64,000 nucleotides of DNA, from positions 1 to 64,000 of the forward strand of contig JAUPSS010000002.1 of assembly GCA_040285825.1 (NCBI GenBank), given 5' to 3'. Under the pieces are notes generated by a model. That model had not been told where the DNA came from. It saw only the letters and a program-made list of their open reading frames with translations, and did no database searches. This stretch comes from Eukaryota sp. TZLM1-RC. Its lineage: Eukaryota; Protista; Metamonada: BaSk clade. Made by a program: the position numbers and the translations under genes. This document shows, in pieces, positions 1 to 64,000 of this stretch (positions are counted from its first letter, which is position 1; every line of letters starts with the position of its first letter).

Positions 1-896
1 AAGGCTGCAAATATTTGATTACTAATATCATTGTCAATATGCTTAATTTGATTTAACTTTTCAATCAAAGGGATTTCTGAATCAATGTCTTCGGGACAAG
101 AAACTATAGACTGCTGTCCAGTGTTGAGCAGATTCAATGAGGAGCTTAAACAGTTAGTTTCTGTTTGACTTTCCAATACTGATTGATCAAGCAAAAGATT
201 GACTTTACGATGATCATTGTCCAAGCATTGAAATTCTTGAACTAAATTATTCCAGTTATTTTGAATATTTTCCAAAAAATGATGTGTCGAAGTTTCCTGA
301 CAAACTAATGAAGAAGTTAAAAATTGTGATTGGCGAAGCAAAAGTGCTAAATTGACGGTAGATATTGGATAAGTCTTTGGGTTAGAGTCAGGGTTAGGTT
401 TAGGGTTAATGTTAGGGTCAGAGAGCGACGATATAACTTGAAGTTGTAAATTGACCAAAGAAGAAAGATTTTCATTGGCTTTCTCCAAAGAATTGATTCG
501 TGAAAGTAACACATTGTTCTGGCGTATGAGACTTTGAATTTGGTCATTATTTTGCAAAAAGTCAACAGTGTCAACAGAGATATCAGACACACACTGCTGG
601 GAAGGAGTACTTGATTGGGAAGAAATAGATGGTGAAGGAGTGTATGTTGAAGAGTTGGTGTCATTTACAGGATGTTCCGGTGGAGGAGGAGAAAGTGCGA
701 TTTTAACTGAAGAAATAGATGTCCTGGGATGTTTGGGTTTAAAAGAGGGTAGTGAAATAGGTTGATTATCAGAAGTAAGGTTATTGAAACGTTGAGGAGG
801 ACTCTGTATTGATGGTAGCTGACTTCTCATAAGTTTAATACGTTGTTCAGCTTCAAAGATAGAGTTCTGCAGTTCGGAAATCCGCTTAGATGCCAT
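1..896 (-). CDS. Hypothetical protein, partial (runs off the left edge); Ser/Pro-rich N-terminus then coiled-coil-like segment
   Basis: Not in the ORF track because it has no stop in the window. Manual translation from ATG at 896 gives 298 open codons: MASKRISELQNSIFEAEQRIKLMRSQLPSIQSPPQ...LIRQNNVLLSRINSLEKANENL...IDNDISNQIFAA. Confidence 0.7.
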   Translation of the reverse strand, partial: MASKRISELQNSIFEAEQRIKLMRSQLPSIQSPPQRFNNLTSDNQPISLPSFKPKHPRTSISSVKIALSPPPPEHPVNDTNSSTYTPSPSISSQSSTPSQQCVSDISVDTVDFLQNNDQIQSLIRQNNVLLSRINSLEKANENLSSLVNLQLQVISSLSDPNINPKPNPDSNPKTYPISTVNLALLLRQSQFLTSSLVCQETSTHHFLENIQNNWNNLVQEFQCLDNDHRKVNLLLDQSVLESQTETNCLSSSLNLLNTGQQSIVSCPEDIDSEIPLIEKLNQIKHIDNDISNQIFAA

Positions 897-1240
897 TCTT
901 ACATAAATTGTATAACAATGGAATAAGTGTCCTTCAATACCAAGATTGGGTTTTGAGAAAAGTTCCTTTTTCCTGAGGGCTATCCCTTTTAAACCTTCAT
1001 CAACATTGGTTCCCTGCAGGTGTGCTGGTCTTTCTCGACCATTCTGATGTAGCTTTACAACTGCAGACAATTTTAGTGAAGCATTTCGAAATAATTTCTG
1101 CCGACCTTCACATTATTTAAACATGGTAAGCCCGTGTTGAAGAGTCGTCTCGTGTCTATTCCATCATCCCGGAGTTATACACCTATAAGATAGCTTTTTC
1201 TATTTGCGCTCTTACAATTGAAAGTTTCAATGTACGAATA
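897..1240 (-). pseudogene. Fanzor (TnpB-like) C-terminal relic plus right-end module abutting the ATG at 896
   Basis: Minus-strand translation NRHETTLQHGLTMFK*CEGRQKLFRNASLKLSAVVKLHQNGRERPAHLQ fits the Fanzor C-terminus (HGL-x-C, RD-x-NA-x-NI, G-x-x-RP-x-x-L). 992-1021 is 27/30 identical to 50160-50189. Confidence 0.75.
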
Positions 1241-2499
1241 GTACACTTTGACCTTATTGTATGTATTTTATTTTTTATATTGTATTGCATGAAATCATTT
1301 CAGCTTTTTTGTATTTTGTTTTTGGTAATTTTGGTAGCTTAACACCTCAAAGTGGGTTGTTTTACATCGAATAGGGAACTACCACTTCTATTCAGAAAAT
1401 TCAAAGGACTAAATATAGTAATAAGAGCTAATCACTGCTCACTGGTTACTGGTTACCTTTTGTTCTCTTCTTACCAGCTATAGGTGACACACATCGCAAA
1501 ATCAACTGTTGTCAACTTCTGCATTCATAGATAGAAGCGTATTATCCTGAGTAATTGCTTTTATGATATCTTGAGGTTCCTTTCTATGGACAGTTCAAAT
1601 TGCATCTGGTCAGCAAAATTCACGTAATTCGTTAAAAATTAGAAACATGTCATGTGTTCATGCACTTGTTAGGGTGTAACATAGGTAAGATCACTTAAAG
1701 CAGCCATTCATGCCAAGATTGAAGACGCGCGACTTCATCATTATTAAATTATTGAAATGTGCATCAAATCACGGTGTCTGTACTGTTCAAGTATTATTAC
1801 CAGACTGTTTACCAGAATATGTTTGCAAGTGTTGAAGCCAGAATGTGTGATAATGAAAGGCCTCAGTATCTGTCTAGTAGATAGTTTTTGTAATTATTTC
1901 ACACGATCAATGATCGTGTACTTCTGGGGAATTTCCCCATTTCAGATAAAAATGTGTATTTTGTAATGTTAAAATTGGTGCTGAGTTTCACAATTGTAAT
2001 TTTACACCTTAAAAAGAACTCATTATGAACCAAATTGAGATTCATACACAAATACATAATAAACATACACAGGTATGGTTATTAGATTACGATCTGCCAT
2101 TCAAACATTGTCAAAACAATGATTGTAGGGTGAATCATTGAATAGATAACCTTGGAAAGCTGGTTGTATTTGGTCAAAACAGGTTCATGTTGTCTGAAAC
2201 TGTGCGACGAAAAAGTTCGCTAAAATAGGAACCAAGAAACATTCCGGTACCCATGGCTGGTAGCTGTGCCCCTAGTAAGATGGAGTTGGACATTGTACTT
2301 AAGATAAGGTGAGTTGAAAGAGCACATGATGTATTGGAATATTGAGACAACTTCTCACAACTTGTGTAAAACACCAGAATGTAAAAGGAAACGGAACCCA
2401 AAAGTGGAAATGGAAGTGGAATGGATTCCACTTTGCCAAGACTAGTTTATGGGGTGAGTGAAAAGTGAGGGAAAAGTGAAAACTTTTTTTAAAAAATTT

Positions 2500-3750
2500 C
2501 ATTTATTTCAATAAAAAACTATACGGCAAAGTTAAAGCTCTATATCTTCATTACCCAAATCAGCCAAGAAGAATTGACTGGAAGTTTTTCTTTCATAAAA
2601 GCGTCCAAGAAATAACAAAGCTGAAGATAATAATGGAACAACACCTTTGAAAATTGAAAATACAATTCTGTTTTGCCAAAAACTCTTGTCAAAAACTCTT
2701 CCAGTACGTTGTTTAACAATTTTAACAAAATCGTCCAAGAAAGATAAAGCAAGAGGTCCAAGCGAGCCATGAAGGGAAACTGCAAATGGACAGAGGACAA
2801 AAATGAGTATGTGATTCTGCATTCAAGGATAACAATTTTGCTTTATATTTGTCCATTTTGGCTTTTTCAGAAACAGTTAAGGTAGTCCTTATATTTTGAT
2901 TGAGCCACTGGTTATAAAAGGATCATTACACACATCAGTGGATCCCACATCCGTAATAATGGTAGTACCTTCAAGAACTTCAAGCATTAAATTACCCCTA
3001 TTTCGGCCAAAAAAAATTAAAGTATCTTCATCAACCAAACGGGAGAGTAATGGTTCTTAATAGGAAACAATTCTATGTGATTTTGTTATACAATGGAGTT
3101 GATCTCTTACTGCATCATGAACTTTTGATCAGAAAGTAACAAAATGTTTACAATTGAATAGATGATTTGGAGAAATTTTTGATCCACATTTACAAATCAA
3201 ATTATGAGACACGTTATCAGGCCAAAGAAAACATTGAAGGCGCATTGTACAAGAAAATTCGGTATCATCTAAAAGAAGACCATAAATTTGAGGAATCTGA
3301 GTAATACGAAGAGGAACTGTTTTGGGCATCTAACAAAAAATTCGCGAAAGCGGGATTATTTTTTTTGGCTGAGCCAAGACGAACATTAAATCCAAGCCTT
3401 CGAAAATTATTGTTAATTTTTGTTGCAATTTTTTAACACAATACCTCAAATTAACTAGTGTTCTAGATGGTATTTCCTGCACATTATTGGGAAAACATTT
3501 ACTCCAGATTTCAGGGGGCAAACAATCAAGAGCATTACCAAAGTCTTTTAGATAGTTGTTGCTTGTAAAATTCAATCAATTAACATCATTTGGAAAACGA
3601 TTCCAAAATTCAAAAACAAATTTTTTCCCTCCACCAAGAAAAGCAGCTTGACAGAGAATAGACGATTTAGTGAAATTAATTCCACCAAAATCAGATGATG
3701 AAAATACATGACTTCGAATTAGTTCAGGATTGACATCAATCAAAGATACA
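2500..3750 (-). mobile_element. Degenerate CRE-like non-LTR retrotransposon, 3' half (family C)
   Basis: Broken ORFs 3330-3575, 3129-3329 (CKC...HLFNCKHF) and 2532-2822 (PFAVSLHG...FWQNRIVFSIFKG) are homologous to the endonuclease ORF 4213-5421. Boundaries approximate. Confidence 0.8.
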
Positions 3751-4183
3751 ATTAAGATGAAAAGTGAAAACCTGCCAAAACCAAGTTGAAGGTTGTAAAC
3801 CTGTCAAAACAGGCAATCAGAAGTCGAGAATGGGGAGACAAGTGCAAAGTTTGATAAAGAAGCTCATTATTTTCACTACATGTCAGACGCACTACCTGTA
3901 CCAAAGATGATTCAGGATTATATGGATTCGCTGCTGAGTGAAACCATCCAGGAGCAAGCTTGTATTGAGTCCTACTTGGAGCTCCATGCCAGTCCTCCTG
4001 AGATTCCACCTTCACATGTGAGTTCTTGTTCAACCAAATGTAACAAGGGAACTTTTTCTCATGAAGACTCTCCTTACCATTTGGTTGAAAATACACTAAT
4101 TGGTCAGATTGACTCTTCCTCTGTTTTGGTTGAGAAGGGTTAATGTGTCCAAGTAGTCCATCATGAAGTTTTTAAAAATTGTT

Positions 4184-7072
4184 TTTTTTTAAAATTTAAT
4201 TTTATTCTAAACCTATAAATCAACATCTAAAAAATCCATCTCTCCCAAAACAAAAACACTAGATGCAACTCTCTCATAGTGAGATCCAAGAGAAAGCAAA
4301 GCATCAGAAACCATCTTCAACATCCCCTTAAAAATAGAAAACACAATTCTATTTTGCCAAAACAATCTGTTGAAATTTCTGCCAGTTCTTCTCTTTACAA
4401 TCATTTCAAAATCATCCAAAAAACGTAAAGCAGTTGGTGCAAGTGAACCAAAAAGGGAAAATACAAATGGATACAAATTGTATTTTGCATGCTGTAGACT
4501 GGCCAATTTGGACAAAGGTTCATTGTATTTTTTGAATTTAAAATTTTCAGCATTTGAAAGGGGATTATGAATTTCAGAATTAACAAGCCTTTCATTTGAG
4601 GCATTACAAGGATCAACAGACATTACATCCAATAAAATAAAGCTTCCATCTAATCCAGGTAATATGACATCACCTCTATTATTCTTATGAAAATCATTTT
4701 CAGCATCAAACAGATTTGACAACAGAGGTTCCAAGAAGGATTCAATTCTATGAGATTTACACATACAATATAACTGGTCTCTTACAGCATCATGAACCGT
4801 GCTTCTAAAAGTAATAAAATGTTTACAATTTAACAAATGAGTAGTTGTAATTTCTCGAGAACATTTACAAATTAAATTATGAGGTAAATTATCAGGCCAG
4901 ATAAAGGAACGAAATCTCATATTCAGAGTCCAAGCAGAATCGGATAAGAGAGTACCATATACTTGTGGAATTGTTGTTACTAAGGCAGAAGATGTACTGT
5001 CACACATATCTTGTAAAAGATTTGCAAAAGCGGGATTCTTTTTCTTGGCCAAGCCAAGTCTAACATCAAAATCCAAGCTTTCAAAAATCTTTGACAATTT
5101 TTGTTGAAGCTTTTTACAGCAAAACTGTAAATTAAATAGAGATCGGTTTGGAATTTCTTGAATTGATTGAGGAAAACATTTGGTCCAAATTTGTGGCGGT
5201 AATTTTTCAAGTTCACAAGATAACTCATACAAATAGGGACTACAATTGGGGACTAACAGATGAGAATCATCAGGAAATCTACGAGAAAATTCATAAATAA
5301 AATTTTTGCCACCACCCAAGAATGCTGATTGACACAAAATTGAAGATTTAGTAAAACCAATACCACCCAAATTTGCTGAAGAAAATAAATGGCTTTTCAA
5401 CATTCCTGGTTCTACATCCAATAAATCAGCAAAAAAATTCTGTTCTCAATGAATTAAAAGAACGACAAAAATCTAATGCTATGGAAGGAGCACAAGATCT
5501 CAAAAATGTGGGTTATTCTCCCAGTGTAGCAAATTTTTAAGCATGAAAAATTGAATATGCTTTTTCTATATCTAAAGAAGAAATTGAATCAAGTTCAATT
5601 TTCATTTTTTTCCAAAATAACTTGCAATTCATTCTGAATTTGAGGCACATTTCCTAACCAACAACCAAGGAACTTAAAAGCATCACTACTATAATTAGTA
5701 AAAGGGACAATAGAATCGTTTATCACGAGGTCTTGAGCAGAAGAGCCAATCAGAAGGCATTTGCTGGCATTAAGATGAAGCCCAATATTTTCATATGAAT
5801 CGGCAATTTCTTGAGCAACCAATTCTAGTAAATCAAATGAACCAATCAAGGATATATCATCCATATAAGCAACTATTTTTATTGAAGGGTATTTTTGCTT
5901 AATGATATTTAAAGTTTTGTGAATAGCTAAACAAAACAATAATGGGCCTAAAGGATCTCCCTGCTTCACTCCAGAAGATGATTTAAGACCAAATGAATTA
6001 AAAATTAAATCTGATTTTTTCCCATAAAAATGGTAGAAAAAACTCGATAGCTCAGGAAAATCAGATTTAATAACTTCAAAAATTGCTTCTCGCTTTACAG
6101 AATTAAAAGCATTTTTAGAGTCGAGATTAAAAATAAAATTATTTTCCTCTGCATTAAAAAAGGTATCAGAGGCAATAGCAGCAACAGAAGCACCATCAAT
6201 TGTTTTGATTCCAAATTGATGAGGATTCAAAAATGTAGAAGCTTTGTCTTTGACACGATCGAAGACAATTGATGCTAGCAAACGAGAAAGAGATTCACCA
6301 ACAGCAATTGGGCGTATTCCATCAGATTTAATTCCGTTTCCAGGCTTTACTAAAGCAATCAGACGTGCTGCGAGTAATTCAAATGGAGGATTAATTTTCA
6401 AAACAATCAATTGTTGAAAATAGTGGGCTAGATCATCAGCAATTTCGGGAGCACTGGAACACGCTATTTTTAACAGATCAAAAGAAATTCCAGATGGGCC
6501 TGCTGCTTTCCCCTTTGGCAATTTTTGAATAGCTTTAAGAACTTCAATTGCAGTAATAGGATTTTCAATCCAAAAAGGACACACTTCAGGCTTGCTGCAC
6601 TTGAAATTTTCTTGAGGATGCAACTTTTGAAGTTTTTCAAGGGTATCAGAGTTTGCATCAGTCAAAGAAGAGGAAAACAAAGACTGCTTTGCGGCACCAT
6701 AACGACCACGTAAGCACAATTTACGGCAAATTTTTGATTTTACAATTTTTCTATTTCCAAATTTTTTTCTTAAAACAATTTTTGTTTTTTCTAGCAAAAT
6801 ATTTCCAGAAGGATGAAATATTCCACTTATTATTTTTCAATTCAGAAGTAAAATTTCTCATTTCCATTGAGAAGGGGATTGTGCTGGCGGGACTTATTTC
6901 TACTGGGATCCGGATCGGGGGTCTTACGGTATCAACGGCTTTACAATTCGTACAAAACAGAAGTTTTCGACCATTTCGTGAATCTGCAACATCTTTTTTG
7001 CAAAATGGACAACAAAAATTACTGTTTTCAGAAGGGGAAGAAGAGGGAACACTAGAAGCATTTAACAGTTGA
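4184..7072 (-). mobile_element. CRE-like non-LTR retrotransposon (family A), 5'-truncated, RT + restriction-like endonuclease
   Basis: RT ORF 5595-6797 (IRPIAVGE, GVKQGDPLGPLLF, YMDD). ORF 4213-5421 has CKC...HLLNC, RGDV...LDV...KY, PFVFSLFG. Short poly(A) at 4182-4190. TSD TTTTAAAAATTGTT at 4170-4183 and 7073-7086. Frameshifts fall at homopolymer runs. Confidence 0.9.
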
Positions 7073-7120
7073 TTTTAAAAATTGTTGTTTCATTAAATGT
7101 TCAACATTATTGATTAATAT

Positions 7121-8206
7121 CATGGCTGCGAATTTCATAATTAATTAATTTGCGAATTTAATAATTACGAGCCATAATTACGTAATTATGTAGACCCCCA
7201 TTTTGTAACTGAAATCTATAATTATGTAATTATAGAAACTTAAACAATAGTTACTAGACATAATTTCTTAAACGTCATCTTTATCTTCTCATATCTCCTT
7301 GGCAGCACGTGCTGCAGAAACAATAATTTACTGCCAATGTCGGCGTTTTGAGAGATCCTATGTGGACCATGGTTCTCATCAAGAACAAGCGCGGTTCCAC
7401 AATGGATTTCTTTTGTAAGGAGTGCGGAGACGTCAAACTCAACACTAATAGCACGCGGTTCAAACAATCTCATCTCTTATTATGTCGCTCTTGAAAGGAA
7501 ACATCTCAACTCAATCAACTCAACTCTCATGAAAGCCTAAGACAAAAAAGCAACCAACAGAAAAAACTTGACCATGAAGTCACCAGTTATACTTACATCA
7601 ATGGTTTCATTAGTTTGCAACATTCAATTGTATACTTTTTGATTTTTTACTATTTTTACAATTTTATGTTTAAAAATTAATAAACTCAATTAATTCAAAT
7701 ATATACAAAATCAATTGAAAATGTAATCATGAGTATGTATTGACCAAGTAACACATAGCCAACAATATTCACACACAACTCCATATCTTGGTAGAAGAGC
7801 ATCCGTCAAGTGCACAATTGGAAGGTGATTTTGTTCCCAACGTCTGCGAGGAGATTGACTTATCGGAAGAGCTAGATATGTCTGATGTTGATAAAGTAGT
7901 CGTAAATAGATCAGTAGAGGTTGAGATCATCGATGAAGACGGATTTGGTGAAGCAAATGAGAATTGTAATGTGGACCTCTATGTTACAATGTGCTCTAGG
8001 AAACGTTTGACTAGAGATAGAAATGATGCTTGAGTGCTGCTTTAGTTTTAACTTATTTTTTGTAATACAGTAACCTCTCTATAACTTTTAATTGTAATTC
8101 ATTAAACGGAATTATCAAGGACACAATTATAAAATTACGCTTTTATAATTATAAAGTACATAATTATAGTAATTACGAAAATAGAATTATGTAATTCGCA
8201 GTCATG
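7121..8206. mobile_element. Non-autonomous hAT-like DNA transposon
   Basis: 22-bp TIRs CATGGCTGCGAATTTCATAATT / CATGACTGCGAATTACATAATT (20/22). 8-bp TSD ATTAATAT (7113-7120) / ATTAATAA (8207-8214). Many subterminal AATTAY repeats. No intact transposase. Confidence 0.8.
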
Positions 8207-8479
8207 ATTAATAAACATTTTATAAATCCTTCAAGACAACACATTATCTATGAATTTGCTGGTCGTGTCTGGGGCACGAACCTGGAAACTGAATGTGTTT
8301 CACACATCAGTGTTTCCACCCACAGCCTCTTTATAGAAGGGAGCAATTCATTTTGTGTTTATTTTGGAGAGATTGATGACCTATCTGATAAAATATTGTA
8401 TAATTTTTTTATTAAAATAATATAAATTGAATTCCTTTTAATAATAACAATATATATTTTGAAAAAATTAATTTAATAG

Positions 8480-9001
8480 GTGGAAGGCAACAAAGTGATG
8501 ATGTTAAAGACAGGTAGTTGATGAACAAATCACTGATTCGATCAACAACTTTATCAATCATTCATCAACTCCAATGTCACATCACAAAATACTTGTTTGG
8601 CCCATCGCATCAGCCCCATTGTTTTTTAGGGGATTTGTTCAAGAGGATTTTTGCTCACAATTGATCAATTCTGGTGACGAAGAAAACACATCGATTCTTC
8701 TACCCTATAATGATGCACTTCATCAATCAAATTTGATTGTATCTGGTGACGAACAATTTACCATTGGTCAACATTAGGTACTTGCTGCATTCTGGATCAA
8801 ATCCAGAACAGTAACAGCTTTTCTTTTTGATAGTCTTCGTCATAATGAAGAACAACATCAAAAAAATAATTCAATAATTTTTGAAAAACATGGAATCAAT
8901 ATTAGTCAAAATTTATGTGAATTTTTTCAATCTAATTTGTATAATTGTGAAATATTCACCATATTGTTTGCAAAAAGAATGAACTATTTGTATTTGTCAA
9001 A
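8480..9001 (+). pseudogene. Ulp1/C48-like cysteine protease relic (probably transposon cargo)
   Basis: Reading ORF 8574-8777 through its TAG gives GQH*VLAAF...FLFDSL...FQSNLYNCEIFTILFA, the H(W)-D-Q-C order of Ulp1 proteases, with Trp mutated to a stop. Confidence 0.6.
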
Positions 9002-11585
9002 TCAGCTTCCAGAGGAAATTGGCTCAAGTTCTTTCCAAATTATTCCGGCTTTAGCTTTCTCATAAGCATCGGTATACATTGCAATGTTACTATCAGAATC
9101 AGGTAAGGCAAGAAGCAGGCTGTTTACAATCATGTTCTTGTTCTGGAAGTTTTTCAACTTAGCGGGACTCAAGCGAATTTTACGGGGTTTGTTGCAGAGC
9201 AAAGCGCTCAAAGGTTCTATTTCAGCCGACACAGATGGGTGCTAGTCGCGAAAAAATTTACAAAACCAATAAAAAATTGAAGTTCAAAAACCGAAGTAGG
9301 GGGCTTGCTTAGTAATGGCTTCGATTTTTGTGGGGTCAATTCGACGTTGGCCATTCTCAAAAACGAAACCAAGGACCTTAATTGGATGTTTTTTAGTTTA
9401 GAAGGAGCACTTATGGAGACCAATTCGGATTCTTAGCGGGCGACTTGCTCAAAGTTGAATTTTAAACGGGCTAGGAAGTCTGTCTTGTTCGATGAAGCTA
9501 CGATTATATCATCCATAAAGATGAATACTCTTTCAAACTTAAATATTTTCTTCATTAGGTTCTGGAAGATGACAGGAACGTTCCAAAGTCCAAAGGCGGC
9601 ACGAGTGTACTTAATTTTCCGGCCTGGGATATCAATAGCAGACTTCTCTTGGTTATGTGGATGAAGGTTTAGCTGTCAAAAAGTCTTTGGCAGATCTAGA
9701 GTTGCGATGAATTCAGAGTCGAAGAGGAACTGGCAGATGTCAGTAATTCGGAACAATTCAGCCAAAAAATAAACAGAAAGTTCATTAACACCATCAGAGC
9801 CGGAATAATCACCAGTTAATTTTGGGGTTTTATCAGCGCGTTGAACAAGACAAATTGGATAGCTCCAGGAGCCATGTAAAACACGACGAATTCATTGTTG
9901 ATCAGAGTGTCAACGTCTTTGTTAACTACCTTGGGCTTGTCAGGAGCTAGATAGCGGAACTTTTTGCTCACTATCTTAGACTCATTATGGAATGGAATTC
10001 GCATAATTGGATAGTCAATGCCTTGAGGGTCAGTACCTGAAAAGTAGGAATCGGACTGATTCTTCTAATTCAAGGTCGTTTAAATTGAAGGATGCTTTAT
10101 CGAGATCTAGCAGGGAGGAAACAGTGGACACTTTTATGGTTTTTAGCAGAATGAATACTCTGATTAACACTTCGGCGAGTGTTATGCTTCTTGAAGAAAA
10201 AAGGCTGATAACATCCTTGGGGACAACGAGGTTTCTGACTAGCTTTGCAGCGAGACTTAGGGCAGTCTTTGATCAAATGTCCATTCTGTTCACAATAATA
10301 ACAGGCAACGACGGGGGAGACTTGGTGGGGAATAGAGTAACTAGATCTTTGGAAATGAGACGAAGGAGGCTGATTTCCAGAAGAAGGGGCTGAGCGCGAA
10401 AGGGAGTTACGGAGCTGAGGAGTTCTACGGATTGAGGAGGAAGGGAAAATTTGGGGAGAGGAACGAAAATCTCTAGCAGCAGTAGAAGCAGTGTCTTTAT
10501 TAACATTGTAGGCTGAGTAAGGGAGATGATAAGCAGGGTTAAGCTCACAAAGGCGAGAGACAAAAGAGGGGAAGCTATAGATGATCCCGACTTTTATATC
10601 AATCTTGTTGATGTGCTTGAGCTTTTCAGGGCCGCTTCCGGTGGAAAAAAACTTCATCTTAAATAGTTTAGTGGGAGGAGTGGGACATAAGCGGACAGGC
10701 TTCAGGAACTGAAAAATAAAGAAAACGACGGCTTCATCAACTGTGAAAGCAGGGAAACTAAGGCGAAGGGACTGGAATCGTTGGTAGACGCTGACAGGGT
10801 CTTCGAACTTACACATGGACAGGAGATGGGTCAGAATGGAGAAAAAACTTCTATGGTCTATGCCATTACAGATTTCAAAAGTATTCAAAACAAGTGGAAC
10901 GATTGTACAGGGAATATAAGGTAGCATGGCTTGGGAATAGTGGTTTTCTTCTGAGCTGAGTCGTTGCTCGTAGGAGGCTAATCCAGAGCGAGCAGGAGGA
11001 GCTTGTTTTGTCAAAAGGATCCTCGGGAACACAAGAGGAAACGGGGGTTGAGCAGCTGTTTTGCAACATTGGCTCGGTATCCGTATTGGAGGCTTCTTCT
11101 TGTTGATGAGGTTCAAAACAGATTTGAGATAATCTACTTTTGTCTCAAAGGAGATAGATCTTCTATTTCCTTTGACATGGCGAATATGGTAGCGCTTTGT
11201 TCAAAAACAGGGGACGGACGGGAGGCTTCTCTAGTGGAGGAGGACTGAGAATGAGTGGCGGGAGGGTATTTTGTCATGTCTAACATGACATGAGCTGACA
11301 TACGCTGTGCGTAAACCTTGATTGCTTCTACATAGCGGGAGACGAACTCTCGACTGTTATGGTGCAGAAAAGGAGCAATTAGGTTAGCGGAGTTCTGGGC
11401 GGGATTCAGAGGCAGGACGGATTCCCTACGGGTGCCAGTTATTACTGTTGCTTTATGTGAACTAAACATAAACTATCAAACGGAGGTTTATGGACAAAAT
11501 TTAAGAAATCAATTAAATAATACAATAACATGAAGTAAGACCTATGATAACGTGATCCTCTTTCTAAAAGAGAAAGTTACGTTAA
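9002..11585 (-). mobile_element. Degenerate Ty3/Gypsy LTR retrotransposon (family 2)
   Basis: gag pieces 11134-11469 and 10097-11116 (CYYCEQNGHLIKDC) are homologous to 62636-63987. RT and RNase H remnants at 9002-10004 (FFIGFVNFF, MYTDA). LTR-like relic at about 11481-11585 resembles 62538-62617. Confidence 0.8.
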
Positions 11586-11609
11586 GCCACTGCTAACCTT
11601 TGACCATTT

Positions 11610-13210
11610 GGTCTCAAAGATTTTGGAGACAAAATTTTAACGAACACGGTAATCAAAAAAATTCGCAAACATTTGATTGCATATTAGTAATTGGTGAATA
11701 GAGTAAAGATTCTGGTTTCAAAAGGAAAGGAATGTACCCATTTAAAGTTACAAGCATAACAAAAATATTGAGACAAGCCGGCGATGCTCTGAATTGTTCG
11801 AAATTGATAACTTAACGTTCTTTATTACATGATGCTGTTAGAGACACTGTTTTTAACATGGCGCGAACTGCAAAAATCTGGTGTATTAAAGAGCCTCTGC
11901 TGAAGGAAACACTGTCATTGAATAATTTTGGTTCTGATGATAGAGGTGATGTATACTGTGATTGGATTGAGAACTCTGAAGCTGTTGTTGACTTTGTCTC
12001 ATGTAATGTTGCAAATGACACTTTGGTTCACAGAAGAAAACTTAATCCTGTAGGTGCTTTTGATTTTAAAGCAAAAGAAAAACATAGAAAATATGACAAA
12101 GATATCGAAGAGGCTAATGCTGGTAGAAATACACGACTAGTATTTATTGCTTTCCCATTTTCGATAAACGGAAGACTATCAGTAGAAGCAGAAACTTTTT
12201 TGAATGACCTCCAAAAAATAGTTCAAGAAAAAACAATGAAAAGATTTGATATTTTTTTATGGCGCTCTCGGAATCAATTTGCCATTATTAATAGATTACC
12301 TCGGTATTTCAATCGAATTAGAGAAGCTTTAGCTACACAGCAAGCAGATCAAGATTTTGTAGAGGAAATCTTGGTTCAATGCTTTTCGTCCCATTAGTTA
12401 TGAATTAATTTTATTAAGTGTGCATGTTCAATAAATATTTGTTTTTGACAAGCCGGTTACCTTGTTTACTTAGTTAATGAGGCATTTACTTTAAAGATGT
12501 CATAAATATGTTAAAAACGGTGAAATTGGAGAAAGCCTGGAAACTTTATTGGAATATGATGATCAAAACTTTACAAAAAAATTGAACTCAAATAGACGGG
12601 AGATTCATGTCAGAAAGAAGAATTGGAAATTGCATATAGATTCAAATAATGGAAAAAAGGCATAATTGAAAGCAAAAGTCAATGAGAAGTAAGAGGAAGC
12701 AATGAAATCAAGAGAAACCTAGTCATATACATGAGTAAGAATGAACCATGACGTCTACCAATTGTAGAAATAGTAGGTGAATTTGAAAGTACAACCAACA
12801 AGAGGATAAGAAAACGAATTTCAAAGGCTCTTGGAAAACGATGAATTGGGCAACTATAAAGTTCGTCAAGTAGTTCCATGGGGTCTGAGACAGTGTCATC
12901 AATGCAAAACCTTCTGGAATCGAGATACTAATTCTGCTCTAAATATTCAGATGGTGGATGAAGAGCTTCTGGATGAAAGAGAGAGATCAGAGGTGTTCAA
13001 GAGCCAACAGTCTCAACCCGGGGTCATTGAACGCAGTAATGAAAACTTGAATGATGTTGGAAAGGATTCTGAAGGTGATGGTATACCAATGAGTCCAATT
13101 CAACAATCTGGCATCAATACATTATCACGTATAGCGAAAGCAATAAATGAATAGTTTTGAAGCAACTTGAACTATCGAAATGTTACTATTTTTGTTCTAT
13201 TCCGCCAGCA
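11610..13210 (+). pseudogene. Fanzor pseudogene (RuvC-II to C-terminus plus right end), split by a non-LTR insertion, ending at the ATG at 13211
   Basis: Removing the insertion joins ILVIGE*SKDSGFKRKGMYPFKVTSITKILRQAG to YLVYLVNEAFTLKMS*IC. ORF 12831-13154 has PWGLRQCHQCKTFWNRDTNSALNI...ERERSEVF. Confidence 0.9.
11782..12446 (+). mobile_element. 5'-truncated CRE-like element (family B) inserted in the Fanzor relic
   Basis: ORF 11858-12397 matches the C-terminus of 53249-54157 and 61041-62057. Perfect 10-bp TSD GACAAGCCGG at 11772-11781 and 12447-12456. Confidence 0.92.
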
Positions 13211-14542
13211 ATGGTTTCCTGTTGTTCCTCTATCTCCCTTGGTCCACGCCTTTATAGTGATGCTAAATATGAACTCATGTCAGGCGATCTATGTCTTTGG
13301 AGTCAAGATTCAACTTCCAAGTTTGACTCAATTGGATTGATATATGTCATGAGGTTTTCCAGACTCCAAAAAGCCCATATGCTGATGGAAATACGTCGCA
13401 TTGATGACAAAATATCTTTAGTAGCCTCTTCGATGACTAATCGTTTTTCTCATTCTCCAGAAGGTACTCAACCTGTCACTGTACTTGCTTTTAGAAGATT
13501 GCTTGGTGATCGTAGCTCAGAATTCGAGTCCAAAGTAACTTCCTTTGTCGATAGAGTTATTGATGAATCGTCTGATCCCCAGTGGACTGCTGATCTCCAA
13601 AATGAAATTAAAGCCAACTCTAATGCTCTTTATCACAAAATGTGTCGATTGATTGCTGATCTTTACTTGGAGACTGGACTTTCAAATCAAGACATGTTTT
13701 CTCAGCTGTGCTCATCTGTACTTCGCAAAAGAGCTATCAATTTGGGGTCAATGACATTATTGTCTCCCATGAAAGTCGACATTTCTTGTTTTGATAAAAC
13801 TACTGAAGAAGATATTGAAACTGAGGAGGCTACCCAACCCTTTACTCCAATGTCTGCTGCTACACATTTTGATTCTTATTCGTCGATTGCAAACACGCTA
13901 CAAACTGGTGATCTTGTCTTTATGCGATCACGAACTGTTGCTGGTGCCATCATTAGACTAGGAACAAACTCTGAGTGGAGCCATATTGGCATGGTTATTA
14001 ACCCTAAGGATTGTCCCAACTCTGATTCAACCATTCCTGCTCAACTACTTTTATTTGAATCCAGTACAAACCGTGTTAATCAAAGGTCTTTTCTTTCTGG
14101 TAATGTTTTCAGAGGTGTTGCGATTGTTTCGTTGAGAGCAAAGCTATTCAATTCTGTCTATTCTTATGCTGCTGTGTCACGTTTAGAGGGGAATGTTAGT
14201 CGTACAGAATTGCTAGATACTTTACTGAAAGTAAAGGAGGAACTTCAAGGGAGACCTTATGAACAGAGTATGTTTCAATTGGTGCGATCCATTGCTGGTG
14301 ATACAGGGTTCTTCCGTAATCGTAAGGTGGACTTATCTTCTCTGTTCTGTTCAGAACTCGTCGCTGAAGTATTTCAACGCTATGGGTTGTTGAACAAGCT
14401 TCGACCTTCTAATACTTTTGTCCCAGAAGATTTTGTTCCTGGCAAAATTGAATTCAAAAATGGGGTTACTGCTGGTCCTCTCATCTATGTAGAAGGATTA
14501 GGAGATATGAACAAAGAAGGTGGTTATAATGTTGCATTTTAA
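13211..14542 (+). CDS. Permuted papain-like NlpC/P60 enzyme (YiiX/YebB, C92-like), 443 aa
   Basis: LQTGDLVFMR...WSHIGMV...LLFES...GRPYE...LFCSELVAEVF...VPEDF shows His before Cys. First ATG is 13211; the track start 13157 is TTG. Confidence 0.85.
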   Translation: MVSCCSSISLGPRLYSDAKYELMSGDLCLWSQDSTSKFDSIGLIYVMRFSRLQKAHMLMEIRRIDDKISLVASSMTNRFSHSPEGTQPVTVLAFRRLLGDRSSEFESKVTSFVDRVIDESSDPQWTADLQNEIKANSNALYHKMCRLIADLYLETGLSNQDMFSQLCSSVLRKRAINLGSMTLLSPMKVDISCFDKTTEEDIETEEATQPFTPMSAATHFDSYSSIANTLQTGDLVFMRSRTVAGAIIRLGTNSEWSHIGMVINPKDCPNSDSTIPAQLLLFESSTNRVNQRSFLSGNVFRGVAIVSLRAKLFNSVYSYAAVSRLEGNVSRTELLDTLLKVKEELQGRPYEQSMFQLVRSIAGDTGFFRNRKVDLSSLFCSELVAEVFQRYGLLNKLRPSNTFVPEDFVPGKIEFKNGVTAGPLIYVEGLGDMNKEGGYNVAF

Positions 14543-14665
14543 ATTTGTTGTGTTGTAAATATGAATAAAAATTGTTTTATAACATGTTATTTCATATGGA
14601 AGACGTCATTGGCCTCAAACACCCACAAATAATTAAAATGAACATAATGACACTACAAAATGACA

Positions 14666-15033
14666 CTACAGATTGACAGATTTGACTACCAAAACAACAG
14701 AATCACCCCTAAGAAACATTTTAGAGATAAATCTATCTTTAACAACCATTGATATTGACGATTTGTCATCGCTTGTGCGAGAAGGCTCTGTCCATATCAA
14801 TGGTAAGTTGAATATAATTGACTCCAAACCTCTTGAACATTTTCAAGAACTATGTTGAGATGTCTGTCAAAAGCTCGAACTCTACCAAGAAGTTTCCTGT
14901 TATGACGAAGAGTGATGAGAACTTGGTTGTGATTATGTACAGCATCAAGAAGAAGGGAGTAAGGTCCTTTTCTAAATTCCTGTTGTTCGAGACGTTCTTG
15001 CTCTATGGGATCCGTTTTATCAGTTGAAGACAT
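14666..15033 (-). CDS. SNRPD2: Small nuclear ribonucleoprotein Sm D2, two exons (15033-14830 and 14797-14666 in the preferred model)
   Basis: Exon 1 GPYSLL...NRKLLGRVRAFDRHLNIVLENVQE. Exon 2 is in another frame: IWTEPSR...KDRFISKMFLRGDSVVLVV. Joined product is 111 aa. Confidence 0.93.
14798..14829 (-). other. 32-nt intron in SmD2 (GT...TG in the preferred model)
   Basis: An intron is needed to restore the frame. Removing GTTTGGAGTCAATTATATTCAACTTACCATTG gives ENVQE|IWTE. Exact boundaries are uncertain. Confidence 0.65.
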
Positions 15034-15120
15034 CGGCTAACAGCAAAGAAGTGTCAAATACTAGTAACTGGTTGAGAATAATGGAGAATAAGTGATTAGG
15101 TCTGAAAAGTTCAGTTGTTA
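15034..15120 (-). promoter_or_regulatory. Shared ATG-abutting upstream module (type B)
   Basis: The 35 nt before the SmD2 ATG (GTTACTAGTATTTGACACTTCTTTGCTGTTAGCCG) are 28/35 identical, without gaps, to the 35 nt before the STRIP ATG (44077-44111). Confidence 0.75.
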
Positions 15121-15429
15121 CTTGCAAGGTTGGTGATACCAATTTTCGTCACCATTTGAATTGGTATAATAATGGTATACCAATACGAATACCAATCCCG
15201 ACCAAAACCGATGAATACCGACCAAAACAAAGTACCAAATTTGAAATACAAATATGGGGATAGTCTTACAATACTCTCCTTTATTCCTTTTTATTTATCA
15301 AACAGCGAAAAATATATCAAATGCAAAACTAAAAATCCACATCCTCAAAACTTGCCTCTCTCACGTCGAAACAGTTAATTACTGAAGATTCAGAAAATTT
15401 ACCAAAAGAAGAAAGTGAATCAGAAATTA

Positions 15430-15630
15430 ATTTCACCATTCCCTTGTAAATTGAAAACACAATTTTGTTTTGCCAGTAAACATGATTGAAAAATCTTCCA
15501 GTCCTTTCCTTTACACCTACACTGAAATCCTTAGGAAAGCAAATGCAGCCTTACCTAAAGTACCGAGCAAAGAAAATACTGAGGCACATAAATTATATTT
15601 GCCATGAGAGTTTTCATCATAGCTTTAGAT
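15430..15630 (-). mobile_element. CRE-like 3' fragment (family D)
   Basis: Reverse complement resembles 59660-59860 (ENSHG/AKYNLC...YWQNKIVFSI). Boundaries approximate. Confidence 0.65.
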
Positions 15631-16029
15631 TCCAGCATTTTCAATGAGAATTACAAAAAATCTCAAAATTAAAGTTCCAGTAGAAACTTTGAGGAACTTT
15701 GGGAAATTCCAAGAATTCTCCAAAATTCCTCCAAAGTTCTACATTCCAGAACATCATTCCAACATAACTTGAAGATGCACATTTGGATTCAAAAACAGTA
15801 CACAATGTATCTATCGTTTAATGAACCAAAAACTATTTAAAAAACTCTACTCTATACATATTGTTGCCTTTACACCAGCTGTCATCACGTTATCAGTATC
15901 ATTTCATGTTGATGACATCACTAGTAAATGCGGACAAGGGTGTTGGAGGAACTCTAAGAGGAAAATGCGTGGAAATATGAAAAGTTGTAATAATATGTAA
16001 ATTAAACAAATTGCTTCTTTCATCAATTA

Positions 16030-16860
16030 TTTTGAACCAGGATTACCATTTTTAGGTTCTTATTTGAGTAATTTTGATGAAATTTGAAATCAACTGTCAT
16101 CTCTTTCAGCAAATTTTGAACAGGAACATATCGTTCTTTCAGATTTAGATCTTGGAAATCATCTCAAATTCTTCCTCTTCAGAATTTGCTATTCAGAGAA
16201 AATTACTCATATCCTGCGATCAATCAAACCATCAATATCTCTTGTATTTTACAGAATTCTTAACGAATTAAGAACAAAATTTTTGGGTAATTTAGTTGAC
16301 ATTGATTCTTTTTTTTACGTGGTCATATTTTTTGAGCACAGAATTAGGCGGTCTAGATTTTTACGAAAGTAAAAGGCATTCATTGGTGTAGGCCCAATTT
16401 TTATTTTTAAATTTTTGAAACGGTTTCCTGAACACCAACATTTAATAAAACAATGTGTTAGTGATTGTTGAGTGTCTTTGCAGAATGAAACTGTTAAACA
16501 TTATTTGTACAATGAGCCTTTATCTCAGCTTGGGCATGTTGAGCATGTAAAGTATCAGCTAGTTCCATTTACTGTTTCTCTTTTTGGTAACGTTGGAATA
16601 TTTGGTATTAAATTTTTCGAAGGTTTCAGATGTTTAGTAAAGAAAAGAGCGGGAAAAGAGTTGAACTATAATTTGTGCTACAATAAAATTGTTTTGAGTA
16701 TACTGACAGCAATTTTAGAAATGATAAACAAAGCACTGTTACAATTAGGAATAGCGTATGAAAATGGCGCACTGAAGAGAATTTATGATGTTGATGCGTG
16801 CATTGAGCATATTGAAATCTACTTTTTGCGGGAATATTTATAATGAATAAAATAAAAAGT
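16030..16860 (+). mobile_element. Degenerate CRE-like fragment
   Basis: FLGSY and RICYSEKITHILRS RT-thumb remnants, and ORF 16472-16843 (YQLVPFTVSLFG...KIVLSI). Followed by an A-rich tail. Confidence 0.7.
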
Positions 16861-17289
16861 AGAAAAAAGTATTTACAGTTTACAAAAACAAAGTCTGTAA
16901 AGCTAAAAAAATCAAAAAAATGTAATACTATGTGTTTATTCAAGAATAAGGTTGAAATTTTATTGAAGTAATTGAATACGAAGAATTATATGGAATAGTG
17001 GTTTAGAAGGTGGTGGAAATTTGAGAATTCCGATAGATATTCCACATTGTTCAACTTGAGAATTCCAGCAATTCTTACAATTACCGTTCCCTTAAAAATT
17101 CTGGGAATAATCCAAATTCCGGCAGTTAAAGCTATGGTTTTCATAGAAAGAAGGAACAGGTTTGGTGCCTTTAGCAATTTTGCATTTTTCCCCAGCCAAA
17201 AGAGGATTATTCACATCAGAATTACTGGAATTTTGATAAAAAGAATTACAAGGGTCAATAAACATGGCATTTGAAATGGTGAAACTTTC

Positions 17290-17520
17290 ATTTTAGCCAG
17301 GAACAACCAAATCACCTCTTGTCAGATCCATAGAAGCTCTCATGTAACGCATACTATCAATATTGGGGTCAGCAAGAATATACTTTGATAGAAAAGGCCC
17401 CAAAGAGGCATCTACTCGATATGATTTGCACATGACATAAAGTTGGTTCCTGATATTTTTATATTTTTTACTTCTAAATGTAATAAAATGTTTACAGTGC
17501 AAAAGAAGAGTAAACAAAAG
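17290..17520 (-). mobile_element. CRE-like fragment (family D)
   Basis: ORF 17293-17517 (HCKHFITFRSK...LTRGDLVVPG) is nearly the same as part of 59102-59857. Confidence 0.8.
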
Positions 17521-18079
17521 AGGCTTATTAGTTACATGTTAATTTGTAAAATATAACCATCAGTTTACTAAAGGTTACTACAGGTTTTACATTGTGAAAA
17601 TGATTTTCATAAACTGTACCCTCCCACTTCACTTCCTATCTACTCCTTCAACATTTACAAGAAGACAGTTGACACTCAAAGGAGTTGTCTACGAGACTAA
17701 AAAACTTACTAATCCTCTATTTGCTTCTTATATAAACATGCTCAAACCCAATAATAGTAATGTTCGCTTGTTGAGAAAGATGCAAGACAAAAAAATCCGT
17801 CCACAGTATATGATTGATGGTGAGCTAGATTCAGAGAATTGAATGAAGGTGTACCAAAGCGTTAATTTAGTGTTATAGATTTGTAGTCATAAAATTCGGT
17901 TTATTTGTTATTAGAATAGAATTGATGTAATGTGTGTGTTGTGGCTGGATCTCAGAATAGGTATCAGTTACGGTTGCGTATCGTGCAACCCTAGATAGAA
18001 CCTGTATTTTAGTGGATATAATGTTTGTTTGCCCTTGAGATATCTGCATGAAAGGTTGATTAATTCTGAAGTTCATAAT

Positions 18080-18666
18080 TTTTTTTCTATATTTAATTTA
18101 TTCTAAAAAATACAGTCTAAAATTCAATATCTTCAAAAATAGCTTTCACACCATCAAACCTTACAACAGCAATGTCTTCGTAATGTGCACTGACAGACAT
18201 TAAAGCTTTCGAAATCATTTTAGGAATTGTTTTGAAAATAGTAAAAACAATACGATTCAACCGCAAACGACGATCAAAACGCTTATTCATTCTTCTTTTT
18301 ACAAGATTTTCAAAATCATCACTAAAATTCATGGCAGTTTTTCCAAGACGTCCATACAAGGATAAAAAAATGGGCAAATGGGGTAATCCACATGGCAAAC
18401 ATGTTTCAATTCTTTCAAAGGGTTTGCATGTTTCTTCCGTTTGTACAATTCTGAATCATCAAGGGGGGATACTTCGTATTGTGCATTTTGAAGCTTTTTT
18501 CTTGCAAAAATCTACTGTTACAACATCAACAACATTCAAGACATCATCAAATGAGGGCACAACAACATCAGCACTTCGTTATTCATATTTTGAATCTTCA
18601 ACGTTTTCATTTTTATCAATAGACCTCAACAATGGTTCTACAAATGATTCAATATAATTAGAATAG
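18080..18666 (-). mobile_element. CRE-like 3' fragment interrupted by Gypsy copy 1 (continues at about 25846-25875)
   Basis: ORF 18117-18398 (LYGRLGKTAMNF...NRIVFTIFK). Removing the Gypsy restores DQIHVMCYSNYIESFVEP across the junction. Confidence 0.75.
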
Positions 18667-18745
18667 TGTTGGCGCCCTAAGGCTTATATAATATGAATAG
18701 AAAATAAATCAGACTTTTCTTTACTACAATAGACTTTAGGCAACA
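18667..18745 (+). repeat. 5' LTR (79 bp)
   Basis: Direct repeat of 25763-25841 with TG...CA ends; contains TATATAA and AATAAA. Confidence 0.95.
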
Positions 18746-18822
18746 ATAATTATTGGCCATTTTAAAGTCAAAAGGTATACCATAACTTCAGCATTAGTGA
18801 ACATCCCCAGACACTTTACAGC

Positions 18823-21800
18823 ATGTCAGACATCTTCCAACAAGATATCTCTGACCCTAATCCCCCACTTAACATGCAGCAGATACCAGCGACACATATA
18901 CATAATATAGAGGGTAACGAGGCAACGGACCCGGATCCCACCTCCCCCTCCCCTAAAGTAGAAGAAGATGAAAGAGCGGACGAGGTCCCTCCATCTTCAG
19001 CGACAGAAGAGGTAACGAGAACGGACCCGGCTCCCTCTTCCCTCAGGAAAAAAGAAACAGATGAGGTTACGAGAACGGACCCAGCTCTCTCTCCCCTCAA
19101 AGCAATGGAAGAGGCAACGAGAACGGACCCGGCTCCCTCTCCCCTCAAGTATGCAGAATTGTCCTCGGAGGCAACGAGAACGGACCCGGCTCCCTCTCCC
19201 CTCCCAATTCTAGAACCTGCTTCAAAGGGAACGGATGGAGATCCCACCTTAGACACGTCTTCCCCATTAGGAGAATATGAAGAAATTCAATCTCAACTGG
19301 ATGAAATGGAGGAAGAAGACGACTCTTTCGAGGGGTTCTACAAGTTATTAAGAGACGATGCGGAGGCTTACCTTGAACCAACAGATTTCTGTCTGTTCGA
19401 GCAGCTTCCCCCTTTATGGAGTTACATTCAAAAAAGAGGCAGAAACGTTGGTTTCCAGACCCTCGGAATGATTAAGGATACCCAAAAGGTATTGAAAATT
19501 CCCCTCAATGAAAGGAATGAACTCATAAAGGCACTTGATAAACTGAGTAGAGAGACATTCGGGCGTAACGCACAGCGCCGCCCCAGAATCTCTGGAATGG
19601 ACAAGAGAATCAATGAAATGATGTCTCTTCCCATCAAAGATGGATTGGATTGGAAGGCCTCCTTCCTAGATCAACACGGCAGGAGAATAAGGTTTCTCTC
19701 CATCGAGCAGAGAAGTAGGACCGACTCGGAAGACATCCTACAATCCAAATTGCCTGCCTGGTTTGATCCTAACTTTGATACGGTAAGCCATAATTACACG
19801 GAGCTGACAGAGGGTGCTCCCACATATTTTAGGGAATTTATGGAGCAGGAGGATAGCAGTGAACAAGACAAGCTTGAACCAGTAAAACCCTGGTTCGATG
19901 CAGACGCTTTAAATAACATTCATACGGAACGATCAGCTGTATCCACGTATAGGAGCCGTCCTAACAACTACATCCAACAACATGGTAATTCGTTCACAAA
20001 ACAACGAGAGTTTAGACAATGGGTAACGGGAAATCCATCAACATCTCTCCACCTTCCCAAACTGCCTGTTGTAGCTCCTATAATTTCTGAAAAAAGCCAA
20101 CCAATACAGGTCTGCTCTATTGACAGCATACCCGAACACGTTCCAACAGTGAACGTCCCGGAACCTGTAACTAGACAAGACGTTGCTCCTCAGGAAGAAC
20201 CAACTTCCTCCCAACCTATGGAATGTGAAATTAGAGAAGACATAGAGTTGAACGGGCCAGTCGTTGGAGAAACGGCTCCTCCTCAACCCTCAGTGAGAAA
20301 CTCTTCTTCCGACAGATCTATGCGTATTGAGGACCTACAATCCTCAAGAAGAGCTATTGACATGAGCATAGCTAGTAGCCTTCATAGACAGATTGATCCA
20401 CGGTCTAAGGATATCGACTATAAAAGACCTCGATTATCCGCTGATGACCCTATCAACAAAATTTCTATCATAGCTTTTCTTTTAAAATATCAAACTTGGG
20501 ATAAATACGGGCGAAAGATAGCTAATAGAAGCTTTGAAGCCCCAGGTCAATCAGATTGGACCAGAGCCTTTATGATTGCTACCCAGCTATTTGGAGAAGG
20601 CCAAGCAGAAATAACCCAAGATAGGATCAAAGATCTCCCCAAACAAATACGCGACGAGATCATCAGGGATACAACACAGCCTTTGGTAAGGATTGACCCA
20701 GCTATAACAGATAAGCTCGGACCCCCAATCCACCATTATGATTTATTTAGGAGCATGATGATGAGCACTTGCCCTACAGGAATATCCAGCATGATTGACC
20801 CTAGCCTTCTATCCAGATGGCAAAGTCAAGGTTTACTCGGTGTTGATTATACCGACACCGACGTCATGGTATTTCTGTTAAAAAGAACACAATTCACATC
20901 ATATCATGAGGCCTGTACAGCTCTAATAAAGCCTAGAATAAACTGGAGAAAAATCCACAATAGGCATGAGGCTGACAACGAATTTGGTCGTTATGTAGAA
21001 GATTTTGGAGACGTCTTGAGAATGACCACCTACATGACCGACCTAACCATCCCCGATTTAATTAGAGGTAGCAGTGGGCTGATAACCATATCTCCCGCTC
21101 TAATAGCCGAGTACTTCCTTATGGGTTTGGATAACTTTGCTATATTGAGCGAACTCTTCCCAGTATGGACTAGGGAATCCTTGTGGGACTCACCGAACAG
21201 AACAACTCTACTCGATTTAATATCGACAACGAGAAGACATTTCCTCGCTTGGTGTTACACAGCAGGAAACAAGCCCACAATGGATGTACTAAGGAACAGG
21301 GCTAATGAAGAAGATATTCCTTTGGGACTCACGGCGATGAGAACTTACTCAAGAGGAGTAACACCATCAGCCCAGGCTCCATCAAAACGAGCAAGACGAT
21401 CAGGTGGAAAGTCAAAAGGAACCCCTCAACACAAATACATCCCTGAAAAGCATAAACAAGAAGGATCAAAATTCTGTACATTCTGCAGCAACGTCGAGAG
21501 TAACAATCCTGTTGGCCACACTGTATTCGAATGCAAAGACCCTCGTTGTGCTAGAAGCAGAGTTCCCAAAAAAGAAAGATTCAGATTAGGAGAACAGGAG
21601 GCGCCTGCTAGTAGAGGCAGTGTAGAAAGGGGCCGAGGTGGCCGTGGTAGACGTGTACATAGATTCAAATTTAGAGGCCGTGGAGGCCGTTTTAGAGGTC
21701 ATAAAGGAAGAGGTCAGTACAGACCTATTAACAACATCAACACTACAGAGGATATATCATCAAACGCATCCCCTACTGAGTCAAAACCGACCCGTTCGAG

Positions 21801-24800
21801 TACGGTTCCTCACAGACGGATCAACAACAGCAACCGGAACAGCAGGACAGGCAACTTTCCTAATCGGGTACATATCAACGCAATCAATCACAATCAATCA
21901 ACAACCGATTTAGGTAACCCAGTCAACAACTTTCCAACAGCTCAACAAAATCTTTTAATTCCTCTACAAATTCACCAAACCAGCACTGATATCAATAATG
22001 TTTTTGATATTAATTCTACGGTTAGTGAAAACCACATCAGGTCCCAGCGTTCTCCATTTCTAAGACTGGAAATATCAATAAATGATATTGAAATGATTGC
22101 GACTATAGATTCGGCTGCGTTTTGTTCAGTTATTACTGCAGATTTAGCTGAACAATGCCATATGTCAATCAATAGCAAGGATACTATTAAGTTCTTTCCA
22201 GCTAATAACGTATCCACAAAATCGCTAGGGAGTGCAACTGGTATTCTGTCGTTCAACGTAGGAAGCATTGCGCAACAAGTTCATTATAGACATACTCTTC
22301 CCATAATCCGGGTTCGAACAAATTATTAATAGGGACAGACATGTTAAAAGCACTTGGGCTTCAGACGGATGATGGTCTTTTTATTAGATTAGACAAAGAA
22401 CACCGCACTTTGCTAAATGCAGAATCAGAATTCGACTCTAGGATCGCTCAACATTCGATTGGGAACTTAGATAACCAATCACCAAGTCCTTCTGATTTTG
22501 AGGAGCAATTAGCAAGATCTGGATGTGAGATAAATTTAGATGATAGTAATAATAAATTGAAATTAACGAGCCTACTAAAATTATTCAGCGATGTTTTTAG
22601 TGAAACTCCTAATAGAAAAGGAATCGATTGTAATCCTCTAACAATCCCCTTTAGAGATGAGAATGCTATAGTACACAAGCCTGCTAGACGGTTAAATCCC
22701 AGCAAAATGGAAATAGCAAACAAAATATTTGATGAACTGATCGAAATGGGCTATGCAGTTGAATCTAATTATAAATTCAGCTCTCCTATTGACTTAGTTA
22801 TATATCCTGACGGCAAGAAACCCAGGTTAACGGGAGACTTTAGTGGTAAAGATGGAGTCAATGCCCACACGATTTCAGTAGAGCCTAATCTACCTAGGAT
22901 TAGTGATATTTCAGAGTTTTTAAGTAGAGCAAATTACATAGCCACGCTTGATTTACCAAAAGCTTTCTGGCAGATGAATGTAGCTGAAAAGGACATTGAG
23001 AAAACATCAATCTCAATCCCTGGAAGGTCAATTATGTTTAAAAGAGCTTGATTCGGATTAAAGAATATCCCAGCAGTTTTTCAAAACGTAATGATGGAAA
23101 TATTCCAAATTGATGGCGTTTTCATATACATTGACGATATCATAATAGTTGGAACGACATTCGAAGAATTTTATAAGAGATTACAAAGAGTCCTCCAATG
23201 CGCCAGAAATAGACGTGTAAATATAGGCTTACGTAAATGTAAATTCGTAACATCAAAACACCCTATCGACATTTTAGGAAGTACCTTCCAGGATAAAACT
23301 AGATTTATAAGTAAGAAAAAAATCGAAGCCTTGATGAGAATCCCTAGACCAAAAACAGTGAAAGAAGTTCGCTCATTGGTAGGATCCATAAATTATATTA
23401 GAGATTGGCTTCCAGGTATTTCTGAATTAATTGCTCCAATTAACGAGCTAATTAAAGGAAAACCCAGAATAATTAAATGGACTTGCAAGCATGACGATTA
23501 CTTAAAACAAATAAAAGACCTAATAGTAAACCACATGCCCCTTGAATTACCAGCTCCGGGCAAGCGAGTATTGATAAGTACTGACGCTTCAGATGTAGCA
23601 GTAGGAGGTGTTATTTGGCAAGAAATTGAACCCTACTCCCCTGCAGGAACCCCGCTAAATAAAAGGAAAGTGAAACCTTTGTCATTCTATAGTAGATTAC
23701 TTACAGAAACACAAAGAAAATGGTCCACCTTACAAAAAGAATTATACGCAATACTTCTGATTTTAACTGAAAGTTGTTTAGAAAGCTACTTGTTAACTAG
23801 ACATTTAACAATTTTCACAGATCATAAAAACATTGCATTCCTGGCTACAGCCCCAGAGAAAAATAGAATTGTAAAGAGATGGCTGCCGATACTATCTGAA
23901 TTCGACTTTGACATAGTCCACGAACCTGGTGAAGACAACCATTGGGCAGATATGTTATCGAGGAATATTGAGTTGGATCAAAACGAGGAAGCTCCTTCTA
24001 TTTGTAGTATAAATATACCAGATACTTTACTTTCAAATTACGAGATACCTCCACTAGACGATGATTCTGATTCGGATCTTGAAGACATCCCATCAATCTC
24101 AACTCTAAGTAGACACCAAGACCTACCTATTTTTTCTTCTTGGTTCACTAAGATAAGATCTGAACAACAAATAGCCAAAAACAACAACGACTCGTTATTT
24201 GAAAATGCAATTCTAGATGAAAATACTCAAATTTGGAAAAATAATAAAAACAAAATTTTGATTCCAAAGAGCCTCAGAAAACAGGCACTTCTATTAATAC
24301 ATGGTTTGGTTCAATCTGGTCACCCTAGCAAAAACGATAGTTTACACAAACTATCCAAAAGCGATTTTTTACTGGCCCAATATGAGAAAAGACCTTATTA
24401 ATCATGTCAAAAGATGCCCAACTTGTCAAAAAACGGCTCCAGTTAAAAGATCAAAAACACCTTCCACAGGATCTTTATGGGCAGATCGTCCTTTTGCCAG
24501 ATTAAACGTCGACACAATTGGACCTCTGAATTCTGACAACGAAGGAAATAAATATCTATTAGTATTTGTAGACTCTTTTACTGGATATACCATCTTAGTC
24601 CCTCTAAAAGAACTCAATGCCTTAGAAACCGCAGATGCCTTAATTTGGAATGTTTGCGCTATCTTCGGCATACCTATGTTAATTCATAGTGATAATGGAC
24701 CTGAGTTCGCCAATGAGACTTTCAAAATAGTGTGTAACAGATTAGCGATTGAGATGAGTAACTCAATTCCCCACTATTCAGAAAGTAATGGACTTGTAGA

Positions 24801-25632
24801 ACGTAAACATAGAGACGTTCTTCAATGCTTAAGGAAACTATTAATAGATTTCAATGATTACGGAAATTGGTCTACATACGTACCAATATCCCAACTATTA
24901 ATAAATTCTACTAAAAGCAGAATAACTGGTTTTACCCCATACGAACTCATGTTCGGTTCTTCGATCAGCCCAAGAACAGACCCTGCTAATATATTAGGAA
25001 ATTTATCCAAATTTGAAACTAATATCCCCTTATTAGATGACATCAAAATGAAAAACACTCGTCTACAAGAAAAAAGGGAAGAAGCAGAGCGTCACCAAAC
25101 ATTAAATACTCCGTCTTCAGTAGATAATACTAATTCGTGTTTCATAGCATTTAATATCGGTGACTACGTCTTACGTAAAACCAAGCAAAATAATAAATTG
25201 CATGGATCTTGGAATGGACCAATTTTAGTTATTGACCTTCCTTCCAAATCCACTTTATTATTGAAGAATCTTACTACTGGCACAGAATTAAAAGCTGCCA
25301 AGAAAGACTGCAAAATCTATAACGCAGAAAATCCACAGGACATTGAGTTCCTCAAGGCAGTCGCTGCAGGCGATTCCGAAAAACACGTTATAGAGAAAAT
25401 CCTCTCAGAATACCACTCTGATTCAGGTAGTTTCTGTACTATTCAGTGGTTTGGCGGTGAGACAACAGAAGAGCCACTCCATTCGATTAAACACTCAGAA
25501 GCTTATAAGTTATTTAGTAAGGATAACAAGAAAATTGGAAAACGTACCATTAGTCGACGACAAGGTACCTCCAATGAGTCTACGCCTTCTGAGAAGCCTA
25601 GACGCAGTAATAGAATTAGGAAGAGGAGCTAA
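18823..25632 (+). pseudogene. gag-pol polyprotein with three lesions (frameshift about 22308, TGA at 23049, frameshift about 24368)
   Basis: Zn knuckle CTFC...H...C, protease IDSAA, RT LDLPKAFWQ and YIDD, RNase H TDAS...KELYAI...TDHKN, integrase HHCC and D,D,E (VDTIGP, SDNGPEF, VERKH), chromo-like HVIEKIL...QWFGGETTEEP. Copy 2 has open codons at all three lesion sites. Confidence 0.92.
18915..19205 (+). repeat. Coding repeat E(V/A)TRTDPAPSPL in the gag N-terminus
   Basis: Four clear copies plus one degenerate copy of GAGGYAACGAGAACGGACCCGGCTCCCTCTCCCCTC. Two clear copies in element copy 2 (about 33510-33605). Confidence 0.9.
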
Positions 25633-25762
25633 TTTTTAGTTTATATCGATTATTTATATTATATCGATTATATGTATTTATTTATAGTTATTTCGTTATT
25701 TGTATATAGTTTTTATTTCATATTCATATGGGCTGATTTATTTTGAAAAAGGGAAGAAGCAG

Positions 25763-25841
25763 TGTTGGCGCCCTAAGGCTTATATAATATGAATAGAAAA
25801 TAAATCAGACTTTTCTTTACCACAATAGACTTTAGGCAACA
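25763..25841 (+). repeat. 3' LTR (79 bp)
   Basis: 78/79 identical to the 5' LTR; preceded by a polypurine tract. Confidence 0.95.
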
Positions 25842-25879
25842 ATAGCACATAACATGGATTTGATCTCATTATCCTCTTA

Positions 25880-26240
25880 GCTCATAATCTTCTTTCAAAT
25901 GCTGAAAATTTCACAATCAAAAAACTAGTGAACCTTTATCCAACTTGTCTACATAACAGCATGCAATAGAAGATTTTTCCATGTATCTATTTGTATCATC
26001 ACTATTTGGTTCACTTGCTCCCACCTCCCTACGTTTTCTAGCAGATTTTGAACTGATTGTTGAACGAAAGACCAATAGAGATTTTAACGGATAATTATAG
26101 CAGAATAGAATTGTTTATTCTATTTTTAAGGAATTGTGGAAGATGGATTCTGATGCACTGAATTCTCTTAGATCTCACTATGAGGGAGCTACTTCTAGTT
26201 ATTATTATTTAGAAGCGATGTATTGTTTAAATGTTGATTT
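25880..26240 (+). mobile_element. CRE-like 3' fragment (family A)
   Basis: Similar to the reverse complement of 4213-4570 (HNPLSNAENF...FGSLAPT...QNRIV). Confidence 0.75.
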
Positions 26241-26337
26241 AAAAGTATATAAACAAAATACATATGGTTATCTGTATATGTTTAAAAGGTTTAAAAGATC
26301 ATGATGTTGAAATAACTTATTTTAAGTTCTATCTCAA

Positions 26338-28206
26338 ATGCGTCTTAACAATGTAAAGTCAAAGATCGATACGGGTGCTGCTCGTCCTACACGCACTACA
26401 CGTAGTACACGTTCCACAACCCGTGCTTCAACTGTCCCTCAACCTGAAGCTCGTAAACGTCGTCAATCTGAAACGACCACAACAAAACGAGCTCGTGTAC
26501 AGGAAACTTCCCAAGAGGAGTCCTTTTCAACTCCAGTTACCGATCCCTCTGATGACCCCTACTCTCTCCCACCAAAGCCCAAGAAGTCTGGTATTCCACA
26601 GTGGGATCACAAAGGACAATTGGAGCTTCTCAAACCATATACTGCTGCATTAACCAAGAAGTTCCTTTTTCTGGTCGATGAGAGAAAGAAAGTACTCTCA
26701 GATCTCAACTCAATTAATGAGGAAAAGTCTAATGTGTTTTCCGATCTGGAACAAGTCAAACAACGACTTACTGATGCCGCAAATCTTGAAAATTCTCTCA
26801 ACTCCACCATTTCAGATCTCCAATCAAATGTTTCAGATCTGGAGAGCCGACTTGAACACGCAAATGCAAAGATCTCAACCTTGGAGGGTGAAGTTCTTGG
26901 ACTGAATAGTTCCATTGATAGTTTAAAGCAAGAATTGACATGTTCTAATGATAAAGTAAGTCAATTGGAAAATGACCTACAGCTTGAACAGTGCTCAAGC
27001 TCAAACAAGCAAAAGGCCCTAGATAGCCTCGACCAGGAACTTTTACTTGCGAAAACCAAAATAACCGAATTGGAAGCTAAATTAAGAGAATCAGATATTA
27101 CCAGAAAACAGTTACACAACGACATTATGGAATTAAAGGGCAATATAAGAGTTTTTGTCAGAGTCCGTCCCTTACTTGATAATGAACACAACGAGGATGA
27201 AGATGTTTTCCAATATCCAGATGTCGATCATAAATGTCTTTTGGTTACTGGTGAAGGAAGAACATCTGTGACTGGAGAACGATCTGACAGAAAGGTACAC
27301 AAGCTAGATTTTGATAGAGTATTTAGTGAATCTGAAGGACAAAAAGAAGTCTTTGATGAAGTTTCCCAACTTGTTCAAAGCGCTCTTGATGGTTTTGGTG
27401 TTGTCATCTTTGCTTATGGACAAACTGGATCAGGAAAGACTTACACTATGGAAGGAACCCCTACAAATCCTGGTATTATCCCCAGGTCTGTTGATCTGTT
27501 GTTTGATACAGTGTATGAACGACGAAATATTGGTTTTAGTTGTTCAATGAAGCTATCCACCATTGAAGTCTATAATGATAGTTTATTTGATTTGTTGTGT
27601 AATTCTTCGGTTGATGGAAAACCTTTGGAAATGAAGTTAGTTGACGGAAAAATGATTGTTTCTGGTCTTTCTAAGGAAGAAGTCTCAAGTCGTCAACAGG
27701 TTTTTGATCTTTTTGCAATTGCCCAGAATAATAGACGAACTGCTGCCACCAAGTGTAATGACAGATCCTCACGCTCTCATCTTGTTTTTTGCCTTGAAAT
27801 TGAATCATATGACCCCCAATCTGGTAATAAATATCATGGAGTACTAAACCTTATTGATCTTGCCGGTTCTGAGCGTATTGTGCTCAGTGGTTCTATTGAT
27901 GATCCCGAACGTAGAAAAGAAGCTATCAGTATCAACAAAACTTTGCACGCTTTGGGTAATTGTATTAGTGCAATGTCAAAGAAAAGTGGCCACATTCCAT
28001 TCAGAGATTCCAAACTTACTTGGCTACTTCAGCAAAGTTTAGGTGGAAGCAGCAAGGTTTTAATGTTTGCTAATGTTCCTTGCTTTTCTGGAAATATTGG
28101 AGAATCTTTGAATACTTTAAGATTTGCAAAGAAAGTCAATGAAGTAAATGTTTCTAGTAGTAGGCAAGGGTCCAAAGCTGAAAAGAGCAAGGAGTTTAAT
28201 TTGTAA
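26338..28206 (+). CDS. Kinesin-14 (C-terminal motor, KIFC1/Kar3/Ncd-like)
   Basis: Basic tail, coiled coil, neck RKQLHNDIMELKGNIRVFVRVRP, P-loop GQTGSGKT, NDRSSRSH, DLAGSER. Confidence 0.95.
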   Translation: MRLNNVKSKIDTGAARPTRTTRSTRSTTRASTVPQPEARKRRQSETTTTKRARVQETSQEESFSTPVTDPSDDPYSLPPKPKKSGIPQWDHKGQLELLKPYTAALTKKFLFLVDERKKVLSDLNSINEEKSNVFSDLEQVKQRLTDAANLENSLNSTISDLQSNVSDLESRLEHANAKISTLEGEVLGLNSSIDSLKQELTCSNDKVSQLENDLQLEQCSSSNKQKALDSLDQELLLAKTKITELEAKLRESDITRKQLHNDIMELKGNIRVFVRVRPLLDNEHNEDEDVFQYPDVDHKCLLVTGEGRTSVTGERSDRKVHKLDFDRVFSESEGQKEVFDEVSQLVQSALDGFGVVIFAYGQTGSGKTYTMEGTPTNPGIIPRSVDLLFDTVYERRNIGFSCSMKLSTIEVYNDSLFDLLCNSSVDGKPLEMKLVDGKMIVSGLSKEEVSSRQQVFDLFAIAQNNRRTAATKCNDRSSRSHLVFCLEIESYDPQSGNKYHGVLNLIDLAGSERIVLSGSIDDPERRKEAISINKTLHALGNCISAMSKKSGHIPFRDSKLTWLLQQSLGGSSKVLMFANVPCFSGNIGESLNTLRFAKKVNEVNVSSSRQGSKAEKSKEFNL

Positions 28207-28819
28207 TTTAACCATTAATAAAATTTGTTTTTGTATTGGTTTTCTATACAGTGGTTTGGAACAAATTACTAAAGTCAATGTTTTGTTTCTATTCAACACT
28301 AATATTGAAACTTTCCTTTTTACGGTAACTGTCTTTGCAAATAACTTGATCCTACAATATTAATATGTGAGTGAATAAACTTATATAAGTTTGGTGTACC
28401 GTAATAAACCTCAATCCTAAACTCCAATGTTCTTAGATCAATAATATAATATGGTTGTTAGTTTTATTTGATAATCCATCATAACACAAAATAAACAAAT
28501 GAAAACTATTATTTAACAGAAAAACTAACAAAGTTACTGATGAATGAATGATCTTCCTTGATACATTATTATTACATTAACACTGTCAGTTGTATCACAA
28601 AGTCTTATCACAATGTTGAAAAGTTTTTGAAATCTGAATGTATAAGCCTTACTCTGCACTAAGTGATTTGGACTGTTCTTCCAAACTCTTGATGCAGTTA
28701 CACCTTTATATAGCTACGAATATACGTGGCTTCGGTTTGAGTTCTCAAGTTTAGTTTATTCAGTATTTACTGATAAAAATGAAATCTAATTTTACTATTT
28801 TTATTTCAAAAGACAGACA

Positions 28820-28932
28820 GCAAATCAAGATTTTGTAGAGGAAATCTTGGTTTAATGATAGTCGTCCCATTAGTTATGATTTAATTTAATCAAGCGTGCA
28901 AATTCAATAAATATTGTGTATTTTGTTGCAAT
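28820..28932 (+). mobile_element. 113-bp extreme 3' end of CRE-like family B
   Basis: Near-identical to about 62195-62286. 11-bp TSD AAAGACAGACA at 28809-28819 and 28933-28943. Confidence 0.85.
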
Positions 28933-29122
28933 AAAGACAGACAATCAGGCAGGAATAAATTAAAAATTAACCTAGTTATCATTTTATTTATTTCTTCCCA
29001 TAGCTGTTAGTATTGATCACTAGTAACGTTGAGTAATTGAGTTGCTTTGAAATGTTGAAGAGACTGAATTGTATTCCCCAGCATGTTAAATTTAATTGAA
29101 AATCAAGATCAAATAACTCAGA

Positions 29123-30304
29123 TTAAATTTTATATAACTTTTTTAAATCAAAAAAGCCCTCACAACCATGTATTTTTTCAAACAAGTCTTTCAATATTTG
29201 CTTATTCTTTAAGAACAGATTAACAAATGAGAATCTGGGAACCTTTGACAAATTCCATAAAAATGACACCACAAAGGGAACATCATCAAAAAGAGTCAAA
29301 TTATTAATTATTTTTTCATAAAGGTCAGCTCCAAGTCCAGTTCTTAATATAGTTGGGAGATCTGTTACATTAATAGACTGCAAATAAGGAATAATCAAAT
29401 CCACTCTTCCATTCAATTCACGAAGACCAAACTCTAAATCAGAAGCAGTTTTGGGTGATGGCAACTGCGCTTTTGGTATAATTAAGTCATTCTTTTGCTT
29501 ATCAATAATTTCCTTTGAATCTGAAATACTGGTGCTGTTGACCGGAGTTGGGAATTTTTCTTCCTTCTCTACTTGTCCTTCTTGTTGCTCTTTTTCTTTA
29601 TTTGATTGATTTTTTAACTCAGCACTTACCGTACATTCATCAATTTCTTCAACAGAACCAATGCTGTTTACCTCTTGTTTCACCTCTCTCGACTTTTTTG
29701 ACTCAATCAATCTAATCACATCACCTCTTTCCTTATTAATTTCACGATGAACTTTTGGTGTAGAATGCTTCAAACCAAGGTCGAAATCACACAATGCCTC
29801 TTCCAATTTCCCCAGTCTTTTTAGAGCAAGTCCTCTTCTTATATAGGCCTTGTAGAATGAACTATCACAACTGATTGCACTGGAAGCATCCGCAACAGTT
29901 TGTTCAAAGTTACCAAGTTTCAAATGGCAAAAGGCTCTATTAGAGTATATTGGGGCTGAAGGAGACAGTTCTAGAGCTTCAGTGTAGCAGGTAATGGCAG
30001 AGAACAGGTCATTTGATACAAAGTGTTTGTTACCACGATGTTTCAACTCTTCTGCCTGTTCTTCAGGTGGCTTGTTTACGACAGTCTCAGGGGAAGAGCT
30101 CCTGGACTCTTCTTGGACAAGAGAGGATTCAAAAGCTTTTGTACCTCTAATTGGAGGGACATTTGAAGGTTTGTGTGCTTTGGTAGCCAACTTTTTGTCT
30201 TGAACTTGCATGTCCTTTTCCCAATCTCGTAGTTCAAGCATTTCTTGTTGCAAAAGCTCAACACTTTCACGAATTTGGCGTTGAAGACTAAACGCAGAGG
30301 ACAT
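29123..30304 (-). CDS. RPAP3: RPAP3/Spaghetti-like TPR co-chaperone (R2TP), 393 aa
   Basis: N-terminus MSSAFSLQRQIRES...LRDWEKDMQVQD, a TPR clamp (LKHRGN...YSNRA...KAYIRRG) and an RPAP3_C-like end (PKTASDLE...LSKVPRFSFV). First ATG is 30304. Confidence 0.85.
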   Translation of the reverse strand: MSSAFSLQRQIRESVELLQQEMLELRDWEKDMQVQDKKLATKAHKPSNVPPIRGTKAFESSLVQEESRSSSPETVVNKPPEEQAEELKHRGNKHFVSNDLFSAITCYTEALELSPSAPIYSNRAFCHLKLGNFEQTVADASSAISCDSSFYKAYIRRGLALKRLGKLEEALCDFDLGLKHSTPKVHREINKERGDVIRLIESKKSREVKQEVNSIGSVEEIDECTVSAELKNQSNKEKEQQEGQVEKEEKFPTPVNSTSISDSKEIIDKQKNDLIIPKAQLPSPKTASDLEFGLRELNGRVDLIIPYLQSINVTDLPTILRTGLGADLYEKIINNLTLFDDVPFVVSFLWNLSKVPRFSFVNLFLKNKQILKDLFEKIHGCEGFFDLKKLYKI

Positions 30305-30363
30305 TTTGGAATTAAAAATCCTCCAACCCAATTCAAAACCCTTTGACACAACACCATCTTTCA

Positions 30364-32109
30364 ATGACCAGCTCGTTCTGGCTGAATGCTTGGTCAGACC
30401 CGGTAGCAAATCTTAAGGCTTTTACTCCTCAAATTACTCTTTCCGATGTTAGTTCACTTGATGAAGGATTATTGATCGTTGCTGATTGTAGCGAGCACCT
30501 CAGAGCTTACAAAGGTACATCTTTACTTGGTTCAACTCAATTACCCGGACCTCCAGTTTCTGTTGTATCTTTTCGTATGTTTCAATCATCATCCCCCTGT
30601 GTAGCTGTGGCCATTGGACCTGCAGTGTATGTATATAAAGTCATTCCGGGGCCCAACCCTTTTCGTCCTTATGCTTGCTGGAAGCTACCTGTCATACAAA
30701 CAGATTCTAGAGAGGTTAGTGTCTGGGAAGCCATTTACAGAGGTGAAATTTCCATCGAAAAAGCAGTTGAAAGCCTTGCAGAACTTCGTTCTCTTGGAGC
30801 TGACCTGTGTACCCAGTCAATAGTCTTGCTTTCTCTTGAAGGGGTCCCCGCTAGAACTGAGTATGTTAAGCAGCTGGGAAGTAGTAATAGAGAAGGAGGA
30901 TCAGTTTTAGGTCCAAGAAGATCAATTGTTTCTTCCCTAAGCAAAGTAGCAAAGTCTGATACCCCGGACTGTGAAGAACTATTGGTTGTTGGTACCGAAT
31001 CCGAGCACTTGTATGTGTTAAATAGGACTGTTACGGAAGTAATTGAATCATTCTCTATAGGTGAAGTTGCTTTTAGTATCGCTTCTTTTGGAAGTTTTGA
31101 TTCCGAATACAGACTAGCGGTTGCTACCAGAGGCAACAAGTTATTGTTTGTCAAAAATTCAAAACTTCTGTCACATTCCAAATCATTTGAAGGTACTTTA
31201 GGTAACGTTTGTGTATCAAATAAGATTGTTTACATCACGTCATCTACAACCACAAGCTCAAAATTATTTGGGTTTTCATTAAAAGCTAAGAGACTGTTTT
31301 CAAGACCATTATCTTCTTCAGTAAACTCCATTTTTCCTTTATATCTCCCCACTGCCAAGTCTGGTCCTTTTGTAGGGGTATTGGTGTCATGTTCAGATGG
31401 TTATTTAAGGGTGTATTCTGATACTGGGGTTTTAGTCAATGAAAGTCAACATGATGGGGTCATAAATGGCATGGTTTTTGGTACTTACTCCAAGGAATCT
31501 AATTCACTTATTCTTACAATGAAAAGTGGTGCTATAAAGGTCTTAATTTTATCCCGAATGGCCAAATTAAATGTTGTAAATTCATCTATATCCCATGTTA
31601 ATGAGCAGGAAGAGCCATTACCTTTACCTCAAAAAACTAGTACTTTTTTCGAACTCTCAGAAAGGGAAAAGGATTCAAAGGTTGCAATGTCTATGTTTAG
31701 ATCTTTTCAGATTGATCTATTAAAACTTCGATACACTTCTGTAGCCAAATATTCTAATCTTTTGACTAATTCGGGTTCTTTTGGGTCTCAGAATTTACGA
31801 TTAACTTGTTCTATTTCCGGTTTGGGTCCAAGATTTTCTATTAATGGCCATGTTGAAAATACGGGTAATAGTAAATCATCTAAACTTGCCATCTCTTTAA
31901 GGTTGCCACCTGGTCTGTCTTGCCCCAAACCGCTATCTAATCTCTCTTCATTAGCTGGAGGATGTAGGTGGCCTTTTGGTTTTAGGTTAATACATGAACA
32001 AACGGGAAATATAATGTCAAGTTATAATGATGTAAGAGTTGAATTAATTGGAGAAAATGGAGTGGTGTCAGCTACAGTGCTTGGGATACCTGTTTTAGAT
32101 GTAAATTAA
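30364..32109 (+). CDS. BBS1: BBSome subunit BBS1, 581 aa
   Basis: WLNAWSDPVANLKAF, VAVAIGPAVYVYK...RPY, LVVGTE, FGTYSKE, PLPQKT...EREK, SGLGPRF. Confidence 0.92.
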   Translation: MTSSFWLNAWSDPVANLKAFTPQITLSDVSSLDEGLLIVADCSEHLRAYKGTSLLGSTQLPGPPVSVVSFRMFQSSSPCVAVAIGPAVYVYKVIPGPNPFRPYACWKLPVIQTDSREVSVWEAIYRGEISIEKAVESLAELRSLGADLCTQSIVLLSLEGVPARTEYVKQLGSSNREGGSVLGPRRSIVSSLSKVAKSDTPDCEELLVVGTESEHLYVLNRTVTEVIESFSIGEVAFSIASFGSFDSEYRLAVATRGNKLLFVKNSKLLSHSKSFEGTLGNVCVSNKIVYITSSTTTSSKLFGFSLKAKRLFSRPLSSSVNSIFPLYLPTAKSGPFVGVLVSCSDGYLRVYSDTGVLVNESQHDGVINGMVFGTYSKESNSLILTMKSGAIKVLILSRMAKLNVVNSSISHVNEQEEPLPLPQKTSTFFELSEREKDSKVAMSMFRSFQIDLLKLRYTSVAKYSNLLTNSGSFGSQNLRLTCSISGLGPRFSINGHVENTGNSKSSKLAISLRLPPGLSCPKPLSNLSSLAGGCRWPFGFRLIHEQTGNIMSSYNDVRVELIGENGVVSATVLGIPVLDVN

Positions 32110-32122
32110 ATAAAATCAAATA

Positions 32123-32707
32123 TTATTTTTTAATTAGAAATTTTTTAATTTGTGTTTGCAAATGAAATGATAATTGTTTTGCTGCATCAACAATCTCAAC
32201 AAGCTTTCCATCAAAGAAATTGCCCTTAATGTCCAGAAATACAAGCTTGTCATCATCAGTGGGTGCAATGTTGACAATACAGTTACTATGATGCTCAACA
32301 GAGGTATTTGGGTCAGCATGGAACGACGATTCTGTAACAGCAAATGAGACACAAGGAGTGACCCTCAAAAGGGAAATTCCAGCTAGGAGCAATGAACAGA
32401 GACCTCCATTGATCAGAGTTGAGAGAAGAGAACCGTCATTGTGGGTAATGTGAAAAGACATGTCAACTGTACAACGAGGATATCTATACACTGCAACACA
32501 TTGAGTGAAGAATGATGTGAGAAGTGATTCCAGTTCTGGATAGGTCTTATCCGCGGAAAAGACTGAAGTGGTTACGTAACAACGATCTAAAAGTTGAGTA
32601 GATGAGGTGGTATCAGATGGACCATTAACAGAACAGATGGCTTCTGTGTTGTTGACTTTGATTCTACACGATCCAGAACTTCGAGACCTAAGATGTTCGA
32701 GCTTCAT
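32123..32707 (-). CDS. RRP46: Exosome RNase PH-ring subunit, most like Rrp46/EXOSC5
   Basis: GSCRI...TEAICSVNGP, YPRCTV, NDGSLLSTLING...LAGISL; 194 aa. Confidence 0.75.
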   Translation of the reverse strand: MKLEHLRSRSSGSCRIKVNNTEAICSVNGPSDTTSSTQLLDRCYVTTSVFSADKTYPELESLLTSFFTQCVAVYRYPRCTVDMSFHITHNDGSLLSTLINGGLCSLLLAGISLLRVTPCVSFAVTESSFHADPNTSVEHHSNCIVNIAPTDDDKLVFLDIKGNFFDGKLVEIVDAAKQLSFHLQTQIKKFLIKK

Positions 32708-32880
32708 TCTTACAGATATTTTCTATAACAATGAAATAAGTGTCCCTTTTGCACCAATGTTGGGGGTCTGAGTTTTAGAGAAGTTGAGGATTGTTTTTTG
32801 ATTACATTATTATCAAGAGTTCCTTGATACGAATATGTCTTTTTCCTAGGCATAAATTATGGCCATTTTTACTCAATATT
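32708..32880 (-). promoter_or_regulatory. Shared ATG-abutting upstream module (type A, Fanzor right-end relic)
   Basis: GGACACTTATTTCATTGTTATA is 21/22 identical to the sequence upstream of the ATG at 896, and both end TGTAAGA-ATG. Similarity extends about 80 nt. Confidence 0.75.
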
Positions 32881-33132
32881 TTCATACATATGGACCATTA
32901 GAGGTAGACTTGTTACTTGTCCCGTCACGACATGCCGTCGACAGCTATTTTTCTACTTGTCACCAGGTCACGTCAACGGCTATTTTTGGGCAACCCGTCA
33001 CGACCCGTCAGAAAGGGCCAACAATTGTATTTTTTCTTTATATCAGTTATCCTATAGATTTCTCGTTTTATAAATGTTTTTAGTATTGGTTTTGTGAATT
33101 TGGAAAAGATTTTGCGATACAAACAACTCGTT

Positions 33133-36100
33133 TGTTGGCTCCTGTAAGCTTATATCATATGAATAGAAAAAACCAGACTTTTTCTTTACTACAATATACT
33201 TTAGGCAACAATAATTATTGGCCATTTCAAAGTCTAGTTATATCATTAGTAACTCTAGCAAACTTCATCAATTGACCAGCAAAGATATCTTGACATGTCA
33301 AACAGTTCACAACAGGATATCCCTGACATCCAGCAAACTTCATCTCCTCACATGCAGCAACAACAGGATACATCACAGCCAACATCAGATGTACATAAGG
33401 ATAACGAGGTAACGGACTCGGTTCCCACCTCCTCCTTGACAAAAGAGAAAGACGAAGGAGTGGACGAGGTCCTTCCTTCCACAAAATTAGTAGAAAGAGG
33501 AACTAAAGAAGAGGTAACGAGAACGGACCCGGCTCCCTCTCCCCTCAAGAAAAAAGGATTGTCCACGGTGGTAACGAGAACGGACCCGGCTCCCTCTCCT
33601 CTCCCAAATATAAAATCTGTAACAAAGGGAACGAATGGAAATCCCACCTTAGACACGTCTTTCCTACTAGGAGAATATGAAAAAAATTCAATCTCAACTA
33701 GATGAGATGGAAGGAGAAGAGGAATCATCTCATCTGAGGGATTCTACAAGCTTTTCAAAGAGGACGCGGAAGCCTACTTCGAGCCTAAAGATTTCTGTCT
33801 TTTCGAGCAGCTTCCTCCTCTATGGAGTGCCATTTCAAAACGAGGCAGAAACGTTGGTTTTCAGATTCTCATAATGGTCGGGGATACCCAAAGGGTATTA
33901 GAGATCCCCCTCAATGAAAGGAATGAGCTCATTGAAGCTCTTGACAAATTAAGCAGAGAGACGTTCGAGCGTAACGCAGAGCAACGTCCCAGACTCTCTG
34001 GTATGGACAAAAGAATCAAAGAGATAATGACCCTTTCCATCAATGATAGATTGGACTGGAATGCTACTCATTTGGATCAATTCGGCAAAAGGATAAGATT
34101 TCTCTCCATCGAGCAGAGAAGTAGGACAAACTCAGAGGACATCCTACAATCTAAATTACCTGCCTGGTTTGATCCCCACTTTGATACAGAGATACATATT
34201 TACACAGAGTTAACAGAGGGTGCTCCCACATATTTTAGAGAATTTATGGAGCAAGAAGATAGTGGTAACCCGGACAAGTTTGAACCAGTAACACCCTGGT
34301 TCGACGCAGACGCTCTAAACAATATTCATACGGAACGATCATGTGTATCCACGTATAGGAGCCGTTTTAACAACTACGTCCAACAACACGGTAACTCATT
34401 CACGACACAACGAGATTTCAGACAATGGTTAACGGGAGATTTATCCACATCTTTCCACCTTCCGAAATTACCTGTTGTGGCTCCCATAATTTTGGAAAAA
34501 AATCAACCTATACAGGTCCTCTCCATAGAGGGCATACTCGAACACGTTCCAACAGTGAACGTCCCCATATATGTAGAAAGGCAAGACATTACATCTCAGG
34601 AAAAACCAACTGCCTCTCAACCCATGGAAAGTGAAATTGGAGACGACATAGAGTTAAACGGGCCAGTTTTCGGAGAAACGGCTCCTCCTCAACATTCAGT
34701 AAGAGTCTCGTCTTCAGACAGACCCATGAGCATTGAGGACCACCAATCCTCGAGAAGAGTTATCGACATGACCATAGCTAGTAGCCTTTATAGACAAGTT
34801 TACCCACAGTCTAAGGATATTGACTAAAAAAGACCTCAATTATCCGCCGATGACCCCATCAACAAAATGTCTATCATAGCTTTTCTGTTAAAAAATCAAA
34901 CTTGGGACAAATACGGGCAAAAGATAGCTAATGGAAGCTTTGAAGCCCCAGGTCAATCAAATTAAACCAGAGCCTTCATCACAGCCACCCAAGTTTTTGG
35001 AGAAGGCCAAACAGAGATAACTTAAGATAGAATTAAAAATCTCCCCAAACATATACGTGACGAGATCATAAAGGATACAACTCAGCCTTTGGTAAGGATT
35101 GACCCAGCTATAACAGATAAGCTCGAACCACCAATCCACCATTACGATTTATTCAGGTGCATGATGATGAGCTTTTGCCCTACAGGATTATCCACCATGA
35201 TCGATCCTAGCCTTTTATCAAGATGGCAGAGTCAAGGCTTACTCGGTGTTGACTATACCGACGCGGACGTCATGGTATTTCTGCTTAAGAGAACGCAATT
35301 CACATCATATCATGAGGCATGTAAAGCTCTAATGAAGCCTAGAATTCAGTGGAAAAAAATCCACAATAGGCATGATGCTGACAATGAGTTTGGTCGTTAT
35401 GTAGAAGACTGTGGAGAGGTCTTAAAGAATGACCACCTACATGACTGACCCGACTATCCCTGATTTGATTAGAGAAAGCAGCTGGCTGATAACCATATCT
35501 CCCGCCCTGATAGTCGAATACTTCCTTATGGGTTCGGACAACTTTGCAATATCAAGCGAACTCTTCCCAGTATGGACTAGAGAATCTTTGTAGGATTCTC
35601 CTAATAGAACAACTTTACTCTATTTAATATCGACAACTAGAAGGAATTTCCTCGCTTGGTGTTTCACAACAGGAGACAAGCCCACAATAGACATACTAAG
35701 GAACAGGGCTAACGAAAAAGATATTCTTTTGGGACTCACGGCGATGAGAACTTATTCAAGAGGAGTATCCCCATCAGCCCAGGCTCCAACAAATCGAGCA
35801 CGACGATCAGGTGAAAAGTCGAGAGGAACCCCTCAACACAAATACATCCCTGAAAGGCACGAACGAGAAAGTTCGAAATTCTGTACATTTTGTAGTAACG
35901 TCGAAGGTAACAACCCTGTCGGCCACACTGTATTCGAATGTAAAGACCCTCGTGGTGTTAGAAGCAGAGTACCCAAAGAAGAAAGATTCAGATTGGAAGA
36001 ACAGGAGGCGCCTGCCATCAGAGGCAGTGTAGATAGGGGCCGAGGTGGCCGAGGTAGACGTGTAACACAAGTTTCCAACAGCTCAACAAAATCTCTTAAT

Positions 36101-39100
36101 TCCTCTACAAATTCACCAAACCAGCTCTAATGCAACAGTATTTTTGATGTTTATTTTACGGTTAGTGAAAACCACATCAGATCCCAGCGTTCTCCATTTC
36201 TAAGACCGGAGATATCAATAAATGATATTGAAATGATTGCAACTATTGATTCGGCTGCGTTTTGTTCAGTTATTACTGCAGATTTAGCTGAACAATGCCA
36301 CATGTCAATCAATAGCAAAGAAACTATTCACTTCTTACCAGCTAATAATGTATCTACAAAGTCGCTAGGGAATGCAACTAGTATTCTGTCGTTCAACGTA
36401 GGAAGCATTGCGCAACAAGTTCTTTATAAACATACTCTTCCCATAATCCCGGGTTCGAACAAATTTTTAATAGGGAAAGACATGTTAAAAGCACTTGGAC
36501 CTTAGACGGGTGATGGTTTTTTCATTAGATTGGACAAAAAACACCGCATTTTCTGAAATGCAGAATTGGAATGTGACTCAAGAATCGCTCAACATTCGAT
36601 TGAGAACTTAGCTAACCAATCAACGAGTCCTTCTGATTTTGAGGAGCAATTGACAAGATCTGGATATGAGATAAAATTAGATGATGATAATAATAAATTG
36701 AAATTAACGAGTCTACTGAAAATTTTCAGCGATGTTTTTAGTGAAACTCGAAACAAAAAAGGTATTGATTGTAGTCCCCTTACAATTCCCTTTCGCGATG
36801 AAAACGCTATTGTCCACAAGCCTGCTAGACGGTTAAACTTAAGCAAATTAGAAATAGCCAACAAAATTTTCGACGAATTGATAGAAATGGGTTATGCAGT
36901 TGAATCCAATTATAGATTCAGCTCTCCTATTGTCCTAGTTATCTACCCAGATGATAGAAAACCTAGATTAACTGGTGACTTCAGTGGTAAAGATGGTGTT
37001 AATTCCTATACAATTTCTGTCGAACCTTATATTAGAATTTTTAAGCAGAGCTGACTACATTGACACACTTGATCTATCAAAAGCTTTCTGGCAAATGAAT
37101 GTAGCAGAAAAAGTTATTGAAAAACATCAATTTCGATACCTGGAAGGTCCATTATGTTTAAAAGAGCTTACTTCGGTTTAAAGAATATTTCAGCAACATT
37201 TCAAAATGTAATGATGGAAATTTTCCAAATAGACGGCGTTTTTATATACATAGACGACAACATAACAGTCGGTACTTCATTTGAGGAATTCTACAAAACA
37301 CTACAAAGGGTCATCGAATGCGCCAGAAAAAGATGGGTAAACATTGGTTTACGAAAATGCAAATTCGTCACAGCCAAACACCCTATTGACATATTAAAAA
37401 GCACCTTCCAGAACAAAACTAGGTTTATTAGCAAGAAAAAGCTTGAAGCCCTAATGAAAATACCCAGACCAAAGACACTGAAAGAGGTTCGCTCCTTGGT
37501 TGATTCAATCAATTACATAAGAGATTGGCTTCCTGGAATTTTTAAACTGATAACGCCAATTAACGAGTTAATAAAGGGAAATCCTAGAATTATCAAATGG
37601 ACCAATGAGCATGACGATTATCTTAAACAAATCAAAGGTTTAATAGTAAACCACATGCCCCTTGAATTACCAGCTCCGGGCAAGCGAGTATCAATAAGTA
37701 CTGACGCTTGAAATGTAGCAGTAGGAGGTGTTATTTGGCAAGAAATTGAACCCTACTCCCCTACAGAAACCCCGCTAAATAAAAGGAAAGTGAAACCTTT
37801 GTCATTCTATAGTAGATTACTTACAGAAACACAAAGAAAATGGTCCACTTTACAGAAAGAATTATATGCAATACTTTTGATTTGAACTGAAAGTTGTTTA
37901 GAAAGCTACCTTTTAACTAGACATTTAACAATTTTCACTAATCACAAAAACATTGCATTCCTGGCTACAGCCCCAGTGAAAAATAGATTTGTAAAGAGAT
38001 GGCTGCCGATACTATCTGAATTCAACTTGATATAGTCCATGAACCAGGCGAAGACAACCACTGGGCAGATATGTTATCGAGAAATGTCGATCTTGATCAA
38101 GACGAGGAAACTCCATCAATTCGTAGCATAAATATACCAAATACTTTACTCTAAAATTATGAGATACCTCCACCAGATGATCACTCTGATTCGGAATATG
38201 AAGATTTCCCATCAATCTCATCCCCAAGTAGACTCCAAGATCTACCTATTTTCTCTTCTTGGTTTTCAAAGATAAGATCTGAACAACAAATATCCACAAG
38301 TAATAATGATCGTTTATTCAAAAATGCAATTCTAGATGGAAATTCTGAAATTTGGAAAAATAATAAAAAGGGAAAACACCAAAATCCACTTGATTAAATC
38401 AATTTCCATCAAAATCCACAACAACATTATTCCCATCTTTTTCATCAAAAACCACAAAAATGACTGTTGCTCTTAATCTTAATAACCTTAAAGCTTCTGA
38501 ACCTATATCCATCTCAGTGAACGATACTTTCGAATCTCGTGACAAAATGATAACAACTCTGCATCAATATGGTATTGAAATCAACAAAGAGTTCTCTCCT
38601 GCTCAAAATAACAACAAGACCCGCTGGGAAATCAAGTGTGATGATGAGAAGTGTCCCTTTTGTTTTATTGCTACGTCCCCTGTTGATTGCGATGTTTGGG
38701 TTGTTACAAATAAAAATAAAAATAAAATTTTAATCCCAAAAAGCCTCAGAAAACAGGCACTATTATTAATACATGGTTAAGTCCAATCTGGCCACCCCAG
38801 CAAAAACGACAGTTTACACAAATTATCCAAAAGTGATTTGTACTGGCCTAATATGACAAAGGACCTTAAAAATTATGTCAGAAGTTGCCCAACTTGTGAA
38901 AAATGGCTCCAGTTAATAGGTCAAAAACACCTTCCACAGGATTTCTATGGGCAGATCATCCATTTATTAGATTAAACGTCGACACAATTGGACCTCTGAA
39001 CACTGACAACGAAGGAAATAAATATGTGTTAGTATTTGTAGACTCTTTTACTGGATATACAATTTTAGTCCCTCTAAAAGAACTCAATGCCTTAGAAACC

Positions 39101-40303
39101 GCAGATGCTTTGATTTGGATTGTTTGCGCCATCTTTGGCATACATATGTTAATTCATAGCGATAATGGACCTAAGTTCACCAATGAGACTTTCAAAATTG
39201 TGTGTAACACATTAGCGATTGAGATGAGTAACTCAATTCCCCACTATTCAGAAAGTAATGGACTAGTAGAACGTAGACATAGAGACGTTCTTCAATGCTT
39301 AAGGAAACTATTAATAGACTTTAATGATTACGGAAATTGGTCTACTTATGTACCTATATCCCAGCTATTAATAAATTCTACTAAAAGCAGAAAAACTGGT
39401 TTTACCCTTTACGAACTTATGTTCGGTTCTTCGATTAGTCTAAGAACAGATTCTGCTAACATATTAGGAAATTTATCCAAAGTCGAAACTTATATTCCTT
39501 TATTAGATGACATTAAATACTTGTCTACATCAAAAAAGGGAAGATGCTGATTTAACCAAACATTTAATACTCCGTCTTCAGTAGATAATACTGATTCGTG
39601 TTTTATAGTATTTAATATTGGTGACTACGTCTTACGTAAAACCAAACAAAATAATAAATTGCATGGATTTTGGAATGGACCATTCTCAGTTATTGACCTT
39701 CCTTCCAAATCCACTTTATTATTGAAGAATCTTACTACTGGCACAGAATTAACAGCTGCCAAGCAAGATTGTAAAATCTATAACGCTGAAAACCCACAAG
39801 ATATGGAGTTCCTCAAGTCAGTCGCAGCAGGCGATGTTGAACAACACGTTATAGAGAAAATCCTCTCAGAATACAGCTCTGATTCAGGTAGTTTCTGTAC
39901 TGTACAATGGTTTGGCGGTGAGACAACAGAAAAGCCTCTCCATTCAGTTAAACATTCAGAAGCTTACAAGTTGTTCAGTAAGAATAACAAGAAAATTGGT
40001 AAACGTACTACTAGCCAACGTAAAGGTACCACCAATGAGTCTACGCCTTCCAAGAGGCCTAGACGTAGTAACAGAATTAGGAAGCGAAGCTAATTCTCAG
40101 TTTATATCGATTATTTATATTAAATCGATTATATATATATATATTTATAGTTATTTCGTTACTTGTATATAGTTTTGTTTCATATTCATATAAGCTGATT
40201 TATTTTGATATAGGGAAGAAGCAGTGTTGGCGCCCTAAGGCTTATATAATATGAATATAAAATAAATCAGACTATTCTTTATTACAATAGACTTTAGGCA
40301 AAA
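33133..40303 (+). mobile_element. Ty3/Gypsy family 1 copy 2, degenerate and mosaic
   Basis: LTRs at 33133-33210 and 40225-40303. Many stops and frameshifts, a deletion of about 270 bp at the gag end, and a MULE insert. No matching TSD. Confidence 0.95.
38370..38714 (+). mobile_element. Mutator/MULE left-end fragment inserted in Gypsy copy 2
   Basis: Absent from copy 1. Starts GGGAAAA. ORF from 38460 (DTFESRDKMITTLHQYGI...RWEIKCDDEKCPFCFIAT...WVV) resembles the MuDR N-terminal DNA-binding domain. Flanked by AATAAAAA repeats. Confidence 0.7.
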
Positions 40304-41766
40304 CAACAAAAAAAATACGAATCAGTAAAAGATGAAGCATGTTCTGTAAAATCTATTGTTAGATTACCAATGGCAATTAAAACGGTTTCCACGTTCGATT
40401 ACTCCTGGTTTTTTTTGAATGAAACCGCAGCAGTTCCAAATTTTGCTTCTGATAACCCTGCTATGGCCAAGCCCCTAGTAGAACGTTAGAGTATATCAAA
40501 ATTGCTGAGTATGCTTCAGCAATGGTCATTCCTTGATATTGAGAAGGATTCATATCACGATCATCAATAAATTATTTTTTATTCTTGAATTTTTCAGCAG
40601 TAACCTTCTATAAATTCAAGACCATTCTAGATTGAATGACCGATATTGTTTCTCCATTGATTTCGATACTAGGCAAGAGGGACTTTGTTTTTCCAAATAA
40701 AGTTAGGTGTTTTAATCTTATCCATTTTTACAATTCTATCCCTTAAAAATCAATCAACAATTTTGTCATAACAATGACAAACCGACTTTTTAACAAGAAT
40801 ATTCATATATTCGGTACGGTAAAAAAACAAGTCCAACAGACCTGTCTTATCGATATGGACGTGAGATGTTTCAGAGGCAGAGTGTGAAAGAGTGTAATCT
40901 TCTTGATTTTTAACAAATTGTCATTGTAAAAAATAGCCCTTCACCATTTGAAAGCTCTCAATAAATCAACTCTTTTGTACATGACTTTTGAATGGATGAG
41001 GAATTGGATTTTTCTGTCTCAATGACCTGCTTTTCATTGATGGGGTTTTTGGTTGGTGAAAGTTTTGGTTAAGCTCTGTTGTTGAGTTTTAACATGTGGC
41101 TATATTTGGAACAACTTTATTATTTTTTGTTTGTTATTTTCAACACAATTATGAGCAGAACATTTTGTCTTGATTTTTGATGTATTTGACTTGATTTGAA
41201 GTAATTGAATTTGTATGAGTTGACAAAAACAAATTGATAATTCTATTTTCGAAACACATGCAGACAGATTCTAGTTTGGTTTCCGTTTCACCACCACCTA
41301 TTTCATATTAATTAAATTTATTTGAATGAAAACAATAATAATTTATAAACAAAATTTAATCATTTAATACAATAATTTCTGTCTTCATCAATAAGGAGAA
41401 CGTAACCTTGTCTTCTATTGAACATAGAAATGATCTTAGATTTGAAACATTCTTGAATAACGGAAGAGAAATTTTCATCAGATCGGAATTCGTGATGTTG
41501 TCATCGCTATTGTGACCACAACATAAATTCAATAATGGCTAATAATTATGTTACAGGAATTTGAAGGCAAAGGAATTATTGATTTACCACCAATGCTGTA
41601 TTCCCACGTTCACTATTTGGTTTTGGTGTTTCATGTGCGATAAACTCGAAAAAAGGATGTGTTTGTGTCAGTTTTGCTCTTTATTATTCCTCATTGTATT
41701 GACTAGATTAAGAAAAGATATCTAAAAGAACATCAGAAATGTACAGCAAACGTAAAAAAACAAGAG

Positions 41767-44076
41767 CTACTTCAAATTCTCCATAAAATACTTGGATAAC
41801 AGATCATTTCTATAGAGATACTCACATGGCTTTGCGACTCCTGGGTAGTGAATATACCAAAGTTCATAACTGTTCTTGACCTCTCTCGTGCCATTACTCA
41901 AATTAGAGAGTGGCAAGGTTCCTTTGACTCCTCGTTCCTCTGAGAATGAAGAAGAGAAAGGGGGGGTGGGAACAGAAATGTTGTCTGTAGGATAAGGAAA
42001 CAACAACCATTCATCTAACAGAGATTCATCGACATCCTGATCAGTGAGAGGTAAGTGACAATAGATTTGAGTGATAATTGATGAATTTCTAGAAGCCCAC
42101 CGTTTCCCCAAATGCCGAGTTAATCTTTTAAATAACCTCAAAACAATAATTTTGACATCCAAACAATCCAAATCAAGTAAATGTTTAAGAATCACCTGGG
42201 CTTTCATTGAAGCAAGATAGGAAAGAGCGCTGTTTTCTGTTTGAACAAGTCCTTCCAATACCATACAAAGCAAAGTAACAGTAACTAAAGATCTGGCCTG
42301 CTTTGGAAAAACCGTCAATTCTTCTTCATCATCAGATAGGTTTAATGAACGTACACTAAAACTAGCTCTGGACAGAAGTGCAGAATGGTGACGTGATAGG
42401 GAACGTGATAGAGGGGTTAAAACCGCTTTTGATGAGGGACGTAAAGAGACAGGGGTTGAAAATTTCTCATCATCTACATCATTCTGTTCCTTTTTCAGTT
42501 TCACCGTCCTTTTAAAACCCCCATTCTGAGGTGATAATGGAACATCCTCACAGCGGTCGACAATTTCATCATGACCAACACCATTTTCCTGACCCTCTTC
42601 ATTTTCTTCTTCATCCTCTTCTTTTCCAGGGCCAACTATTCTTGATTTGAGTGGTGTTCTTGGAGGATCAGCGGTTTTTGCTGAGGATAAAACTTCTGAG
42701 TAACTAAGTTCTGGTGGTGAAATTACTGGGAACTCAAGGAGCCTTAGGACAGGGTCAAAGTTTTCATTTGTTTGAAACAATGATGTAGTGTCTTGATTTA
42801 ACAACTTTAGTATTAAAAGATTGCAACTTGAAGATACTAATAACTTCCTAATAAACAAAAACTGATGAGGGCTATTTGACAAAGAGTGAAACAAAAATTG
42901 TCCAATAATAGAAACAGTGGCACGAACCACTAATTCTCGATGACGTTCTAGTTCGTGATCGGCCATTGAGCAAGTGTTGCATTCACAATCAGAGTTTGAG
43001 TGCCTGTATTGAAGCAAAGAAGACGAGCACAGGGAAAAATCGCTAACCACGTCTAGTATAGTGCCATCGTAGGTTTTATCATTTGGTGAGCTAATTCCTG
43101 GTCCAGCATTCAAAAGTAACCGTAGCAAAACAATAACAAACCTGTGGATATCATGGTAAATTTGCCTAAACAAAACCTCAAACTCGGTATTTGGTTTATC
43201 CAAAAGAGTTTTTTCCTCTTCTTTTTCTTCTCGAATCCCTTCTAAAATTTCTAATCCTTCTTTGATAAATTTAGGTTCTTTATACACTGGTGAAGGATAT
43301 CGCCATTTGACGTGGTCTTTGAAGATATCATAAAGTTCATTATTTCTACTAATCACCATTGAAACACCACTACTGGGTGGTGGTACATCACCTAATTGAA
43401 TATTTAAAACCAGATTCAGACAAATTAAAATCTTCTTGGTACAACAAAATTGACATTCGACACCATCAGATAATATTCTCAACAACAATAACGAAGCCCC
43501 TCCACCACTGCCACCAACGCTTGAGTTTCTGGGACCATCTTCCGTAACAACATCAGAGTCTGCAGTGGTGAGCGCCTGTTTAAGCAAAGGAGAGGAGCGG
43601 CAGAATACCATGGTGACATAGACAATGCCTAGAAGAGTGGCAAAGTCATTGGTTAACGGTAAAAGAAGTGGATCATCAGTACCAAGTGAAGCAATTGTAG
43701 AAGAAAGACGTAGAATGTGATAAAAAGTGGTAGGTATAACACCAAGCTCTAACAACGTAGAAGCTGCTTGTTTGCCTAGAGAAAGTTGAGTTGAACCATT
43801 GGGTGAGTGCCATGGACATCCAATGAGAGCATAAAGAATGGCATTGGAAGCAGAAGTAGCTGAAGAAGGTGCATCTAAACGGTCTAACAGTGTGGATAAT
43901 GCAGTACGTCGTTTTTCCTGCGAAGTGGCAACATAATCTGAATAACGCCCAATTGATCGTTCAAAGTCATTGTGATAGTCCTGAAACAGAGAGCTTTCAG
44001 AGTGTGAGAAGAATGCATTAATTTCTACAAGAGGGGTTTGTATAATGCTAAAGGACGAAGCATGAGCAGTCGACAT
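41767..44076 (-). CDS. STRIP1/Far11 (FAM40) STRIPAK subunit, 769 aa
   Basis: RHRELVVRATVSI, LVSSSCNLLILKLLNQD and LRLFKRLTRHLGKRWASRNSSIITQIY match the STRIP/Far11 C-terminal region. ATG 44076 is preferred because module B ends there; 44160 is an alternative. Confidence 0.8.
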   Translation of the reverse strand: MSTAHASSFSIIQTPLVEINAFFSHSESSLFQDYHNDFERSIGRYSDYVATSQEKRRTALSTLLDRLDAPSSATSASNAILYALIGCPWHSPNGSTQLSLGKQAASTLLELGVIPTTFYHILRLSSTIASLGTDDPLLLPLTNDFATLLGIVYVTMVFCRSSPLLKQALTTADSDVVTEDGPRNSSVGGSGGGASLLLLRILSDGVECQFCCTKKILICLNLVLNIQLGDVPPPSSGVSMVISRNNELYDIFKDHVKWRYPSPVYKEPKFIKEGLEILEGIREEKEEEKTLLDKPNTEFEVLFRQIYHDIHRFVIVLLRLLLNAGPGISSPNDKTYDGTILDVVSDFSLCSSSLLQYRHSNSDCECNTCSMADHELERHRELVVRATVSIIGQFLFHSLSNSPHQFLFIRKLLVSSSCNLLILKLLNQDTTSLFQTNENFDPVLRLLEFPVISPPELSYSEVLSSAKTADPPRTPLKSRIVGPGKEEDEEENEEGQENGVGHDEIVDRCEDVPLSPQNGGFKRTVKLKKEQNDVDDEKFSTPVSLRPSSKAVLTPLSRSLSRHHSALLSRASFSVRSLNLSDDEEELTVFPKQARSLVTVTLLCMVLEGLVQTENSALSYLASMKAQVILKHLLDLDCLDVKIIVLRLFKRLTRHLGKRWASRNSSIITQIYCHLPLTDQDVDESLLDEWLLFPYPTDNISVPTPPFSSSFSEERGVKGTLPLSNLSNGTREVKNSYELWYIHYPGVAKPCEYLYRNDLLSKYFMENLK

Positions 44077-44300
44077 CGGCTGATAGCACAAAAATATCAA
44101 ATAGTAGTAACCAAATATACAATGATAAAGGATATCAAAAATACCACTTTTCAAAGGCATGTCTGTTACCCTTCTTCACTGAATTTACAAAATAAACAGT
44201 TGAATCAACTCTTGTACAAATAGTCTGGTCTCCCTCTTCCTTTTAATTTTGGTAGTTTATGAACAGATACAAAATTTACCAAAGTTTTCATTTTTTTCAA
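44077..44300 (-). pseudogene. Fanzor C-terminal relic plus type-B right-end module
   Basis: Minus strand reads LVNFVSVHKLPKLKGRGRPDYLYKS* (about 44206-44265), then about 130 nt ending GTTACTACTATTTGATATTTTTGTGCTATCAGCCG-ATG. Confidence 0.65.
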
Positions 44301-44644
44301 TCTCAATGGGAAGCAGTTGTGCTGAAGAACAATTTGACATTTACAATGGTTGCTCAAAAATTTCACAAAAGATGAAAAATCGAAAACAAATCATCATTCA
44401 AGTGTTGGGAAAGATAAATATAAATATAAAATTATCCAACTTAGAACATTATTTTGAATAAAATTCCATTTCCAGATGAATTGATTGAAAATGTTACAAA
44501 AAATAAAATTGTAGAAGTTCATAAGTATAATCTATCTGAAAAATTGTTAAATAAATTGGTTTTCTTAGCAGAGCCAAAAGATTTCTTCTATAGAAAAAGA
44601 TAAAGCATTGGCTGATAAGTTACGATTTGTTCAACCATAAACTA

Positions 44645-44976
44645 GTCCCTTTGTTTTTTCTTTTTTTTCCATTGCTTGGATCTCTAGGTAAGGCTGCTAT
44701 GGCTTTCCTTGAGGATTTTGATGTAGTTGTAAGGGAAAGAACTGGAAGAATTTTCAATCGTGTTTACTGGCAAAACAGGATTGTATTTTCTATTTTTAAG
44801 GGAATGATAAAAACTAATTTCTGATTCACTCTCTTCTTCTGGGAAATTTTCTGAATCTTTAGCAATTAATTGTTTTGATGTAGGGGAGGCAGGTTTTGAG
44901 GATGTGGAATTTTAGTTGTGTATTTTATGTTTTCATATTCCTTATTAAATGAATGAAAAAAAGTGTTTGAACAAAA
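44645..44976 (+). mobile_element. 5'-truncated CRE-like element (family D)
   Basis: Near-identical to 59700-60020. 12-bp TSD AACCATAAACTA at 44633-44644 and 44977-44988. Confidence 0.9.
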
Positions 44977-45439
44977 AACCATAAACTATAGATCCTATTT
45001 CCCAATTAGTTTAAAAACAGTAGCATTGATTTTTCCTATGAATAAAAATCATTTTATTTTTTTTGAAAATGGAATTACGCCATTTACTTTTTGAAAACAC
45101 TATTTGACAAATAAATCCATCTATATCTCTATTTATAAAAACATAATTTCAGCTATAATTGTAAAGATTATTTAAAAAATAGATTCGAAAACACTGATAG
45201 AATAATAAATGTTGATGAAAATCCTGATATAGAAATTTTATATTTATTTGATATAATTAAGATAAAAATTTCTATAGTTCCAAGTCGATATTTTAATTTT
45301 AATAAAGTACAAAAAAATTAATTCCAAGAATTTCCATGCTGGACACCTATCATTCAAGTTATACTCATTACGATTCTTTGGAAAATTTGATGTTTTGTCG
45401 AACAATTCCCAGTGGATTTATTAGTAAGTATAAATTAAA

Positions 45440-46500
45440 ATATGATTCAAAGGTTTGAAGTAAATGAATTCGTTTTTTGAGCTGCTGTCTTGGAAATGTT
45501 GCCACAAATAATGAAGAATTGAATTATCTCTTACTTAAACTGAGTTCTGAACTTGATACAATTAATATTTTTAAAAGCCAGAAACATATAAAGTTTTGTA
45601 TCTTGAAATTTGTTTCGTAAAATTACTCATATGTTGGAAGAACTTTTCCAAATAGTTCAACTGAATTTTGCCACTCGGTTAATTATTTGAGAACAATTTT
45701 TGTGCCTTTTTGATTGATTACAATCCGGTTCTGATTCGAAGTCGTGTGTTTTCACCAACTAAATTTGGAGTTATTAATTTCAATTCTTTGTGAAGCTGTT
45801 GTCCTTGGTGGAAGGAAACACTTTCTTTTTGAATTTTGTGACCGCTTTGCAAATGATGTTGATTTAATGAATTCTGTAAGTAATAATTATTTAACATACC
45901 TTGAAAATGCTCGTGATGGTTTGCCCTCTGACATTTGGAGTAAACGCTTGTCTGATAATGTACTGAAAATACCACCTAGAACTCTACGAACTTTGAGGTA
46001 TTGAGCTAAAAACTTACAACAAAAATTTAAAATGATTTTAGAAGGCTTGGATTTTAATGTTCGTCTTTGGTTGGCTAAAAATGATAATCCCACCTTCGCA
46101 AATTTTTTGTTAGATGCTCAAAACAGTTCCTATTCGTCTTTAATTACCCAAATTGATCAAATTTATAGTCTTCCTTTAGATAATACTACATTTTCCTGTA
46201 CAATGCGCGCTCGATGTTTCTTTTGGCCTGATAACGTGCCTCATAATTTGATTTGCAAATGTAGATGTAAAATTTCTCCAAATTAATGCAGAAAAAATCG
46301 TGCAGGATTTGAACTGATTGTTGAACGAAAGACCAATGGAGATTTTAACAGATAAGGATAGCAGAATAGAATTGTTTATTCTATATCTAAGGAGTTGTTG
46401 AAGAGGGTTTCTGATGCACTGCTTTCTCTTAGATTTCATTATGAGGGAATTACATCTAGTTTTTTTGTTTTGGGAGAGATGTTTTGTTTAGATGCTGTTT
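45440..46500 (+). mobile_element. Degenerate CRE-like family C fragment followed by a family A 3' fragment
   Basis: ORFs 45744-46004 and 46032-46286 are homologous to 3129-3575. About 46300-46500 matches the family A 3' end. Confidence 0.75.
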
Positions 46501-46648
46501 GATTTTTTTCACAAATACAGGTAATTTAAAGACATTTGGAAATGGGAAATTGGTGGAGCATTGACTGTATTTCAATTTGAAATAGCTCTTCCAAAGTCCA
46601 CCATTTAAACACAGAACAGTCGTTACATGTTTTCCTGACTGTCAGACC

Positions 46649-48286
46649 ATGTTTTCAAAGCTATTGCATCACGTTGGTCGTACTCTTGACTTCACAATAA
46701 CACCCCAACTTGCGTCCTTTTCTTTTCTCTTTCAGGATTCATCTCTCAACTCATCGAGGGACGATCTTCTCCGGTTCTCTGCCAGACGGCTTCTGTCGTT
46801 ACCTTTTGCTTATACATTTTTCCATATCTCTTCATCCCCTCTCCAGGTTCCATACACTGCACCAACCTTTGGAGCCCTCACTAATGGTCTTTTAGCAGAA
46901 GTTCCGAGTTCTGTACTCGAAGTTTCTTCCTACGCTCAACAGTATCTCTCTTTCTGCTCTTTCTGCTCACATGTCATTACTACCACTCCATTCATGCCTA
47001 CAACTACCAGCAGAGAACCAAACTCTATCAAACCTTCACCAATTCCTCGAGCTTGGTTTCTCTCCAATCTACCTACTGATCCTACACATGCTGGAGGTTA
47101 CCTTCTTGCTTTGGGAGTTTTAGAGAAGCTTGCTTATATAAACTCTGCTGATCTCAAGTATTGTATCTCTATGAATAAATTTACTTCAATAGGCATTATA
47201 CTTGGTTATGCTTGCTCTTCTATAGGTTTAATCAATGGATCATTTTTGGAGATTATTAATGAAAATATTTCCAGGTTTTTTCTTGCGAGTAATAACCCTG
47301 ATAAAGTGTGTTCTCAAATTTTCACCATTTCATTGTTGTCCTTTGGCTTAATTCACATGAGTAGATGTTTATTTTCAGCTTCGTTTTTTCTTTTAGATAT
47401 TTTCCACAAATTAAACACCAAGTACAATACACAGTTCTCCATCTTTCATAGTGAGAGAATGACTGTCTACTTAACTTTGGCATTAGGCTTAGGATGTGTT
47501 TACTATCAAGGTCATAAAGAATGTCCTTTACAACTCAGAAATACATTGACCAATCTTATTTTTGACCGTGACACGTGTTTGTCGACAACTGGAGTGGTAG
47601 CTCTTGGGCTTATTTATTCAAATTCAAATGATTTTTCGATGTCTCAGCTTGTCAACCCTGATCTGACAAACTTGGAGCTTACAGAATTTCCCTGCTGCTC
47701 TCTATTATTCACTAGATGTTTATCATCAGCTCTTATTTGTCCTGAAAAGTCTTTTGACCTTTTAAGAAATCACGTCAGCAATTTGACAGCTGATGACGTC
47801 ATTTCAACGGATTGTTACCTGTCTAAGTGCTCGTTCGCTCAAATGATTGGCACTTTGGTTGGTTGCTCTCTATCATTATTTAATTCAGAATATTCATCTG
47901 AATTAAGATCAGTGTCAACTTTCTTGTTCAAGAGAGTGTTACTTAATTCTTCTATTTTACCTTCCTTTATATTGAATTCAGTTTGCTTAGCATTTGCATT
48001 GAATTATTCAACCACCTGTTCTTATTCGGCTACACGGTTAATTTTTAGATATCAGACGCTTTGTCAAGGTCCTGACACTTGGATGATCTCTTCTTTGAGC
48101 TTGTCACTTGTCAACTTGGGTCAGGGAAAATTTTATTTACAAAATGTAGGCTTTTTTGGAGGTATTTTGAATCTTGTTTTTTATTCAATTCTATTACCAA
48201 TTTCATCAGGCACTGGTACTCAACATTATTGTCCCTTATTAATGCTGTCTAGTTTTTTATTAATAAAATGTTTAAAGACAAAATAA
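46649..48286 (+). CDS. APC1-like protein limited to the proteasome/cyclosome (PC) repeat domain, 545 aa
   Basis: Motifs in APC1 order: RRLLSLPFAYTFF, AWFLSNLP...HAGGYLLALG, TSIGIILG, LALGLG, VALGLIY, LFTRCLSSALI, LSLVNLGQGKFYL. Confidence 0.7.
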   Translation: MFSKLLHHVGRTLDFTITPQLASFSFLFQDSSLNSSRDDLLRFSARRLLSLPFAYTFFHISSSPLQVPYTAPTFGALTNGLLAEVPSSVLEVSSYAQQYLSFCSFCSHVITTTPFMPTTTSREPNSIKPSPIPRAWFLSNLPTDPTHAGGYLLALGVLEKLAYINSADLKYCISMNKFTSIGIILGYACSSIGLINGSFLEIINENISRFFLASNNPDKVCSQIFTISLLSFGLIHMSRCLFSASFFLLDIFHKLNTKYNTQFSIFHSERMTVYLTLALGLGCVYYQGHKECPLQLRNTLTNLIFDRDTCLSTTGVVALGLIYSNSNDFSMSQLVNPDLTNLELTEFPCCSLLFTRCLSSALICPEKSFDLLRNHVSNLTADDVISTDCYLSKCSFAQMIGTLVGCSLSLFNSEYSSELRSVSTFLFKRVLLNSSILPSFILNSVCLAFALNYSTTCSYSATRLIFRYQTLCQGPDTWMISSLSLSLVNLGQGKFYLQNVGFFGGILNLVFYSILLPISSGTGTQHYCPLLMLSSFLLIKCLKTK

Positions 48287-49155
48287 AAAATCTGTTTTAT
48301 TGTTAAAAAATGAAAATCAAACTACAATCGCTTTTATTAACCAATACTTCCAAAACAGTTATTGATGAATTAAATCCTTTCTTGATCAATTATTATAGGA
48401 TCATCACCTCAATTTTTATCATAATCTTTTCTTAAAAAATGTTATCCACACAGTTTTGAACCATTTTGAAAATGTATTTGTAGATGAACCAAAACATCCA
48501 CAAGGAAAATTAGCAAATGGTTTAACCTTATTGAATTATATCTACTAAAATTCAAGGCTAAACTTTGACTTATCGTCATGTTGAACAGTTCACTTAACAA
48601 ATTAAAAAAATTTCTGCTTGAAAGTCAACATTGTATTGAAACAATATCTGAGTCCAAGATATCGTGACAGTTTTTTTATCAACAATCAGTGTCTTTCAAA
48701 AAATAAGACAGACATCAGTTTCTTTCTAAGGAGATAAAATATTTTCAACTTCAGAAATGACAATCAAATTTTGAAAACAATTCATAACACAAAAGATTGC
48801 CCTACTGAATTTTCAGAAGTAACTTAGCAAATAAGCAGAGCAAACATTGTTGTACTTCAAGGGAGAAACAAACTCAATTTACATTTGTTTGGACCAATGC
48901 TGCCTTTAAAAGGAATGACTCCTTCCTCTGCAAAGAAACGAACGCTTAATGATTTGAAATATATTCAATGACCATTCAACCACTGCGCTACTGTTTCCTA
49001 GAAGGGAATTATTTTATGCTCAATAAGAGGGAGAACAATTACAAAAACTTATCATACAGAGAAACTATTTGAAATATTTGGAAGATAAACATGAATTAAT
49101 TCAAAAAATTAGTTTATTACCACTTAATAAATCTGAATAATGTACAATTTGCCTA

Positions 49156-50100
49156 TTAATTTACTCTGAGGCCAGAAATTCTTTTAATTGCGGAAAGTAT
49201 TATTGTATTCAAAACTTCGCGAGACTCTTTTCTTTTTTGAACCAAAGTACTAGCCTGAGTGATCATATTTGGTAAAATTACTGATTCAACCTCCTGTTCT
49301 ACTTTACAATTAAAATAACCAGATCTTTCAAGTGAACCTACTACCCTAGTTTCTAAATTTTCAACCAAAGACTTTGCAAAGTTAGCAACAACGACCTTCT
49401 TGGAGACCTTTTCCTCTCTTTCTTTCTTTTCCTCAATTTGCCTCTTTCTCCTCTCAATTTCATCCCTTTTTCTTCTTTCCATTGCTTCAATCCTTTCTGT
49501 TTGGGAAAGTTCCGCATTTCTACGTTGACTAAAGTCATCCCTTCTCCTTCGGAGTGCAGCAATCTCTTCTTCCTCTAGAACTTCTGCCAAACCTTGTTCC
49601 AAGGCCTTGGAAACAAGAACATCAACTATAGGGACAACTTCACGATCAAAATCAAAAAGGTCACCTTCCTCAATCTGAGTGGTAACGTCAACCCCAGACT
49701 TTACCGGAACGAACTCAGGGGTGGGGGGTCTTTCTAGAAAAGGGTCAGTTTGCAGGGCTATGTTGATGTCTTCGGGTTGGTCAACAATTTCTTCAAGATA
49801 TTGCTCTGTTTGTATTTCATTATGGAGCCGTCCCTCTACAGGTGGTGGGCCATCAGATACTAGAGTTGAGGTAGATGAATGAGATTTGAGACGTGATTTG
49901 ACTCTCTTGCGTGAAGGAGAAGATTTTTGAGGGGAAAAGTGTTGTTGCATTTGAGAGCGAAACATGGGAGTATTGATGGTTGAACCCCTGACAATACGTC
50001 TGTCATACATCATGTTTTGAGGCATAGTTCCATCACGGTAAGGCTTTGAGGTCTGTTCTATTACTGCTCGAGGCTGCTGCAGAAAGTTGTATGAATCCAT
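49156..50100 (-). CDS. RSPH3: Radial spoke protein 3, 314 aa
   Basis: YNFLQQPRAV, NMMYDRRIVRGST, PPVEGRLHNEIQTEQYLEEI, FLERPPTPEFVPVKSGVDVTTQIEEGDLFDFD. First ATG is 50100; the track extension from 50235 is Fanzor-derived. Confidence 0.95.
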   Translation of the reverse strand: MDSYNFLQQPRAVIEQTSKPYRDGTMPQNMMYDRRIVRGSTINTPMFRSQMQQHFSPQKSSPSRKRVKSRLKSHSSTSTLVSDGPPPVEGRLHNEIQTEQYLEEIVDQPEDINIALQTDPFLERPPTPEFVPVKSGVDVTTQIEEGDLFDFDREVVPIVDVLVSKALEQGLAEVLEEEEIAALRRRRDDFSQRRNAELSQTERIEAMERRKRDEIERRKRQIEEKKEREEKVSKKVVVANFAKSLVENLETRVVGSLERSGYFNCKVEQEVESVILPNMITQASTLVQKRKESREVLNTIILSAIKRISGLRVN

Positions 50101-50475
50101 CACAATAAACAGAGTTTTTGAGAAGTTAGAGATTTTTCTCTTTGGCACTCTCTTTGTTGAACCTTCATCAACATTGGCTCTCTGTAGGTTTACCGATCTA
50201 TCTCCACCATTTACATGCCCCCTTCTCACTGCCAATATATTGAATAAGGTTTTTCGATCTCTGCTTCACAAACTTTCATGCTTCACACATGGTAAGTCCA
50301 TGACGAATAGACTTCTCTTACCTATTCTATCGGGGCGTTTCTTTACACGTGTTAATTGTTCCAATTGTTTTCTCCGATTTCCCACAGTTAAGCCAATTAC
50401 AACTGGTTCGAAACTCATCAATTAATAAAACCATGAAACCACCCTTTTTTTGATAGAATTCTCGTACCGTTTTTT
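50101..50475 (-). pseudogene. Fanzor relic (RuvC-II to C-terminus) abutting the RSP3 ATG
   Basis: KKGGFMVLLIDEFRTSCNWLNCG...IRHGLTMCEA*, then after a frameshift SL*SRDRKTLFNILAVRRGHVNGGDRSVNLQR. Confidence 0.85.
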
Positions 50476-50555
50476 TAATAAAAAATTTTCTTTTTAGTTG
50501 TTATTTTAAATTCACATATCTTCGTTGTTTCCACTTCGTTGTGTGCTATTACCCG

Positions 50556-52586
50556 ATGTCCCGAGCTCGTTCTGGTTCTATTGTTAGTCCGTCAGAGAGT
50601 ACTATTGCCATTTTAGTAGCATCAACCTTTTCTCCCTATAGTCCACTTTCTGACGAATTTCATGAAGCTGTTCTACCCTGCGTCAACACAAATGTCATTG
50701 AATATTCGTTAGAAGCATTAGAGAATGCAAAAGTTGACGAGATTGTTGTCATTTGTGCTGGACCTTATGCTATCGATCTACAACATTACTTGCTAGAAAA
50801 GGGACATCTCAAGCGATCCTCACCAAAAATCTCAACTTTAGTCCGATCGTCTGGTCTTTTCACCATTGTAGATGCCTTACAGCAAGTTGATGAATCCCTC
50901 CAAATCAACAGTACAGTACTTCTCATGGACGGTTGTGTCATCACCAATGCTCAACTTGATAAGCTGATATCCCATCATCGAGAAACTAAAAAGCGCACCC
51001 CTTCTTTGGGTGCGACTGTCTGCTTTGCTCCCGCCCCTGCTGACGTTGCAACACGTGGTATTATGAACCAGTACGTACCTGTTATTGACAATTCCAATCA
51101 TTTAGTTTCGTTTGTTTCTCCATCTATCTCTGTTGATTCTGAAGGGAAGACTACCAAAAATCTTTCACTTCAACGTAGAGTGCTTAGCAATAACAGATCT
51201 GCCATCATCAGGAGTGACTTGGTTTACACTGGAGTATCTGTGATTACCCCAGAATTCATAAGCTCTGCATTTGAATTTATTGATGCCCGAGACTTTGCTT
51301 CTCTGGTCAGCTCTTTTATCGCTCAGTCTTATTTACTCGGAATGACAATAGCCACAAGAGAAATGAAACGCTCTTCATTTTATAGAATAGATTCACTTCC
51401 CAGCTTTCTTTCTTGTGTTAAATCAATGTGTAAGAGGTGGCTTTTCCCAGTTTCTCCAGAAACGGAAATTGATAATAAGTCTTTTGTTTTGGAACCTAGG
51501 GGTTGTTATAGGTCTGAAAACGTCAGAATTGCCAGGTCATCTTCTGTTGGCCGTTGGTCTGTGATAGATGATGATGTGGTAGTCGAGAATGAGACTAGAA
51601 TTTTGTCCTCTGTTGTTAAGCAAAGTTGTAAAATTGGCAAATCTAGTATCATTTCACACAGTTTTGTTTGTGAGAATGTCGCTATTGGGTCCAATGTAGA
51701 GGTTATAAACTCTCTGATAGGGTCACAATCAATCATTTCTGATGGTGTTGTAATTGGAAACTATTGTACCATTTCGCCCAATGTTGTATTACCGAAAGGT
51801 TTGGCTCTTGAGGCTGGGACGGTCGTTACGTTGATGGAGTCTGAAGATGCGTTTGATACACTGAATGTTGAGCATCCTCACACTGGGGAGATTATTACAA
51901 TCAATTTGATTAAATCCAAAGTCAATGAAATTCTGGAGAAGGGCTCAAAATTATACAATATTGACCTACCACACAGACCATTACCATTCCGATCCGACTG
52001 TGCAACAGATTTGATTGGGTTTTCTGACCCTTTTGTAAGAGAGATCTACAGCTTAATTCAAGGTGCTAGGTATGATGATTCTCACTTGGAAAATGTTGTT
52101 TTGGAAGTTCACTCAATGCGATGTGCTCATGCAAAGACACCTCAGGAGTGTGTTACTGTATTGTTGTTTGTGATAATTGAGCTTTGTTTGTTGTCAAATA
52201 TTCCAAATTTTCGGGAATTTGTTGATGTTAGCCCTGAAGAAGATCAAATAGAAGAGGTTATAAGTGAAATAGATGAGTTAATTGAAAGATTTGACACTGT
52301 TATTACTCAATTTATGGGCTCTACAAATTCTGAAATTTTAAATGCTGAACTCAATTTGATTGAAGGTTTGATTGATTTTGCCGATCAATATTTTATAGTT
52401 ACTTTAATCTTCCAAAGACTTTTACATTTGCTTTACAACAATGATGTTTTATCTGAAGAAAGTATCACTACTTGGTACAATGATGCTGTTGATAGCGGAG
52501 ATGAATTAGATTTGAAGTTTGCCAAGTTTTGTGAACCATTTATTGATTGGTTAAAGACTGCTGAGGAAGAATCTGAAAGTGATTAA
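50556..52586 (+). CDS. EIF2B5: Translation initiation factor eIF2B epsilon subunit, 676 aa
   Basis: Nucleotidyltransferase-like N-terminus (LPCVNTNVIEYSLE), hexapeptide beta-helix, W2 end (LYNNDVLSEESITTWY...PFIDWLKTAEEESESD). Confidence 0.93.
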   Translation: MSRARSGSIVSPSESTIAILVASTFSPYSPLSDEFHEAVLPCVNTNVIEYSLEALENAKVDEIVVICAGPYAIDLQHYLLEKGHLKRSSPKISTLVRSSGLFTIVDALQQVDESLQINSTVLLMDGCVITNAQLDKLISHHRETKKRTPSLGATVCFAPAPADVATRGIMNQYVPVIDNSNHLVSFVSPSISVDSEGKTTKNLSLQRRVLSNNRSAIIRSDLVYTGVSVITPEFISSAFEFIDARDFASLVSSFIAQSYLLGMTIATREMKRSSFYRIDSLPSFLSCVKSMCKRWLFPVSPETEIDNKSFVLEPRGCYRSENVRIARSSSVGRWSVIDDDVVVENETRILSSVVKQSCKIGKSSIISHSFVCENVAIGSNVEVINSLIGSQSIISDGVVIGNYCTISPNVVLPKGLALEAGTVVTLMESEDAFDTLNVEHPHTGEIITINLIKSKVNEILEKGSKLYNIDLPHRPLPFRSDCATDLIGFSDPFVREIYSLIQGARYDDSHLENVVLEVHSMRCAHAKTPQECVTVLLFVIIELCLLSNIPNFREFVDVSPEEDQIEEVISEIDELIERFDTVITQFMGSTNSEILNAELNLIEGLIDFADQYFIVTLIFQRLLHLLYNNDVLSEESITTWYNDAVDSGDELDLKFAKFCEPFIDWLKTAEEESESD

Positions 52587-52734
52587 TCAACACTTATAAA
52601 ATTGTTTTTTCTTTTTATTTAAAGTTAATATTGAATTATTAAATTAAATCATAATTTCATGAACAAAGCACGCAACAACAAAAATTGAAAATCCAGTAAG
52701 TAAAAAACTAATATTACAATAAAAAATAGCATAT

Positions 52735-53094
52735 TCAATCTTTTCTGAGAATAAAATCCTCTAGATTGACACCATTGGGACAATAGTTTCCAAAAGGTAA
52801 CGGATCGTTTCTCTCCCTCTTCTTCCGAGACATATAGTAGTATTGTAGCTGAGTAATGTGGGTGAACATTTTATCAGCCTCCCTACTGATGTAAGGTCTA
52901 ATGGAAGACCTGCAGCAATCCAAAAAACGATGGACATTCCAAATGTCTACCGTTGTGTTATCAGCGAGATCAGTGTCTGGAAAAGCATGCATACTTGGAT
53001 CAAAAGGGTCCAACTTTGTGACATCAGAAAAAAGAGTGGTTGTGTCAGGAACAACAACAACACTGCATTTGCTGTTGTTGTCTCCAGACGTCAT
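52735..53094 (-). CDS. Hypothetical protein, 119 aa
   Basis: ATG-started ORF with higher GC than its flanks and a pyrimidine-rich upstream region. No recognised domain. Confidence 0.5.
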   Translation of the reverse strand: MTSGDNNSKCSVVVVPDTTTLFSDVTKLDPFDPSMHAFPDTDLADNTTVDIWNVHRFLDCCRSSIRPYISREADKMFTHITQLQYYYMSRKKRERNDPLPFGNYCPNGVNLEDFILRKD

Positions 53095-53187
53095 TAAGGA
53101 AAAAGGGAATGAAAGAAAAGGATGAAAAAAAGCTTATCTGAAAGAATGAATAGCATGAAATTCCAAAATTGAAGAAACTGCTGAAGA

Positions 53188-55467
53188 TTTTTTTATTTAT
53201 TGAATTTGCACACTTAATTAAATTAACTCATAACTAATGGGACGACTATCATTGAACCAAGATTTCCTCTACAAAATCTTGATCTGCTTGCTGTCTAGCT
53301 AAAGCTTCTCTTATTCGATTGAAAAACCGAGGTAATTCATTAATAATGGCAAATTGAATCCGTGAACGCCATAAAAAAATATCAAATCTTTTCATGGTTT
53401 TTTCTTGCACCATTTTTTGGAAGTCATTCAAAAAAGTTTCTGCTTCATCTGATAATCTTCCATTTATCGAAAATGGGAAAGCAATAAAAACCAGCTGTGT
53501 ATTTCTATCGGCATTAGCCTCTTCAATATCTTTATCATATTTTCTATGTTTCTCTTTTGCTTTAAAATCAAGAGCAGTCACAGGATTAAGTTTTCTTCTG
53601 TGAACCAAAGTATCATTTGCAACATTACATGAGACAAAGTCAACAATAGCTTCAGAATTATCAATCCAATCACAGTATACATCACCTCTATCATCAGAAC
53701 TAAAATTATTCAGAGAAAGTGTTTCCTTCAGCAGGGGCTCTTTGATACATGATATTCTTGCAGTTTGTGCCATATAGAAAACAGTGTCTCTAACAGCATC
53801 ATGTAATGAAGAACGATAAGTTATCAATTTAGAGCAATTTAGAGCATGGCGCAAAATGAGTTGAGGTGAATTCGAACAAATACATTTTTCTTTTGATAAT
53901 AATTGATTAACGGGGATATTCAAATATAATCTCATTTTTGTTACAAATGCTTCATTAGTGGCACACAATCCTAATCTTCGTGGTACAATGGTTACAAAAA
54001 GTGAAGAATCTGATGACTTGCTTTCACAAACAACCTTTTCCAATAACAATGAGTGATGATCTTGATTTAAAACAGCCGAGCTGCATATATCATTATAAAG
54101 ATCATTTTCATACATTCCAGTCAATCGTTTCTGTAATGTTCGAAGAGTGTACTTCAAATTTAAAACATTCTTTTCTGGAATATTGCCATTGAATGATTGG
54201 GGAAAGCATCGACCCCAATTTTCTGCATTAATTTTTGAAATTTCTTCATTTTAGCAAAAACAGTGGAACTTTGCGTTGCCATCAATAAATCTTCCCAATC
54301 TGCAAGTCTTTCGGAAAACTCAAAGATTGCATTTCTGCATCCACCAACAAAAGCACACGAGGTAAGAATAGAAGCCTTCGTCCAACCTAATCCGCCATAA
54401 TGTGGACTAAGATAAGCATGGTTTGGAATTTGGAACGTTTTACATCCCAGTAATTGTGACAATACTTTTGCACGTAATTCATTAAACTTCTGAGCCAAAG
54501 GTCTAGTGACAAGAGTATTTGTAGATCGAAATATATGATTAAAATTGGAACTAAAACACAGTCTTATAATGGTAAATTTGATGTGTTTTTGTATATCTAA
54601 ATTCATCATTCGGTCAATTTTGTCAGAAATTGAGTTCAACTTTTCAAACAATTTTTTGGTAATTTCATCATTATTTCCTAAAAACGAACCCAAATGACGA
54701 ATAGCATCAATTGAATATAATTTGGCTTGAATTTCAATACCATCAACTATTGTGGAAACTGGAGAATTCAATAACAAAACACATTTAAGTAAATTAAGTC
54801 GGAGACCAATTTTGGTAAATAATTCTTTAAAACACACAGTTGCTTGTTTCACAATATTTAAATCACCAATAAGCACAACATCATTCATATATGCAATCAT
54901 TTTTAGTGAAGGAAACATCTCTTGAATTTGCAATAAAATAGGATGAATGGCCAAACAAAAGAAAAGAGGTTCCAGCGGATCTCCTTGCTTTACACCACTT
55001 GATGAACTCAAAATGCAATTACCAAAATGTAAATTAGAATATGTACTATATGTTAATTGAAAATACGGCATTAATTCAGGCATATATTGCAATAAAGCAC
55101 CATGGATACTGCGACGACTGGGTGAATTGAATGCATTACTAAAATCCATTGACATACAAACATTGGATTCATTTTGGCGAAATAATACATCAGTAGCAAA
55201 TATCGCTGAAGAGACTCCATCAGTGGTATTAATTCCATATTGAAAGGGTAATAAAATCTTTTTTGCTTTCTCATTGAACCTGCTCAAGCAACACGCACAA
55301 AAAATATTTTGTAAGCTCTCAGAGACTGCAATAGGTCGAACATCCATTTTTGAATTTTTGACAAGTGCAGTCAAACGAGAACTTCTTAATTCTTCTGGAT
55401 ATCTGAGTTGACCAGTCAATATTTTGTTGAAAAATTTGGTTAATAAACCAAGACAATCCTCTGAAGA
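53188..55467 (-). mobile_element. CRE-like non-LTR element (family B), 5'-truncated
   Basis: RT ORF 54160-55419 (VRPIAVSE, QGDPL, YMND) and endonuclease ORF 53249-54157. Possible 7-bp TSD CTGAAGA at 53181-53187 and 55461-55467. Confidence 0.92.
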
Positions 55468-55504
55468 GTTGAATTAATATATTTAAAAAAGAATTGATTT
55501 TGTT

Positions 55505-56218
55505 AAACTTCCACACTTAACAAAATAAACTCATAACTAATGGGGCGAAATTCATTGAACCAAGATTTCCTCTACAAAATCTTGATATGCTTGCTGTCTC
55601 GCTAAACCTTCTCTAATTTAATTGAAATACAAAGGCAATCTATTGATTATGGCAAATAGAATTCGGGAGCGCCCTAACACGATGTCAAATCTTTTCATTG
55701 TTTTTTCCTGAACCATTTTTTTGAAAATCATTCAAAAAAGTTCCTGCTTCTACTGATAGTTTTCCGTTTATCGAAAATGGGAAAGCAATAAAAACAAGTG
55801 GTTTATTTCTATCAGCATTAGCTTCTTCGATATCTTTGTCATATTTTTTATGTTTCTCTTTGGCTTAAAATTCAAGAGCATCTACAGGATTAAGTTTTCT
55901 TCTTTGAACCAAAGTGTCATTTGCAACATTACAGAAGACAAAGTCAACAACAGCTTCAGAGTTCTCAATCCAATCACAGTATATATCACCTCTATCATCA
56001 GAACCGAAATTATTCAATGACAGTGTTTCTTTCAGCAGAGGCTCTTTAATACACGAGATTCCTGCAGTTTGTGCCGTATTGAAAACAGTGTCTCTAACAG
56101 CATCATGTAATGAAGAACGATAAGTTATCAATTTCGAACAATTCAGAGCATGACGCAAGGTGAGATGTGGTGAATTCGAACAAATACATATTTTTTTGTT
56201 AACAATAGATTAATGGGA
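55505..56218 (-). mobile_element. CRE-like family B 3' fragment
   Basis: ORF 55865-56158 (HALNCSKLITYRSSLHDAVRD...RGDIYCDW). Confidence 0.85.
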
Positions 56219-56440
56219 ATTGATTGTAAAAAGAAGAACTAACAGAAATATTAACAGATTGTTTTGGCAAAATAGAATTGTGTTTTCTATTGTTAAGGGG
56301 ATGTTGAAGATGGTTTCTGATGCTTTGCTTTCTCTTGGATCTCACTATGAGACAGTTGCCTCTAGTTGTTTTGTTTTGGGATAGATGGATTATTTAGATG
56401 TTGATTTTTAAGTCTTTTAATAAGTAAATATTATTAAAAA
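56219..56440 (+). mobile_element. CRE-like family A 3' fragment
   Basis: Close match to the reverse complement of 4200-4405. Confidence 0.85.
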
Positions 56441-56992
56441 AAGATCAATGTCAGCATTCAAATATAATTCCATTTTTGTTACAAACGCATCAAATGGAAT
56501 TTAAATTAAAAAACCTAAATGATTTACAATTTTAAAAAGGAAATTCGGGAATTGGGAAAACAAAAAAAAGTGTGCAAATATGACTATTGAATTGAACCTT
56601 TTTATAGACCTTTATTTATCATTGTTGAACAAAACTATCTTTTATCAACATCAATGACATTTATAATAACATTCTGCATATGTTCTCACTAGAAAAAGTT
56701 TTTGAATTACCAATCATTATGACATCCAACGTGAGTTGAAATTAGCAGGGTTATGTAAGCGACATGTTGGATAATGCATTGTTGAAAGAAGTCATCTTCT
56801 ATCCCGATTCTTTGTTCCGAAACATGTTCTAATTATTTCGTTTGAACTTAATTTGAGCAAAAAGAGGCCATATAGGACAAGTTATAGAAACTGGTAGATT
56901 GATTTATGCTGTGTTTAGCTTTCTGCTAGCTTTAAACTTTTGTAGTTGCACAATTTACAACCATAATGAAAATCAATTTACAATACAAATAT

Positions 56993-58177
56993 TTAAACAT
57001 AATGGGTTTCAAATCCACAACCACGCAGATCGAATTTTGTTTTGACTTCCTTCTGTAGTTTTCTGCTTCTAAGTAAGCCCAAGTCGCTTGCCTTAAAATC
57101 ATTGTTACTTAGATCTAATACCTCAAGGGGTTCCAACTGGTGACTCTCCATGATAGACGTCAAAAACTCGAAACTTTTCCCACAAAGTCTATTGCTTGAA
57201 AGAGAAAGAAAAGTAAGGCTATTTGATTGAGTTGATGCTGCCAAAATATAGATGGCCCCTTTATCTGAAATTTGATTTAGTAACAAATTTAAATTCTTGA
57301 GAACTTTTGAGTTGATGATAAGTTGTGCTATTTGTTTCGAATAGTGATCATTTATGAAGTTATTCGAGAAATCAATCGATTCTAAGGATAAAAAAGGATT
57401 AATTGAGTGCAGAAAAATAGGACAGTTAGGAGTCAAGATTTTTCCCAGTTTATTATGAGCTAGTGAAACGTGGCGCAATGCTGGCAGTGACTGGAAAGAA
57501 GGCAATAAATGCAACAACAACTGATCACTAATCGAAGAATCTGAAATTTCAAAGGAAACTAAAAGTGAAAGTTTAGAGAGTCCAAAACCAAGTGATCTGC
57601 AAACCTCATCAGTCAATGAAATTCCAGAGGCTTTTGAGCCGGGATCAATATCCAACAGAAAATCTGAGCGTATATAGTAAGAAGAAAGACAAAGTCGCAA
57701 ATCTTCTAAATTTGGTAAATAATTTAAAAGTTGATCAACAGAAAGTTCCCTACTTCCTATTTGAGATAAGGAAAGCTTACGAACGAAAGTTCCAGCGTAT
57801 TTCATGGTGGAAAGGAGTTCTGAGAATTGAGGTATCACAAGGTCGCGGTCAAAAAAACTGGGACTAGGTCTTTGATCATCACTGATGGCATTCTCTAATA
57901 AGTAGGTCAGTTGATGCTCTATATAGTACCTCTTCGAATTAGTCTTTGGTGCTCCAATAACAACATTCATCGGTAATTTGGAATTAACCAGCTTCTTCTG
58001 CCAATATAACTGATTCTCTATTTGTACAGCATATGAGAGTGGAATATCTTCTTCCAAGACATCAAAAACTAAATCTTGAAGTTCCGAAGAGAGTAAAGTA
58101 TTGATTTCTGGTATGAAATCAAGTATATTGTAGACTATGAAATTGAGAGCAAGGTCTTCAAGAGTGGGAGGAATCAT
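56993..58177 (-). CDS. Leucine-rich-repeat protein, TCTE1/DRC5-like
   Basis: PTLEDLALNFIVYN...DIPLSYAVQIENQLYWQK resembles the TCTE1 N-terminus. RI-type LRRs follow (LAHNKL, FSNNFI, LLLNQISDKGA, LSSNRL, LDLSNN). Confidence 0.75.
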   Translation of the reverse strand: MIPPTLEDLALNFIVYNILDFIPEINTLLSSELQDLVFDVLEEDIPLSYAVQIENQLYWQKKLVNSKLPMNVVIGAPKTNSKRYYIEHQLTYLLENAISDDQRPSPSFFDRDLVIPQFSELLSTMKYAGTFVRKLSLSQIGSRELSVDQLLNYLPNLEDLRLCLSSYYIRSDFLLDIDPGSKASGISLTDEVCRSLGFGLSKLSLLVSFEISDSSISDQLLLHLLPSFQSLPALRHVSLAHNKLGKILTPNCPIFLHSINPFLSLESIDFSNNFINDHYSKQIAQLIINSKVLKNLNLLLNQISDKGAIYILAASTQSNSLTFLSLSSNRLCGKSFEFLTSIMESHQLEPLEVLDLSNNDFKASDLGLLRSRKLQKEVKTKFDLRGCGFETHYV

Positions 58178-58303
58178 GAAAAGGGAGGTCCAATGGTGTT
58201 AAAAAGAATATCAAAGCATTCGATTCACCATCTACAAAAATTCTGTCCTTCCTCTCCCTGCTCTCACATCATCAACTATTTTCTTGAAGTTCTTACATGC
58301 CAT
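58178..58303 (-). pseudogene. Short Fanzor C-terminal relic upstream of the TCTE1-like ATG
   Basis: MACKNFKKIVDDVRAGRGRTEFL* (58232-58303) fits the A-x-x-N(F/I)...G-x-GRP-x-x-L end motif; 54 nt separate it from the ATG. Confidence 0.55.
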
Positions 58304-59099
58304 GCAATTCATGTTGCAAAAATTTGTGATAAAGATTACTAAATTTATAATACTTGTTCACGAAAACTTGGTTGTTGTACTGGAAGAAATGTGGCCAAAA
58401 AAATATTTGTTCTTCTGTCGATAAAATTCGAATAACAGGTGGGATGTTTATTTTTTGTTTTTCAGTAATTCTATTTTCTTCAATTGTGCTGGTGATAATA
58501 GCATATAAATTTTGAATATTAATCCCAAAAAGTAAAAAATATTTTTTCACAAGTAGAATATTTTTGGACTATTTAAGAAATTCAGGTTGGTTTTTGAATT
58601 TCTTCAAATTGGTTCTTCACTTTGAATGAATTGTTCAACATGACCCACGTATTAATTTGAAATAATTTCTGTAACAATTAATTTTCGTTTACTTGGTCTT
58701 GTTTATCATACAATGTGCAATTAATCAATTAATATTAATTAATTGGAGATCCAGTTGCAAGGTTAAGAGAAGTGGAAATGTCTCATTTTCCAAATTAAAA
58801 TAAGATACAGATTCCAATTCTTCCCTCTTGGATGTGTTCTGAAACTTTTACCAGAATATCGGCTGAAACAGTGGCTGTTCATCAACATTTCTGAAAAATC
58901 AATTCTTCTATGAACAAGGAAAAATGCTTAATTTTTTGACGGTATATTCTACAAAATTGTTCAAATTTGATCCTTTCCTCCCACATGGCTTATAAGTTTG
59001 ATCGTGGTGAACATTGTTGCAAAAATTTCTCATTTGTTAGCCTGGTATAATTCAATATGATGGATTTCATAATTTAGTTTATATTAGTTTATGTTAGTG

Positions 59100-62000
59100 T
59101 TATGGATCAAAATTTTTACGGCACATACTGGGAAAATTATCCATTGATGCCATCAGAAGTTTTTTCGGTTATCAAAAAGAGACCTCGTGGTAAGTCTGCC
59201 GGACTTTCTGGTATTACTATTGATCATGTAAAAGCCGCGATTATTTCTTCAGAAGATTGCCTTGTAAATGTGTCTTGTAAATGTGGTAAACCTCTTTTGT
59301 TTACTCATCTTTTGAACTGTAAACATTTCATTACGTTTAGAAGCAAAGTGCATAATAACGTCAGGGACCAAATTTATGTAATGTGCAAATCATATCGTGT
59401 AGATTCCTTTTTAGAACCGCTGTTATCAAAATTAATTCTTGATGATCCCAATATTGATAGTACGCGTTACAACAGAGCTTCTATGGGTCTGACTAGAGGT
59501 GATCTAGTTGTTCCTGGTTTAAATGGTAGTTTTACTATTTTGGACGCCATGTCTATTGACCCTTGTAATTCCTCTAACGAACATTTCATCAACTCGGATG
59601 TAAATAATCCTCTTCTTGCAGGCGAAAAATATAAAATTGCTAAATATGCGAAACCCATTTCCTCGGTTAATGAAAATTCTCATGCCCAATATAATTTATG
59701 TCCATTTGTTTTTTCTTTGCTTGGATCTCTAGGTAAGGCTGCTATGGCTTTCCTTGAGGATTTTGTTGTAGTTGTAAAGGAAAGAACTGGAAGAATTTTC
59801 AATCGTGTTTACTGGCAAAACAGGATTGTATTTTCTATTTTTAAGGGAATGGTATAACTAATATCTTATTCAATATCTTCTTTTGGGAAATTTTCTGAAT
59901 CTTTGGCGATTAATTGTTTTGATGTAGGGGAGGCAGGTTTTGAGGATGTGGAGTTTTAATTGTGTATTTCATATTTGTTGTTGAATAAAAATAAATAATA
60001 AAAAAAAAGTGTTAAAAAAAAAGATTGCCTTGGTTTATTGACCAAATTTTTCAACCAAATATTATCTGGTCAACGCAAGTACCCAGAAGAATTAAGAAGT
60101 TCTCGTTTGACTGCACTTGTCAAAAATTCAAAAATGGATGTTCGTCCTATTGCAGTCTCTGAGAGCTTACATAATATTTTTTCTGCATGTTGCTTAAGCA
60201 GGTTCAATGAAAAAACTAAAAAGATTTTATTACCCTTTCAATATGGTATAAATACTACAGATGGAGTCTCTTCAGCGATTTTTGCTACTGATGTCTTATT
60301 TCGTCAAAATGAATCCAATGTTTGCATGTCATTGGATTTTAGTAATGCTTTCAATTCGCTAAGTCGTCTCAGTATCCATGGTGCTCTATTGCAATATATG
60401 CCAGAATTAATACCATATTTTCAATCAACATATTGCACATATTCTAATTTACATTTTGGTAACAACATTTTGATTTCATCAAGTGGCGTAAAGCAAGGAG
60501 ATCCGTTAGGACCTCTTTTGTTTTGTTTGGCCATTCATCCTATTCTACTGCAAATTCAAGAGATGTTTCCTTCACTAAAAATGATTGCATATATGGATGA
60601 TGTTGTGCTTATTGGTGAATTAAATATTGTGAAAAAGCAACTGTATGTTTTAAAGAATTATTTACCAAAATTGGTCTCCGACTTAATTTACTTAAATGTG
60701 TTTTGTTATCGAATTCTCCAGTTTCCACAATAATTGATGATATTGAAATTCAAGCCAAATTATATTCAATTGATGCTATTCGTCATTTGGGTTCGTTTTT
60801 AGGAAATAATGATGAAATTACCAAAAAATTGTTTGAAAAGTTGAACTCAATTTCTGACAAAATTGACCGAATGATGAATTTAGATATAAAAACACATCAA
60901 ATTTACCATTATAAGACTGTGTTTTAGTTCCAATTTTAATCATATATTTCGATCTACAAATCCTCTCGTCACTAGACCTTTGGCTCAAAAAGTTTAATGA
61001 GTTACGTGCAAAAGTTCTGTCTCAATTACTGGGATGTAAAATGTTTCAAATTCCAGATCATGCTTACCTTAGTCCACAATATGGTGGTTTAGGGTGGACG
61101 AAGGCTTCTATTCTTACCTCGTGTGCTTTTGTTGGTGGATGCAGAAATGCAATCTTTGAGTTCTCCGAAAGATTTGCAGATTGGGAAGATTTATTGATGA
61201 CAACGCAAAGTTCCACTGTTTTTGCATTAAATGAAGAAATTTCAAGAATTGATGTAGAAAAATGGGGTCGATGTTTTCCCCAATCATTCAATGGCAATAT
61301 TCCAGAAAAAAATGTTTTAAATTTGAAGTACACTCTTCGAACATTACAGAAAAGATTGACTGGAATGTATGAAAAAGATCTTTATAATAATATTTGCAGC
61401 TCGGCTGTTTTAAATCAAGATCTTCACTCATTGTTATTGGAAAAGGGTGTTTGTGAAAACAAGGTGTCAGATTCTTCACTTTTTGTAACCATTGTACCAC
61501 GAAGATTTGGATTGTGTGCTACTAATGAAGCATTTGTAACAAAAATGAGATTATATTTGAACATCCCCATTAACCAATTATTATCAAAAGAAAAATGTAT
61601 TTGTTCGAATTCACCTCAACTCACTTTGCGCCATGCTCTAAATTGCTCTAAATTGATAACTTATCGTTCTTCATTACATGATGCTGTTAGAGACACTGTT
61701 TTCAATATGGCACAAACTGCAAGGATATCGTGTATCAAAGAGCCCCTGCTGAAAGAAACACTTTCTTTGAATAATTTTGGTTCTGATGATAGAGGTGATG
61801 TATACTGTGATTGGATTGATAATTCTGAAGCTATTGTTGACTTTGTCTCATGTAATGTTGCAAACGATACTTTGGTTCACAGAAGAAAACTTAATCCTGT
61901 GGCTGCTCTGGATTTTAAAGCAAAAGAAAAACATAGAAAATATGATAAAGAAATTGAAGATGCAAATATCGATAGAAATACACAGCTGGTTTTTATTGCT

Positions 62001-62290
62001 TTTCCATTTTCGATAAATGGAAGATTATCAGTTGAAGCAGAAACTTTTTTTGGATGACTTCCAAAAAAATGGTGAAAGAAAAAACAATGAAAAGATTTGA
62101 TATTTTTTTATGGCGTTCACGGATTCAATTTGCCATTATTAATAGATTACCGCGGTTTTTCAATCGAATTAGAGAAGCTTTAGCTAGACAGCAAGCAAAT
62201 CAAGATTTTGTAGAGGAAATCTTGGTTTAATGATAGTCGTCCCATTAGTTATGATTTAATTTAATCAAGTGTGCAAATTCAATAAATTAA
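59100..62290 (+). mobile_element. CRE-like element (family B) with a nested family D insertion
   Basis: The N-terminal part of ORF 59102 (KKRPRGKSAGLSG) continues at ORFs 60038-60733 (YMDD), 60703-60927 and 61041-62057. Frameshifts fall at homopolymers. Confidence 0.92.
59265..60020 (+). mobile_element. 5'-truncated CRE-like family D element nested in family B
   Basis: 12-bp TSD AAGATTGCCTTG at 59253-59264 and 60021-60032. A-rich tail. Confidence 0.92.
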
Positions 62291-62537
62291 TTTTTTATAT
62301 TAGTTTGGTTTTAGTTAAATACGTTTATTGTATATTGAATTGTGTTCATATGCTGAAGCCAAGGGACATCAATTTGCGTTCATAATAAATTACATTTCAG
62401 TTATGTGTAAACCCATTTGTAGATTATCAAATGGTTCTGAATACGCTACGGAGACTGGCAAGACTAAAACCTGCCTCAGTTCAACAACGTTTTTGTTAGC
62501 CAGGCTAAACTCCTCCTTCCAGTTTCGGAAAGTATGA

Positions 62538-64000
62538 TGTAACGTAGCACGTCATCATTAGTATAAATTCGTTTTTGCTTTTATTTATTTTGATTTTCTA
62601 TCTCTGTTCCATGAACATCCGTTTTATTTTAGTTAATGGAAATCCAACGTGCACTGAAGCCAACAGTAATTAATGTGGACTCAAGAGAATCCACTTCTGT
62701 CGCCAGGTACCCTCAAGCCGCTCCCTACTTACACCATACTGGTCGAGAAGCCATTTCCCAATACGTGGAAGCGCTTAAGGTGTACGTATTACGTATGTCA
62801 ACTAATCATGTCTCGTCGGACATGACAAGAAGATATCCGTCCGCCAATCACTCTCAGTCTCCCTCCTGTTCGAAAGCGACCGAGCCCTCCTCCTGCAATT
62901 CCGACCGAGAAGCCATCAAGGCTCTCACTCAAGAAGTCGCTGCGCTGAAATCTAAACTTTTTCTCGCCGAGAATTCCGAACTGAGCACTAAAGAGCCCTC
63001 CGAATCCACTTCTGCCTCCATTGAAACGAAAAAGCCATGCTCGACCTTTAACCCTCGAGATTATAAGCTTCCCTCTGAACTAGCTTACGAAGATAGCCAA
63101 GACCAATCCCCCGACTCCACTGACTCCACCAACGTCGCTACTTTCGAAAAGTGCCGTCTTGTTTCTGAAAACAACCTCCATCATGCCATGCTTCCGTATG
63201 TATTGTGTACTATTGCCCCTGTGGTGCTAGAAACCTTTGAGATCTTCGAAGAAATCGACCCTAACGACCCCGAAGCAGTCCTTTCCCTCCTGTTATCCTT
63301 TTGCCGTTTCGAAGACTCTACTGAAGCTTACCATAAGCTCCAATCTCTGAAACTCAATTTGTCTGCTCCAACCGCCGAAGAAGCTACCACCTCCTATATC
63401 TCTGCCTTCCTCAAAAAGCTCCGACTCTGTCCCTCTGAATTACCTGAAGCTGCCCGCATGAAGTTCTTTGTGAATGGAATACGCCCAAGAGACTCCGCTT
63501 CATTATCCGAACTGACGTAGAAACTGGCTCTATCGCAAGCTCCCTTCCTATCACCTTCCATACTCTGCCTACTACACTCTTCATGGCTCAACCCCCCCTC
63601 CTCCTAGATCTCAACCCCCTCGCCCTAACTTTCGAACTCCTCAGGCTCACCGCTCTGCTAACAAGTCCTATTCTGTCCGTTTCACCCCTAAGCCCTTGCC
63701 TTCCCATTAAAGTCCTCGTTCTGAACAAAAGTATCTCTCCTCAGAAGTCTCCCTCTCCCGTAACATGTTTCTATTGCAAGGAGCCCGAACACATAAGAAA
63801 AGACTGCCCTAAGCCTGGATGCAAGGTTAGCAAGCCTCGAAGGTACGGAAATAACCCTACTATTCAGAAACATCACAACCTGCGCCGTAATGTCAACCAA
63901 GTGAATCACGATGAGTCCAATGAGCCCCAAGTTAACTCTGTTATAGATTTTTATCCATTCCATGCTATCCGAAGATTTTTACGTTGAAAGCATCTTCCCT
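62538..64000 (+). mobile_element. Ty3/Gypsy family 2, 5' part (runs off the right edge)
   Basis: Putative 80-bp LTR TGTAAC...GAACA (62538-62617). gag ORFs 62636-63520 and 63583-63987 (CFYCKEPEHIRKDC) are homologous to 10097-11469. Confidence 0.8.

Follow-up and report, generated by a model that had tools for sequence, protein, structure and literature searches.

Introduction

The best structural-sequence matches to the Fanzor copies described here are PpFz1 of Parasitella parasitica (PDB 9cf0) and SpuFz1 of Spizellomyces punctatus (8gkh), which have a right-end omega-RNA of 75-90 nt, where Skoliomonas litria has a putative one. The TAM of PpFz1 is 5'-ATN, which includes ATG (PMC11423790), the reRNA scaffolds of Fanzor1 are predicted to include the TSD (PMC10711439) and Fanzor1 cuts at distances of 14-21 nt (PMC10432273). 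No start-codon bias is described for PpFz1 or SpuFz1 in the papers searched. SPu-1 differs in having TIRs and TA TSDs (PMC3627910). The copies in the S. litria window are dead.

Other Fanzor1 elements share parts of the arrangement described here. MCi-2 and MCi-5 of Mucor circinelloides lack TIRs, have near-identical 3' regions with variable 5' regions, use target motifs starting with AT (ATAATT..., ATTTAT) and have an unknown transposase; they differ in their TSDs of 11-12 or 6 bp, as against none of at least 12 nt found in the RCL family of a sister species, and no gene-start placement is reported for them (PMC3627910). The Helitron2-associated CRe-1, CRe-2 and CRe-3 of Chlamydomonas are one-ended and 5'-truncated with variable duplications of 7-19 bp, like one nested S. 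litria copy (L007), but they have a TTTT target and share their ends with Helitrons (PMC3627910), while no RepHel or Helitron end was identified here. In TnpB homing by IS200/IS605 and IS607 elements the guide is taken from the right flank, the target motif is the TAM and invariant flank bases lie in the scaffold (10.1101/2023.11.20.567912; PMC10711439), as is proposed for S. litria; unlike in those systems, no TnpA (Y1 or serine recombinase) was found here and there is no GG core. IStrons are made harmless by splicing, whereas the S. litria element seems to spare its host gene by rebuilding the ATG and providing a promoter. In the literature searched, largely outside subscription papers, there is no report of start-codon placement or targeting for Fanzor or TnpB.

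Results

Fanzor1 relics in the window

The window is a 64-kb stretch of DNA (GCA_040285825.1, JAUPSS010000002.1:1-64000) of S. litria, a soda-lake protist. An earlier note had described decayed Fanzor C-termini directly in front of five host genes. Profiles for the window were made from seeds taken exclusively outside it, and reversed sequence served as the null, with a maximum of 1.9 bits. All the peptide motifs quoted in that note lie at the places and on the strands given, and the five relics are Fanzor1 remnants by profile, DNA or tblastn matches, the one at TCTE1 being the weakest.

Two of the five belong to family A. At 897-1165 (minus strand) a decayed C-terminus, HGLTM...GRERPAHL, is followed by an omega-RNA-like tail that ends on ATG 896. 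This relic is 66% identical to the RSP3 relic over 219 nt (E 1e-20) and matches the family-A DNA profile at E 1e-8, with only 2.0 bits to the protein profile. Its predicted terminal hairpin (893-921, minus) holds the start codon in the 3' arm, where CCAU pairs with AUGG. The recipient gene (1-896, minus), cut by the contig start, is an open frame from ATG 896 with no Pfam match. The RSP3 relic (50101-50476, minus) carries VLLIDEFRTS, HGLTMC and SRD..NI with an internally shortened tail, and scores 13.9 + 5.8 bits against the profile and E 4e-9 against the family-A DNA profile. It precedes the gene for radial spoke protein 3 (49156-50100, minus; Pfam) and sits inside the head-to-head gap between RSP3 and eIF2B-epsilon. 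The ~80 nt remaining on the eIF2B-epsilon side make up a normal head-to-head gap, such gaps being 27-240 nt.

The family-C relic and right end (12440-13173, plus) runs from RuvC-II (VYLVNE..T) to the TNB (CHQC..WNRD), scores 54.5 bits, is 74% identical to copies P0001 and P0002 and also matches the intact P0006. A non-LTR 3' end at 12437 marks its left limit. The earlier note had its tail ending at the ATG of the host NlpC/P60 gene, a permuted papain-like amidase (PF05708; 13211-14542, plus). Family homology stops at 13173, and the 37 nt at 13174-13210 (plus), which by DNA alignment are not common to other family-C copies, are probably the native leader or promoter.

At STRIP/FAR11 (N1221 + DUF3402; 41767-44076, minus) a family-B-like relic (44077-44290, minus) consists of the C-terminus GRGRPDYL and a structured tail of 165 nt, in register on the ATGTC of the gene. 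The tail matches family B at E 1.4e-4 with a fold z of -2.6, and GRGRP falls in register on the C-terminus of family B (p ~0.007). The start at 44076 is borne out by the NCBI protein of 769 aa and by the in-register GEM-RC1 orthologue, compared with which the S. litria N-terminus has one residue more. No Fanzor relic is detectable upstream of the GEM-RC1 orthologue. The relic in front of the TCTE1/DRC5-like LRR protein (56993-58177, minus; LRR matches) is older: at 58178-58529 (minus) a middle-domain remnant is followed by a deletion, ACKNF..GRGRTEFL-stop and a 55-nt tail. Its part at 58529-58299 matches the Fanzor1 middle (tblastn E 8e-4; 0.5 bits as against a null of -2.7), and its C-terminal motif by itself is within the null.

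Tails without coding remnants had also been proposed, and two of these are Fanzor right ends. The family-B tail at 15034-15088 (minus; profile E 2.5e-7) aligns in register on the ATGTC of SmD2 (14666-15033, minus), and the family-A tail at 32708-32808 (minus; E 1e-15) precedes the Rrp46-like RNase PH exosome subunit (32123-32707, minus), its predicted terminal hairpin pairing UUUCAU with AUGAAG of Rrp46. The tails claimed for eIF2B-epsilon, kinesin-14 and 'APC1' (46649) gave zero profile matches and no significant alignment. The DNA shared before kinesin and the 46649 gene represents a non-LTR retrotransposon 3' end; the gene labelled 'APC1' has no Pfam match.

The statement that no relic lies away from a start codon did not hold. 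A family-E right end at 1815-1941 (plus), with ERPQYLSSR-stop and three hairpins, ends on ATT, and no host gene follows; it matches the family at E 4e-33, is 83-89% identical to the copies in loci L008 and L009 and has a fold z of -3.4. No intact Fanzor was found in the window and no transposase among its ORFs scanned, as the earlier note had said. A profile search for S. litria Fanzors gave only two short fragments and no intact copy, a search with the intact RCL protein of the sister species returned RCL copies only and none from S. litria, and Rfam gave zero matches.

These tails could in principle be native promoter motifs, with the peptide motifs arising by chance. The peptides at A896, STRIP and TCTE1 are weak alone and three claimed tails failed, as this reading would have it. 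Against it, the tails run into unambiguous Fanzor1 coding DNA in L007, L008 and L009, and among ~100 genes the family tails matched no other promoters. We give this reading almost no probability, and with tails contiguous with Fanzor1 coding DNA it is rejected for families A, B, C and E.

Most S. litria right ends lie at or near host start codons

A census of the window plus fetched loci (146 kb of S. litria DNA) gave 19 Fanzor right ends, 15 of which have a host ATG on the same strand within 80 nt, as against 1.7% by chance. Outside the window the count is 8 of 11. The four query copies were AUGUSTUS-called and may favour copies beside expressed genes; the start bias recurs in loci fetched irrespective of neighbouring genes, incidental finds giving 4 of 7 (p 3e-6). 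As a control, 1 of 12 non-LTR ends is near a start (Fisher p 2e-4). Every near-start S. litria end faces its gene, four right ends are not at starts and none is near the 3' end of any gene. In the sister species 0 of 7 Fanzor ends are at starts. Dead Fanzor copies end at or just before the ATG of many unrelated S. litria housekeeping genes, a placement far beyond chance, and because they do so, element DNA now occupies the promoter zone of those genes. About 10 of 40 host genes in the sampled DNA, which locus choice enriched for such cases, carry a Fanzor end on the ATG; SmD2, topoisomerase I, Rpc34, an MCM subunit and Rrp46 are among them. P element, Mutator and Tf1 are likewise biased to gene 5' ends, where they are scattered around transcription starts in both orientations. 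Unlike these, one S. litria family meets the ATG to the base, and each near-start end points towards its gene.

Structure of the right ends and their junctions

In every family the right end is fixed and carries a tail of omega-RNA size that is predicted to be structured. The tails are 55-165 nt long with predicted hairpins; z is -2.3 to -3.4 for the E, RCL and STRIP tails, and single B tails are not significant. Of the families proposed to insert at ATG codons, A and B have ends that meet the native ATG to the base. The ends of family C fall 22-70 nt before it, and family E is exact on the ATG in 1 of 3 copies. At five unrelated genes the family-B end sits in register on ATGTC: all five start with ATGTC, as against 4 of 33 undocked S. 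litria genes (p 3e-5), and they have no common sequence beyond the pentamer. A GACAT-like arm of the tail pairs with ATGTC in 88% of cells, as against 15-52% when slid; the copies are related and the pairs show no two-sided changes. In family A, a two-sided change occurs at the base following the ATG in the predicted terminal stem. Family E and the young RCL family of the sister species also end in predicted hairpins that include AT(G).

Sequence-only targeting of any ATGTC-like motif might give rise to this placement, if, in a genome that was compact at the time, coding insertions were purged, neutral copies erased by later retrotransposon turnover and promoter-like ends left to survive. Non-start copies do exist, and three of the four have other elements behind them or are broken by such elements; Fanzor relics are interrupted by retrotransposons (12437 in the window, 18237 in L009), so the Fanzors are older; and old copies keep only their last 40-60 nt. 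However, only 4.4% of ATGTC sites that are non-coding or starts are starts today, and even with gaps of 60-300 nt the 5 of 5 B ends at starts have p 0.03-1e-4. B copies that are 82-86% identical and still hold long coding remnants are all at starts already, family C lies near starts without using the ATG, and the lack of ends near gene 3' ends also speaks against it. We consider this explanation unlikely.

It is also conceivable that the element supplies the ATG. Loose insertion near 5' ends, or erosion of the right flank by self-cutting and microhomology repair, would proceed until the terminal ATG(TC) comes to lie in the reading frame of the host gene, in-frame fusions being kept. In keeping with this, the ATG is part of the predicted terminal stem, the RCL family ends in ATGATCA and is never at starts, the start of L008 g505 appears to be an ATG within the tail, a PolB-type 3'-5' exonuclease is part of the RCL polyprotein and STRIP starts with ATGGAC in GEM-RC1 and ATGTCG in S. 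litria. The N-termini, where testable, are nonetheless of native length: that of STRIP differs by the one added residue, and that of SmD2, searched with its first exon only, lines up without offset on Sm D2 chain 8xi2_d (query 11-75 on chain 11-75). The ~80 nt left before eIF2B-epsilon fit displacement rather than erosion. The element as the source of the ATG thus appears quite unlikely.

Type of Fanzor element

The RuvC-II glutamate and the TNB zinc finger with RD..N are present in the NlpC and RSP3 relics, PF07282 giving a weak match. Family proteins match PpFz1/SpuFz1 at E 1e-11 to 1e-25, and PpFz1 is the best PDB match for families B and E and a GEM-RC1 copy. The RuvC-I DPG motif is lost in the window; family E has CDPGKRD and P0006 has DPNQYD. 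As for IS607/Fanzor2 features, no recombinase is among the called genes of the fetched loci, and the junction motifs are AT-based, not a GG core. No RepHel is among annotated genes, and the target motif is ATN, not TTTT. Four RCL copies and four S. litria copies, the latter known by their right ends, have no inverted match to that end in 6 kb of upstream sequence; left ends may be lost. In the RCL family alone, 3' ends are fixed, 5' ends are variable, the 3' region is conserved and there is no TIR; four RCL copies have no direct repeat of at least 12 nt spanning the right junction. The relics are right ends of several Fanzor1 families, which were probably non-autonomous and TIR-less.

A 5' truncation with a duplication in the 7-19 bp range occurs once. 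At the TUG gene of L007, an older B end and 17 of 19 matching CDS-start bases precede a second, 5'-truncated B element; the duplication of 19 nt extends 14 nt past ATGTC. Such a structure might arise if the Fanzor directed insertion, through a cut set by TAM and seed followed by one-ended DNA copying or cut-primed reverse transcription, giving fixed right ends, variable 5' ends and duplications of 7-20 nt with no transposase. The 14 nt agree with the Fanzor1 cut distances (PMC10432273), the RCL ends and absence of TIRs fit as well, similar 5'-truncated Fanzor1 elements with variable TSDs are known (CRe-1/2/3, MCi-2; PMC3627910), and non-LTR RT genes are abundant. On the other hand, the duplication is single and possibly tandem: in a search upstream of 67 genes, the first 20 coding bases recurred only at TUG, with no duplication in the 66 others or in four RCL copies. 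The B targets share nothing past the pentamer, contrary to the guide-match prediction, and the start bias is not explained by this route itself. We regard it as very unlikely.

Discussion

Our best model, to which we give about even credence, is 5'-end-biased insertion at family-specific ATN motifs, with copies retained since the end acts as a minimal promoter. Integration would occur at ATGTC (B), ATGG/ATGA (A) or AT[G/T] (E), and probably at ATA/ATC in family C. The motif, common to or duplicated at the right end, would fold into the terminal omega-RNA stem as TSD/TAM. The earlier note had taken the guide from the start of the host CDS. As structure prediction places ATG(NN) in paired positions of the terminal stem, it is likelier a TAM/TSD in the scaffold than the first guide bases; the ATG is probably the target motif in this model, the guide beginning after it, at codon 2-3 of the host gene. 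An added bias for gene 5' ends is invoked because family C, which makes no use of the ATG, also sits just upstream of starts.

With the ATG rebuilt behind the element, the host gene would keep its native N-terminus, as found for STRIP and SmD2. Giardia promoters are short AT-rich patches (PMC1885649). In S. litria, too, promoters are tiny, so the last 40-80 nt lie where promoter and leader must be, and they probably serve as such, outlasting the rest of the element. Among young B copies the final 45 nt show no better conservation than the coding part, so retention is inferred from old copies only. An active Fanzor would cleave empty alleles 14-21 nt beyond the motif and so favour copying of the filled allele.

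S. litria offers an example from nature of a mobile element settling in the most crowded part of a genome and leaving the gene intact, probably by using the start codon as target motif. The ~10 of 40 sampled genes point to large-scale promoter replacement by omega-RNA DNA. One organism makes testable both the role of Fanzor for eukaryotic elements and the movement of a transposase-less Fanzor1, and Fanzor orthologues with ATG-containing TAMs are predicted. A bolder form, which we hold to be rather improbable, is that a transposase-free Fanzor inserts its own element at starts: an ATG-containing TAM would be read, the first codons cut and the ATG rebuilt by one-ended or RNA-templated repair, the omega-RNA end becoming the promoter of a large share of the core genes. 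If true, this would amount to genome-wide promoter turnover driven by an RNA-guided nuclease.

Fanzor relics among the host genes

Eukaryota sp. TZLM1-RC is Skoliomonas litria (PMC11603281), a free-living metamonad with a 31.9-Mb genome of which 55% is repeats (PMC11316075). The window holds 13 host genes set among Gypsy and non-LTR retrotransposons. At least two non-LTR (RVT_1) families are present (2535-6836, 11781-12437, 53192-56490, 59102-62296 and others); some copies are 91-95% identical and several break into Fanzor relics. Two Gypsy-type LTR elements with gag-protease, RT, RNase H and integrase (18615-25839 and 33180-40327) both carry an internal tandem repeat of 48-57 nt.

The earlier note had described decayed Fanzor C-termini upstream of five host genes, and every one of its peptide motifs was present at its position. 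When the relic at the NlpC/P60 gene was used as query, Skoliomonas proteins were retrieved, including an intact 1473-aa Fanzor of the sister strain RCL (KAL0225525.1). With a Fanzor HMM seeded solely with sequences from outside the window, the NlpC and RSP3 relics were identified as Fanzor (54.5 bits and 13.9+5.8 bits, respectively, against a null maximum of 1.9 bits). The relic preceding the gene at ATG 896 (A896) is linked to that of RSP3 through DNA (66% over 219 nt). The STRIP relic is joined to family B, one of the S. litria Fanzor1 right-end families A, B, C and E, by its C-terminus and by its tail, the stretch between Fanzor stop codon and element right end. The TCTE1 relic is the weakest; its C-terminal motif was not significant, but the adjoining upstream DNA aligns with the central part of a different Fanzor1. 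Among tails proposed without a coding remnant, those at Rrp46 and SmD2 are true right ends, whereas eIF2B-epsilon, kinesin and ORF 46649 (the proposed APC1) were unsupported. The note had found no convincing relic away from a start codon, but had overlooked a right end at 1815-1941(+) that no gene follows.

In structure-sequence comparison, Fanzor1 structures were the best match for the family proteins, with PpFz1 the best PDB match. The protein family is already known; no report of a start-codon targeting rule for Fanzor was found in the literature searched, the coverage of which was limited. Downstream of STRIP, the peptide GYVLLIDEDRNYC (41350-41450, - strand) resembles the Fanzor RuvC-II motif with a score within the null, and is possibly a very old relic. 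By eye, SmD2 stays in frame only if a 32-nt intron bounded by GT...TG (14829-14798, - strand) is removed, which points either to an unusual, non-canonical 3′ splice site or to an assembly error of one base.

Most S. litria Fanzor right ends lie at or near start codons

Four further S. litria loci were picked via Fanzor fragments, without consideration of the neighbours. All four query copies stop before a same-strand gene, at 0 nt (RNA polymerase Rpc34), 0 nt (topoisomerase I), 22 nt (unknown protein) and 70 nt (RING protein), a count to be read with the caveat that gene-called Fanzor fragments may be over-represented beside expressed genes. Seven incidental right ends were present in these loci, four of them at a start or at most 14 nt from one; on their own they gave a p of 3e-6 for start placement. 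Over 146 kb of S. litria DNA, 15 of 19 ends were no more than 80 nt from a same-strand ATG, about 10 directly on it, and none of the 19 was near a gene's 3′ end. The chance of a random non-coding position lying that close is 1.7%, and only 1 of 12 non-LTR 3′ ends, taken as control, was near a same-strand start. Start-codon placement in S. litria is almost certainly real.

The families differ in precision. At family B ends, GC[C/T][G/T] is followed by ATGTC, in register at SmD2, STRIP, a TUG-domain gene, Rpc34 and topoisomerase I; ATGTC begins only 4 of 33 undocked S. litria genes (genes lacking a Fanzor right end at their start). Family A keeps the register at A896 and Rrp46, has a shortened tail at RSP3, and in one geneless copy ends early, before the ATG. 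Family E ends exactly on the start of an MCM gene and 14 nt ahead of that of an ankyrin gene, and its copy in the window has no gene; family C ends 22, 37 and 70 nt short. At gene g505 of locus L008 the start is seemingly an ATG within the family A tail, as would be expected had the element supplied the codon; host starts behind docked ends are native wherever testable, and this explanation is quite unlikely. The base preceding the ATG is G or T at docked B ends and mostly A or C at native starts; one might speculate that it could tell filled from empty alleles.

The ATG is predicted to lie in the terminal stem

In predicted folds, the ATG sits in the 3′ arm of the tail's last stem. In family B, the stem is formed by a GACAT-like arm and ATGTC and encloses a small invariant hairpin (with pairing in 88% of cells, compared with 15-52% when slid); this is no proof of the stem, because the changes are one-sided only. 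In one family A copy CCAU pairs with AUGG, and in the second UCAU pairs with AUGA; family E includes the AT in its last hairpin. The probability that the ATG is paired reached 0.78 at docked starts, against 0.47 elsewhere (p 0.005, post hoc and among related copies). In Fanzor1 reRNAs the target-site duplication (TSD) is predicted to be part of the folded scaffold, with the RNA reaching ~15 nt past it (PMC10711439), and the target-adjacent motif (TAM) of PpFz1 is 5′-ATN (PMC11423790). We infer that the start codon is probably both target motif and TAM, with the guide starting at codon 2-3.

Elements of the sister species

In RCL, the intact 1473-aa polyprotein P0006 (locus L003, 10001-14422; related copies at L004, L006 and L011) combines a 2A-like motif (DVEANPGP), a PolB 3′-5′ exonuclease domain (PF03104, E 5e-13) and a C-terminal Fanzor1. 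At least a dozen relatives occur in RCL and one split copy in GEM-RC1. Right ends of the young RCL family (L003 14489, L004 14507, L005 14452 and 18508, L006 15334) have a terminal hairpin, in the predicted fold, with ATGATCA as one arm. No TSD or TIR was found for the RCL family. Four of the five are followed by a convergent gene, whose 3′ end is 0, ~30, 37 or 426 nt away; the TCA that terminates the element at L005 18503 doubles as the host's TGA stop on the opposite strand. None of the sampled ends was at a start in RCL (0/6) or GEM-RC1 (0/1), and upstream of STRIP's orthologue in GEM-RC1 no Fanzor relic was detected. As an explanation of the start placement in S. litria, targeting by the motif alone followed by selection is unlikely.

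In one RCL copy, a ~790-nt insertion flanked by inverted repeats (L006 14500-15290) interrupts the omega-RNA region. A ~900-nt stretch that lies between a cyclophilin gene and the Fanzor end in GEM-RC1 (L011 12400-13300) contains a large inverted repeat and an ORF that, by eye, resembles a small DNA virus capsid.

A tandem of two ends at one gene

Two family B ends precede the TUG gene of S. litria locus L007 (6173-6031 and 5918-5578, - strand). The order is the older B end, a 17/19 copy of the gene's first coding bases, a 5′-truncated second B element and the intact gene. The older tail shares only 76% identity with its neighbour, whereas B copies elsewhere reach 84-86%, pointing to a second insertion and not to a simple duplication. 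Beyond ATGTC the copied bases number 14, a length compatible with Fanzor1 cut distances (PMC10432273), and the arrangement resembles Chlamydomonas Fanzor1 elements, which are one-ended with variable TSD (PMC3627910). Insertion directed by Fanzor itself could be read from such an arrangement; the duplication is one case only, and this explanation is very unlikely.

Why insertion at the start codon may be tolerated

Host genes arranged head-to-head, in the window and loci L003-L011, are 27-240 nt apart (59 nt between the RPAP3-like gene and BBS1, 30304-30364). Both promoters fit in these gaps, implying that bidirectional promoters of host genes are very small; in Giardia, a relative, short AT-rich patches are enough as promoters (PMC1885649). 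In a docked element the final 40-80 nt would thus lie in the promoter and leader zone of the host gene, and at SmD2 and Rrp46 nothing but this last stretch is still recognisable. We give about an even chance to insertion biased towards gene 5′ ends, at an ATN motif taken up into the omega-RNA, combined with promoter capture.
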